Source: Haplodiscus bocki (lineage: Eukaryota). Taken from it: a DNA stretch of 64,000 nt. Location of the stretch: the NCBI GenBank assembly GCA_965655095.1, contig OZ296652.1:4030001-4094000 (forward strand), in the 5' to 3' direction. How positions within the stretch are numbered: position 1 is the first letter of the stretch; every line of letters starts with the position of its first letter. Under the pieces are notes generated by a model. It was not told where the DNA came from, searched no databases, and saw nothing but the letters and a program-made list of their open reading frames with translations. The position numbers were made by a program, and so were the translations under genes. Below are positions 1-64,000 of the stretch, in pieces.

Positions 1-1070
1 GCTGCTTTAATTACTTTTGTTTTTCACTGAAGACAATATTCAACGTCGTAATGAAAAGAGAGAGCTCAATGAATTGCGACGAAGCTATGTACAAGAAAAA
101 GGCTTCACTGATACTAAAAAATGGGAGTGTGAATTGTGGAGCTGTACAAGATGAGCAATAATGTCGAAAAACATGTGCGATAAAACGTTCCCTACAGCCA
201 CTGACTTGCAGTTCAGCAAATATAGGATGAAATAAGAAACGGAAAATTGTTTGGCTACGTTCAATGCGGCACTGAAGCACCCGAACGTTTGAGAGCCAAA
301 TTTGCTAACTTCCCTCTAATCTTCACGAACACTTCAGTGAGCAAGAATGATATTGGTGACTTAATGGAAACGCAGGCCGACGAAGAAGGAATAAGGTCGC
401 AAGCTCGAAAAATGTTGAATTTAAGCTTCACATTACAAAACGGTACACTGATCACTCCTCTGCTTTTATTCTGCTCGCAACAGCGGCTCGTTTTTGTTTT
501 TACAAAAATAAACCGTTCTGTCGAGAACACTACAAATACCTGTTTCAACAGCTGTGTACACTCACCAATGGAGGCAAGAAGAAAAACTGACGAAAATCCA
601 AACTCCAGTGTAGTCGCAGACACAATGAAGCCCCTGGCCAGAAGATCCTATGGTTACCAGAATATGAACCGCGAAGGACATTATGTAACGAAGTGTGTCG
701 GCGACGAAAAGACACATGGTGTTATCAATAGTAAATTCTTTAGGAAATTAGGTCATAAGAGCACTGCATTTTTGAAGTTGTACTCGTCAAAGAACAGATG
801 GAACAAAAAAACTTTCATTTTCGGGTCCTTTGTTCTTCAGTAGGCAAATCATGCAGAAATCCGAAAATCGGAACGGTGCTAGAATGTTTTCACCAAATTC
901 TCGGACGTGAAAAAATTTGAAGTTGAAGAGTTGGAAATGGACACCGACTCTTTCTACCTGGCTCTTGCCGAGAAGGAACTGGAAGACTGTATACGACCTG
1001 AAATGAAAACAGAGTGTGAGCAACTGTGGTCAAATCATTGTACAACTTTTTTAATGCTGATGCAAGCGGA
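1..1070 (+). pseudogene. Protein-primed family B DNA polymerase (pPolB) fragment of a Polinton/Maverick (element 1), frameshifted
   Basis: ORFs 247-843 and 907-1143 contain degenerate PolB motif B (MKPLARRSYGYQ, cf. KxxxNSxYG) and motif C (EMDTDSFY). The region is colinear with the second polB copy at ~55,940-57,030 (FGYVQCGTEAPERLR vs FGCAQCVIEVPENLR; ENPNSSVVADTMK vs ENPNCRVVADTLK). Confidence 0.9.
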
Positions 1071-1098
1071 AAATCACCTTCTCTATTTTTTAACCAGA

Positions 1099-1791
1099 AT
1101 GTCAAAGCTAAAGATAGAGGAAGTTGGGTACCTTTCAAAGTAAGAACGTCAGAAGCTGCAAAGACTCTATACGCAAGGTGCTGCTGCTTACGGTTCTGTA
1201 GGCAAGTTGCAAAAGCTAGCAGATTACCAGTATCAAAGGTGAGACAGTTTTTGCATTCAAGGGATTCTTATACAAAATCTAGTTTGGCAGCACGAAATTT
1301 CAAGAGAATGAGGGCTTTTGCTAGATTCAGAAACGAATTTTGGTGCATGGATCTTGCTCACGTTGATAAATGGCAAAAGAGAATAACGGTGTAAAGTTTT
1401 TACTAGTTCGTCAAGACTTGTTTGATAGAACTGTAAATGCTAGAGGAATGAAAACGAAAGATTCTCAAGAACTGTGAAAGCATTTTCATCCATGATTACA
1501 AAAAGGAATCGACCAAAAAAGTTTTGGGTTGACAAGGGAACCGAATTTGCTGGAGCGTTTAAAAAGTTTTGTACTGCTGAGGGGATACAAGTTTACTCTA
1601 CTATAAGTGAGACTCAGGCTGCTTTTGCTGAACGTACAATAGGATCATTGAAAAATATTGTTTACCGTTACATGGAAGATTTTGGGTACAAGTATATACA
1701 CAAACTACCTCAATTCATCACTACCTTAAACTCTAGAAGAAACTGTTCGATAGATATGAGACCCAATACCGTAAAGGATTGCGAAGATTAG
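1099..1791 (+). pseudogene. Retroviral-like DDE integrase (Polinton c-integrase/rve), frameshifted and 3'-truncated
   Basis: Catalytic triad motifs across ORFs 1026-1394 and 1474-1791: WCMDLAHVD (D), FWVDKGTEF (D), AFAERTIGSLK (E), followed by YKYIHKLPQFITTLN...IDMRP. Confidence 0.92.
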
Positions 1792-2055
1792 GGTTATGCA
1801 TGGCCTATCTTAATATAATGATTCGGTTTTCGACTCCATATCTTAACACATTGAACCGACACGACTCGTCTTGGCAGACAATCAGAATCCGGTATTACGT
1901 CACCCGAGTCGTTAGCCAATCAGAATTGTGTAGTATGTCACCCAGAGCATCAATGACCCCCTCGCTCTGGGCAATCGGCTCGCTATAGCTTTTCTTAATA
2001 CGTAGGGTCTTCCAACCCCTCCATCCCCCGACAACACCTCTAATCACTCTTCTAC
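1792..2055. repeat. Probable Polinton terminal inverted repeat (right end of element 1)
   Basis: Non-coding tract with two CAATCAGAAT-containing units (1873-1889, 1910-1926) that match 57,736-57,792 downstream of the other polB. It ends ...CACTCTTCTAC at an abrupt break into another integrase; the minus-strand reading GTAGAAGAG resembles the AG/AGT-rich Polinton terminus. Confidence 0.55.
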
Positions 2056-2577
2056 CAATTTCACTCAGTGTACAAAATTTGGAATTGTTCGAGCTTTGAA
2101 AAATTTTTCTCACTCTCCGGCAAGCTCTTTCCCGTTTTCAACCGAAGTTTTCTTGGGACAATTTATTTTTTTGATCACGTTTGAAAACAGTCCTTTCGGA
2201 GTCTTTTGTCTTCTTTCTTTTTGCATTTACTGTTTGATCAAACAAATTTTGGCGAACTAGTAAATACTTGACACCATCTTTCTCTTTTGCGAGTTTATCA
2301 TCAAAAGCAAGATCAATACAGCCAATTCTGAACTTAAGCGAAAGTTTCCATTTTGAACTTAGCGAAAACCTTCATTTCTTCGACATTTCCCGTGGCTAAA
2401 TTAATTTTTCTGCACGAAATTTTCAAAAATAAAACCTATCTTATCTTTGTTTTTGCCAAATTGGTAGCCTTTCATAAGATTCAGAAGGAGCAGCACCTTG
2501 ATTGTACAATCTTTGTGTTTTCTGCCTTCCGCAATTTTTTAAAATGACCAAGCTTCCTTCTCTACGGTTTTGGCAAT
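2056..2577 (-). pseudogene. Second Polinton DDE integrase (element 2), 5' half only
   Basis: Minus-strand translation gives QKTQRLYNQGAA and IGCIDLAFDDKLAKEKDGVKYLLVRQNLFDQTVNAKRKKTKDS, colinear with QKLQRLYTQGAA and WCMDLAHVDK...GVKFLLVRQDLFDRTVNARGMKTKDS of the integrase at 1099-1791. It breaks off at 2056. Confidence 0.88.
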
Positions 2578-2990
2578 CTGCTTCAAAACCAGAGTTGGAG
2601 ACATTCCAGCAGTTAGTTAAATTATAAGTCCGGAAGGACTGCTTCTTGTCGACGCCCTTGTTGAGCAAAAACCGGTATAAACGCTTCAGTTTCTACAGCA
2701 TCCAACTTTAAGGTCTGCGAATTTGAGATTTTGATACGTGGATGAGACAAGGTTTTGTCAATCAAAGAGTCTGCGTTGGCAAGGAGTACTTTGTTGATGT
2801 CCCTAATTGACGAGTGAATTTGTTACGTGTGACTTTGCTTCAATTTGGAAGCTCTTGCTTTGTACCTGACTGAGTGTTCAAGCTTCTATTGTTTTACACA
2901 GCAAGGGGGACTAAAACAAACTGCTCCATATCATAGCAATTGACTAATGACGAGAGGTGTAAAGACTTTTATTTGTTTCAAGCCTTTTAC
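2540..2990 (-). pseudogene. Uncharacterised Polinton ORF remnant directly upstream of the integrase
   Basis: Minus-strand frame reads QIHSSIRDINKVLLANADSLIDKTLSHPRIKISNSQTLKLDAVETEAFIPVFAQQGRR. Its 3' end (AKTVEK/GSLVILKN) matches NQNVKAKDRGSWVPFKV just upstream of integrase 1 (~1,090-1,143). Confidence 0.55.
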
Positions 2991-2999
2991 GGTAGCAAC

Positions 3000-3835
3000 A
3001 GCGTCTCTTCTTTGCTCACAAATTGTTCTCATGGGACAGAACAAGCAAACCGCGTTTTGAAATTTTGAAAGTCTTTTTATGATCTGCAGGTTTCCGTCAA
3101 GAAGATTTACTCTTTGAGAAGATTACAAAGATTTTGCATTCGAGGGAAAATGATTGGATAACTTACAGGGTGAGGAGAATTTGTGTTTTCATCGTCTAAA
3201 AACTATATATGTCTCAACAGGTCCGGGACAAAGAAACATCGTAAGAACGGATCGACTGTTTTTAAAATAACGTAGTCTATCATCTGTACGAAACGATTAG
3301 TCAATCAAGAAAAGACTGTGGGGAACTGACGTTGCGTACCGACACTCTTCAACTAGCTCTGATACGAGACCCAATTGAGCACTGAGAGTACTGACTTGCA
3401 TCACAACACGAGGAGATTTCAAGGGAACAATATGAGTATTTGGAGCTTAATATCCAGTCCTGGCTTACTTTGATTAAACAAACTGAGCTTAACTCAAAAC
3501 GTTTTCAATCCGCTATGTCTTCCAGTACGGGCAATATCAACAAAATTTCTGAACTGCAAATCTCATCACAAGATTCGTCAAGATTAACAAGTAATTTGTA
3601 CCGTTGCTCTGTAGACAATCAATGAATTCAAAGTTTACACATTGAAAAAATTTAAGAGTTTCAGTTCCTCTTTGCATAACACCTTTAGGCGGCTGAAGAA
3701 GTTGATGAAAAAAGTTCTGTCAGAAATTGGTTGAAAATTTCAAATGTTTGACCAATTTCAATTGAGTCGGAATTTTCTCGCTTCGGACGGTCCATCCAAT
3801 GATATAAAGACGCATTTTTTGTAGGAAACATATTC
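3000..3835 (-). pseudogene. A32-like (FtsK/HerA superfamily) genome-packaging ATPase of Polinton, copy 1
   Basis: Frameshifted minus-strand translation: degenerate Walker A VFISLDGPSEARKF, Walker B region GTNYLLILDESCDEIC, FVDIARTGRHSGL (the A32-type GRH motif), then NTHIVPLKSPRVVMQVSTLSAQLG and SFRTDDRLRY. Confidence 0.8.
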
Positions 3836-3839
3836 TCAG

Positions 3840-5170
3840 AGGGTTTCCGAGGGTAAGTGTATCCTGCTGCACTACACGATAACCCCAAACAAACAGTTGG
3901 CTCGTCACAAATTTTTGAAAGATGAACTGTCCAAAAGCAACCGAAGATAATCCACAAAGTTGCAAAAAATTGGGACCAAATTCAATAAGAGACCTTGAAC
4001 AGGTTTGTCCCAAACAAGCCCACGATTTTTATCTTGATTGTTGTCGACAAAGACAATTGCGCCCAGATCAGATATTTCGTATTGATCTGTCACATAGTTT
4101 CTAGGCTCAAATTCTCAATGAGGAATCTTGACAAAAAACTGCAACAAATTAAAAATTTTGATAAGTAGACACAAAAAATAAAAGACAAGGTTTACAACTT
4201 CACGTGCAGTTTCGTCCACCTACCACTTGATTCTGCTTATCGCGCTGCATCGTGAAGTGTAGTATTACCGTGCAATAGGCACCTGGAGCAAGTCCACAAT
4301 TCTTTAACTGGTTGTGCAAGCTCTTGAATTTTGGGCTTTATATGATCATCTAAGTTTTCCACTTCGCTATCATTTGAGATGCCCAAAACTATGCATTCGC
4401 TATCCCCTCTGCAAAAACTTTAGCCTTTACATCTTTAGGAAGAACGTTTCGGAGCCCCCTGTGAGCCAAACTTCCACTGTTCTGCACAAATTATAAGAAA
4501 AAATCTTGTTCACCAAAGAGATTGTTCTCTGGGTTTGTATGTTTTTGGAGGAGGGAAAAGTATCCCGGAATTTTCCCCTTACTGACAACTCCGAACTCGT
4601 AACTTGCTTTCATCTGCAACCTCAAAAAATACAACAATGCGAGAGATAATGCTTCAAACGTCGGCAGAGTTGAAAACAGTGGGTAGAAAGAATTTTACGT
4701 AAAAGTAAAGAGTTGTCCAGTCACGTCACGGAGAACACACGTCTTTGGTCCTCTTCCAGTCAAGTAACAGTAGTACGGACATTTGCCAAATTGAGTCTGT
4801 ACTGCTCCAGCAGCATCATGAGTGTCGTCCTAATGCATTTGGAGTAACAAAAGTAATGTTCCAGGTACGAGACCCCATAATCAAACATTCCATCAATTTT
4901 TTCTTTCTGGTCCAACTCACAAAAAAAGTCTAGCATTCCAACAGCGACTTGCCCTTACAGAATGGTTGTTGCGCACAATTATAGGAAAAAACAATTTTAC
5001 TCCCAAGTAGTATCGGAATGCTCAATATAACGAGAACAACAAAATTTGACAAAGTTCCTTTTGAACATGAACACTTGTTTCTTTTAGTACAATGCACCGC
5101 TTGACAAAGATGTCAGTGTAACTCAAAGAACATCATTCTTTCGCCAAAAACCTCCGGCATTCTGCCGTTT
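3840..5170 (-). pseudogene. Unassigned degenerate ORF remnants within the Polinton-derived duplication unit
   Basis: Fragmented short ORFs lying between the ATPase and the 5,526-6,085 gene, repeated at +4.39 kb. No recognisable catalytic motif. Confidence 0.3.
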
Positions 5171-5525
5171 TTGATTCAGCTTTTTACCTGTGAGGTGAGG
5201 ATTGTTTCAGTAACTGTACACGACAAAATTCAACATGTCTGTATCAGTCTACACATACGTTTTCCCACCATCATCTTTTGTCCCATTTGCGTAAGAAATT
5301 TTTTTCCGAATCACGTTTTCCTTTGTCCGATAAAACTTTCATTTCAACTACAAATAGCGTAAGTTTTTCGGGAGAAACTTTTGGAAAGGTAAGTAGTAAG
5401 ACAAGATTAAGTACCCATTTTGATTTCAGGTTGAGAAATAGTTTTCTGTTCTTTCCAATGTTCCAACTAATCCTGAGTCGAGTAAAAAGAAAACCTATAA
5501 AAAAACAAATAGCTTCAAATACCTT

Positions 5526-6085
5526 CTATAGGACCTTACAAATGGGCTTATTAGTAGTAACATTATTATAAACAGAATTCAATACATCAAGTAGAAATAT
5601 AAGTTCTCCAAGTTTATATTTCACATAGATAGTTTGTGGAAATTCTTCGCAGATATTCGGACTTCAAAATAAGATCTCTTTGGCTGGTCCACATTGTATC
5701 GCAGTAGAATCACACTAATCTTTCTGTTTGCTCCGTCCTTTACATCAACCAAATGGTGAGCCAGTTTAAGTTGTTCATCCATATCTTTGGACATCGTTGG
5801 TGTCAGCACTGGGTACAAGTTTTCCTCCCTACCAACATTTTCTGCTGCACTGATCAGCTGATTCCTCCATTGCATCAACTTGTTGGAGTCTGCTTCTCCC
5901 TATGTAAGTTTCAGTTCCAGTAGAAACTTCTTGCTGTCTTCTTCCAGGAAAACTTGGAAGTTTCATCCAAGTAAATGGAGTCATTTCGTACAAAAAAAGT
6001 GTCCGGATCTGTCTTGAAAATTACAAAAGTCGACATAGTCGGTACAAGTTAGCTTGTCCAACAAAACAGTAGATTTGTAAGCCAT
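5526..6085 (-). pseudogene. Polinton accessory gene remnant (possibly PC4-like ssDNA-binding fold), copy 1
   Basis: MAYKSTVLLDKLTCTDYVDFCNFQDRSGHF (ATG at 6,085) continues after frameshifts as GEADSNKLMQWRNQLISAAEN...LKLAHHLVDVKDGANRKISVILLRYNVDQPKRSYFEVRI...PICKVL* (stop 5,526-5,528). The fold call is inference from the beta-strand-rich pattern followed by a helix. Confidence 0.45.
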
Positions 6086-6201
6086 AGGTGACAAAGATAG
6101 TATGCTGGTAGCTGAAAGAAGTGGTTTCTTTTTGCGAATGACCGTTTGGGAATGATTTTGGGGCTGCATTTGGTTAGTTGTAAACGCCATTTTTTTAGTC
6201 C

Positions 6202-6813
6202 TTGTCACGTGAGGTTTCCTTATATGGTCATTGTCAAGTGATAGTTCAATATAACGAGCTTTCATCCGTGTTCCGACATTGTCAAGTGATAATCATTTTT
6301 TGTAGGAGTGTAAGAAAAAACAAAACACTTTGTTTTCCAGTTTCATTTGTTCAAAAAAAGATTCAACCACCAGATGGCTGCTGCAGTTACAAGTGGAAAC
6401 CAGTTTTCACACAATTTTTTTTTAAAAAACAGTTTTTTTTCTTTCTGAAAACACATAAGAAAAAAATTGTGCGTAAAAAATACTGTATAGCCCACCACGA
6501 TGAAAAAATTTGCTTTTTACCGAATTGTAGATTTCACATTGTATTGAAAGGAGACATTAAAGTTTGCTACAAAAACTGGGCGGACGCTTTCTGTTTCAAC
6601 TGCCAACACGTGGACTGTCTGCATACACTTTTCGAGTATCACTTCAGTGGCAAAACTGTTATCAGGAGAGGACAACTATTTCATAATGTGCATAGGGCAG
6701 TTGATTTCAACTACCAAAACAGAAGAGTGGACAGAAAGCCCAGCATGGCGGAAAAGATACTCTTGCTGAAAAAGTACAAAATTCAATTGTTGACCTCCTT
6801 TCAAAAACATTAA
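6202..6813 (+). CDS. Small Cys/His-rich hypothetical protein (probable Polinton accessory ORF; coding part likely ~6,468-6,813), copy 1
   Basis: Open 203-codon frame. The C-terminal half has YCIAHHDEKICFLPNCRFH and FCFNCQHVDCLH; the N-terminal half is low-complexity and probably non-coding. Confidence 0.4.
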   Translation: MSREVSLYGHCQVIVQYNELSSVFRHCQVIIIFCRSVRKNKTLCFPVSFVQKKIQPPDGCCSYKWKPVFTQFFFKKQFFFFLKTHKKKIVRKKYCIAHHDEKICFLPNCRFHIVLKGDIKVCYKNWADAFCFNCQHVDCLHTLFEYHFSGKTVIRRGQLFHNVHRAVDFNYQNRRVDRKPSMAEKILLLKKYKIQLLTSFQKH

Positions 6814-7384
6814 ACAACGCGAACCAGTAGATAGGTTTCTGCAGACTCAATTGGACACGTTAGAATGAATACACCCGTTTTAAAAGTGATAAAAATTATA
6901 GATTGTTTTTTAGATGGTCATGGTGTTTATACTAGTAAATAGGTAACTTTTAAATTGAAAACTTAAACTAACCTTTTCCTGAATCTCACAGAGTTTTCAA
7001 AGGTCAATTAGTACTGCAAAAGATGTAACCATTTTTTCGATGCCCTTGTTGAGCAAAAACCGGTATAAACGCTTCAGTTTCTACGGCATCCAACTTTAAA
7101 GTCTGCGAATTTGAGAATTTGATACGTGGATGAGACAAGATTTTGTCAATCAAAGAGTCTGTGTTGACAAGAATTTTTTTGTTGATTTCCCTAATTGACG
7201 AGTGAATTTGTTACGTGTGACTTTGCTTCAATTTGGAGGCTCTTGCTTTGTACCTGACTGAGTGTTCAAGCTTCTATTGTTTTACACAGCTAGGGGGACG
7301 AAAACAAACTGCTCCATATCATAGCAATTGATTAAAGACAAGAGGTGTAAGGACTTTTATTTGTTTCAAGCCTTTTACGGGAGC

Positions 7385-8222
7385 AACAGCGTCTCTTCTT
7401 TGCTCACAAAATGTTCTCATGGGACAGAACAAGGAAACCGCGTTTTGAAATTTTGAAAGTCCTTTTATGCTCTGCAGGTTTCCTTCAAGAAGATTTACTC
7501 TTTGAGAAGATTACAAATATTTTGCATTCGAAGGAAAATGATTGGATAACTTACAAGGTGAGGAGAATTTATGTTTTCATCGTCTAAAGACTTTATATGT
7601 CTCAACAGGTCCGGGACAAAGAAACATCGTAAGAACGGATCCACTGTTTTTAAAATAACGTAGTCTATCATCTGTACGAAACGATTAGTCAATCAAGAAA
7701 AGACTGTGGGGAACTGACGTTGCGTCCCGACACTCTTCAACTAGCTCTGATACGAGACCCAATTGAGCACTGAGAGTACTGACTTGCATCACAACACGAG
7801 GAGATTTCAAGGGAACAATATGAGTATTTGGAGCTCAATCTCGAGTCCTGGCTTACTTTGATTAAACAAACTGAGCTTAACTCAAAACGTTTTCGATCCG
7901 CTATGTCTTCCAGCACGGGCAATATCAACAAAACTTTTGAACTGCAAATCTCTTCACAGATTCGTCAAGATTACCAAGTAATTTGTACCGTTGCTCTGTA
8001 GACAATCAATGAATTCAAAGTTTACATCTTGAAAAAATTTAAGAGTTTCAGTTCCTCTTTGCATAACACCTTTAGGCGGCTGAAGAAGTTGATGAAAAAA
8101 GTTCTTTCAGAAGTTGGTTGAAATTTTCAAATGTTTAACCAAATCAATTGAGTCGGAATTTTCTCGGTTCGGACGGTCCATCCAATGATATAAAGACGCA
8201 TTTTTTGTAGGAAACATTTTCT
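7385..8222 (-). pseudogene. A32-like packaging ATPase, copy 2
   Basis: Duplicate of 3,000-3,835 at ~+4.39 kb; the same degenerate Walker A and GRH-type motifs are recognisable. Confidence 0.78.
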
Positions 8223-9910
8223 CAGAGGGTTTCCGAGGCTAAATGTATCCTGCTGCACTACACGATAACCTCAACCAAACAATTGGTTCGTCACAAATTT
8301 CTGAAAGATGAATTGTCCAAAAGCAACCGAAGATAATCCACAAAGTTGCAAAAAATTGGGACCAAAAGTCAATAAGAGACCTTGAACAGGTTTGTCCCAA
8401 ACTAGCCCACCATTTTTATCTTGATTGTTGTCGTCAAAGACAATTGTGCCCAGATCAGACTATTCTTCTTGATCTGTCACAAAGTTTTTAGCCTCAAGTT
8501 ATCAATGAGGAATCTTGACAAAAACTTCAACAAATTAAAAATTTTGATAAAAAGACACAAAAAATGAAAAACAAGGTTTACAACTTCACGTGCAGCTTCG
8601 TCCACCTACCACTTGACTCTGGTTTTCGCGCTGCACCGTAAAGTGTAGTATTAAGTTTGAATAGGCACCTGGATCAAATCCACAATTTAATAACTGATTT
8701 TGCAAGCTCTTGAACTTTGGGTTTTATATGATCATCTAAGATTTCCATTTCGCTATCTTTTGAAATGCCCAAAACTATGCATTTGCTGTCCCTTCTGCAG
8801 AAAGTTTAGCCTTTAAATCTTTAGAAAGAACGTTTTGGAGCCCCCTGTGAGCCAAACTTCCACTGTTCTGCACAAATTCTAAGAAAAAATCTTGTAAACC
8901 AAAGAGATTGTTCTCTGGGTTTGTATCTTTTTGGAGGAGGGAAAAGTATCCCGGAAATTTCCCGCTACTGACAACTCCGAACTCCTAACTTGCTTTCATC
9001 TGCAACCTCATAAAACAGAACAATGCGAGATATAATGCTTCCAACATCGGTAGAGTTGAAAACAGTGAGTAGAAATAATTTTACGTAAAACTAAAGAGTT
9101 GTCCAGTCATGTCACGTAGAACACACGTCTTTGGTCCTCTTCCAATCATGTAACAGTAGCATGGGCATTTGCCAACATGAATTTGCACTGCTCCAGCAGC
9201 ATCATGAGTGTCGTCCTAATGCATTTGGAGTAACAAAATTAATGTTCCAGGTACGAGACCCCATAATCAAAAATTCCATCAAATTTTTCTTTTTTGGTCC
9301 AACTCACAAAAGTCTAGCATTCCAACGGAGACTTGCCCTGAGAGAATGGTTGTTGCGAGCACAAATAAAAAAAAGACAAATTTACTCCCAAGTAGTATCG
9401 GAATGCTCAATATAACGAAAACAACAATTTTTGACAAAGTCTGTTTTAAACATGAGCACTTGTTTCTTCCAGTACAAAGCACCGCTTGACAAAGATGTCA
9501 GTGTAACTCAAAGAACATCATTCTTTCGCCAAAAACCTCCGGCATTCTGCCGTTTTTGATTCAGCTTTTTACCTGTGAGGTGAGGATTGTTTCAGTAACT
9601 GTACACGACAAAATTCAACATGTCTGTATCAGTCTACACATACGTTTTCCCACCATCATCTATTGTCCCATTTGCGTAAGAAATTTTTTTCCGAATCACG
9701 TTTTCCTTTGTCCGGTAAAACTTTCATTTCAACTACAAATAGCGTAAGTTTTTCGGGAGAAACTTTTGGAAAGGTAAGTAGTAAGACAAGATTAAGTACC
9801 CATTTTGATTTCAGGTTGAGAAATAGTTTTCTGTTCTTTCCAATGTTCCAACTAATCCTGAGTCGAGTAAAAAGAAAACCTATAAAAAAACAAATAGCTT
9901 CAAATACCTT

Positions 9911-10470
9911 CTATAGGACCTTACAAATGGGCTTATTAGTAGTAACATTATTATAAACAGAATTCAATACATCAAGTAGAAATATAAGTTCTCCAAGTTT
10001 ATATTTCACATAGATAGTTTGTGGAAATTCTTCGCAGATATTCGGACTTCAAAATAAGATCTCTTTGGCTGGTCCACATTGTATCGCAGTAGAATCACAC
10101 TAATCTTTCTGTTTGCTCCGTCCTTTACATCAACCAAATGGTGAGCCAGTTTAAGTTGTTCATCCATATCTTTGGACATCGTTGGTGTCAGCACTGGGTA
10201 CAAGTTTTCCTCCCTACCAACATTTTCTGCTGCACTGATCAGCTGATTCCTCCATCGCATCAACTTGTTGGAGTCTGCTTCTCCCTATGTAAGTTTCAGT
10301 TCCAGTAGAAACTTCTTGCTGTCTTCTTCCAGGAAAACTTGGAAGTTTCATCCAAGTAAATGGAGTCATTTCGTACAAAAAAAGTGTCCGGATCTGTCTT
10401 GAAAATTACAAAAGTCGACATAGTCGGTACAAGTTAGCTTGTCCAACAAAACAGTAGATTTGTAAGCCAT
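9911..10470 (-). pseudogene. Polinton accessory gene remnant (possibly PC4-like), copy 2
   Basis: Near-identical to 5,526-6,085 (ORFs 10006-10263 and 10366-10650). Confidence 0.45.
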
Positions 10471-10586
10471 AGGTGACAAAGATAGTATGCTGGTAGCTGA
10501 AAGAAGTGGTTTCTTTTTGCGAATGACCGTTTGGGAATGATTTTGGGGCTGCATTTGGTTAGTTGTAAACGCCATTTTTTTAGTCC

Positions 10587-11198
10587 TTGTCACGTGAGGT
10601 TTCCTTATATGGTCATTGTCAAGTGATAGTTCAATATAACGAGCTTTCATCCGTGTTCCGACATTGTCAAGTGATAATCATTTTTTGTAGGAGTGTAAGA
10701 AAAAACAAAACACTTTGTTTTCCAGTTTCATTTGTTCAAAAAAAGATTCAACCACCAGATGGCTGCTGCAGTTACAAGTGGAAACCAGTTTTCACACAAT
10801 TTTTTTTTAAAAAACAGTTTTTTTTCTTTCTGAAAACACATAAGAAAAAAATTGTGCGTAAAAAATACTGTATAGCCCACCACGATGAAAAAATTTGCTT
10901 TTTACCGAATTGTAGATTTCACATTGTATTGAAAGGAGACATTAAAGTTTGCTACAAAAACTGGGCGGACGCTTTCTGTTTCAACTGCCAACACGTGGAC
11001 TGTCTGCATACACTTTTCGAGTATCACTTCAGTGGCAAAACTGTTATCAGGAGAGGACAACTATTTCATAATGTGCATAGGGCAGTTGATTTCAACTACC
11101 AAAACAGAAGAGTGGACAGAAAGCCCAGCATGGCGGAAAAGATACTCTTGCTGAAAAAGTACAAAATTCAATTGTTGACCTCCTTTCAAAAACATTAA
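10587..11198 (+). CDS. Small Cys/His-rich hypothetical protein, copy 2
   Basis: Identical translation to 6202-6813. Confidence 0.4.
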   Translation: MSREVSLYGHCQVIVQYNELSSVFRHCQVIIIFCRSVRKNKTLCFPVSFVQKKIQPPDGCCSYKWKPVFTQFFFKKQFFFFLKTHKKKIVRKKYCIAHHDEKICFLPNCRFHIVLKGDIKVCYKNWADAFCFNCQHVDCLHTLFEYHFSGKTVIRRGQLFHNVHRAVDFNYQNRRVDRKPSMAEKILLLKKYKIQLLTSFQKH

Positions 11199-11979
11199 AC
11201 AACGCGAACCAGTAGATAGGTTTTTGCAGACTCAATTGGACACGTTAGAATGAATACACCCGTTTTAAAAGTGATAAAAATTATAGATTGTTTTTTAGAT
11301 GGTCATGGTGTTTATACTAGTAAATAGGTAACTTTTAAATTGAAAACCTAAGCTAACCTTTTCCACAATCTCACAGAGTTCTCCAAGGTTAATTGGTACT
11401 GCAATAGATTTAACCATCACAGCTAACATCAGAACACAAAAAGATAACTAACAAGTAAACAAATTCCACCATTTAACAGAGAAACAGAAAGTGAACACTT
11501 TTTTTTCTTTTTTTTAAATTAGGCGTTTTCAGGCTAAAACATGGCAAACCAGCTTCCAATCGAAGTTTCAAATAAGAGTTTCACACCGCGTTAAATTTTG
11601 AATTAAAAACTTTACCACGTCGTAAATTTTGAATTGGCAAAAAACAAGGCGTTTGACTTTGAAAAAAAATTGTTTTCGTCTTGTCAGTTTTCGAAAATTT
11701 CGCTTTTTGAGATGAAAGTTTAATTTTATTAGAGTTTGAACAAAATTTACGGCTGAAGAGTACGCTTGAACTCATTTTATTTTGTAAAAACGACAGAGTT
11801 TCCATTCTTCATGAGTTTTTGAAAAACATGATTTTGATGGAAAACTTTCCGAAAAAGAGAAGAGTTTAAAAGAAATTTTTCAAAAAAATCGTTTTTTGAA
11901 CAAGCTTTTTTCTTTCAAAAAATACAAATACAACGTGTTAGATCTCAAATTAAACTTTTTAAAACTTGTAATGGTTTGA

Positions 11980-13400
11980 TTTAATAAATTTCATCTCCTT
12001 TGATGTTAAAAACAAACATACCTTCACCACATGTACGTTTCACAACGTTTTCCTTCATACCACCAGGCAAAAAATTCGCCTATAATTTTTCCGTCGACTA
12101 AATAGTACCATTTGCCGTTAAAGCAAAAGTCCTTATGCTCATCTTCACTGGGATCTTGACATCCCGTTTCACTAGGGTGTCACATTTTTTCCCTATGGTC
12201 TTGATAAATGCAGTATCTAGTGCTACTTAGCGGAATATTGATTGCAAAACTGGAAAGTTTTCGCCCCACATATGTTGGACTGACTAATTTTTGGAACAAA
12301 AGATTGCAAACTGAAACACGTTAATAATAGTTTAGAGCAGAAAACATACACAGTAAAAATATTTCACTAAACTGGAACATTTTCTTGTATCTATCTATAA
12401 TCCAGAATACTCAGAATTTTTTTCTTGCGAAGGGGCAATTTTTCTCCGAAACCGGGCTGGTTTGGTCTCTTGGAGACTGGAGTTGTCAAAGGTGGAGGGG
12501 AGTTCTCCTTATTTTGCTCGTCGTTAATCAGAATTTGGCTCTCAACCAATCTCCTATCTCAAAATTCATGAAAACTGAAGGAGAAAGGGGAAGATTTGAA
12601 CCTAGTCAGAACACTATGTTCATTTTGAAGTCAGAATTCTGCCAGTGTTATTCAAAATCCTCCAGATAAGACACTTTATATTCACGTCTGTCCATGTTCT
12701 GTGCGGCCAAACTTGAAAGTACTTCAACCCGCATCTCCATAGTTCCTTGCTAGTTGCAAGTAGAAGGAAGTCGCGCCAGATGGTTGTTCAAAAACTTGTG
12801 TCTTTGTGAGAACAAGAAGCTCGAAGCTGCCGGAAGACCTTCTTGGTAACTTATTGTCATTTCCTGGACAAGATGATTTACAGTAAGAGTAACTGAACTT
12901 GATCCAAATTCAAGAGACCACTCAAAACCATCGTTGCAGACTGAAAAACGCACGTTGCTTTACTATAAACTGAAAGTGTAGAAAATCGGACTGGAAATGT
13001 TTTTGTGGATAACTGTATTAACCAATGGGGAGTGGACACGCATATGCCATTAACGGAATAATTTCTCCCTTTTTCTGGCACAGTATCGGTTGTGCTTGAT
13101 TATGATTGCCGGATAAATTTCTTCATGAAAGGAAATAGTTTTTCGTTTCCGTAACCGCGACTCGGCTTCTGGGCAAAACAATATGTACCATTTCCACCAA
13201 ATAGGGTTGTTGTCGGTTTTAGTGCAGTATTTGGACTATTAACCCTGTGAGAGCAGACTTTTCACAATTCAAAGTCGTAGCTTTTAGGTTTTTTGCTAGA
13301 TAAAAAGTAAGCAGACTTTTTGTTTGGGCGTGCTGGACAACACACATCTCCATGTTGTATTGAATTGATTTTGCGTCCCTTTGAAAAGGTAAAACTCTGT
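11980..13400 (-). pseudogene. Cluster of degenerate minus-strand ORF remnants, probably Polinton accessory genes
   Basis: Protein-like fragments TGCQDPSEDEHKDFCFNGKW, QILINDEQNKENSPPPLTTPVSKRP, GTMEMRVEVLSSLAAQNMDRREYKVSYLEDFE and SVNGICVSTPHWLIQLS, on the same strand as and contiguous with the other element-2 genes. No family identified. Confidence 0.4.
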
Positions 13401-13446
13401 GTCACACTTCAACAAGGATGAAAAATTTGTCGTTCAAAAAAAGTTC

Positions 13447-16400
13447 AGCGCACTTGACACCTGGAATTGCACTGAGGACACTCAAAATCAATTGCTCCGG
13501 GAGATTGAAAGTCTTTTTGTGCTCTCAAAACTTCTGAGGACAATTTTCGTTTGCACTGTACACAATCCCAAATAGTTCAAAATTGTTTTTTTTTGTCATA
13601 CTGATAATCAGGTTTGAATGTGCTACATATTGTAGTTGCTCACAATTTTTTCAAAGCTGCTTGCAACTTAAAATTGAGTATTGTACAGGTGGTGAATTTT
13701 GCGATGGTTAGTTTTGAAAAACTCTGTAAGTGTAAATTGATTAACTTGTAGTTCAATATTTTTGACGGTGATGAAACGAGATTTTTCGTTTTGAGAATGG
13801 AACGCAAAATGAATGAATCTTTTTGGATGCCCAATGATATCTTATAGTAATGAGTTTAGAAGTTGTCTTTTGACTTTGTAGATCAAAGTCTATTTTTAGA
13901 TTTGTGTTACATGTTGAAAAATTACCGAGTAACTCTTGCTACATATTGTCAGCCATTTTTCCTTTTGCATTGGTGGAGTCAATTTGCTACAAACTTAACG
14001 TTACTTTCAGAATAATATCTTTTGCTCCTATGACTCAATTGCCTTCAGTCAATTGCAACGAGAAAACTACGTGTGAGATATGTGGTTTCCGAACAACAAC
14101 GCGAAATTTTGCTGGTCACAAGAAGTGGACATAGACACATTTCGTCTTCAACAAAACCTTACAGGACAATAGAAAACTCTAATAAAATTTCAAATTGATT
14201 TTTGTGTGTCTCCAAATACGAGAATCCACGGGCCACTCAACCAGAAAAACCAATTTGTTTATTCTTCCCAGGCAATATTGCGCTCCTGAAACGTATACGC
14301 GCTTTGAGCAAACTGATAGTTGCTTTTGCCAAGAAGTTGAAGGAAATTTTCTGGGCGCAGAAACTCAGAGAACACATATTGTTAGGAAAGTAACACTTTT
14401 CCAAAAAATTTTAAAATGCTATGTTCTTGCCAATAATCACGCTTGATTGTGCTACAGGTCATAATTACTTTCAAATTTTTTAAATATGTTTGCAACGTGA
14501 TATCGGTTCTGGTAGAAGTGGTGAATTCAGCGGTGGTTTTTGTTGACGACTTCTGTAAGTTCGAATTGATTAGCGAGTAGCTAAATTTTTTTCGAAGAAA
14601 AATTCCCAAGTTTTGTTGTTTTCGAAACGAGAAGCTGAAGGAAATTTTTTATCTGAATGTTCAATGATAACTTTATGGTAATGAGTAAAGAGGTCGCCTT
14701 TCGACTTGGTGGATCCAATCCTAAATTTGAGTTTTTGTAATTGGACCTGTAAACACTAGCTTGCCTTATCAAACAATTCGAAAATATCCCTCAAAACTAT
14801 CTCATAAAAGTCTCTAATTGATTGTTATGTCTCTCCAAATACAAAATCTTTTCGCCAATCAACCAGAAAAACGAATTTGGTATTTCTTCCCAGTGAATGT
14901 TGCGCACCTGACACGTGGAGTTTTCATGAGGACACTAATAACCAATTCTTTTAGGAGATTGAAAGCCTTTTTGTGCTTGCGAACTTTCTCAAGACACATC
15001 TCGTTTGCACATTACACGATCCCAATTAGTTCAAAAAAGTTTTTTTTGTTAAACTGACATTCAGATTTGAATGTGCTTTATATCACAGTTGCTCACAATT
15101 TTTACATACCTGCTTGCAACTTAACATTGATTCTTGTGGAGGTGGTGAAATTCGCGATGGTGTTTTCTGAAAAACTCTGTAAGTGTAAATTGATTAACTT
15201 GTAGTTCAATATTTTTGACGGTGATGAAACGAGATTTTTTTGTTTTGAGAATGGAACGAAAAAATGAATGAATCTATTTGGATGCCTAATGATATCTTAT
15301 AGTAATGAGCTTAGAAGTTGTCTTTTGACTTTGTAGATCAAAGTCTATTTTTAGATTTGTGTTACATGTTGAAAAATTACCGGGTAACTCTCGCTACATA
15401 TTCTTAGCCATTTTTCCTCTTGCATTGGTGGAGTCAACTTGCTACAAACTTGACGTTACTTTCAGAATAACCTTTTGTGCTCCTATCACTCAATTGCCTT
15501 CAGTCAATTGCAACGAGAAAATTACGTGTGAGAAATATGGCTTCCGAACTACGACAAGAAATCTTGCTGGTCACAAGAAGTGGACATAGACATATTTTGT
15601 CTTCAACAACAAGACAATAGAAAACTCTATTAAAATTTCTAATTGATTTTTGTTTGTGTCCAAATACGAGAATACATGGGTCACTCAACAAGAGGAACCA
15701 GTTTGTTTTTTCATCCCAGGTATTATTGCGCACCTGACACGTATACGCGCTTTGAGCAAACTGATAGTTGCTTTTGCCACGAAGTTGAAAGAATTTTTCT
15801 GCGCGCAGAAACTCAGAGAACACATTTTGTTTGGAAAAGAACACTTTTCCAAGAAATTTAAAGATGCTCTGCTCATGCCAATGCTCACGCTTGAATGTGC
15901 TACACGTCATAAGTACTATCAAACCTTTCACATGTGTTTGCAACAAGATATCGGTTCAGGTAGAAGTGGTGAGTTCAGCGATGGTTTCTGTTGATGACTT
16001 CTGTAAATTCGAACTGATTACCGAGTAGCTCAATCTTTTGGAAGAAAAAGTCCAATGATTTGTTGTTTTCAAAACGAGAAGCTGAAGGAAATTTTTTATC
16101 TGAATGTTCGTTGATAACTTTATAGTAATGAGTAAAGAGGTCGCCTTTCGACTTGGTGGATCCAATCCTAAATTTGAGATTTTGTAAATGGACCTGTAAA
16201 CACTAGCTTGCCTTATCAAACAATTTGCAAATATCCCTCAAACCTATCCCATAAAAGTCTCCAATTGATTGTTATGTCTCTCCAAATACAAAATCTTTTC
16301 GCCAATCAACCAGAAAAACGAATTTGGTATTTATTCCCAGTGAAAATTGCGCACCTGACACGTGGGGTTTTCTTGAGGACACTAATAACCAATTCTTTTA

Positions 16401-19400
16401 AGAGATTGAAAGCCTTTTTGTGCTTGCGAACTTTCTCAAGACACATCTCGTTTCCACACTACACGATCCCAATTAGTTCAAAATTGTTTTTTTTGTCATA
16501 ATGACATTCAGATTTGAATGTGTTTTATATCGCAGTTGCTCACAATTTTTACATACCTGCTTGCAACTTAACATTGATTCTTGTGGAGGTGGTGAAAATC
16601 GCGATGGTGTTTTCTGAAAAACTCTGTAAGTGTAAATTGATTAACTTGTAGTTCAATATTTTTGACGGTGATGAAACGAGATTTTTCGTTTTGAGAATGG
16701 AACGCAAAATGAATGAATCTTTTTGGATGCCCAATGATATCTTATAGTAATGAGTTTAGAAGTTGTCTTTTGACTTTGTAGATCAAAGTCTATTTTTAGA
16801 TTTGTGTTACATGTTGAAAAATTACCGAGTAACTCTTGCTACATATTGTCAGCCATTTTTCCTTTTGCATTGGTGGAGTCAATTTGCTACAAACTTAACG
16901 TTACTTTCAGAATAATATTTTTTGCTCCTATGACTCAATTGCCTTCAGTCAATTGCAACGAGAAAACTACGTGTGAGATATGTGGTTTCCGAACAACAAC
17001 GCGAAATTTTGCTGGTCACAAGAAGTGGACATAGACACATTTCGTCTTCAACAAAACCTTACAGGACAATAGAAAACTCTAATAAAATTTCAAATTGATT
17101 TTTGTGTGTCTCCAAATACGAGAATCCACGGGCCACTCAACCAGAAAAACCAATTTGTTTATTCTTCCCAGGGAATATTGCGCTCCTGAAACGTATACGT
17201 GCTTTGAGCAAACTGATAGTTGCTTTTGCCAAGAAGTTGAAGGAAATTTTCTGGGCGCAGAAACTCAGAGAACACATATTGTTAGGAAAGTAACACTTTT
17301 CCAAAAAATTTTAAAATGCTATGTTCTTGCCAATAATCACGCTTGATTGTGCTACAGGTCATAATTACTTTCAAATTTTTTAAATATGTTTGCAACGTGA
17401 TATCGGTTCTGGTAGAAGTGGTGAATTCAGCGGTGGTTTTTGTTGACGACTTCTGTAAGTTCGAATTGATTAGCGAGTAGCTAAATTTTTTTCGAAGAAA
17501 AATTCCCAAGTTTTGTTGTTTTCGAAACGAGAAGCTGAAGGAAATTTTTTATCTGAATGTTCGTTGATAACTTTATAGTAATGAGTAAAGAGGTCGCCTT
17601 TCGACTTGGTGGATCCAATCCTAAATTTGAGTTTTTGTAATTGGACCTGTAAACACTAGCTTGCTTTATCAAACAATTTGAAAATATCCCTCAAACCTAT
17701 CCCATAAAAGTCACCAACTGATTGTTATGTCTCTCCAAATACAAAATCTTTTCGCCAATCAACCAGAAAAACGAATTTGGTATTTATTCCCAGTGAAAAT
17801 TGCGCACCTGACACGTGGGGTTTTCTTGAGGACACTAATAACCAATTCTTTTAGGAGATTGAAATCCTTTTTGTGCTTGAGAATTTTCTCAAGACACATC
17901 TCGTTTCCACACTACACGATCCCAATTAGTTCAAAATTGTTTTTTTGTCATACTGACATTCAGATTTGAATGTGTTTTATATCGCAGTTGCTCACAATTT
18001 TTACATACCTGCTTGCAACTTAACATTGATTCTTGTGGAGGTGGTGAAATTCGCGATGGTGTTTTCTGAAAAACTCTGTAAGTGTAAATTGATTAACTTG
18101 TAGTTCAATATTTTTGACGGTGATGAAACGAGATTTTTTGTTTTGAGAATGGAACTAAAAAATGAATGAATCTATTTGGATGCCCAATGATTTCTTATAG
18201 TAATGACTTTAGAAGTTGTCTTTTGACTTTGTAGATCAAAGTCTATTTTTAGACTTGTGTTACATGTTGAAAAATTACCGAGTAACTCTTGCTACGTTTT
18301 CTCAGCCATTTTTCCTTTTGCATTGGTGGAGTCAATTTGCTACAAATTTAACGTTACTTACAGAGTAATATTTTTTGCTCCTATGACTCAATTGTCTTCA
18401 GTCAATTGCAACGAGAAAACTACGTGTGAGATATGTGGTTTCCGAACAACAACGTGAAATTTTGCTGGTCACAAGAAGTGGACATAGACACATTTTGTCT
18501 TCAACAGCAGGACAAAAGAAAACTCTAATAAAATTTCTAATTGATTTTTGTTTTTGTCCAAATACGAGAATACATGGGTCACTTAACAAGAAGAACCAGT
18601 TTGTTTTTTCATCCCAGGGATTATTGCGCACCTGACACGTATACGCGCTTTGAGCAAACTGATAGTTGCTTTTACCACGAAGTTGAAAGACTTTTTCAGC
18701 GCGCAGAAACTCAGAGAACACATTTTGTTGGAAAAATAACACATTTCCAGAAATTTAAAAATGCTATGCTCTTGCCGATAATCACGCTGCAAATTGCTAC
18801 ACGTCATAAGTACTATCAAATCTTTCACATATGTTCGCAACGTCATATCGGTTCTGGTAGAAGTGGTATATTCAGCGATGGTTTTTGTTGATGACTTCTG
18901 TAAGCTCGAACTGATTAGCGAGTAGCTCAATATTGTTGAAGAAAAAATCCCAAGATTTGTTGTTTTCAAAACGCAAAGTTGGAGGACTTTGTTTACTTGA
19001 ATGTTCAATGATAACTTTATAGTAGTGAGTAAAGTGTTCGTCTTTTGATTTGGTGGATCCAATCCTAAACTTGAGTTTTTGTAAAGCACCTGTAAACATT
19101 AGCTTGCCTCATCAAAAATTTTGAAAACATCCCCCAAAATTATCCCATAAAAGTCTCCAACTGATTGTTGTGTCTCTTCAAAAACAAAATCTTTTCGCCA
19201 ATCAACAAAAAGAACGAATTTGTTATTTCTTCCCAGTGAAAATTGCGCACTTGACACGTGGAGTTGCCGTGAAGACACTAATAACCATTTCCTTTTGGGA
19301 GATTGAAAGTCTTTTTGTGCTTGCGAATTTTTTCAAGACACATCTCCTTTGCACATTACACGATCCCAATTAGTTCAAAATAGTTTTTTTTGTTATACTG

Positions 19401-21368
19401 ACATTCAGATTTGAATGTGCTTTATATCACAGTTGCTCACAATTTTTACATACCTGCTTGCAACTTAACATTGATTCTTGTGGAGGTGGTGAAATTCGCG
19501 ATGGTGTTTTCTGAAAAACTCTGTAAGTGTAAATTGATTAACTTGTAGTTCAATATTTTTGACGGTGATGAAACGAGATTTTTCGTTTTGAGAATGGAAC
19601 GCAAAATGAATGAATCTTTTTGGATGCCCAATGATATCTTATAGTAATGAGTTTAGAAGTTGTCTTTTGACTTTGTAGATCAAAGTCTATTTTTAGATTT
19701 GTGTTACATGTTGAAAAATTACCGAGTAACTCTTGCTACATATTGTCAGCCATTTTTCCTTTTGCATTGGTGGAGTCAATTTGCTACAAACTTAACGTTA
19801 CTTTCAGAGTAATATTTTTTGCTCCTATGACTCAATTGTCTTCAGTCAATTGCAACGAGAAAACTACCTGTGAGATATGTGGTTTCCGAACAGCAACGCG
19901 AAATTTTGCTGGTCACAAGAAGTGGACATAGACACATTTTGTCTTCAACAGCAGGATAAAAGAAAACTCTAATAAAATTTCTAATTGATTTTTGTTTTTG
20001 TCCAAATACGAGAATACATGGGTCACTTAACAAGAAGAACCAGTTTGATTTTTCATCCCAGGGATTAATGCGCACCTGACACGTATACGCGCTTTGAGCA
20101 AACTGATAGTTGCTTTTACCACGAAGTTGAAAGAATTTTTCTGCGCGCAGAAACTCAGAGAACACATTTTGTTCGGAAAAGAACACTTTTCCAAGAAAAT
20201 TAAATATGCTATGCTCATGCCAATGCTCACGCTTGAATGTGCTACACGTCATAAATACTATCAAACCTTTCACATGTGTTTGCAACAAGATATCGGTTCA
20301 GGTAGAAGTGGTGAGTTCAGCGATGGTTTCTGTTGATGACTTCTGTAAATTCGAACTGATTACCGAGTAGCTCAATCTTTTGGAAGAAAAAGTCCAATGA
20401 TTTGTTGTTTTCAAAACGAGAAGCTGAAGGAAATTTTTTATCTGAATGTTCAATGATAACTTTATGGTAATGAGTAAAGAGGTCGCCTTTCGACTTGGTG
20501 GATCCAATCCTAAATTTGAGTTTTTGTAATTGGACCTGTAAACACTAGCTTGCCTTATCAAACAATTTGAAAATATCCCTCAAAACTATCCCATAAAAGT
20601 CTCCAATTGATTGTTATGTCTCTCCAAATACAAAATCTTTTCGCCAATCAACCAGAAAAACGAATTTGGTTTTTATTCGCAGTGAACATTGCGCACCTGA
20701 CACGTGGAGTTTTCTTGAGGACAATAATAACCAATTCTTTCAGGAGATTGAAAGCCTTTTTGGGCTTGCGAACTTTCTCAAGACACATCTCGTTTCCACA
20801 TTACACGATCCCAATTAGTTCAAAATAGTTTTTTTTGTTATACTGACATTCAGATTTGAATGTGCTTTTTATCACAGTTGCTCACAATTTTTACATACCT
20901 GCTTGCAACTTAACATTGATTCTTGTGGAGGTGGTGAAATTCGCGATGGTGTTTTCTGAAAAACTCTGTAAGTGTAAATTGATTAATTTGTAGTTCAATA
21001 TTTTTGACGGTGATGAAACGAGATTTTTTGTTTTGAGAATGGAACGAAAAAGTGAATGAATCTATTTGGATGCCCAATGATTTCTTATAGTAATGACATT
21101 AGAAGTTGTCTTTTGACTTTGTAGATGAAAGTCTATTTTTAGATTTGTGTTACATGTTGAGAATTTACCGGGTAACTCTCGCTACATATTCTTAGCCATT
21201 TTTCCTTTTGCGTTGGTGGAGTCAATTTGCTACAAACTTAACGCTACTCTCAGAATAGTAGTTTTTGCTCCTATCACTCAATTGCCTTCAGTCAATTGCA
21301 ACGAGAAATTTACGTGTGAGTTATGTGGTTTCCGAACAACAACGCGAATTTTTGCTGGTCACAAGAAC
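13447..21368. repeat. Array block 1: five ~1.45-kb units (A + A' + B with ~1.04 kb deleted) plus a partial unit
   Basis: Junction spacings of 1455, 1445, 1453, 1444 and 1446. Each unit carries the deletion joint TTAGATTTGTG|TTACATGTTGA or a close variant. Confidence 0.95.
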
Positions 21369-24300
21369 TGGACAGAGACACATTTCGTCGTCAACAAAAC
21401 CTTACAGGACAATAGAAAACTCTAATAAAATTTCGAATTGATTTTTGTGTGTCTCCAAATACGAGAATCCGTGGGTCACTTAACAAAAAAAAGCAAATTG
21501 TTTATTCATCCCAGGGATTATTGCCCATCTGACACGTATACGCGCTTTGAGCAAACTGATAGTTGCTTTTGCCAAGAAGTTGAAAGACTTTTTCAGCGCG
21601 CAGAAACTCAGAGAACACATTTTGTTGGAAAAATAACACATTTCCAGAAATTTAAAAATGCTATGCTCTTGCCGATAATCACGCTCCAAATTGCTACACG
21701 TCATAAGTACTATCAAATCTTTCACATATGTTCGCAACGTCATATCGGTTCTGGTAGAAGTGGTATATTCAGCGATGGTTTTTGTTGATGACTTCTGTAA
21801 GCTCGAACTGATTAGCGAGTAGCTCAATATTGTTGAAGAAAAAATCCCAAGATTTGTTGTTTTCAAAACGCAAAGTTGGAGGACTTTGTTTACTTGAATG
21901 TTCAATGATAACTTTATAGTAGTGAGTAAAGAGGTCGTCTTTTGATTTGGTGGATCCAATCCTAAACTTGAGTTTTTGTTATAGCACCTGTAAACATTAG
22001 CTTGCCTTATCAAAAATTTTGAAAACATCCCTCAAAATTATCCCATAAAAGTCTCCAACTGATTGTTGTGTCTCTTCAAAAACAAAATCTTTTCGCCAAT
22101 CAACAAAAAGAACGAATTTGTTATTTCTTCCCAGTGAAAATTGCGCACTTGACACGTGGAGTTGCCGTGAAGACACTAATAACCATTCCCTTTTGGGAGA
22201 TTGAAAGTCTTTTTGTGCTTGCGAATTTTCTCAAGACACATCTCCTTTGCACATTACACGATCCCAATGAGTTCAAAAAAGTTTTTTTGTCATACTGACA
22301 TTCAGGTTTGAATGTGCTACATATCGTTGTTGCTCACCATTTTTTCATACCTGCTTGCAACTTAACATTGATTCTTGTAGAGGTGGTGATTTTCGCGATG
22401 GCTGTTTTTGAAGAACTCTGTAAGTGTAAATTGATTAACTTGTAGTTCAATTTTTCTGACGGTAAAGAAGCGAGATTTTTTGTTTTGAGAATGGAACGAC
22501 AAGTGAATGAATCTAATTGGAAGCTCAATTATCTCTTTATAGTAATGAGTTTAGAAGTTGTCTTTTGATTTTGTATATCGAATTCTATTTTTAGATTTGT
22601 GTAATAGAACCTGTAAAAACATGCTTGTTTCATCAAGAAAAAGAATATATCCCGCAAACTCTCAAAGAAACAATTGAGATATTTTTTGGAAAAACTCACT
22701 TCCTCTTGGAGGATTTAACGCGGCTCTGTCTTCAAATCGGCAGACTGGAAAACCTTGATTGCAAGAATCTTTTGGTCGGAGCTTCTGCTAACACGTTTTG
22801 TTCGATGCTGGGACTGCGAAATGTCGAAATTGATGTGGTAAAGTTAACTATTTCGGTTTGTTTCGTCCGAAAGCTCCGTTGGAATTTAATCGCAAAATGA
22901 ACTTAGTTTGGAAAAATTGAGAAAACTGCTTTTTGACAGACATCAATTAATTTTGGTCGGGAAACTTCGCAAAATTAATTCTCAGGTGGAGTAGCGGTAA
23001 ACGCGATGCAAATTGGTTAAGGGTTTCAATTTTCAGCGATGGCAACACTGGCAACGGCTTTAATGCGTTTGGTTGGACTTATTTACGCCTTTTTGGATAA
23101 AATAATTTGAAACTGTAGTTCAGTGGTTAGAAAGCTCAGATCACGTGATGTATTTGTTGGTGAGTACTGTCATGCAGGTCGTCGTAACAAAACTTTTAAC
23201 TCCCATACCACAATGGCTGTGCAAAGATCATTTTTTTCTTTCATCTTATGGATGTGTTCTGATTGAAAGTTGAGATGAAACTAAGAACATAAAGAAACTT
23301 AACTTTCTCAGTCAAGTTGTCTCATTGTCTAGGGATTGCGTTTCACTTGAATTATTTTCCAGAGAAACTTTCGCTTTATCGGGCGAATTCGTGCGACTCG
23401 ATTCAAATTATCAAACACACTGTCTGGGATAGTTAATTCACGAGATTCCTTTTTTCCGACCAACTGTCACCATTCAGAGGAAACTCGTTCCACTTGAATT
23501 GGTTTTACAGAAAGAGTTTTTTATCCAAAGAATTAGTATCTCAATTGTGTGTAGTTGGTTTTAAGATGAAAGAGAATAAAAGACAAGTCCTTTTATGGTT
23601 GGTCCTTCCTCTAGCGTTCGTGATTCCCTTTACGATCTTTTCGTACATGTTGAAAATTTACCGAAGAACTCTTGCTACATATTCTCAGCTATTTTTCATT
23701 TTGCATCGGTGGAGTCAATTTGCTACAAACTTAACGTTACCTTCAGAATAATATTTTTTGCTCCAATCACTCAATTGCCTTCAGTCAATTGCAACGAGAA
23801 AGTTACGTGTGAGAAATGTGGTTTCCGAACTACAAAACGTAATCTTGCTGGTCACGAGAAGTGGACATAGACACATTTTGTCTTCAACAACAGGACAATA
23901 GAAAACTTTAATAAAATTTCGAATTGATTTTTGTTTGTCTCCAAATACGAGAAGCCATGGGTAACTTAACAAGAAAAAAAATTTGTTTATTCATCCCAGG
24001 GCTTATTGCGCACTTGACACGTATACGAGCTTTGAGCAAACTGATAGTTGCTTCTGCCAAGAAGTTGAAAGAATTTTTCTGCGCGCAGAAACTCAGAGAA
24101 CACATTTTGTTCGGAAAATAACACTTTTCCAGAAAATTTAAATATGCTATGCTCATGCCAATGCTCACGCTTGAATGTGCTACACATCATAAGTACTCTC
24201 AAATCTTTCACAACTCTTTGGAACGTGACGTCGGCTCTGGTAGAGGTGGTGAATTTAAAGGTGAATATGTTTCACTATTTCTGTAAAATCGAACTGATTA

Positions 24301-27300
24301 GCGAGTACCTCAATTTTTTTGAAGAAAATGTCCCAAGATTTGTTGACTTCAAAACAGAAAGCTGAAGCAATTTTTTTATCTAATGTTCAATGGTACATTT
24401 ATAGTAATGTGTAAAGAGGTCGTCTTTTGACTTGATGGATCCGATCCTAAATTTGAGTTTTTGTAATAGGACCTGTAAACATTAGCTTCCCTTATCAAAT
24501 TTTTCGAAATTATCCCTCAAAATTATCCCATAAAAGTCTCCAACTGATTGTTGCGTCTCTCCAAATACAAAATGTTTTCGTCAATTAACAAGAAAAACGA
24601 ATTTGTTATTTCTTCCCAGTGAAAATTGCGCACCTGACACGTGGATTTGCCGTGAAGACACTAATAACCTTTCCTTTTAAGAAATTCAAAGTCTCTTTGT
24701 GCTCTCGAATTTTCTCAAGACACATCTCGTTTGCACATTACACGATCCCAATTGGTTCAAAATAGTTTTTTTTGTCATACTGACATTCAGGTTTGAATGT
24801 GCTACATATCGTAGTTGCTCACCATTTTTTCATACCTGCTTGCAACTTAACATTGATTCTTGTAGAGGTGGTGAATTTCGCGATGGTTATTTTTGAAGAA
24901 CTCTGTAAGTGTAAATTGATTAACTTGTAGTTCATTTTTTCTGACGGTAAAGAAGCGAGATTTTTTGTTCTGAGAATGGAACGACAAGTGAATGAATCTA
25001 ATTGGATGCTCAATGATATCTTTATAAAAATGAGTTTAGAAGTTGTCTTTTGACTTTCTATATCGAAGTCTATTTTTAGATTTGTGTAATAGAACCTGTA
25101 AAAACATGCTTGTTTCATCAAGAAAATGAATATATCCCGCAAACTCTCAAAGAAACAATTGAGATATTTTTTGGAAAAACTCACTTCCTCTTGGAGGATT
25201 TAACGCGGCTCTGTCTTCACATCGGCAGACTGGAAAACCTTGATTGCAAGAATCTTTTGGTCGGAGCTTCTGCTAACACGTTTTGTTCGGTGCTGGGACT
25301 GCGAAATGTCGAAATTGATGTGGTAAAGTTAACTATTTCGGTTTGTTTCGTCCGAAAGCTCCGCTGGAATTTAATCGCAAAATGAACTTAGTTTGGAAAA
25401 ATTGAGAAAACTGCTTTTTGACAGACATCAATTAATTTTGGTCGGGAAACTTCGCAAAATTAATTCTCAGGTGGAGTAGCGGTAAACGCGATGCAAATTG
25501 GTTAAGGGTTTCAATTTTCAGCGATGGCAACACTGGCAACGGCTTTAATGCGTTTGGTTGGAATTATTTAGGCCTTTTTGGATAAAATAATTTGAAACTG
25601 TAGTTCAGTGGTTAGAAAGCTGAGATCACGTGAGGTATTTGTTGGTGAGTACTGTCATGCAGGTCGTCGTAACAAAACTTTTAACTCCCATACCACAATG
25701 GCTGTGCAAAGATCATTTTTTTCTTTCATCTTATGGATGTTTTCTGATTGAAAGTTGAGATGAAACTAAGAACATAAAGAAACTTAACTTTCTCAGTCAA
25801 GTTGTCTCATTGTCTAGGGATTGCGTTTCACTTGAATTATTTTCCAGAGAAACTGTCGTTTTATCGGGCGAATTCGTGCGACTCGATTCAATTTATCAAA
25901 CACACTGTCTGGGATAGCTAATTCACGAGATTCCGTTTTTCCGACCAACTGTCACCATTCAGAGGAAACTCGTTCCACTTGAGTTGGTTTTACAGAAAGA
26001 GTTTTTTATCCAAAGAATTAGTATCTCAATTGTATGTAGTTGGTTTTAAGATGAAAGAAAATAAAAGACAAGTACTTTTATGGTTGGTCCTTCCTCTAGC
26101 GTTCGTGATTCCTTTTACGATCTTTTCGTACTTGTTGAAAAATTACCGAGTATTTCTTGCTACATATTCTCAGCTAAAATTCCCTTTGCATCGGTGGAGT
26201 CAATTTGCTACAAACTTAACGTTACTTTCAGAATAATACTTTTTGCTCCAATCACTCAATTGCCTTCAGTCAATTGCAACGAGAAATTACGTGTGTGAAA
26301 TGAGGTTTAAGAACTACAACACGAAATCTTGCTGGTCACAAGAAGTGGAAATGGACACATTTTGTCTTCAACAACAGGACAATAGAAGACTTTAATAAAA
26401 TTTCGGATTGATTTTTGTTTGTCTCCAAACACGAGAAGCCATGGGTCACTTAACAAGAAAAACCATTTTGATTATTCATCCCAGGGATTATTGCGCACTT
26501 GACACGTATACGAGCTTTGAGCAAACTGATAGTTGCTTCTGCCAAGAAGTTGAAAGAAATTTTCTGCGCACAGAAACTCAGAGAACACATTTTGTTCGGA
26601 AAATAACACTTTTCCAGAAAATTTAAATATGCTATGCTCATGCCAATGCTCACGCTTGAATGTGCTACACATCATAAGTACTCTCAAATCTTTCACAACT
26701 CTTTGGAACGTGACGTCGGCTCTGGTAGAGGTGGTGAATTTAAAGGTGAATATGGTTGACGATTTCTGTAAGTTCGAACTGATTAGCGAGTAGCTCAATT
26801 TTTTTGAAGAAAAAGTCGCAAGATTTGATGTCCTCAAAACGAAAAGCTGAAGCAAATTTTTTATCTAATGTTCAATGGTACCTTTATAGTAATGTTTAAA
26901 AAGGTCGTCTTTTGACTTGGTGGATCGAATCCTAAATTTGAGTTTTTGTAATAGGACCTGTAAACATTAGCTTGCCTCATCAAACATTTTGAAGATATCC
27001 CTCAAAATTATCCCATAAAAGTCTCCAACTGATTGTTGTGTCTCTCCAAATACAAAATCTTTTCGCCAACCAACAAGAAAAACGAATTTGTTATTTCCTC
27101 CCAGTGAATTTTGCGCACCTGACACTTGGAGTTGCCTTGAGGACACTAATAATCAATTCTTCTAGGAGATTGAAAGTTTTTTTTGCTTGCTAATTTTCTC
27201 AAGACACTTCTCGTTTGCACATTACACGATCCCAATGAGTTCAAAAAAGTTTTTTTGTCATACTGACTTTCAGGTTTGAATGTGCTACATATCGTAGTTG

Positions 27301-30300
27301 CTCACCACATTTTTTCATACCTGCTTGCAACTTAACATTGATTCTTGTAGAGGTGGTGAATTTCGCGATGGTTGTTTTTGAAGAACTCTGTAAGTGTAAA
27401 TTGATTAACTTGTAAATCAATTTTTCTGACGGTAAAGAAGCGAGATTTTTTGTTTTGAGAATGGAACGACAAGTGAATGAATCTAATTGGATGCTCAAAT
27501 ATATCTTTATAGTAATGAGTTTAGAAGTTGTCTTTTGATTTTGTATATCGAAGTCTATTTTTAGATTTGTGTAATAGAACCTGTAAAAACATGCTTGTTT
27601 CATCAAGAAAATGAATATATCCCGCAAACTCTCAAAGAAACAATTGAGATATTTTTTGGAAAAACTCACTTCCTCTTGGGGGATTTAACGCGGCTCTGTC
27701 TTCAAATCGGCAGACTGTAAAACCTTGATTGCAAGAATCTTTTGGTCGGAGCTTCTGCTAACACGTTTTGTTCGATGCTGGGACTGCGAAATGTCGAAAT
27801 TGATGTGGTAAAGTTAACTATTTCGGTTTGTTTCGTCCGAAAGCTCCGCTGGAATTTAATCGCAAAATGAACTTAGTTTGGAAAAATTGAGAAAACTGCT
27901 TTTTGACAGACATCAATTAATTTTGGTCGGGAAACTTCTCAAAATTAATTGTCAGGTGGAGTAGCGGTAAACTTGATGCAAATTGGTTAAGGGTTTCAAT
28001 TTTCAGCAAGAGCAACACTGGCAACGACTTTAATGCGTTTAGTTGGACTTATTTACGCCTTTTTGGATAAAATAATTTGAAACTGTAGTTCAGTTGTTTG
28101 AAAGCTCAGATCACGTGATGTATTTGTTGGTGAGTACTGCCATGCATGTCGTCGTAACAAAACTTTTAACTCCCATACCACAATGGCTGTGCAATGATCA
28201 TTTTTTTCTTTCATCTTATGGATGTGTTCTGATTGAAAGTTGAGATGAAACTAAGAACATAAAGAAACTTAACTTTCTCAGTCAAGTTCTCTCATTGTCT
28301 AGGGATTGCGTTTCACTTGAATTAATTTCCAGAGAAACTGTCGCTTTATCGGGGGAATTCGTGCGGCTTGATTCAAATTATCAAACACACTGTCTGGGAT
28401 AGTTAATTCACGTGATTCCTTTTTTCCGACCAACTGTCACCATTCAGAGGAAACTCGTTCCACTTGAATTGGTTTTACAGAAAGAGTTTTTTATCCAAAG
28501 AATTAGTATTTCAATTGTATGTAGTTGGTTTTAAGATGAAAGAAAATAAAAGACAAGTCCTTTTATGGTTGGTCCTTCCTCTAGCGTTCGTTATTCCTTT
28601 TACGATCTTTTCGTACTTGTTGAAAAATTACCGGGTATTTCTTGCTACATATTCTCAGCTATTTTTCCCTTTGCATCGGTAGAGTCACTTTGCTACAAAC
28701 TTAACGTTACTTTCAGAATAATACTTTTTGCTCCAATCACTCAATTGCCTTCAGTCAATTGCAACGAGAAATTACGTGAGAGAAATGTGGTTTACAAACT
28801 ACAACACGAAATCTTGCTGGTCACAAGAAATGGACATGGACACATTTTGTCTTCAACAACAGGACAATAGAAGACTCTAATAAAAATTCGGATTGGTTTT
28901 TGTTCGTCTCCAAATTCGAGAAGCCATGGGTCACTTAACAAGAAAAACCAATTTGTTTATTCATCCCAGGGATTATTGCGCACCTGACACGTGTACGCGC
29001 TTTGAGCAAACTGATAGTTGCTTTTGCCAAGAAGTTGAAAGAATTTTTCCGCGCGCAGAAACTCAAAGAGAACATTTTGTTCGAAAAATAACACTTTTCC
29101 AAAAAAAATTAAATATGCTATGCTCATGCCAATGCTCACGCTTGAATGTGCTACACATCATAATTACTCTCAAATGTTTCACAACTCTTTGGAACGTGAC
29201 GTCGGCTCTGGTAGAGGTGGTGAATTTAAAGGTGAATATGGTTGATGACTTCTGTAAATTCGAACTGATTACCGAGTAGCTCAATCTTTTGGAAGAAAAA
29301 GTCCAATGATTTGTTGTTTTCAAAACGAGAAGCTGAAGGAAATTTTTTATCTGAATGTTCAATGATAACTTTATGGTAATGTTTAAAAAGGTCGTCTTTT
29401 GACTTGGTGGATCGAATCCTAAATTTGAGTTTTTGTAATAGGACCTGTAAACATTAGTTTGCCTCATCAAACATTTTGAAGATATCCCTCAAAATTATCC
29501 CATAAAAGTCTCAAACTGATTGTTGTGTCTCTCCGAATAAAAATGCTTTCGTCAATCAACAAGAAAAACGACTTTGTTATTTCTTCCCAGTGAATATTGC
29601 GCACCTGACACGTGGAGTTGCCTTTAGGACACTAATAACAATTTCTCTTAGGACATTGAAAGTCTTTTTGTGCTTGCTAATTTTCTCAACTTACATCTCG
29701 TTTGCACATTACACGATCCCAGTTAGTTCAAAATAATTTTTTGTCATTCTGACATTCAGGTTTGAATGTGCTACATATCGTTGTTGCTCACCATTTTTTC
29801 ATACCTGCTTGCAACTTAACATTGATTCTTGTAGAGGTGGTGAATTTCGCGATGGTTGTTTTTGAAGAACTCTGTAAGTGTAAATTGATTAACTTGTAGT
29901 TCAATTTTTCTGACGGTAAAGAAGCGAGATTTTTTGTTTTGAGAATGGAACGACAAGTGAATGAATCTAATTGGATGCTCAATTATATCTTTATAGTAAT
30001 GAGTTTAGAAGTTGTCTTTTGATTTTGTATATCGAAGTCTATTTTTAGATTTGTGTAATAGAACCTGTAAAAACATGCTTGTTTCATCAAGAAAATGAAT
30101 ATATCCCGCAAACTCTCAAAGAAACAATTGAGATATTTTTTGGAAAAACTCACTTCCTCTTGGGGGATTTAACGCGGCTCTGTCTTCAAATCGGCAGACT
30201 GTAAAACCTTGATTGCAAGAATCTTTTGGTCGGAGCTTCTGCTAACACGTTTTGTTCGATGCTGGGACTGCGAAATGTCGAAATTGATGTGGTAAAGTTA

Positions 30301-33300
30301 ACTATTTCGGTTTGTTTCGTCCGGAAGCTCCGCTGGAATTTAATCGCAAAATGAATTTAGTTTGGAAAAATCGAGAGAACTGCTTTTTGACAGACATCAT
30401 TTTTTTTGGTGGGGAAACTTCGCAAAGTTAATTCTCAGGTGGAGTAGCGGTAAACGCGATGCAAATTGGTTAAGGGTTTCAATTTTCAGCGATGGCAACA
30501 CTGGCAACGGCTTTAATGCGTTTGGTTGGACTTATTTACGCCTTTTTGGATAAAATAATTTGAAACTGTAGTTCAGTGGTTAGAAAGCTCAGATCACGTG
30601 ATGTATTTGTTGGTGAGTACTGCCATGCATGTCGTCGTAACAAAACTTTTAACTCCCATATCACAATGGCTGTGCAAAGATTATTTTTTTCTTTCATTTT
30701 ATGGAAGTGTTCTGATTGACAGTTGAGATGAAACTAAGAACATAAAGAAACATAACTTTCTCAGTCAAGTTGTCTCATTGTCTATGGATTTCGTTTCACT
30801 TGAATTATTTTCCAGAGAAACTGTCGCTTTATCGGGCGAATTCGTGCGACTCGATTCAAATTATCAAACACACTGTCTGGGATAGTTAATTCACGAGATT
30901 CCTTTTTTCCGACCAACTGTCACCATTCAGAGGAAACTCGTTCCACTTGAATTGGTTTTACAGAAAGAGTTTTTTATCCAAAGAATTAGTATCTCAATTG
31001 TGTGTAGTTGGTTTTAAGATGAAAGAAAATAAAAGACAAGTCCTTTTATGGTTGGTCCTTCCTCTAGCGTTCGTGATTCCCTTTACGATCTTTTCGTACA
31101 TGTTGAAAATTTACCGAAGAACTCTTGCTACATATTCTCAGCTATTTTTCATTTTGCATCGGTGGAGTCAATTTGCTACAAACTTAACGTTACCTTCAGA
31201 ATAATATTTTTTGCTCCAATCACTCAATTGCCTTCAGTCAATTGCAACGAGAAAGTTACGTGTGAGAAATGTGGTTTCCGAACAACAACGCGAAATTTTG
31301 CTGGTCACAAGAACTGGACACAGACACATTTCGTCTTCAACAAAACCTTACAGGACAATAGAAAACTCTAATAAAATTTCGAATTGATTTTTGTGTGTCT
31401 CCAAATACGAGAATCCGTGGGTCACTTAACAAAAAAAACCAATTTGTTTATTCATCCCAGGGATTATTGCCCATCTGACACGTATACGCGCTTTGAGCAA
31501 ACTGATCGTTGCTTTTGCCAAGAAGTTGAAAGACTTTTTCAGCGCGCAGAAACTCAGAGAACACATTTTGTTGGAAAAATAACACATTTCCAGAAATTTA
31601 AAAATGCTATGCTCTTGCCGATAATCACGCTCCAAATTGCTACACGTCATAAGTACTATCAAATCTTTCACATATGTTCGCAACGTCATATCGGTTCTGG
31701 TAGAAGTGGTAAATTCAGCGATGGTTTTTGTTGATGACTTCTGTAAGCTCGAACTGATTAGAGAGTATCTCAATATTCTTGAAGAAAAAATCCCAAGATT
31801 TGTTGTTTTCAAAACGCAAAGTTGGAGGAATTTGTTTACTTGAATGTTCAATGATAACTTTATAGTAGTGAGTAAAGAGGTCGTCTTTTGATTTGGTGGA
31901 TCCAATCCCAAACTTGAGTTTTTGTAAAGCACCTGTAAACATTAGCTTGCCTTATCAAAAATTTTGAAAACATCCCTCAAAATTATCCCATAAAAGTCTC
32001 CAACTGATTGTTGTGTCTCTTCAAAAACAAAATCTTTTCGCCAATCAACAAAAAGAACGAATTTGTTATTTCTTCCCAGTGAAAATTGCGCACTTGACAC
32101 GTGGAGTTGCCGTGAAGACACTAATAACCATTTCCTTTTGGGAGATTGAAAGTCTTTTTGTGCTTGCGAATTTTCTCAAGACACATCTCCTTTGCACATT
32201 ACACGATCCCAATGAGTTCAAAAAAGTTTTTTTGTCATACTGACATTCAGGTTTGAATGTGCTACATATCGTTGTTGCTCACCATTTTTTCATACCTGCT
32301 TGCAACTTAACATTGATTCTTGTAGAAGTGGTGAATTTCGCGATGGTTGTTTTTGAAGAACTCTGTAAGTGTAAATTGATTAACTTGTAGTTCAATTTTT
32401 CTGACGGTAAAGAAGCGAGATTTTTTGTTTTGAGAATGGAACGACAAGTGAATGAATCTAATTGGATGCTCAATTATATCTTTATAGTAATGAGTTTAGA
32501 AGTTGTCTTTTGATTTTGTATATCGAAGTCTATTTTTAGATTTGTGTAATAGAACCTGTAAAAACATGCTTGTTTCATCAAGAAAATGAATATATCCCGC
32601 AAACTCTCAAAGAAACAATTGAGATATTTTTTGGAAAAACTCACTTCCTCTTGGGGGATTTAACGCGGCTCTGTCTTCAAATCGGCAGACTGTAAAACCT
32701 TGATTGCAAGAATCTTTTGGTCGGAGCTTCTGCTATTACGTTTTGTTCGATGCTGGGACTGCGAAATGTCGAAATTGATGTGGTAAAGTTAATTATTTCG
32801 GTTTGTTTCGTCCGGAAGCTCCGCTGGAATTTAATCGCAAAATGAATTTAGTTTGGAAAAATCGAGAGAACTGCTTTTTGACAGACATCATTTTTTTTGG
32901 TCGGGAAACTTCGCAAAGTTAATTCTCAGGTGGAGTAGCGGTAAACGCGATGCAAATTGGTTAAGGGTTTCAATTTTCAGCGATGGCAACACTGGCAACG
33001 GCTTTAATGCGTTTGGTTGGACTTATTTACGCCTTTTTGGATAAAATAATTTGAAAATGTAGTTCAGTGGTTAGAAAGCTCAGATCACGTGATGTATTTG
33101 TTGGTGAGTACTGCCATGCATGTCGTCGTAACAAAACTTTTAACTCCCATACCACAATGGCTGTGCAATGATCATTTTTTTCTTTCATCTTATGGATGTG
33201 TTCTGATTGAAAGTTGAGATGAAACTAAGAACATAAAGAAACTTAACTTTCTCAGTCAAGTTGTCTCATTGTCTAGGGATTGCGTTTCACTTGAATTATT

Positions 33301-36300
33301 TTCCAGAGAAACTGTCGCTTTATCGGGCGAATTCGTGCGACTCGATTCAAATTATCAAACACACTGTCTGGGATAGTTAATTCACGAGATTCCTTTTTTC
33401 CGACCAACTGTCACCATTCAGAGGAAACTCGTTCCACTTGAATTGGTTTTACAGAAAGAGTTTTTTATCCAAAGAATTAGTATCTCAATTGTGTGTAGTT
33501 GGTTTTAAGATGAAAGAAAATAAAAGACAAGTCCTTTTATGGTTGGTCCTTCCTCTAGCGTTCGTGATTCCCTTTACGATCTTTTCGTACATGTTGAAAA
33601 TTTACCGAAGAACTCTTGCTACATATTCTCAGCTATTTTTCATTTTGCATCGGTGGAGTCAATTTGCTACAAACTTAACGTTACCTTCAGAATAATATTT
33701 TTTGCTCCAATCACTCAATTGCCTTCAGTCAATTGCAACGAGAAAGTTACGTGTGAGAAATGTGGTTTCCGAACAACAACGCGAAATTTTGCTGGTCACA
33801 AGAACTGGACACAGACACATTTCGTCTTCAACAAAACCTTACAGGACAATAGAAAACTCTAATAAAATTTCGAATTGATTTTTGTGTGTCTCCAAATACG
33901 AGAATCCGTGGGTCACTTAACAAAAAAAAACCAATTTGTTTATTCATCCCAGGGATTATTGCCCATCTGACACGTATACGCGCTTTGAGCAAACTGATCG
34001 TTGCTTTTGCCAAGAAGTTGAAAGACTTTTTCAGCGCGCAGAAACTCAGAGAACACATTTTGTTGGAAAAATAACACATTTCCAGAAATTTAAAAATGGT
34101 ATGCTCTTGCCGATAATCACGCTCCAAATTGCTACACGTCATAAGTACTATCAAATCTTTCACATATGTTCGCAACGTCATATCGGTTCTGGTAGAAGTG
34201 GTAAATTCAGCGATGGTTTTTGTTGATGACTTCTGTAAGCTCGAACTGATTAGAGAGTATCTCAATATTCTTGAAGAAAAAATCCCAAGATTTGTTGTTT
34301 TCAAAACGCAAAGTTGGAGGAATTTGTTTACTTGAATGTTCAATGATAACTTTATAGTAGTGAGTAAAGAGGTCGTCTTTTGATTTGGTGGATCCAATCC
34401 CAAACTTGAGTTTTTGTAAAGCACCTGTAAACATTAGCTTGCCTTATCAAAAATTTTGAAAACATCCCTCAAAATTATCCCATAAAAGTCTCCAACTGAT
34501 TGTTGTGTCTCTTCAAAAACAAAATCTTTTCGCCAATCAACAAAAAGAACGAATTTGTTATTTCTTCCCAGTGAAAATTGCGCACTTGACACGTGGAGTT
34601 GCCGTGAAGACACTAATAACCATTTCCTTTTGGGAGATTGAAAGTCTTTTTGTGCTTGCGAATTTTCTCAAGACACATCTCCTTTGCACATTACACGATC
34701 CCAATGAGTTCAAAAAAGTTTTTTTGTCATACTGACATTCAGGTTTGAATGTGCTACATATCGTTGTTGCTCACCATTTTTTCATACCTGCTTGCAACTT
34801 AACATTGATTCTTGTAGAGGTGGTGAATTTGGCGATGGTTATTGTTGAAGTACTCTGTAAGTGTAAATTGAATAACTTGTAATTCATTTTTTTGATGGTA
34901 AAGAAGCCACATTTTTTGTTTTGAATAGGGAACGATAAATGAAGAAGTCTTTTTGGACGTTCAATGGTATCTTTGTAGTAATGAGTAAAGAGTATTTCTT
35001 TTGACTTGGTGTATCCAATTTTAATTTTGGATTTCGGCAAGAGAACCTGTAAACAGTTGCTTGATTTATCAAAAAACTTTAAAATATGTTGCAAAATTCT
35101 CCCGTTAAGATCTCGAATTGACTTATTTGTCTCTGCAAATACGAGTTTCATTCGTAATTCAACAAGAAAACGAAATTGGTAAATCTTGCCAGTGATTATT
35201 GCGCACTTGACACGTAGACGTGCATTGAGGACAGCGATAGTTGCTTCTGCCGAGAAGTTCCAAAAACTTGATCTGCGCGCAAGGTTTGAGAGAATACTTT
35301 TCGCTCGGACAATACACGTTTCCAAAAAGCTTAATTATGCCTTGCTCATGCCGATAATCACGATTGAATGTGCAACAAAAATTAAGTACTCCCAAATCCA
35401 TCAGAAGTGTTTGCAACGTGACGTCGGTTCTGGTAGAGGTGGTGAAAAAAGCGATGATTATGCTTGACGATTTCTGTAAGTTCGAACTGATTAGCGTGTA
35501 GCTCAATTTCTTTGATGGAAAGGTCCCAAGGCTTTTCGTACTCAAAACGAAAACTTGAAGGAATTTGTTTACCTAATAGTTCAATGCCATCTTTATAGTA
35601 ATGAGTAAAGAGGTTGTCAGTTGACTGTGTAGATCCAATCCTTTTTTTGGGTTTCAGTATTGGAGCCTGTAATCAATTGATTGCTGTATCAGAATTTTCG
35701 AAATTATCCTACGAGCAATCGATCACATAACTGAGATCTCTGTTACAGATACTCACTGACTCTTGGAGGATATAACGCTGCTGTGTCTTCAAATCACATG
35801 ATTGGAAAAACTTGATTGCAAGAGATTTTTTGTTGGAGCCTTTGCTAACACGTGTTCTTCCTTGTCAGAACTGCAAAGTATCGCACATAATGTGGTAAAA
35901 AGATTAATCCACCTCAGTTTCGTCCGAAAACTCCTCTGGTAACTCATAATCAAAAGGCTAAACTTTGGAAAAAGAGAAAATTTTGCTTTTTGACAGACAT
36001 CAACTATTTTAATCAGTAAGCTTTGCAAAACTTTTTGTAAAGTGGAGTAGCCGTAAAAACAATGCCGATGGATAGGGTTTTCATTTTTCAGCAAGGGCAA
36101 CACTGGCAATGCTTTCAGTCGGAGGATTTAAATATTTCGTTTCGGGTAATTAATTTTGAAACTGTTGTTTAGTGGTTAAAAAGCTAAGATCACGAAACAT
36201 ATTTTCTGGTGAGTACTGTCATGCATGTCAGCGTTCCAAATTTTTAACTTCCATACCACAGTGGTGGGGCAAAGTTAATCTTTTTTCTTTCTGCTTATGG

Positions 36301-39300
36301 CAGTTTTTTTGATTGACAATTGATAAAAATTATAGAGAGGATAAACAAAAACAACTTTCTCAGACAAGTCGTCTCCTTGTCAGGGGAATTCGTTTCACTT
36401 GAATTCATTCACCAGAGAAAGTGTCGCCGGATCGGGGAATTCGTTCGGCTTGATTTAATTTAACAGCCACGCTGTCTGGGATAGTTAATCCACGTGACTC
36501 CTTTTTTCAGACCGTCTGTCACCACACAAAGGGAACTTGTTCCACTTGAAACGTTCTAACAGAAAGGCTTTCTTTACCAAGGAAACAGTAGTTCAAGGTA
36601 TAAAGGTGGTTTTAAGATGAGAGAAAATAATTGACAAGTACTCTTATGGTTGGTCGTTCCTCTAGCGATTCGTGATTGCTTTTATGATCTATTCGTACAT
36701 GTTTAAAAATTACCGAGTAACTCCCGCTAAATATTCTCAGCCATTTTTTCCTTTTGCATTGATGGAGTCAATTTGCTACAAATTTAACGTTTCCATCAGA
36801 ATATTCTCTTTCGCTCCTATCAATCAGGTGCCTTCAGTCAATTTCAACGAGAAAGTTACATGTGAAAAGCGCGCTTTCCAAACTACAACGCGAAATCTTG
36901 CTCGTCACGAGAAGTGGAAATAGAAATATTTTTTGTCCAACAATACCTTCCCGGACAATAGACATCTATATTGAAAACTCAAACTCATTTTTGTGTCTCT
37001 CCAATTACGAGAATCCATGGGCAACTCAACAGCAGAAACGATTTTTTTCATTCTTCCCAGAGAATAGTGCGCACCTGACACGTATATGTGCTTTGAACAA
37101 ACTGATATTTTTTTGTACCCAAACGTTGCAAGAATTTTTTCGGCGCAATTGTTGAGAAAACACATTTTGTTTGGACAATTAACCTTTTCAAAAAAACTAA
37201 ACACTCTTTCCTCATGTCAATGCTCACGCTTGAATGTGCTACACGCAATAAGTACTCTCAAACCTTTCACAATTGTTTGCAACGTGATATCAGTTCTGGT
37301 AGAAGTGGTGAACTTAGTTATGAATATGGTTGACGGTTTCCGTAAGTTCGAACTGATTAGCATCTAGCTCAATTTCTGTGATGAAAATGCCCCAAGATTT
37401 GTTGTTTCCAAAACGACAAGTGGAGGAAGTTTTTCATCTGAACGTTCAATGACGTTTTTATAGTATTAAGTTGTTTTGAGGTATTTTTTCGACTTGCTGG
37501 ATTCAATCCTTATTTTGCCTTTCGGTAATAGGACCTGTTAAAACTTGCTTGCTTTATCAAAAAATGTGTAACTATCCTGCAAAATTACCCCATTAAAATC
37601 GCGGATTGATTTTTGTGTCTCTCCAAATACAAAATCCATTGGTTACTCAACAAGCAAAACGAATTTGTTAATTCATCCCAGTGAAAATTGCGCACTTGGC
37701 ACGTAGACGTGCATTGAGGACAGTGACAGTTGCTTCTGCCGAGAACTTCAGAAGAACGTGATCTTCGCGCAAGGTTTGAGATAATACTTTTTGTTCGGAC
37801 AATACACGTTTCCAAAAACCCTATTTATGTCATGCTCATTCCGATAGTCACGATTGAATGTGCAACACAGTTTAAGTACTCCCAAATCCATGACAATTGT
37901 TTGAAACGTTATATCGATTCTGGTTGAGGTGGTGAGTTCAGCGATGGTTTTGGTTGACAAAATCTGCAAATACGAACTGATTAGAGTGTAGCTCAATTTT
38001 TGGATGAAAACGTCCCAAGGTTTGTTGTTTTCAAAACGAAAATTTGAAGGAATTTGTTTACTCGAATGCTCAACGATATCTTTATAGTAATGAATAAAGA
38101 GGTTGTCTTTGGACTTTACAGATCCAATCCTATTTTTGGGTTAAGGCAATGGAACCTGTAAACACTTGCTTGCTCCATCAATATATTTGAAATTATCCCT
38201 CGAAATGTTGATAAAACAAATGAAATCTCTTCTGGCAGCACTCAAAGACTTTTGGAGGATAAAGCGCTGCTGTGTCCTCAAATCGCAGGATGGGAAAAAC
38301 TTGAATGCAGGAAACTTTTTGTTGGAACCTTTGCTTACACATTTTTTTCGATCGTGGGACAGCAAATTGTCGAAAATTTTGTGGTGAAATTATCTCTCTA
38401 CATTGCTTTCGTCCGTAACATCCTCTGGTTTTTCATCGCAAAATGAACGTAGTTTGGAAAAACTGAGGAAGTTGCATTTTGACAGACATCAACTACTTTC
38501 AGTCGTTAAAATTTGCAAAATTATTTGTGAGGTGGTGTAGCGGTGAAAGCGATGCAGATTGGTTAAGGATTTCAATTTTCAGCGATGACAACAGTGGCAA
38601 CGACTTTAATGCGATTGGTCGGACTTAGTTATGTCTTTTTGGATGAATTAATTTGAAACTGTGGTATAGTGGTTAGAAAGCTCAGATCAAGTGATGTATT
38701 TGCTCGTGAGTACTGTCATGCATGTCTTCGTTCCAATACTTTTAACTCCCATAACACAATGGCTGTGCAAAGATTTTTTTTTCATTTTACGGAAGTGTTC
38801 TCATTGACAGTTGAGATGAAACTAAAGAAGATAAAGAAACTTATCTTTCTCAGACAAGTTGTCTCATTGTCAGGGGACTTCGTTTCACTTGAAATTAATC
38901 TCCAGAGAAACTGTCGCTTTATCGGCGGACTTCGTTCGGTTTGATTCATGTCAACAAAGGCACTGTCTGGGATAGTTAATTCACGTGTATCTTTTTTTCA
39001 GACCATCTGTCTCCATTCAAAGGGAACTTGCTCAACTTGAATTGGTTTCACAGAAAGGTTTTTCTATCCAAATAATTAGTATTTCAATTGTATGTAGTGG
39101 TTTTCGGACAAAAACAAATCATTGACAAGTCTTCTTTTAGCTGGCATTTTCTCTGGCAATTCGTATTTTCTTTCATGGTCTTTTCTTTATAAGTTAAAAA
39201 ACGTTACGAAGTGACTCTTGCTATAAATCTCGCTTTTTTTGCCTCGCTGCAGTCAATTTGCTACAAAAGAACCGTTTCTTTCAGAATATTCTTTTTTGCT

Positions 39301-39399
39301 CCCTCCACTCAATTGCTTTTGTCCAATGGCTACGAGAATTTTACGTGCAAGAAGTGTAGTTTCCAAACTACAACTCGAAAACTTGCTCGTCACAGGAAG
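21369..39399. repeat. Array block 2: six ~2.49-kb units (A + A' + B) and one 3.11-kb unit (A + A' + A'' + B at 33,806-36,914)
   Basis: Spacings of 2493, 2484, 2485, 2484, 2491, 3109 and 2485. The ~620-bp module beginning ...GATTTTTGTGTGTCTCCAAATAC occurs twice per unit, and three times in the 3.11-kb unit. Confidence 0.93.
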
Positions 39400-42300
39400 T
39401 GGACATAGATACTTTTTTCTTTTACAAAATCATCCAGGACAGTATAAACCTCTTTTAAAATCTCGAATTGGTTTTTGCGTCTCTCCAATTACAAAAAACC
39501 TTGGGTCATTCAACAACAAAAACGAGTTTGTTCACTCTTCCCAGAGACTATTGCGCACCTGACACGTACACGTGCTTTAAGCAAACTGATTGTTGCCTCT
39601 GCCGAGAATTTGAAAGACTTTTTCTGCGCGCAAAATTTCAGAGAACACATCTGTTTGGAGGGTGAACGTTTCCAAAAAGAGTGAAAAATGCTATGCTCTT
39701 GCCGATAATCTCGCTCCAATGTGCTACACGTCATAAGACTCTCAGATCTTTCACATACATTTGCAACTTGATATCGGTTCAGGTAGAAGTGGTGAATTCA
39801 GCGATGGTTTATGTTGACGATGTTTGTAAGTTCGAAATGATTAGCATGTAGCTCGATTTTTTGATGGAAAAGTCCCCAGAATTGTTGTTTCCAAAACGAA
39901 AAGTTGAAGGAATTTGTCTACTTGAATGCTAATTGATATCTTTATAGTAATGAGTAAAGAGGTTGTCTTTTGACTTTATAGATCCAATCTTAATTTTAGG
40001 TTAAGGCAATGGAACCCTAAAACACTTGCTTGCTTCATCAGAATATATGACATTAACCCGTAAAAAGACGATAAGGAAACTGAGATCTCTTCTGGAAAGA
40101 TTCACTGACTCTTGGAGGATAAAACTCTGCTGTGTCTTTAAACCGCAAGACGAAGAAAACGTGATTGCAAGAAACTTTTTCTTGGAACCTTTGCTAACAC
40201 ATAATATTCGATGCTGGGGCTGCGAAACGTGCAAAATGTTGTGGGAAAATTAACTGTCCACGTTACTTTCTTCCGTAAACTCCTTTGGTATTTCGTCGTA
40301 AAATGAACGTAGCTTGGAAAAACTGACACATTTTCATTTTGGCAGATATCAACTACTTTTAGTAATCAAAATTTGGAAAATTTTTCTGAGGTAGAGTAGC
40401 GGTGAAAGCGATGCAGATTGGTTGGGGAATTCAACTTTCAGCGTTGATAACTCTGGTACCGAATTTAATGCGAATGTTCGGACTTAGTTATGTCTTTTCC
40501 GATAATTAAATTTAAAAATTTGGTTTAGTGGCTAGAAAGCCCAGATCACGTGATGTATTTGTTGGTGAGTACTGTCATGCATGTCGTCGTACCAATACTT
40601 TTAACTCCCATACCACAATGGCTGTGCAAAGATCATTTTTTGTTTCATTTTATGGAAGTCTTCTGATTGCTAGTTGAGATGAAACTAAAGAAGATGAAGA
40701 AACGTAACTTTCTCAGACAAGTTGTCTTTTTGTCCGGGGAATTCGTTTCACTTGGGTTTATTCTCCAGAGAAACTGTCGCTTTATCGGGGGAATTCGTTC
40801 GGCTTGATTCGAATTATCAAACACACTGTCTGGGATAGTTAATTCACGTGATTCCTTCTTTCCGACCATCTGTCACCTTTCAGAGGCAACTCGTTCCACT
40901 TGAATTGGTTTCACAGAAAGGCTTTTTCATCCAAAGAATTAGTGTTTCAAATGTATATAGTAGGTTTTGGGATGAAAACAATTAATTGACATGTCCTCTT
41001 TTAGTTGGTTTTTTCTCCGGCGACTCGTAATTTCCTCCATGGTCTGTTCTTTATAAATTAAAAAAATTACGAAGTAACTCTTGCTATAAACTTCGCTGTT
41101 TTTCCTTTTGCCTTGCTGCAGTCAAATAGCTACAAAATTACCGTTTCTTTCAGAATATTTTTTTTTGCCCCTACCACTCAATTGCCTTTGCCCAATCGCT
41201 ACGAGAAGAATATGTGTGAAAAATGTGGTTTTCAAACTACAACGCGAAAACTTGGTCGTCACAGGAAGTGGACATAGACCCAATTTGTCTTCAACAAAAT
41301 CTTCCACGACAATTGAAAGCTCTAATAAAAGCTCGAATTGTTTTTTATGTGCACCAAATACGAAAATCCTTGGGTCTATCAATAACGAAAACGAATTTGC
41401 TTACTCTTCCCAGGGAATATTGCGCACCTGACGCGTGTATGTGCTTTGAGCAATCTGATAGTTGCTTCTGTCGAGAAGTTGAAAGACCTTTCCTGTTCGC
41501 AAATTTTCGGAGAACACATTTTGTTTGGACGGCGAACGTTTCCAAAAGGAGTTATAAATGCTATGCTCTTCCCGATAATCACGCTCCAATGTGATACACG
41601 TCATAAGTGATATCAAATCTTTCACATATGTTTGCAACGTGATATCGGTTCTGGTAGAAGTGGTGAATTCAGCGATGGTTTTTGTTGACAATTTCTTGTA
41701 AGTTTGAATTGATTAGCATGTAGCTCGATTTTTTGATGGAAAAACCCCAAGATTTGTTGTTTCCAAAACGTAATGTTCAAGGAATTTGTTTGCTTGAATG
41801 TTCAATGATATTTTTTTAGTAATATTTAAAGAGGTTGTCTTTTGACTTTAAAGATCCACTCCTATTTTTGGGTTAAAGCAATGGAACCTGTAAACACTTG
41901 CTTGCTTCATCAGAATATATGACATTAGCCCGTAAAAATACGATAAGGAAACTGAGATCTCTTCTGGAAAAATTCAATGACTCTTGGAGGATAAAACTCT
42001 GCTGTGTCTTTAAACCGCAAGACGAAGAAAACGTGATTGCAAGAAACTTTTTCTTGGAACCTTTGCTAACACATAATATTCGATGCTGGGGCTGCGAAAC
42101 GTGCAAAATGTTGTGGGAAAATTAACTGTCCACGTTACTTTCTTCCGTAAACTCCTTTGGTATTTCGTCGTAAAATGAACGTAGCTTGGAAAAACTGACA
42201 CAGTTTCATTTTGGCAGATATCAACTACTTTTAGTAATCAAAATTTGGAAACTTTTTGTGAGGTGGAGTAGTGGTGAGAGCGATGCAGATTGGTTGGGGA

Positions 42301-45300
42301 ATTCAACTTTCAGCGTTGACAACACTGGTACCGAATTTAATGCGAATGTTCGGACTTAGTTATGTCTTTTCGGATAATTAAACTTGAAACTGTGGTTTGG
42401 TGGCTAGAAAGCCCAGATCACGTGATGTATTTGTTGGTGAGTACTGTCATGCATGTCGTCGTACCAATGCTTTTAACTCCCATACCACAATGGCTGTGCA
42501 AAGATCATTTTTTCTTTCAATTTATGGAAGTCTTCTGAATGCTAGTTGAGATGAAACTAAAGAAGATAAAGAAACGTAACTTTCTCAGAAAAGTTGTCTT
42601 TTTGTCCGGGGAATTCGTTTCACTTGGGTTTATTCTCCAGAGAAACTGTCGCTTTATCGGGAGAACTCGTTCGGTTTGATTCAATTTATCAAACACGCTG
42701 TCTGGTATAGTTAATTCACGTGATTCCTTTGGTCCAACCATCTGTCACCTTTCAGAGTGAACTCGTTCCACTTGAATTGGTTTTACAGAAAGGCTTTTTC
42801 ATCCAAAGAATTAGTGTTTCAAATGTATATAGTAGGTTTTGGGATGAAAACAATTAATTGACTTGTCCCCTTTTAGTTGGTTGTTTCACCGGCGACTCGT
42901 AATTTCCTTCATGGTCTGTTCTTTATAAATTAAAATATTACGAAGTAACTCTTGCTATAAACCTCGCTGTTTTTCCTTTTGCCTTGCTGCAGTCAATTAG
43001 CTACAAAATTGCCGTTTCTCTCAGAATATTCTTTTTTGCCCCTACCACTCAATTGCTTTTGCCCAATCGCTATGAGAATAATATGTGTAAAAAATGTGGT
43101 TTCCAAACTACAACGCGAAAACTTGCTCGTCACAGGAAGTGGACATAGACCCAATTTGTCTTCAACAAAATCTTCCACGACAATTGAAATCTCTAATAAA
43201 ATCTCGAATTGTTTTTTATGTGCTCCAAATACGAAAATCCTTGGGTCTATCAACAACGAAAACTAATTTGCTTACTCTTCCCAGGGAATATTGCGCACCT
43301 GAAACGTATACGTGCTTTGAGCAAACTGATAGTTGCTTCTGTCGAGAAGTTGAAAGACCTTTTCTGCGCCCAAAATTTCAGAGAACACATTTTGTTCGGA
43401 CGGTGAACGTTTCCAAAAACAGTTGAAAAGGCTATGCTCTTGCCGATAATCACGCTGCATTGTGCTACACGTCATAGGTGCTATCAAATCTCTCACATAT
43501 GTTTGCCACGTGATATCGGTTCTGGTAGAAGTTTTGAATTCAGCGATGGTTTTTGTTGACGACTTCTGTAAGTTTGAATTGATTAGCATGTAGCTCATTT
43601 TCTGATGGAAAAATCCCAAGAGTTGTTGTTTCCAAAACGTAATGTTCAAGAAATTGTTTGCTTGAATGTTCAATGATATTTTTATAGTAATGAGTAAAGA
43701 TGTTATCTTTTGACTTCATAGATCCAATCCGATTTTTGGGTTACAGCAATGGAACCTGTAAACACTTGCTTGCTTCATCAATATATTTGCAATTATCACG
43801 CAAAATCTTGATGAAGAAACTGAGATTCTTTCTGGAAACACTCAATGACCCTTGGAGAAGAAAGCGCTGCTGTGTCTTCAAATTTCACAATAGGAAAAAG
43901 TTGACTGCTTGAAACTTTTCGTTGGAACGTTTGCTAACACAATTTATTCGATACTGGGACTGCAAAATGTCAAAAATGTTGTGGCAAAAGTAACTATCTA
44001 CGTTACTTTCGTCCGTAAACTCCGCTGGTCTTTCCTCGTAAAAAGAATGTAGCTTGGAAAAACTGACACATTTTCATTTTGACAGACATCAACTACTTTT
44101 AGTAATTAAAATTTAGAAAATTTTTGTGAGGTGGAGTAGCGGTGAAAGCGATGCAGATTGGTTGGGGATTTCAACTTTCAGCGTTGACAACACTGGTACC
44201 GAATTTAATGCGAATGTTCGGACTTAGTTATGTCTTTTCGGATAATTAAATTTGAAACTGTGGTTTAGTGGCTAGAAAGCCCAGATCACGTGATGTGTTT
44301 GTTGGTGAGTACTGTCACGCATGTCGTCGTACCAATACTTTTAACTCCCATACCACAATGGCTGTGCAAAGATCATTTTTTTTCTTTCATTTTATGGAAG
44401 TCTTCTGATTGCTAGTTGAGATGAAACTAAAGAAGATAAAGAAACGTAACTTTCTCAGACAAGTTGTCTTTTTGTCCGGGGAATTCGTTTCACTTGGGTT
44501 TATTCTCCAGAGAAACTGTCGCTTTATCGGGGGAATTCGTTCGACTTGATTCGAATTATCAAACACACTGTCTTTGATAGTTAATTCACGTGATTCCTTC
44601 TTTCCGACCATCTGTCACCTTTCAGAGGGAACTCGTTCCACTTGAATTGGTTTTACGGAAAGGCTTTTTTATCCAAAGAATTAGTGTTTCAAGTGTATAT
44701 AGTTGGTTTTAGGATGAAAACAATTAATTGACATGTCCTCTTTTAGTTGGTTTTTTCTCCGGCGACTCGTAATTTCCTCCATGGTCTGTTCTTTATAAAT
44801 TAAAAAAATTACGAAGTAACTCTTGCTATAAACCTCGCTGTTTTTCTTTTTGCCTTGCTGCAGTCAAATAGCTACAAAATTACCGTTTCTTTCAGAATAT
44901 TCTTTTTTGCCCCTACCACTCAATTGCCTTTGCCCAATCGCTACGAGAAGAAAATGTGTGAAAAATGTGGTTTTCAAACTACAACGCGAAAACTTGGTCG
45001 TCACAGGAAGTGGACATAGACCCAATTTGTCTTCAACAAAATCTTCCACGACAATTGAAAGCTCTAATAAAAGCTCGAATTGTTTTTTATGTGCACCAAA
45101 TACGAAAATCCTTGGGTCTATCAACAACGAAAACTAATTTGCTTACTCTTCCCAGGGAATATTGCGCACCTGACGCGTGTATGTGCTTTGAGCAATCTGA
45201 TAGTTGCTTCTGTCGAGAAGTTGAAAGACCTTTCCTGTTCGCAAATTTTCGGAGAACACATTTTGTTTGGACGGCGAACGTTTCCAAAAGGAGTTATAAA

Positions 45301-48300
45301 TGCTATGCTCTTCCCGATAATCACGCTCCAATGTGATACACGTCATAAGTGATATCAAATCTTTCACATATGTTTGCAACGTGATATCGGTTCTGGTAGA
45401 AGTGGTGAATTCAGCGATGGTTTTTGTTGACAATTTCTGTAAGTTTGAATTGATTAGCATGTAGCTCTTTTTTTTTGATGGAAAAACCCCAAGTTTTGTT
45501 GTTTCCAAAACGTAATGTTCAAGGAATTTGTTTGTTTGAATGTTCAATGATATTTTTTTAGTAATGTTTAAAGAGTTTGTCTTTTGACTTTAAAGATCCA
45601 CTCCTATTTTTGGGTTAAAGCAATGGAACCTGTAAACACTTGCTTGCTTCATCAATATATTTGCAATTATCACGCAAAATCTTGATGAAGAAACTGAGAT
45701 TCTTTCTGGAAACACTCAATGACCCTTGGAGAAGAAAGCGCTGCTGTGTCTTCAAATTTCACAATAGGAAAAACTTGACTGCTTGAAACTTTTCGTTGGA
45801 ACGTTTGCTAACACAATTTATTCGATACTGGGACTGCAAAATGTCAAAAATGTTGTGGCAAAAGTAACTATCTACGTTACTTTCGTCCGTAAACTCCGCT
45901 GGTCTTTCCTCGTAAAATGAATGTAGCTTGGAAAAGCTGAAACATTTTCATTTTGACAGCTATCAACTACTTTTAGTAATTAAAATTTGCAAAAATATTT
46001 CTGAGGTGGCGTAGCGGTCAAAACGATGCAGATTGGTGAAGGAATTCAATTTTCAACAAATAGAACACTGGTACTGAGTTTAATGCGATTGGTCTGACTT
46101 AGTGTCGCTTTTTGGATAAATTATTTTGAAACTGTGGTTTACTGGTTAGAAAGCTCAGATCACGTGATGTATTTGCTCGTGAGTACTGTCATGCATGTCG
46201 TCGTACCAAGACTTTTAGCGCCTATATCACAATGGCTGTGCAAAGATCATTTTTTTCATTTTTTGGAAGTGTTTTAATTGACAGTTGAGATGAAGCTAAA
46301 GAACATAAACAAACTTAACTTTCTCAGTCAAGTTGTCTCCTTGTCAGGGGATTTCGTTTCACTTGAATTTATTCTCCATAGAAAATGTCGCTTTATCGGG
46401 GGAATTCGTTCGGCTTGACTCAATTTGTCGGACACGCTGACTGGGATAGATGATTCACGTGATTCCTTTTTTCAGACCGTCTGTCACCATTCAAAGGGAT
46501 TTCGTTCCACTTGAATTGGTTTTACAGAGAGTTTTTTTATCCAAAAAAATTGTTTTTCAATTGTTTATAGTTGGTTTAAAAAAAACTAATTGACTAGTCC
46601 TCCTATAAACGGTCTTTTCTCTAGCAATCCGTAATTTCTTTCATGGTCTTTTCTTTATAAACTAATAAAATTACGAAGTGACTCTTGCTATATATCTCGC
46701 TGTTTTTTCTTTTGCCCTGCTGCAGTTAGTTTGCTAAAAAAATTACCGTTTCTTTCAGATTTTGCTTTTTTGCTCCTACCACTCAATTGCCTTTGCCCAA
46801 TCGCTACGAGAATAATATGTGTGAAAATGTGGTTTCCAAACTACAACGCGAAAACTTGCTCGTCACAGGAAGTGGACATAGACTCTTTTGTCTCTAACAA
46901 AACCTTCCAGGATAGTAGAAATCTCTATTAAAATCTCGAATTGGTTTTTCTGTCTCCCCAAAGACGGAAGTCTTTAGGTGACTCAACAATGAAATTGAAA
47001 TTGTTTACTTTTCCCAGGGAAATTTGCGCGGCTGACACGTATACGTGCTTTGAGCAAACTGATAGTTGCTTGTGCCGACAAGTTGAAAGACCTTTAATGC
47101 GCGCAAAACATCAGAAAACACATTTTGTTAGGACAGTGAACGTTCCCAGAAATTTTAAACGTGCTATACTCTAGCCGATAATCACCCTTGAATGTGCTAC
47201 ACGTCATTAGTATTCTCAAATCATTCACATATAATTGCAACGTGATATCAGATCTGGTAGAAGTGGAGAATTAAGCAAAGAATATAGTTGGCGAGTTCCC
47301 TAAGTTCGAACTGATTGACATGTAGCTCATTTTTTGATGAAAAAATCCCAAATTTTGTTGTTTCCAAATTGAAAAGTTTGAGCAATTTGTTTATCTGAAA
47401 TTTCAATGATATCTCTATTGTAATGAGTAAAGAGATTGTCTTTTGACTTTACAGATCCAATCCTAATTTTGGTTTGAGGCAATGGAACCTGTAAACACTT
47501 GCTTGCTTCATCAATGTATTAGATGTTACCCCGCAGAATAACAATAAAATAACTGAGATCTTTTCTGGAAAGACTCATTGAGTCTTGGAAGACAAAACGC
47601 TGCTGTGTTTTCAAATTGCAAGATGAGAGAAACTAGATTGCTTGAAATTTTGTGTTGGCATCTTCACTAACACATATGATTCGACGCAGGGACTGCAAAA
47701 TGTCGAAAAGGATGTGGTAAAATTAACTGTCTACGTTACTTTTGTCCGTAAACTCCGCTGGTCTTGCATCGTAAAATGAATTTAGCTTAGAAAAACTGAG
47801 AAAAATTCAATTTGACAGACCTCAACTACTTATAGTCCTAAAAAATTGACAACTTAATTGCGATGTGGAGTAGCGGTGAAAGCGATGCAGATTGGTTAAA
47901 GAATTCAATTTTCAGCGATGACAAAACTGGTGCCCAACCTAATGCGATTGGTCAGACTTAGTTACGTCTTTTAGGAAAACTAAATTTGAAACTGTGGTTT
48001 AGTGGCTAGAAAGCCCAGATCACGTGATGTGTTTGTTGGTGAGTACTGTCACGCATGTCGTCGTACCAATACTTTTAACTCCCATACCACAATGGCTGTG
48101 CAAAGATCATTTTTTTTCTTTCATTTAATGGAAGTCTTCTGATTGCTAGTTGAGATGAAACTAAAGAAGATAAAGAAACGTAACTTTCTCAGACAAGTTG
48201 TCTTTTTGTCCGGGGAATTCGTTTCACTTGGGTTTATTCTCCAGAGAAACTGTCGCTTTATCGGGGGAATTCGTTCGGCTTGATTCGAATTATCAAACAC

Positions 48301-51300
48301 ACTGTCTTTGATAGTTAATTCACGTGATTCCTTCTTTCCGACCATCTGTCACCTTTCAGAGGGAACTCGTTCCACTTGAATTGGTTTTACGGAAAGGCTT
48401 TTTTATCCAAAAAATTAGTGTTTCAAGTGTATATAGTTGGTTTTAGGATGAAAACAATTAATTGACATGTCCCCTTTTAGTTGGTTTTTTCTCCGGCGAC
48501 TCGTAATTTCCTCCATGGTCTGTTCTTTATAAATTAAAAAAATTACGAAGTAACTCTTGCTATAAACCTCGCTGTTTTTCCTTTTGCCTTGCTGCAGTCA
48601 ATTTGCTACGAAATTAACGTTCTTTCAGAATATTCTGTTTTGCTCCTACCACTCAATTGGCTTGGCCCAATCGGAACGAGAATATTACGTGTGAAACATG
48701 TGTTTTCTAAGCTTCAAGGCGAAAATTTGCTCGTCACAGAAAGTGGACATAGGTACATTTTGTCTTCAACAAAATCTTCCAGGCCAAAAGAAACCTCTAT
48801 TGAAATTTTGAATTGGTTTTTGTGTCTCTCCAAATACGAAACTCTTTGGGCCACACAACAAGGAAAACGATTTTGTTTACTCTACCCCGGGATAATTGCG
48901 CACCTGAAACCTATGTGTGCTTTGAGCAAACTGATAGTTGCTTCTGCCGAAAAGTTGAAAGATCTTTTCTTTGCGGAAAACTTGAGAAAACACACTTTGT
49001 TCAAACAGAGAATTTTTCCAAAATTTTTAAAAAAGCTATACTCTAGCCGATAATTACGCTTGAATGTGCTACACGTCACAAGTACTCCAACTTCTTTCAC
49101 AAATGTTTCCAACGTGACATCAGTTCAGGTAGAAGTGGTGAATTGAGTGATGCATATGGTTGACGATGAACGTAAATTCGACGTGATTAGCTTGTAGCTC
49201 ATTTCTTTGATGGAAAAATCCCATGAGTTGTCGTTTCCAAAACAAAATTTTCAAGGAATTTGTTTGTTTGAATGTTCAATGATATCTATGTAGTAATAAG
49301 TAAAGAGGTTGTCTTTTGACTTTATAGATCCAGTCCTAATTTTGGGTTAAGTCAATGGAACCTGTAAACATTTGCTGGCATCATCATTATTTTTGGTTTT
49401 ATCCCACAATATGTTGATAAACGAACTGAGATCTGTTCCGGAAACACTCATTGACTCTTGGAGGATAAGGCCCCGCTGTGTACTCAAATCGCAAGATGGG
49501 AAAAACTTGATTGCAGGAAACTTTTTTGGAACCTTTGCTAACACCTATTCGTTGATGCTGGGACTGCAAAATTTCGAATTTTTGTGGTAAGCTTAACTAT
49601 CTACGTTACTTTTGTCCGTAAGATCCTCTGGTATTTCATCGTAAAATGAATTTAGCTTGGAACAACTGAGAAATTTTCATTTTGACAGACATCATTAACT
49701 TCTAGTCCTCAAAATTTGCAAATTTAATTGCGAGGTGGATTAGCGTTGTAAGCGATGCAGATTGGTTAGGGAATTCAATTTTCAGCGATCACAACACTGG
49801 TACTGAACTTAATGCGATTGGTCGGACTTATTGACATCTTTTCGGATAATTAAATTTGAAACTGTGGTTTAATGGTTAGCAAACTCAGATCACGTGAGGT
49901 CTTTGTTGGCGAGTACTGTCATGCATGTCGTCGTACCAATACTTCTAGCTCCCATACCAAAATGGCTGTGCAAAGATCATTTTTTCTTTCATTTTACGGA
50001 AGTGTTCCAATTGACAGTTGAGATGAAACTAAAGAAGATGAAGAAACCTAACTTTCTCAGACAAGTTGTCTCATTGTCAGCGGAATTCGTGCCAATTGAT
50101 ATTATTCTCCAGACAAACTGTCGCTTTATCGGGGGAAATCGTTCGGCTTGATTCAATTTATCAGACACGCTGTCTGGGATAGTTAGTTCGTGTGATTCCT
50201 TTTTTCAGACCGCCTGTCACCATTCATTGGAAAATTGTTCCACTTGATTTGGTTTTACAGAAAGGCTTCTTCATCCAAGTAATTGGTATTCTATTTGTAT
50301 ATAGTTGGTTTTAAGATGAAGATGTTATTTGACAAGTCCTTTTGTAGTTGGTTTTTTCTCTGGCGGTTCGTAAAATCTTTCATGGTTTTTCGTTACAAGA
50401 TAAAAAAAATACGAAGTAGCTTTTGCTATAAATCTCGTTATTTATGCTTTTGCATTGCTGCAGTCAATTTGCTACGAAAATAACATTCTTTCAGAATATT
50501 CTGTTTTGCTCCTACCACTCAATTGGCTTGGTCCAATCGGATCGAGAAAATTACGTGTGAAACATGTGTTTTCCAAACATCAAAGCAAAAATTTGCTCGT
50601 CACAGGAAGTGGACATAGACACATTTTGTCTTCAACAAAACCTTCCAGTCCAAAAGAACCTTTTATTAAAAGCTCGAATTGGTTTTTTTGTCTCTCCAAA
50701 TACGAAACTTTTTGGGCCACACAACAAGGAAAACGTTTTTGTTTACTCCAACCAGGGGTAATTGCGCACCTGACACCTATATGTGCTTTGAGCAAACTGA
50801 TAGTTGCTTCTGCCGAAAAGTTGAAAGATCTTTTCTTTGCCCAAAACTTGAGAAAACACACTTTGTTCGAACAGAGAAATTTTCCAGAATTTTTAAATAA
50901 GCTTTACTCTAGCCGATAATTACGCTTGAATGTGCTACACGTCATAAGTACTCTCAAATCTTTCACATATGTTTGCAACGTGATATCAGTTCAGGCAGAA
51001 CTGGTGAATTGAGTGACGAAAATGGTTGACGATGTCTGTAAATTCGAACTGACTAGCATGTAGCTCATTCCTTTAACTGAAAAGTCCAAAGATTTGTTCC
51101 CTTTCCAAACAAAAAAATTAAAGAAATTGTTTGTTTGAATGTTCAATGATATCTATGTAGTAATAAGTAAAGAGGTTGTCTTTTGACTTTATAGATCCAG
51201 TCCTAATTTTGGGTTAAAGCAATGGAACCTGTATACACTTGCTTCCTTCATCAATATATATGATATTATCCGGCAAAGAAATGATAGGTAAACTGAGATC

Positions 51301-54300
51301 TCTTCTGGAAAGATTCGCTGACTCTTGGAGGATAAAACGCTGCTGTGTCTTCAAACCGCAAGATGAGAAAAACTTGATTGCAAGAATTTTTTTGTTGGAA
51401 CCTTTGATAACACGTTTTATGCGATGCTGGGACTGCAGAATGTGGAAAATGTTGTGGTAAAAAAAACTATCTACGTTACTTTCGTCCGTAAACTCCTTTG
51501 GTATTTCATCGTAAAATGAATGTCGCTTGGAAAAACTGACACATCTTCTTTTTGACAGACATCAACTATTTTTAGTCATTAAATTCTGCAAACTTTTTTG
51601 TGAGGTGGAGTAGCGGTGAAAGCGATGCAGATTGGTTGAAGATTTCAGCTTTCACCGTTGACAACACTGGTACCGGAATTATTGCGATTGTTCGGACTTA
51701 GTTATGTCTTTTCGGATGATTAAATTTGAAACTGTGCTTTAGTGGCTAGAGAGCTCAGATCACGTGATGTATTTGTTGGTGAGTACTGTCATGCATGTCG
51801 TCGTACCAAGATTTTCAGCTCCCATATCACAATGGCTGTGCGAAGATTTTTTTTCATTTTTTGGAAGTGTTCTGATTGACATTTGAGATGAAACTGAAGA
51901 ACATAAAGAAACTTAACTTTCTCAGACAAGTTGTCTTTTTGTCAGGGGAATTCGTTTCACTTGAGTTTTTTCTCCAGAGAAACTGTCGCTTTATCGGGGG
52001 AATTCGTTCGGCTTCATTCAATTAATCGGACACGCTGTCTCGGAGAGATAATTCACGTGATTCCTTTTTTCAAACCGTCTGTCACCATTCAAAGCGACTT
52101 TGTTCAACTTGAATTGGTTTTACAGAGAGGCTTTTTTATCCAAAAGTTTAGTACTTCAATTGTGTCTAGTTGGTTTGAAGACGAAAAAGTTAATTGACAA
52201 GTCCTCTTTTAGTTGGTCTTTTCTCTGGTGGCTCGTAATTTATTTCATGGTCTTTTCTTTATAAGTAAACAAAAGTTACGAAGTAACTCCTGCTGTAAAT
52301 CTCGTCGTTTTCTCTTTTGCCTTACTGCAGTCAATTTGCTAAAAAATTACCGTTTCTTTCAGAATGTTCTTTTTTGCTCCTACCACTCAATTGCCTTGGC
52401 CCATTCGCAATAAGAATCTTACGCCTGAAAAATGTGGTTTCCAAACTACAACGCGAAACTTGCTAATCACAAGAAGTGGACATACACACATTTTGTCTTC
52501 CACAAAAAACTTCCAGGACAGGGGAAACCTCTTTTAATATCTGGAATTGGTTTTTGTGTCGCTCCAAATACGAAAGTCTTTGGGGCACTTAACAACAAAA
52601 ACGAGTTTGTTTACTGTTCACGGGGAACATTGCGCACCTGACACGTATACGTGCTCTGAGCAAACTGACAGTTGTTTCTGCCGAGAATTTGAAAGACCTT
52701 CTCTGTGCGCATGATTTCAAGGAACACATTTTGTTCGGACAATGAACCTTTCCAAAAATTTTATAATTGCTATGATTTTGCCGATAATCGCGCTTGAATG
52801 TGCTACATGTCATAAGTGCTCTCAAATTTTTCACATATGTTTGCATCTTGATATCGGTTCTGGTAGAAGTGGTGAATGCAGCGATGGTTTTGCTTGACAA
52901 TTTCTGTAAGCTTGAATTGATTAGCATGTATCTCATATTTTTCATGGGAAAGTCCCAAGATTTGTTGTTTCCGAAACGAAAAGTTTGAGGAATTTGTTTC
53001 TTTGAATGTTGAATGATATCTATTGAATAATAAGGAAAGATGTTTTTCTTTGATTTTATAGATCCAAACGAGAGTTTGGGTTGCAGCAAAGGATCTTGTA
53101 AGCACTTGCTTCTTTCATCAATATATTTCATATTATCCGGCAAAATATCAACACAATAACAGATCTCGTCTGGAAAGTCTCACTGGCTCTTGGAGGATAA
53201 AAAGCAGTTGTGTCTTCAAACCGCAAGATGAGAAAAATTTGATTGCAGGAAATTTTTTGTTGCAACTTTTGCTAACACATATTGTTCGATGCTGGGACTG
53301 CAGAATGTGGAAAATATTGTGGTAAAATTAACTATCTACTATACTTTCGTCCGTAAACTCCTTTGCTATTTCATCGTAAAATGATATTAGGTTGGAAAAA
53401 CTGAGAAATCTTCATTTTGACAGACATCAACTACTTTTAGTCATTAGAATTTGCAACTTTATTTGTGAGTTGCATCAGCGTTGAAAGCGATGTAGATTGG
53501 TTAAGGAATTGAAATTTCAGCGTTGACAACACTGGTATCGAATCTAATGCGATTGGTCGGACTTAGTTATGTCTTTTCGGATAATTAAGTTTGAAACTGT
53601 GGTCTAGTGGTTAGAAAGCTCAGATCACGTGATGTAATTGTTGGTTAGTACTGTCATGCATGTCGTCGTACGAATACTTTTATTTCCCATACCACAATGG
53701 CTGTGCAAAGACCATTTTTTTCTTTCATTTTACGGAAGTCTTCTGATTGTTAGTTGATTGCCAGTTGAGGTGAATCTAAAGAAGTTAAAGAGAATCAACT
53801 TCTTCAGACAAGTTGTCTCCTCGTCGGAGGAATTCGTTTCAATTGAGTATTATCTCCAGACAACCTGTCGGATTATCGAGGGATTTCTTTCTGCCTGATT
53901 CATTTTATCAGAGACGCTGTATTGGTTTGTTAATCCAGTTGATTCCTTTTAATAGACCGTCTGCTACCATGGAAGGTGAACTTGTTCCACTTGAATTGCC
54001 TTGACAGAAAAGATGTTTTTCCTTTTAAATTTTTTTTTAAAACGTATATAGTCGGTATTTAAGATCAAAGAATTCAATTGACAAATCCTCTTATGGTTGG
54101 TGTTTCCTCTAGTTGTTCGTGATTCCTTTTATGGTCTTTCCTTTTATGTTGAAAAAATTAACAAGTAACTCTTGCTACATAAACTTGCCATTTTTGTTTC
54201 TGTATTGCTGCAGTCAAACTGCTACAAAATTAACGTTCCATTCAGATCTTTCAGTTTTGCTCCTGTCAATCAATTGTTTTCGCTCAATCGGAACCAGAAA

Positions 54301-54360
54301 GCTACGTGTGAAAATTGTGGTGTCCAAACTACAAAGCGTAATCTTGCTCGCCATAAGAAG
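39400..54360. repeat. Array block 3: eight ~1.87-kb units (A + B), the presumed ancestral unit
   Basis: Spacings of 1869, 1871, 1871, 1862, 1871, 1866, 1867 and 1884, with a single A module per unit. Confidence 0.95.
52480..54010 (-). pseudogene. Two uncharacterised minus-strand Polinton ORF remnants forming the body of each array unit (representative copy)
   Basis: Recurrent translations across units: a long ORF (...DVCQKxxFSxFP...KGSNKKFPAIKFFPSCDL..QQRFILQE...SKCLQVPLP..GSTKSK..FTHYY) followed by a small Cys-containing ORF (MTCSTFKRDYR.EHSIF...CQVRN...DP.ILVF...VEDK.CLCP). I found no intact copy in any unit. Confidence 0.6.
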
Positions 54361-57300
54361 ATTTTTTCTACAGTGACATTGTATTGCGCACATTATCCCA
54401 TATTCTCCAAAAACCACAAAAACAATCTGATTTTTGATTTTAGCAGGAAGCACAGCGAACCAAAACTTGTCGTTACGTTCAGGTATAAATATTGTTATCA
54501 AGAGCTTTTAGCAAGTGTTGATGCGAAAGCTGTCATCAACGAAAAGGACTATTTGAATCTCAAAGGGGAGTTGCGTTCTCATCAACTTTTATAAGTGGAT
54601 TTTGAACTTGAAAGTGTGAGATACAAAGTATTCAATTACGCAGTGGAAAAACTCAACGAAACCGTAGTCAACGAGAAACTTGATCTTTTTTCCAAAAATT
54701 TGAAAAGTGCAGCTAAAGTCAATCTGGCTTTCGGGTTATTTCTGAAGATTATAGAGGATTGAAGTTTCAGATACTCTTATGCACACGAGAATATTACCCC
54801 GTTGGACAGGTGGAAACTTGAGTGCACTAAGACGACTTGACAAACTTGAAAGATATTCTGAACGAAACTGACATAATCTAGATGTGTTGTGGAGAAGGAA
54901 GAAACTCAAAGTGGAGGTTCCACAAGTTGAAAAAATTAACTGTGTTTGCTCTTTACTCAGAGACATACCTCTGGTTTGCCGGGACGCTGTCCTACCCGAA
55001 CCACTTTTGAGAAATTGCACAATCAATTGTTTTACGTTCGAGGAGACCACAAGACAACCATATAACTTGAACTTGTGCCTTTTTCGTGCGGTTGCATCCC
55101 ATTTGCATGTAAATCAAAAGGTAGAAGAAATATCATCTGAATTTTCTATATTAATCCTGGGTAGATTGGATAGACTCAGCCCCAGTCAGTTCCATGGAGT
55201 GCATATGAACGATATTCCCAGTAATGAAGATCTGCTGTTACTCAATTTTGTTCTCTATGTTATCAATATTACAGAAGGGAACATTATAGGTGAACTCGCT
55301 TGGCACAGGGTGCAGAATTATGAGAATAATGTAGGACTGTTGATTTACATTAATCATATATGTTACCTTAGCAAAATAAGGCAACCTTCCAATCCTTTTG
55401 TTGCCCTAATTCTGATATTTTGTCCAAAAGAACATTCAATTTGGAGCAGCATTTAACTACATTCAGTGAACGAGCGAAACATGTCTGTTGCAGAACGTAT
55501 ATTGAAGCCGAAAAACTTTCTTCGACAAGTTGGATTCTTTTGTTATTAAGTACGCGACTGAACAAAAACTCTTGAGAAGTTTTGCAGTATTCGACTTTGA
55601 GTCAATTTGTATCCAAGATGAGACCTTCAGAGACAAAAACACAACGGAATTTTTTCAAATTTTGATGTTGGCATTATTGCTAGTCATTTATAACCCTATT
55701 CCGTGTGTCAACACAAGGCGACTGGTTCATATACGGGTTAGGTTCTCGATTCAGAGACGGGCAGACTCACGCTTTGACAAAACATTTCCCCTGTTTTTGG
55801 AAATATGTTCAAACCCTATCGTCAACGGGCAAGACAAGAATGTAAAATTGAAGGCTTCTTCATAACAGGCAGACTGGAGAAAATTTTGTTGCAGTTTCAT
55901 TACTTTTTTTTTCATTGCAACACTGTGTTCGAAGTGTTTGGCTGTTTTTTTGACTTCTGTTTCCCTCAATAAGTACGTCTCTCTCTCTTTCTCTCTCTTT
56001 CTCTCTCTCTCACACACACACTGAAGAAGATATCCAACGCAGTATCAATAAGACAAAACTAGATGAGTTGAGACGGAACTATATCGAAGAAAAAGGCCTC
56101 AGTGTCCATAAAATGTGGCAGTGTGACTGGTAAGGACTGTACATGATAACTACTCTTGTTAAACAACATATCTGAGAATCTTTCCTTCACAGACATTTAC
56201 TGGAGAATGACCAACTGCCTAAAGGAATAAAGAATAGGAAATTGTTTGGTTGTGCTCAATGCGTCATTGAAGTACCTGAAAATCTGAGAAACAGGTTTCC
56301 TAACTTCCCGCAAGTCATCAAAAACACTTTTTTTAGCAAGAATGATATCGGGAACCTAATGAAAAACTACGACCAAGGGAAAAAAAGTATCAAAGTGGCA
56401 AAAAATGACATCAAGCTTCACATTGCACAACTGAACCCCAATTACTCCTCTACTGTTGCTCAATCTGCACCTGGGGTTGTCGTTACAAAAACACGCCGTT
56501 TTGTGTGATGTCTTGTACACTCGAAATAAAAGTTTCAACATTTTTGTACAGTCTTTAATGGACGGAAGTGTAAAAGTTGTCGAGAATCCAAACTGCCGTG
56601 TAGTCGCAGACACATTGAAGTGTTTGGCCAATAGCTCTCATGGCCACCAGATTATGGACCGCGGGCAGACACATTGTAGCGAAAAACCCCAGCGACGAAA
56701 AAGCTCAAGCAGCTGCCAATAGTAAACTGTTCGAAAACTCTTGTTCGAATTTGAACTCGCCAAAACTCAGATTGAACACAGAGTGTGAATCTTTGTCGGG
56801 TTCTTCATTTCTCAGTACGCAAAAATACGAATGCTGGAACTAAACTACATCTTTTTTGCAGAGCTCTGACACCTAAAAAAGTTCGAATAAATCGAGATAC
56901 ACGCAGGTTCGCTTCCTTTTGCTTTTTGAGAGAAGAAAATTGAAGACTGTATCCAACCTGGATTGAGGACAGAATGGGAGCAAATTACTCTAGTGATACT
57001 TTCACTGCTGATGCATCCGGAAGTTTCTTCTCTCTTGACTGTGCTGTGACAACCACCAAAACACATGACAAGAGAAAGCCTGGTCTATTCAAATAGGAAT
57101 TCAGTTGTGCAGATATGTAATGTTTCTGTAGCAAGACTAACTGCTGCTATGATGTTACCTCGAACGGGTTTAAACTCAGTAGCAAAAACCTCGTTAAACT
57201 TCTGCCTATGGACATGTACGGCCACGTCCTGCGTGAAAACAATTTAATAGTCAAAAACAGTCTTCGGAACAATCACGCTCCCACTTGTTATGAACAAGTA

Positions 57301-57378
57301 AAGAAAGGACTCTCCTACTTCTACCCCAAACAAAATGTAGAGAACGATGGAATTCAGACTCATTCTCTCAAATTGTGT
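54274..57378 (+). pseudogene. Polinton pPolB (element 2), degenerate, with a large internal deletion
   Basis: N-terminal Zn-finger-like CENCGVQTTKRNLARHKK; OTU-like LNLCLFRAVA...NHICY; Exo I AVFDFES; degenerate motif A GIIASHL*PYSVC; motif B LKCLANSSHGHQ; C-terminal YEQVKKGLSYFYPK..VENDGIQT. Confidence 0.9.
55978..56021. repeat. Compound microsatellite (CT)n, TT-interrupted, followed by (CA)n
   Basis: TCTCTCTCTCTTTCTCTCTCTTTCTCTCTCTCTCACACACACAC, inside the polB pseudogene. Confidence 0.95.
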
Positions 57379-57489
57379 ATGTATCAAAAGCTCAATTCAC
57401 AAGTGTCTTGTGTTTGTTCGCATCCCTAATATGTAATCAACTTTTTGAAACCCTACAATTTTTCACTTTGCAAAAAGTCACAACAGTAC

Positions 57490-57858
57490 ACGCAGTCGTC
57501 TTAAGTGATGGGAGGCGTAAAAATCATGCGCGTGTGGGGGGGTGTTTGGAGGAAAAAAGTCAGTTCAAAAAATCTTCTCGAAGAAATCTCAATTCCGAAA
57601 ATGAGAAATTCAGCCCAGTCCCTATCTATATACTTTGCAAAACCCCTATAGCTTGTACTAGTACATTGGCGATTACGATTTGCTATCTAAATACAATACT
57701 TATAATACCCCTATTTTGCCTAAAACTGAAAAATCGGCAGGCAATCAGAATCGAGCACCAAAAACCCTTAAACTTCGTCAGCCGATCAGAATCAATTATT
57801 ACAGCACCGAAAAACACCCGAGAGCTCTCGGCCAGGGTTGGAGAAGCTTCTTGGCTCC
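57490..57858. repeat. Probable Polinton TIR/sub-terminal region of element 2, truncated
   Basis: Non-coding tract ~110 bp after the polB end. GGCAGGCAATCAGAATC and CGTCAGCCGATCAGAAT match GGCAGACAATCAGAATC and CGTTAGCCAATCAGAAT at 1,873-1,926 in the same orientation. Confidence 0.55.
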
Positions 57859-58098
57859 AATTGGTCATTAAAGCCTAATTGTTGTGATAAACTTATTAAA
57901 GAGCAAGCCATTGCTGTTTAATAAGTCATTTCAGAGAATATAGTGTGCCGGCATCTGGATACCATTGGGTAGCTTTCGGGATTTTAGAAAGTCCGGCGAT
58001 CAATATAGCTTGCAAGAGGATTTCACCCCTTTCAGACTTTGACCAAAAGGGAAGAATACAACATCTTCTATCCTGTTAGTTCGTTCCAATTCTTTTTC

Positions 58099-58501
58099 AT
58101 GGTTCTTTTAGTGGGGGCAAGTTGTTTGGACAACGCATATAGAAATTGGAGTTATACAACTAGAAACCGATTGAAGAAAGATATAATTGCAATTCGTGGC
58201 CTATCCCTTAATCCCAAATATATAAGTCCCCTGAAAATTCTTCAAAATCTTTTGAAAAAAGTATTACTGGAATCAAAGAAAAAACTAATCTGGCACGACG
58301 TGGTTAGCAATTCCATATCTAAACATAGAAGCAATAGGGACAATCCCTGTGGAACGATAAACTGCTAGAAAAACTAACTGGGCTCAAACAGAATATTGAA
58401 GCATTTTTAAATCCCTTGTCAACAAGAAAAGATCAAAGTCAAAAAACAGACCCTCTCAGAAAAAGAGAAGAAAGGCGCAAAGAAGAATAGGATCATCTTG
58501 A
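58099..58501 (+). pseudogene. SGNH/GDSL-hydrolase-like ORF0 upstream of LINE ORF1, frameshifted and probably internally deleted
   Basis: MVLLVGASCL resembles SGNH block I (hhhGxS), AIRGLSL resembles block II and LIWHDVVSNS resembles block III. There is a basic tail in another frame (KKRSKSKNRPSQKKRRKAQRRIGSS*). Confidence 0.5.
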
Positions 58502-58585
58502 AGTTAGTCAAAGTTTCTGCTTGTTTAAACTGGGAGCCTCAGGGACTTCGGTGTCTTAGTAGGTACCCAGTTTGGGCCGGGAGAA

Positions 58586-59790
58586 ATGGGTGAACGTAAC
58601 AAGAAAAATAAAACGAGAAAATGTCTCAATTGCACAAATCTGGTTGGTACTGATCCATCTATGTTTTGTCATGCATGCGAAAAATGGACATGAGGGCACT
58701 GCGCTAAAGTTAGCAAGGAGCAAATCGATTTATTCGAACAAACAGAAGGCGCCATGTGGTTCTGTGATAAATGTCGTTGTTATGCGAAAAGTAGCATACA
58801 GACGGGACTTACAGAATTTAAGGCGGAGGTCGATCAAAAATTGACAGTTGTCAAAGACCTTGTAAAACAAACAATTGAGAAGCATGACGAAACGTTTGAG
58901 AAACATGTTGAAGTAGTACACGAAGCAGTAAAAACAACTGCGAAACAAAAAGAACAAGCGCAAACCAATACTCCTGGAGCAAGCTATGCCAGAACAGTGG
59001 GACAGACGAGTCATAGCTTACAAACTGGCTCACGAAAATACATAACTCCGCAACGCAATCATGAACATATTTTGATAGCTTCAAATACTTTCAACTTCAA
59101 AGTCAGTGTACAATTCAAGAAAGAGTTTGCTGAACATTTTCCACTTAAAAGATTGATTCATGCATTCAACACAACCAGAGGAAACGTTCATTTAGAGTTT
59201 GTGTCAAAAGAGGAGGCGGACGAAGTTTTCGAGAAGTGGAAACCGGAGTTTCTAGGTGATTCAACGAAGATTAGAAGAGCTCTTTCAACGGAGAAGCCAA
59301 ATCGTGCTGTCATCATCAAGAAGGTTCCGCTAGATGTGAACGATGAAATGATTCAAAGCTGTTTAGATACTCAGTTCAAAGACGCGAAAGCAACGGGTTT
59401 CATAAAGAGAGACTCGACAAAACTTGGGACAGTTAAAAATGTGCTGAAATCTAAAAACGATCTTGGAAAAGCTTTGCAACAATGGCTTTTCAACGACTCT
59501 ATCTATTATAAAACAATACCTTTCGAGCAAAATGGGATACAGATTATCAGATGCTTCAAATGCCAGAAGTTTGGTCACATCAGTGCCAAATGTCAATCAG
59601 GTGAAAATGTGGACACTGCAGTGAAAATCATTTATTTAGGGACTGTCCCAATAAAATTCAGGAAAGCAAATGTGCGAACTGTAATCTAAATCATCCCGCC
59701 ACCTATATCCAATGTGATGTATACATCAAGCAGTTACAAACAGTTATAAAATCTAGGGGACTGGACCAATCCACTCCCCATAATGGCTAA
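58586..59790 (+). pseudogene. LINE ORF1 (PHD finger, coiled coil, RRM-like region, three CCHC zinc knuckles)
   Basis: ATG 58,586 is in frame with ORF 58754-59689: CLNC...FCHACEKWT*GHC...WFCDKC (PHD; TGA at 58,691). Then CFKCQKFGHISAKC and, after a frameshift near 59,605, CGHCSENHLFRDC and CANCNLNHPATYIQC, with stop TAA at 59,788-59,790. Confidence 0.88.
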
Positions 59791-62700
59791 CAAAAAATTA
59801 ACCTTCATTCAACTGAATATTGGTGGTGTTGCCGAGCGTAGCAAGCTGATTTTTAACAACTACCTTGAAACACATAAACCGACAATCTGTTGCCTCAACG
59901 AAACAAAAAGACAACTAGATAAGGACTTCGATGCAAATTGCTTCACGGATTCAACATGTCGTGGCGTGAGAAGTGATGGCGTCGCTATCAAAATAGGTAA
60001 GGACTTGAGTTACACTCTCCTAAATGAACTTGAACTGAAAGACCATGACAGCATTTGGATCTTGACGGTGGTGGCGGGGCTCAAGGTCATAACCGGTACA
60101 GCATACCTGAAACCAAATGGAACCGCTTCAATGGAAAAATTCATAAAGCAGAGAGAAAAAGTGGTAAACTTCTACCATCAGCACAACCTTGATAGAGTGT
60201 TGTTCTTGGGAGACTGCAATGCTAGACACTGCTTGTGGGGTGATAGTATATGCAATCCTAACGGTTATCTCCTTGTGGAAAGTCTTTCTGCTGAAGACAA
60301 CATCCTTAATAATGGAGAAAAATCTTTTTTGTCATCCAATGGTTCGAGTGTTATAGATCTGTGCATTGTAAGTGGACGAATCGCTACGCAAGTAGGATTC
60401 GAGCTAGCAACTGACCCAAATGTTGAACTCTTCACAGGAGCGCCGCAACGTGGACATATACCTTTAATAGTGAAATGCAACCTAAGTAGGACGACGGAAG
60501 AAAGAAATACCAAACCGTGGTTCCAGAAAGCAGACTGGGAAGCCAAGCAGAACGTGTTAGAAAAATCATCGCATGCATCACTTGAGGCAGTTCAATGCCG
60601 AAGCGCCACAGATCAATGAGGAAGTGTACTTGTCGACATTACCGAAGCAAGACGATTGGCCATTCCATATAAAAGAAGCTCCAGGCATAGCAAACCTTTC
60701 TGGTCTGAAGATCTATCTCAAAAAAGTGCGGAACGCAGAGCTCTCCGAAAAAAAAATCAAGTACTGCTCCAATTACTCAAATGGAGAAAGACTTAATAAT
60801 GCAAAAAATGAGTTTAGGAGCCTTTTATCTGAGAAATCTTCGGAGTGGATGCGAGAAACTTTAACTGGATTGAGTTACAGGAAAGGCAAAGATTTTTGGC
60901 AAAAAATTCGGCATGTATTCCAAATGAGAGAATGCGCAATAGGCCTATTGCAAAGTTCAGATGGAGGGCTGGCTACTTCGAAAGAAGAGATCTCTGAGGA
61001 TTTGAGAAACACATTCTTCCTAGGGCAGCATCTCAAAGAAAGATCATATGATGAGGATCATTAAGTTGAGGTGACACGGAGGGTTCGTACTCAGGACCCG
61101 CAGATCAACGCTGAGCATGAAGAAATCTTCCACGAGGACTTCTCGATGTATGAACTAGAATGTGCTATCAAAGATATTCCTCAACCGGACGCGTTCGTTA
61201 ATGATGGGACTCATGCATCCATGCTGAAACATTTTGGTATTAGAATGAAGCGGAGGCTACTGAAACTTTTCAGTAGTTGTTGGCACGAGTCCACTTGGCC
61301 CCGGAACTCATCTCGAGCAATCTTCATAAAGAAACCAGGCAAATCGAATTATGCATTCAGTTCCAGCTACAGACCAATAACCTTATCCAGTCATGTTGGA
61401 AAATTATTCGAAAGAATGATAAACCGAAGACTGCGCACTTTCTTTACGTCTTGTAAAATAATTGAAGAAGAACAAGAAGGTTTCAGAGAAAAGAGAAGCA
61501 CCGTTCGGTCTTTGTACAGAATGCAATTAGAGTTGGAAGATGTTCAGAGAACTAAAGAACCAGCGGTATTACTGATTATAGACCTGGAGTAAGCCTTTGA
61601 TAGTGTTTGGATAGACGGCCTCTTGTACAAACTTCAGAACATCGGAATAACAAGAAACTTGGTCAGTATTATCCAGGCTTTTCTTAGCAACAGATTATCC
61701 TTCATAAAGATCGGAAACTATCATTCAAACAATTTTCCGATTCACATCGGCTTACCGCAAGGCAGTGTACTCTCGCCAAAATTGTGCATTTTGTTCATTA
61801 ATGTTTTCATCAATGAATACCCCATTCGATTCAAGTTTGCGGATGACACAGCTCTGATTTTAACTGCCGATGATCTTCTACAACTCGCAAACCGAACGCA
61901 GGCCGCTGCAGATAAAATTAAACGGTGGTGCGACAAATGGCGCATGGCTGTTAATGGTTCCAAAACTGAGATAGTCTTATTCAATTACAACAGCAAAGAT
62001 CCATTCGAAATCGCGCTATTTTCTGACCTTTGTAAAGTTAAAACATCCACAAAGTCTCTAGGGATAATCATTGACAATAAAACTAATATTAAAGAGCATG
62101 CTGAGCTCAGTGTAGCGAAAGCCCAGCTCAATTGGGCTGCCATAACAAGCAAATGCACAATCAGATGGTGTCTATCTCCCACGAACAAAGTTTATCTCTA
62201 TCGAACAATTTTTGTGCCGCAAGCCTTGTATGGTGCACCGTTTTGGTACCACAAAAATACCCACCAACTCAGATGCCTTCAGAATAATGTTTTTCAGAAA
62301 AATTTTCAAACATGGTCCATCTCCCTCTATTGAAGCGTGTGAAGCATTGACTGGAGTACCACCGATTGACATTTACTGCGAAAGCATAGCTGTCGAGTTC
62401 GCCATCAAAATCTGGCAGGATGATGATCTCGTACGGGATACTCACTTAAAATCCATTAGTAAATCTCGCAGCCGAGCTAACTCACTAGAATCAAGTTTGA
62501 AGAGATACAGTCGATTTATGAACATGGAAACCATTCTCGAGTATACTAATGACCAAATTGTGGGTTTTATCACTGACCAATGGCGCAAACGTTGGAAAAG
62601 AGGGTTTAACAACTCCTTTCTCACGAACCTCACTGCAAGTGTACCAGCATTTAACGATATCTCTCCGATGATATGCGGAGAATCATACAGAGCTAATAAA

Positions 62701-62943
62701 ATCTGCGAGTTCCTGATTGGCAATTCCCTAAAACTAGCTGACATGAAGTGGAAATTGAGTCTCGGTGCTTCACCGATGTGTGAATGTGGTGAATCGGAAG
62801 AAACACCATTTCATTTCTTTTTAAACTGCAAACTACAATCTGCTAACAGACCAAATAACTGTACAAACCTGAACGTCTTTAATCAAGACGATTGTATGAA
62901 ACTGCTTACACTCATACTAAGCTCGGAAAACTGGACTGAATAG
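59783..62943 (+). pseudogene. LINE ORF2: APE endonuclease + reverse transcriptase + C-terminal CCHC motif; no RNase H seen
   Basis: APE motifs: QLNIGG, CCLNETK, FLGDCNARH, SSVIDL. RT motifs: YRPITLSSHVGKLFERMI, QEGFREKRST, IDLE*AFDSV, GLPQGSVLSP, FADD. C-terminal CECGESEETPFHFFLNC. Broken by frameshifts (~60,600, ~62,290) and stops (61,062, 61,590). Confidence 0.95.
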
Positions 62944-62956
62944 AATTGTGTGAACT

Positions 62957-63156
62957 NNNNNNNNNNNNNNNNNNNNNNNNNNNNNNNNNNNNNNNNNNNN
63001 NNNNNNNNNNNNNNNNNNNNNNNNNNNNNNNNNNNNNNNNNNNNNNNNNNNNNNNNNNNNNNNNNNNNNNNNNNNNNNNNNNNNNNNNNNNNNNNNNNNN
63101 NNNNNNNNNNNNNNNNNNNNNNNNNNNNNNNNNNNNNNNNNNNNNNNNNNNNNNNN
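62957..63156. other. Assembly gap (200 N)
   Basis: Run of N. Confidence 1.
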
Positions 63157-63382
63157 AAAGGACCCTCATGGGAACATCTTGACAGGTGGTTGTTTATTTT
63201 GGCATTTTGAAAAGTGCAAACTTTTGAACATTAGTCTGAAAAATGAACAACAGCGTTTTAAAAAGTAATGTTTCACATAATAAGTGAGTGCGCAAGCAGG
63301 CGTTATAAGATAGTCTTCAAATTCTTTTTCCCGCGATCCGTTTATAACTCGAACAAGTTCCTACTTCTTGACCAAAAAGAGG

Positions 63383-63454
63383 AGGGAGTGTCCTAGGCTC
63401 GAACCTGCCGCTTTTAGTGCTGCAGTCGAATGCTCTACTGACGGACATTGCTGC
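63383..63454 (-). pseudogene. tRNA-Cys(GCA)-like pseudogene or tRNA-derived element
   Basis: Minus strand reads ...AGTAGAGCATTCGACTGCAGCACTAAAAGCGGCAGGTTCGAGCCTAGGACACTCCCT, with a tRNA-Cys-like D/anticodon segment, a B-box (GGTTCGAGCC) and TTTTT a few nt downstream (63,374-63,378). The anticodon and acceptor stems do not pair well. Confidence 0.55.
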
Positions 63455-64000
63455 TTGAGAATCAGCATTTTCATTTAAAATATCAAGCGAATGAACTATT
63501 ATACCGTTTCTTACTTTTATTTAAAGGTAGAAGAATTAACCGAGTTTCTGTACACATTGTGATCAGTAGTATCCGTAGTATCGTGACCCCTTCAAAACTC
63601 AGTTATATTTAGCCGACTCGTTCACTAGTATTCCATTGGCCGCAAGTGTTACGAAGCACAGCTTCGGCTGTGTTTGAATATGAGACAGTATTGGAAGCTT
63701 ATTAGGTGTCCGCAAAAAACGTTACATGTGAAAAATTCGAGTCAATATTAGTAAAGAAGACATCGGAACTTCTTTCAAATCGACACATACCGCCTGTTAA
63801 TCATCAAAATTGATACATTCTCTGAATTTCAGATTGTGAAATTTTAGGTCCAGATTATGAAATTCTTTTGCACGTGTTTGCTGAAATTATGCAGCGTTCT
63901 TTTTATGATGTTTCAATTAAGAATTAAGAGTCACAAGTCCTCATGATTGACAACTAAGATAAAAAGTTTTTGCGGCGGTTTTCACGTCCTGTTGACTAGT

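Follow-up and report, generated by a model that had tools for sequence, protein, structure and literature searches.

Organisation and assembly of the array

The window, a 64,000-nt stretch of a Haplodiscus bocki contig, contains an array at 13448..54360 (plus strand) of 20 full units and one partial unit (u0–u20), all head-to-tail on a single strand and located 4.04–4.08 Mb from the start of the 119-Mb contig. Every unit closes with the first 29 codons of pPolB, and at the common junction the end of polB codon 29 is joined inside an upstream Cys-rich ORF (ORF-X). A sequence-only reading of this DNA had described ~21 head-to-tail copies ending in the pPolB start. In agreement, the polB-start module was located 21 times, ending at 14125, 15580, 17025, 18478, 19922, 21366, 23861, 26345, 28829 and 31313 (u0–u9) and at 33804, 36914, 39399, 41268, 43139, 45010, 46872, 48743, 50609, 52476 and 54360 (u10–u20). 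The uniform ~1.87-kb unit of that reading was not borne out, since just eight of the 20 full units have that length (1862–1884 bp); five measure 1444–1455 bp, six 2484–2495 bp and one 3110 bp, giving four lengths in all. Two checks on the window had also been proposed: self-comparison revealed the array, with self-alignments reaching 15 kb at 85% identity, far above chance, and TRF, which has a period limit of 500, reported no repeat over it.

The units fall into blocks, all on the plus strand. Sub-array I (13448..21366) consists of the partial u0 and of u1–u5 (1444–1455 bp), which have two copies of module A and the polB-start module, with 1.04 kb of the middle deleted. Sub-array II (21367..33804) comprises u6–u10 (2484–2495 bp), with two A modules, the middle and the polB start; it is the youngest block, with a mean difference of 3.4% over the last 1250 bp. 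Unit u11 (33805..36914; 3110 bp) has three A modules and is likely a crossover product, its middle/polB part forming the deepest branch within the array, while u12 (36915..39399; 2485 bp) has two A modules and then a middle of the sub-array III type. Sub-array III (39400..54360) holds u13–u20 (1862–1884 bp) and is colinear with dispersed elements; its average difference is 14% for u13–u19 and 21% for u20. The unit types appear to derive from one 1.87-kb Polinton segment through the internal duplication of 620 bp and the loss of 1.04 kb.

In the last unit, u20, ORF-X is cut by the unit junction and retains its 5′ half only (52477..52815, minus strand), and an ORF-Y remnant lies at 52806..53435 (minus strand); both right ends are approximate. 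ORF-Y has 208 codons in unbroken dispersed copies, and this minus-strand gene points away from polB, matching the divergent layout proposed earlier. ESM Atlas gave PC4-like matches for ORF-Y with scores up to 0.79, a weak lead only. Among 30 ORF pieces from the window, Pfam returned LINE domains and weak sub-threshold matches, nothing more; DUF2838, seen below cut-off in three of the 30 within the decayed ORF-X/ORF-Y region, was set aside. Rfam returned 0 matches, and a bacterial promoter scan was disregarded as not applicable to the host. As the sequence-only reading had anticipated, the unit aligns contiguously to the sequence that precedes polB in dispersed elements: the last unit (52506–54498) aligns whole to the C6 element at 66%, and positions 2–2014 of the last-unit query (2410) match C2:151.54 Mb at 69%.

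It is extremely improbable that the array is an assembly artefact. Some tracts are 98–99.7% identical (e.g. 2188 bp at offset 2491) and none of the listed contigs spans the whole array, as an artefact might entail, but there is no N inside the array, u12 and u20 are wholly unique at the 31-mer level, and four read runs contain 75–80% of the words sampled from 36000–45000. The junction at 36914, the only unit junction bridged among the listed contigs, was crossed in 4/4 runs by contigs of 1.3–2.4 kb with 0–2 differences. Short-read contig depth, compared over 21,001–41,000 (20 of the 41 kb), tracks the assembled multiplicity: in run X4, parts present in 3.8, 3.0 and 3.5 copies in the window have depths of 3.9x, 3.0x and 3.9x, respectively; the depth check of copy number suggested earlier thus fits the assembly over this part. 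The four runs represent at most two samples of one study and may come from the assembled sample. A one-unit assembly error in sub-array II is possible.

The source family and the flanks of the array

A C11 element of ~18.8 kb, within the 15–20 kb taken as the approximate size of such elements, has terminal inverted repeats (TIRs) with (AGT)n ends and an identical hexamer on either side, i.e. a 6-bp target-site duplication, which is unclear for two other elements inspected. The C6 copy matched PF03175 (protein-primed DNA polymerase B; E=2e-6, above cut-off) with an ORF that maps to window positions 55667–57375. The integrase matched PF00665 (E=1e-10), and a candidate A32 packaging ATPase, a partial ORF, matched PF04665 below the curated cut-off (E=0.004). 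The Polinton origin claimed from the sequence is therefore upheld by the pPolB and integrase profile matches, the AGT-ended TIRs and the 6-bp duplication. Candidate ORF pieces for the major and minor capsid proteins and the protease had no informative match in Pfam or PHROGs, nor did the protease candidate in the PDB, and calling the source element a virus rests on family membership. The family is large, with 489 exact genome matches to one 20-mer. In the available text of PMC8097293, Polintons/Mavericks likewise have TIRs with AGT-repeat ends, 6-bp target-site duplications, pPolB and an rve integrase, and most copies are degraded; for the A32 ATPase the match here is weak. In contrast to that description, the array-bearing copy is shortened and dead, and none of the libraries searched confirmed capsid and protease genes for the family.

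The array sits in a cluster of nested Polintons, and the copy that bears it is not intact: it has a right TIR remnant only, its left ~4 kb is missing and its polB is broken. On the left lies a shortened Polinton (2061..13447), whose minus strand carries remnants of the integrase and the ATPase and in which neither the left TIR nor the capsid region was found. It includes a separate 4.39-kb tandem duplication (2646–11417, 95.7%), and integrase remnants occur at 1096–1692 and 2186–2542. This flank belongs to another Polinton variant, without the first ~40 bp of the unit, and the stretch 13290–13470 differs in variant from the unit start; structurally distinct, the flank abuts a derived unit that carries the deletion. 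On the right, the last unit continues into the remaining polB (54274..57375, plus strand), itself broken downstream of the first 29 codons by frameshifts and deletions of ~63 bp and ~1.16 kb. Beyond it is the right TIR remnant (57658..57877), which matches the TIR of the C2:151.55 Mb element at 76% over 225 bp. Two tracts are common to the array locus and a neighbouring Polinton, and the polB tract 54515–55640 is 81–83% like that element. Parental flanks on both sides, as first proposed, are thus not supported, since the left is another variant and not the parent of the unit start, and part of the right polB is common to the neighbouring element. In a comparison with 16 more loci, the right flank was distinctive only in the 1.1-kb neighbour-like tract, and the left flank did not sort by variant at positions below about 13,100; the idea that both flanks are one variant holding a foreign core was unsupported.

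Common descent, decay and exchange among the units

A junction query gave 19 full-length matches, all within the array, among the 40 candidates scored from 79 in a first look; the remaining 21 matched one half only. The 18-mer offered earlier as a junction tag is exact at only 5 of the 20 junctions. There is a single unit junction, and it occurs nowhere else among the scored genome matches. No clear microhomology was seen where polB codon 29 rejoins the point 1.87 kb upstream. In trees, a single branch separates the 15 long units from 26 other copies (support 100/99) and, without module A, from 18 other copies (100/100). The single junction and single clade agree with the earlier claim of one origin amplified in place. 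The stem of the long-unit clade is 0.14 changes per site, which is partly subfamily divergence, and the crown depth is about 0.16.

The polB start codon is missing from 21/21 units, while 16 of 24 dispersed copies have it according to a pattern search. ORF-Y is broken in 15/15 long units, with a frameshift near the start in every one. Differences fall evenly over codon positions in u12–u20 (0.33/0.33/0.34), compared with 0.30/0.26/0.44 in 19 dispersed copies. The dN/dS ratio is 0.77 for u12–u20 and 0.77–0.95 across unit groups, and because the codon-position shares are flat, we put values below 1.0 down to the simple counting method. Together, the shared gene-breaking lesions and the even divergence indicate that the founder was already dead and that the copies decayed where they lie. 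Amplification under selection for ORF-Y was ruled out by the breakage of this gene in all long units and by the flat shares.

Units are about 65–72% identical to the dispersed copies found. They differ from each other by ~0 to ~29% (70–100% identity), compared with 12% for typical dispersed copies. Given this spread, amplification has gone on over a long time. Young tracts of 96–99.7% identity occur at offsets of 1, 2, 3, 4, 5 and more units, some units share identical 700-bp runs, modules of the same units give discordant identities, and identity between non-adjacent units is mosaic.

Origin of the array and comparison with known systems

We consider it probable that these 21 decayed copies, with one junction and one ancestor, were multiplied in place by unequal exchange and gene conversion after the death of the element. 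A Polinton inside the nested cluster would have decayed, and non-homologous break repair would have linked polB codon 29 to a site 1.87 kb upstream of it, module A (620 bp) being duplicated at roughly that stage. The array would then have grown by unequal crossovers that spanned one, two or more units, the 1.04-kb deletion founding sub-array I, and the 1.87-kb units may reflect secondary loss of one A. Exchange with neighbouring Polinton copies would have replaced sequence at the left edge, in part of module A2 and over 1.1 kb of polB. The array can be explained without any host function. The mechanism proposed here is the one described for TE-derived satellites in the available texts of PMC5932611, PMC12628747 and PMC9659126. 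In model organisms, unequal exchange is inefficient between units 15–25% apart, so other amplification routes may have contributed.

Internal tandem duplications of at least 500 bp occur in three of nine Polinton loci not selected for repeats, and C1:20.4 Mb carries a five-copy 8–11 kb array. Two internal repeats at other loci have copies 24–28% apart inside otherwise little-decayed elements. Breakpoints differ at every locus examined, and a common breakpoint hotspot was rejected. The other arrays have 2–5 units, longer and younger, and only one array of ~20 short units exists among the loci seen; chance alone may therefore not explain its size. To say that the birth of a satellite is preserved at its source locus goes too far: this array has considerable age and has undergone heavy reworking, and internal arrays also occur at other Polinton loci. 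It is rather unlikely that Polintons are a recurrent satellite source through an element-tied route, with this array as the oldest stage, possibly kept as a two-strand source of small RNAs. As element-tied routes, pPolB template switching and recombination among hundreds of copies can be named.

Less likely still is that the host keeps the array as a silencing locus, where transcription of both strands from the repeated, putative divergent promoters would supply small RNAs against the abundant Polintons. Every unit contains the stretch that separates two divergent genes, the target family is large, the array is long-lived, with turnover, among nested Polintons, and in Drosophila virilis tandem repeats of TE origin are a source of piRNAs (available text of PMC12910113); yet at ~65–72% identity to dispersed copies targeting would be poor, and the non-coding middle is deleted in 6/21 units. 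Very unlikely, too, is that the repeats were made during Polinton replication, by pPolB template switching or as concatemers, and integrated as a block. Internal tandem repeats do recur in the family, the two with copies 24–28% apart look as if different elements had recombined, and the first junction could have arisen so. However, breakpoints differ at each other locus, the polB and ORF-Y lesions are common to all units tested, divergence is without codon bias, and a replication origin of all copies is refuted by their age spread, from identical 700-bp runs to ~29% difference. Serial capture of units from a range of Polinton variants, in the manner of a memory array, would suit unit differences above those of typical dispersed copies and the other-variant sequence in module A2 and the left edge, but is scarcely credible given the fully supported single clade, the common junction, the lesions held in common and divergence without a coding signature.

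The locus is a TE-derived large-unit tandem array, a clear, modest case of a transposon becoming satellite-like DNA: its head-to-tail units are TE-homologous and non-coding, with one founding junction and inter-unit exchange. Classical satellites have hundreds to thousands of copies, whereas here there are 21, with the junction not found elsewhere among the 40 scored candidates. The size is that of a macrosatellite (1.4–3.1 kb units, 41 kb at one locus), but macrosatellite units are expected to be homogeneous, and here four unit lengths and 70–100% identity occur. The human macrosatellites D4Z4 and DXZ4 similarly have few-kb units in tens of copies at one locus; they show high homogeneity, and an open gene persists in D4Z4, whereas the present array varies in both length and sequence and all of its tested gene copies are broken.

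Among TE-derived arrays, the Drosophila hobo array (13–19 copies), the R1 and Bari1 satellites and internal-to-internal tandems, as presented in the main text of PMC5932611, share with ours a single founding junction, expansion ascribed to unequal exchange, subsequent deletions that expand in turn and, for hobo, a comparable copy number. In contrast, the unit of our array is an internal piece that has neither termini nor a target-site duplication, and it is Polinton-derived, old and diverged; the word ‘polinton’ has 0 occurrences in that main text. According to the main texts of PMC12628747 and PMC9659126, in which Polinton/Maverick is unmentioned, almost any TE part can be tandemised, with NHEJ then NAHR proposed. 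The TE-graveyard satellites they describe resemble ours in arising in a nest of decayed elements and differ from it in that the monomer here is 1.4–3.1 kb in 21 copies only. The kind of array is thus well known, and the Polinton case was not found in print: no Polinton-derived satellite was reported in the literature searched, which consisted of main texts and included few subscription papers.

The array reveals neither a new gene nor a new system or function. The source sequence, founding junction, rearrangements and duplication ages are all readable in one fully assembled case, a test bed for the start and turnover of kilobase-unit satellites. With the younger 2–5-copy arrays in sister elements, it forms an age series within one genome. 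Local amplification also inflates Polinton copy counts taken from reads or matches.

Assembly and structure of the array

The array (window positions 13,448–54,360) is real and well resolved. It contains no N, and four short-read contig runs of one study (X1–X4), possibly made from the assembled sample and therefore a check of the assembly and not of the population, hold 75–80% of the words sampled from 36,000–45,000. Over 21,001–41,000 (20 of the 41 kb), all 30 bins were covered in all four runs. Contigs of 1.3–2.4 kb bridge the unit junction at 36,914 with 0–2 differences in 4/4 runs, the only unit junction bridged by a listed contig among the 21,001–41,000 pieces. In X4, single-copy contigs had a depth of 48–58 and three repeated contigs depths of 205, 160 and 206, i.e. 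ratios of 3.9×, 3.0× and 3.9× compared with 3.8, 3.0 and 3.5 copies of their 31-mers in the window. The ratios were 3.9× and 2.9× in X1 (expected 3.8 and 3.0) and 2.7× and 3.6× in X2 (expected 3.0 and 3.4); X3 was left out because its depth was too uneven. Contig depth in these three runs agrees with window multiplicity over 21,001–41,000, supporting the copy number. An assembly error of one unit among near-identical units is possible.

The sequence-only reading had proposed about 21 uniform 1.87-kb units derived from a Polinton. Its count and unit content were borne out, with 21 copies of the polB-start module located, but the units fall into four length classes spanning 1444–3110 bp: u1–u5 (1444–1455 bp), u6–u10 and u12 (2484–2495 bp), u11 (3110 bp) and u13–u20 (1862–1884 bp). 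The 1.87-kb form is colinear with dispersed elements (Polintons elsewhere in the genome). In unbroken copies it comprises the 5′ half of the Cys-rich ORF-X and the whole 208-codon ORF-Y, both on the minus strand, followed by ∼840 bp without a conserved ORF and then 29 codons of polB. Module A, the first 620 bp, is repeated once or twice in longer units, and the 1.45-kb units additionally lack 1.04 kb of the middle. ORF-X has at least three length variants (L040, L058–L062 and L001); since a Cys motif is repeated within it, these may be repeat-mediated deletions.

The array works like a TE-derived satellite and fits that description, while its copy number falls short of that of classical satellite DNA. 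Since its units lack the homogeneity of a macrosatellite, the earlier label 'macrosatellite-like' is fair for size only. In Drosophila, tandem arrays that derive from TEs and grew from a single junction have been described, among them a hobo array of 13–19 copies and tandems of the internal-to-internal type (PMC5932611). The word Polinton is absent from the main texts of PMC5932611, PMC12628747 and PMC9659126, and no Polinton-derived satellite was found in the literature searched (supplements and most subscription journals lay outside it). Within that literature, the array is new as to its source element and ordinary as to mechanism.

Single origin and turnover of the units

A 281-bp query across the unit junction gave 79 candidates in a first look, 40 of which were scored. 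The 19 full-length matches all lie in this array, and the remaining 21 match one half of the query only. No clear microhomology was seen at the breakpoint in comparison with the closest dispersed copy. A single branch separates the 15 long units, which retain the middle, from 24 dispersed and two neighbouring copies (100/99), and again from 18 others when the middle and polB-start modules alone are used (100/100). In the latter tree, midpoint-rooted and omitting the six short units that lack the middle, the stem measures 0.14 changes per site and the crown is about 0.16 deep. Sequential capture of units from different elements is rejected, because among the scored candidates the full junction occurs only in the array and the long units form one clade against the copies sampled.

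Over the last 1250 bp, u6–u10 differ by 3.4% and u13–u19 by 14%; u20 differs from u13–u19 by 21%, and u11 from u12–u20 by 25%. Units one to five or more positions apart share tracts of 600–2200 bp at 96–99.7% identity, with exact identical runs of up to 719 bp. The modules are discordant: identity between u6 and u7, for example, is 98% in the middle and 85% in module A1. Unequal exchange and gene conversion would leave such a pattern, and we infer them to be the mechanism. The second junction, produced by duplication of module A, is present in 13 array copies. Since these include the deepest branch, the 1.87-kb units may have arisen secondarily, by loss of one A; at its 3′ end the A of u15 resembles the duplicate (88%) more than A1 (76%), which is no more than suggestive of such a loss.

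Coding decay and the array flanks

Judging from the reading frames, the founder was dead before the array grew, and the units appear to have been free of coding constraint since. ORF-Y has a frameshift near its start in 15/15 long units, each with 1–6 stops, and the polB start codon is missing in 21/21 units compared with a pattern-found start in 16 of 24 dispersed copies. Differences among u12–u20 are spread evenly over codon positions (0.33/0.33/0.34), compared with 0.30/0.26/0.44 and a dN/dS of 0.40 in 19 dispersed copies. Simple dN/dS within the array is 0.77–0.95, not 1, which counts against an absence of constraint, but we read this as method bias.

Parental flanks on both sides, as originally suggested, were not simply recovered. 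On the left, the flank is a different variant at the unit start: it lacks the 288-bp ORF-X segment in which the unit begins, as do the neighbour (the plus-strand Polinton adjoining on the left) and 5/5 dispersed loci chosen because they resemble the flank. Positions 13,290–13,470 share 69–74% identity with these flank-similar loci versus 53–55% with unit starts. The unit starts best match the dispersed locus L001 (67–69%), in which the sequence continues across the unit start without a break. Near 13,450, inside module A, the flank meets a unit that is derived and deleted. Leftwards of this region the flank shows no grouping by variant, so this edge may be either a patch or an entirely different element. 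The second junction is also present in the neighbour, together with an A2 (duplicate) module that shares 78–93% identity with that of the array in sliding windows, although most of the neighbour's middle is only 54–65% alike. On the right, polB at 54,515–55,640 is neighbour-like (81–83%, versus at most 78% to 22 other loci), and beyond 55,640 the similarity drops to 69%. Exchange between neighbours, in either direction, is the best reading of the flank, A2 and polB tracts.

The locus and tandem amplification in other Polintons

Polinton pieces are nested here over ∼90 kb, and the window (C5:4,030,001–4,094,000 of a 1.5-Gb genome) lies where this nest ends. The order is a minus-strand Polinton broken by a complete 17.7-kb Polinton, the plus-strand neighbour (about −6226 to 2055), the array-bearing element (2061–57,877) and a LINE (58,694–62,943). 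The LINE is fairly young, with a zinc-knuckle ORF1, endonuclease, reverse transcriptase and a few stops and frameshifts; an assembly gap (62,957–63,156) directly follows it. At 1059–2055, an inverted copy of an element's left part forms the right end (integrase fragment and TIR). Likewise, the right end of an element at C2:151.5 Mb (L067–L069) is a ∼5.6 kb inverted copy of its left part.

The family is abundant, with 489 exact genome matches to one 20-mer (control, 0). Dispersed copies are ∼18.7 kb with TIRs, and clean AGT-repeat ends with a 6-bp target-site duplication were seen in one of three elements compared. Dispersed copies encode pPolB (PF03175) and an rve integrase, and for A32 the match was weak; capsid and protease were unconfirmed, the candidate ORF pieces giving no informative hit in Pfam or PHROGs and the protease candidate none in PDB. 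A 28–29 bp minisatellite lies inside the TIRs of the subfamily of a C11 element (L039:2000–2460, L041) and also forms free arrays elsewhere (L072). The C6 copy adjoins a second Polinton-like element (L038:2675–9841), which is of a different kind and whose reading frames are long and open.

Sequence comparison indicates that internal tandem amplification of Polintons recurs in this genome, with different breakpoints each time. Among nine Polinton loci fetched for other reasons, three have an internal tandem duplication of at least 500 bp; in another two, tandem repeats lie in the flanking non-Polinton DNA. Three loci chosen for clustered matches carry young arrays in the assembly (96–99.9% identical): 6–7 kb ×3 and 4.5 kb ×2 at C3:101.3 Mb (L063–L066, 101.31–101.35 Mb); five internal copies of about 8–11 kb (8.3–11.1; 98.7–99.9%) at C1:20.4 Mb (L099–L105, 20.40–20.46 Mb), in an element that also has a 2.78-kb duplication and, towards its left end, at least four copies of 2.28 kb; and 5.7 kb ×2 at C1:187.8 Mb. 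Among the 100 matches listed, out of 489, three clusters have same-strand spacing below 12 kb and none below 5 kb. Of the Polinton arrays examined, the one in the window is the oldest and has the most copies, and its element also carries a separate 4.39-kb tandem duplication of the ATPase region (2646–11,417; 95.7% overall, 99.6% over 1.9 kb). Polintons at L063–L066 (the C3 locus above), L077–L078 and L111–L113 show internal tandem duplications of 2–7 kb, each with its own breakpoints. Tandem duplications of 1.1 kb inside Polintons at L044 and L047, with two copies only 72–76% alike, possibly reflect offset recombination between different variants.

Follow-up and report, generated by a model that had tools for sequence, protein, structure and literature searches.

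The window, i.e., the whole 64,000-nucleotide stretch of Haplodiscus bocki DNA that was analyzed, contains an array of repeats inside one decayed Polinton, W, whose arms are collinear with dispersed elements on both sides of the array (Table 1). The amplified part is the segment of W directly upstream of polB. As expected of a Polinton/Maverick, W is collinear with ~18-kb copies that are bounded by terminal inverted repeats and carry a protein-primed family B polymerase (PF03175, found at E 2e-6 in L012, a collinear relative) and a retroviral-like integrase (rve, E 1.2e-10 in L021 and E 6e-4 in L022). Unlike an intact element, W is decayed and without a left end, and the array, together with an internal 4.39-kb duplication in its left arm, has inflated it to ~56 kb. 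Terminal inverted repeats are present in the dispersed relatives, while W has a right-end remnant only and starts, without a left terminal repeat, directly after the terminal-repeat remnant of a neighboring Polinton, N. The latter extends to the left beyond the window, and its modules X and X' are located there (~L015:4822-6064; G000:C5:4024822-4026064). No Pfam match to a packaging ATPase, capsid proteins, or a protease is found in the 19 sequences scanned, the profile set holding no Polinton-specific profiles, and a LINE is the sole match in a Pfam scan of 25 ORFs of the window.

Table 1. Features of the locus (window positions; a point marks features without assigned strand)
Feature	Position	Strand	Basis or composition
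polB of neighboring Polinton N, 3' part, broken	23..1044	+	tblastn with natural polB ORF, 58% identity, 5 stops; collinearity
Right terminal inverted repeat remnant of N	1873..2029	.	Matches both termini of TIR-bounded element
Left arm of W	2061..13350	.	Collinear with dispersed ~18-kb elements
Integrase-like gene of W, broken	2,186-2,542	minus	Broken match to L022 ORF
u00	13344..14176	.	833 bp, partial edge unit: flank-attached module, deletion joint, B tail
u01-u05	14177..21419	.	1.45-kb units, n=5: A + deleted A' + B tail; from left to right 1448, 1452, 1446, 1444, 1453 bp
u06-u10	21420..33856	.	2.49-kb units, n=5: A + A' + B; from left to right 2486, 2484, 2485, 2491, 2491 bp
u11	33857..36965	.	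3109 bp, sole 3.11-kb unit: A + A' + A'' + B
u12	36966..39449	.	2484 bp, 2.48-kb unit of older type: A + A'' + B
u13-u20	39450..54360	.	1.87-kb units, n=8: A + B; u13-u19 from left to right 1870, 1871, 1871, 1861, 1872, 1866, 1868 bp; u20 continues into polB
polB of W, broken	54434..57375	+	Stops and frameshifts; tblastn with natural ORFs
Right-end remnant of W	57734..57857	.	Matches terminal region of dispersed elements

The array consists of 21 repeat units and covers ~41 kb (13,344-54,360). The repeat periods computed from the window sequence (~1.87, ~2.49, and ~1.45 kb) and the unit lengths agree with the sizes given in the original prediction, and the modules at 21,420 and 22,039 lie where it had placed them. 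Its three size classes along the array describe most units, but u11 and u12 had been missed. Within each of the units u13-u20 lie the intergenic region and the initial polB codons, along with a disrupted copy, on the minus strand, of a 208-aa Polinton gene. The B-to-A joints have one common junction (20 of 20), and the joints between A and the second module have another (13 of 13). The ~1.04-kb deletion joint proposed to generate the 1.45-kb units is found in all six short units (u00-u05), exact in five and with one substitution in the remaining one; ~58 bp of A' and ~985 bp of B are removed. In u00, the 5' end of the flank-attached module belongs to the X lineage, and its 3' end is identical to deleted A'. 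The B segments, 15 in total, fall into a single clade (support 100/100). Tandem Repeats Finder, with a period limit of 500, reports nothing relevant in the window. The head-to-tail arrangement of kilobase-size units made wholly of element sequence is that of a transposon-derived macrosatellite, and so is the local homogenization with conversion tracts, as seen in the B clade and in exact common tracts.

The 208-aa gene is interrupted by stops or frameshifts in every array unit. Differences between units are spread flatly over the codon positions (17.4/17.8/18.9%), without a third-position excess. The gene has no Pfam match under E 0.09; a PC4/Whirly-like product is no more than a lead (Atlas score 0.78; model pLDDT 47.7), the best Foldseek match being to MRP1/2 at E 0.026, with weaker PC4 rows. 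A second, independent array, which is located inside another Polinton of this genome on contig C12, spans the same gene with other breakpoints, as would be expected if the gene or the polB promoter region were amplified under selection. With the gene interrupted in nine of nine C12 copies and in all copies here, and with the flat codon pattern among units, such selection is very improbable.

Equally improbable is an assembly artifact as the source of the size classes or of their order. Suspicion might arise from tracts that are identical across 600-970 bp, from a scaffold gap at 62,957-63,156, and from the fact that no read contig spans the whole array. Against this, units differ by up to 30%; all 30 bins are covered by read contigs at ≥97% in three runs, and 29 of the 30 in a fourth. 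Short-read contigs, which speak to junctions and not to long-range unit order, cross the u11 and u12 junctions gap-free in two samples (u12 by one 2,193-bp contig), the runs possibly coming from the assembly's own sample. Contig depths, which are not copy numbers, differ between the two samples.

The transition from 1.87- to 2.49-kb units had been ascribed to local duplication of a module, which is contradicted by the relationships of A'. In u01-u11, A' shares only 61-66% identity with the A beside it in the same unit and is no closer to it than to unrelated dispersed Polintons (65-72%), and a grouping of the left A with all A' modules is rejected (AU test, p 1.9e-140). Identity to X' of the neighboring Polinton N is 84-88%, climbing to 90-96% across ~300 bp inside a ~900-bp patch. 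In segment trees A' is a chimera, of which the first ~100 bp are array-type and group with A'', while the core groups with the edge module and X'. The starts of the second modules (A', A'', X') form a clade (95/83) within the array clade (100/99), outside of which the starts of u00 and X fall. A further group (100/98) unites the cores of u00, A', and X', the identity of the A' core to the edge module and to the neighboring Polinton being 85-88%. The segment downstream of the duplication junction is of array type. The ~900-bp patch with the duplication junction would also have moved, in one direction or the other, between the array and N. W resembles N in its edge module and polB 5' end (78-86% identity at 54.4-55.6 kb) but not in A and B. 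N being a collapsed array copy is ruled out, its B being 63-66% identical to array B and grouping with L042; a dispersed subfamily with the duplication was looked for and not found, two A modules occurring in none of 40 fetched relatives. Of 1,828 and 3,701 candidates, 40 each were scored, and among these the duplication junction is matched at this locus only.

Within A', the deleted modules group as a clade (99/97 and 100/100), and both deletion parents match u06-u10, which supports the predicted derivation of the 1.45-kb units from 2.49-kb A-A'-B units. In their first modules, the 1.45-kb units do not form a clade (p 0.0008). With dispersed Polintons as the root, the B trees place u11, from the middle of the array, at the base (99/95-96) and show the 2.49-kb clade as the sister group of u12 together with the 1.87-kb units, the roots being uncertain because outgroups are only 62-72% identical and modules are mosaic. 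The B trees omit L062, as well as C12a because its B is cut short, and one set of trees omits the long-branch row L041. A u20-basal B topology is rejected (p 0.008 and 0.02), and AU p-values against the B topologies of the original prediction are moderate (0.002-0.03); the clades nested from right to left which it had anticipated in Polinton-rooted trees are not seen. Nesting of the 2.49-kb B segments among the 1.87-kb units (p 0.10) and a clade of left A and A'' (p 0.12) are not rejected, and the left A cores nest with u13-u16 at 60/74. A unit of the 1.87-kb type may have given rise to the A cores and to B in the 2.49-kb block. The oldest-looking modules lie in the middle of the array and at its right end, and the B tail of u20 is 69-73% identical to all other units; a left block younger than the right one is supported.

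The same trees raise the possibility that the two-module unit (A-A''-B, 2.49 kb) is ancestral and that the 1.87-kb units are derived from it through the loss of a module. The A'' modules branch as the sister group of the complete set of 20 first modules, which contains all eight from 1.87-kb units (100/97-99), u11 B is basal, the two-module u12 groups with the 1.87-kb B segments, and the 3' end of its A'' is 83-87% identical to u13, u15, u17, and u18. This order, a variant of the block-wise reading favored below, has a rather low probability; against it, context-dependent conversion yields the same pattern from a 1.87-kb-first start, the segment downstream of the duplication junction is array-type, and the 40 dispersed relatives are without a second A module.

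Left units resemble one another more closely than right units do, as had been claimed, with identities of 88.5% versus 82.0% for A and 97.2% versus 84.2% for B; the 1.45-kb block does not exceed the 2.49-kb block in uniformity (A' 95.1 versus 94.5%). Of the ordered positional record that had been postulated, the whole-array trend stands (Mantel rho 0.49-0.55, p ≤0.0002), but order inside the size blocks does not, none of eight single-size-class Mantel tests being significant (p 0.11-0.80), with little power because each includes only 5-8 units. The B tails of u12-u20 also follow position (p 0.0025). The nearest relative is the adjacent unit for eight of 20 first modules and a non-adjacent one for 12, close non-adjacent pairs being u01/u03 (99.1%), u02/u05 (97.0%), u04/u06 (96.6%), u06/u10 (98.4%), and u14/u16 (98.6%). 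Among exact tracts of at least 120 bp, 40 of 55 link non-adjacent units (pairs are not independent), six span the 1.45/2.49 boundary, and none connects the left half with u12-u20. Conversion tracts skip up to seven units.

These data bear on strict polar growth, according to which units were added away from polB, from 1.87 via 2.49 (local duplication) to 1.45 kb, leaving an ordered record. Block order, the more uniform left side, the whole-array correlation, the confirmed deletion step, and a possible nesting of left A cores with u13-u16 agree with it, and the left edge would have been overwritten recently because the 3' part of u00 is 93-100% identical to deleted A'. It is improbable, however, and largely refuted, given that A' is no copy of A, that the B of u11 and not that of u20 is basal, and that the blocks lack internal order and are crossed by long-range conversion. 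Basal 1.45- or 2.49-kb units, or lack of a relation between position and divergence, had been named beforehand as observations that would speak against polar growth, and they are found in part, in the basal B of the middle unit u11. A softer form, in which a younger left block was seeded by a right-type unit, survives and fits the block-wise reading.

In the most probable scenario (probability about 0.72), the array is a non-coding macrosatellite from an internal segment of one broken Polinton, whose layout likely came about by block-wise unequal exchange and gene conversion and not by steady growth away from polB. Block-wise turnover of neutral DNA with a younger left block is the best reading of the locus. 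The array would have been founded by a non-homologous junction. The 620-bp duplication junction would have arisen early in the array lineage and would remain in the middle A'' units, followed by formation of A' via out-of-register exchange with the edge module or the neighboring element. The A-A'-B unit would then have spread to form the left block, and one copy, shortened by 1.04 kb, would have multiplied in its turn. Within each half, modules would continue to be mixed by patch conversion and by slips of two units (2.9 and 3.74 kb). The whole-array position trend, the trend in the u12-u20 B tails, the non-rejected nesting, and the limitation of the W/N resemblance to the edge module and the polB 5' end are counted against this scenario.

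Tandem arrays evolve in concert through unequal crossing-over in Smith-type models, and local homogenization, divergent end units such as the u20 B tail, and two-unit periodicity are as described there; the mechanism is the same, and what sets this locus apart is its substrate and the fact that exchange extends to an adjacent element. With the known LTR-UTR-derived satellite the array shares its origin wholly from part of a mobile element, an illegitimate founding junction, independent arrays from a similar parent region, variation arising mainly by gene conversion, and recombinant monomers with ends from a related element. It differs in having a Polinton as parent and an internal unit, made of gene, intergenic region, and polB start, and in staying between the arms of the element itself. 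Human centromeric alpha satellite, as outlined in the preprint bioRxiv 10.1101/2021.07.12.452052, has its youngest layer in the center and older, mirror-symmetric flanks on a megabase scale. On that outline, a newly arisen variant whose seed may have come from outside the array expands into a younger block next to older repeats, which is comparable, but the present array has 21 units, no symmetry, and its young block at one side. The likeness to centromeric layered expansion that had been drawn fails for want of mirror symmetry and of order within blocks. The array is thus an ordinary transposon-derived macrosatellite of an already known kind. At listing level, no earlier case of a Polinton-derived kilobase satellite was found in the open-licence literature, and PMC9659126 mentions neither Polinton nor Maverick. 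Satellites adjoining C11 elements have no match to the internal part of the reference element among the matches listed.

The array points to no new mechanism or function, and it is a warning that sizes of tandem units which add up neatly do not necessarily give the order of events. Being short and having individually resolvable modules that diverge by 1-30%, it is a convenient natural record of tract lengths and of the reach of unequal exchange and conversion. With this locus, Polintons join the elements that spawn kilobase satellites. Two independent arrays cover this region in one genome, and one ~900-bp patch is common with the adjacent element. It may be speculated, though at rather long odds, that macrosatellites arise from Polintons again and again, the gene and the divergent intergenic region directly upstream of polB acting as a hotspot; arrays would trade modules with neighboring Polintons, and a foreign module may seed a new block.

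The window (G000:C5:4030001-4094000) comes from a eukaryotic assembly of 1.5 Gb in which Polinton-type polymerases abound (10,958 PF03175 candidates at first look, of which 91 were scored). Many dispersed relatives of the 1.87-kb array unit are found at 68-74% identity, and those fetched are about 18 kb long and carry terminal inverted repeats (TIRs), polB, and an rve integrase. Because both flanks of the array are collinear with the arms of such a Polinton, the array lies inside a single element, W, in which polB and the integrase are broken. W adjoins the right end of N, a second decayed Polinton whose start is left of the window. The cluster consists of a TIR-bounded element in reverse orientation, followed by N and W, both without a left end. 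The left arm of W carries a 4.39-kb tandem duplication, the near-identical stretch of which would stem either from recent conversion or from a merge in the assembly. No EGF Pfam match was found for the small secreted-looking Polinton protein of the left arm.

Coordinates of features in the window and at other loci of the assembly
Feature	Location	Remarks
Left arm of W	window 2,061-13,350	collinear with ~18-kb Polinton
Right arm of W	window 54,569-57,160	collinear with ~18-kb Polinton
Polinton cluster	G000:C5 about 4,004,000-4,032,000 (L038, L029, L015) and window 1-2,029	
Tandem duplication, 4.39 kb	window 2,646-7,032 and 7,034-11,417	95.7% overall; 88-97% on left, near-identical from about 5.1 to 7.0 kb, where 540 and 967 bp match exactly
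Inverted integrase fragments	window 1,068-1,782 and 2,100-2,540	flank N/W boundary; first is 85% identical to stretch about 13 kb left of window
Small secreted-looking protein gene	window 12,027-12,236 (minus); L011:4261-4530	Polinton gene; by eye, cysteines spaced as in EGF; broken in window copy
Stretches of differing contig depth	window 31,543-32,208 and 16,133-16,453	depth vs unique flank higher in second sample than first
W-N patch in polB	window 54.4-55.6 kb	78-86%; W+N 100/100
Fragmented LINE	window 58,694-62,943	right of W; zf-CCHC, endonuclease, RVT_1; ends at gap
Gap, 200 N	window 62,957-63,156	
Second Polinton array	C12 about 2,448,000-2,477,000 (L013, L014, L031)	intact arms on both sides of nine 3.1-kb copies; copies 95-100% alike
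Kilobase satellites	G000:C11 (L008, L034, L035; L006, L036)	periods about 1.05/2.1 kb; directly beside right ends of two Polintons
ORF with CFAP74 domains	L002:5529-9959	uninterrupted, 1,477 codons; adjoins a Polinton; seems to be a host gene with few introns

The three unit sizes of the original prediction are real array structure, as is evident from the three periods visible in self-alignment and from module mapping. The latter yielded 21 units (u00-u20, left to right): an incomplete unit at the edge, five units of 1.45 kb and five of 2.49 kb, then two middle units absent from the prediction, u11 of 3.11 kb (A-A'-A''-B) and u12 of 2.48 kb (A-A''-B), and finally eight of 1.87 kb. In two samples from a single study, read contigs cover the tested stretches and span the junctions of u11 and u12; they may come from the assembly's own source and speak to local junctions, not to long-range unit order. 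Depth differences between the samples hint weakly that the left block varies in copy number. Modules of the left units do resemble one another more than those on the right (A, 88.5 versus 82.0%; B, 97.2 versus 84.2%).

The proposed derivation of 1.45-kb from 2.49-kb units by deletion stands, since the deleted A' modules form a clade within A' (paired supports 99/97 and 100/100); the deletion joint is present in 6/6 short units, and both parent sequences match u06-u10. A clade of the first modules of the 1.45-kb units is rejected (p 0.0008). The other proposed step, from 1.87 to 2.49 kb by local duplication of A, has to be abandoned: in u01-u11, A' is 61-66% identical to A of its own unit, compared with 84-88% to X', the second A-type module of N, whose layout is flank-X-X'-B-polB without an array. 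A clade of left A and A' is rejected (AU test, p 1.9e-140), as is a single clade of all array A-type modules (p 0.0016). The 20 first modules, taken together, have the A'' modules as their sister group.

One duplication junction, located ahead of each module, is common to A', A'', and X'. At positions 20-110, second-module starts cluster (95/83) within the array clade (100/99), and u00 and X, whose starts adjoin the flank, fall outside it; at positions 100-450, A', X', and u00 cluster (100/98) with X as sister. From these segment trees, the junction would have arisen in the array lineage, and A' would be a chimera whose core came from the lineage of the edge module. A patch of about 900 bp (peak 90-96%), which starts at the end of A and reaches about 110 bp into B, is common to N and u06/u08, and a second W-N patch is located in polB. 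A and B of W lean to subfamily L072, while the edge module and the polB start lean to another. The array is a clear case of module exchange between W and its neighbour N, with either direction possible.

In its strict form, the predicted one-way growth from polB is not borne out. In the B tree, u11 is basal, and u12 groups with u13-u20 in a clade to which u06-u10 are sister; a B clade of u06-u12 (p 0.002, 0.02, 0.03) and a basal u20 (p 0.008, 0.02) are rejected. Divergence does track position when the array is taken as a whole (rho 0.49-0.55), owing to the difference between its left and right halves. Within single size classes, 0/8 tests reach significance, each with 5-8 units and so of low power; of the four class-spanning sets, three do (p 0.004, 0.045, 0.0025), the exception having p 0.16. 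For 8/20 first modules, the closest relative lies in an adjacent unit. Exact tracts of at least 120 bp (55 in total) join adjacent units in 15 cases and non-adjacent ones in 40; six cross the 1.45/2.49 boundary, and u00-u11 have none in common with u12-u20. Offsets by two units, of 2.9 and 3.74 kb, are seen repeatedly. Non-adjacent tracts and two-unit offsets are the outcome expected from unequal exchange with conversion patches, and the array pattern would be what such exchange gives, not a stack of dated layers. Counting against such reshuffling, B of u06-u10 nested with u13, 14, 15, and 17 is compatible with the data (p 0.10), left A cores group with u13-u16 (60/74), and a clade of left A and A'' is likewise compatible (p 0.12). 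The left block may therefore have descended from a right-type unit, though not via duplication of its own A.

B plus A contain a minus-strand 208-aa Polinton gene, the beginning of the CxxC-rich gene that follows it, the intergenic region, and the opening codons of polB. The 208-aa protein belongs to a large family (1,234 matches; 702 representatives), and a PC4/Whirly-like fold is predicted as a weak lead. All array copies of its gene have stops or frameshifts, with near-full-length matches at 41-55% identity; dispersed copies are mostly at 75-90%, and 5/40 are unbroken. Among units, the three codon positions differ to an equal extent (17.4/17.8/18.9% in u13-u20, 26.0/24.8/26.4% in six distant units), in contrast to 8.4/7.6/12.0% in dispersed copies. 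Divergence of the array has been neutral.

A Polinton on contig C12 carries a second, independent array with different breakpoints, which covers the same gene; its units c5 and c7 are 99.9% alike, a two-unit offset there, too. This locus was chosen for clustered matches and is a biased sample, arrays being present in 1/9 loci of the first batch and 0/40 of the second, where local direct duplications of at least 300 bp occur in 6/40. The C11 satellites do not match Polinton internal sequence among the matches listed.

At the level of titles and abstract beginnings, no description of a Polinton-derived satellite, macrosatellite, or tandem-duplication array was found among the open-licence papers listed. 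The layered model permits outside seeding of a layer and predicts older layers mirrored on either side of the youngest one (10.1101/2021.07.12.452052); the array lacks this symmetry. CRM1TR/CRM4TR of maize match the array in almost all features, among them recombinant monomers that derive in part from a related element (PMC3648361). The array belongs to a known kind, the transposon-derived macrosatellites; its Polinton parent is unusual, and it has exchanged modules with a neighbouring element.
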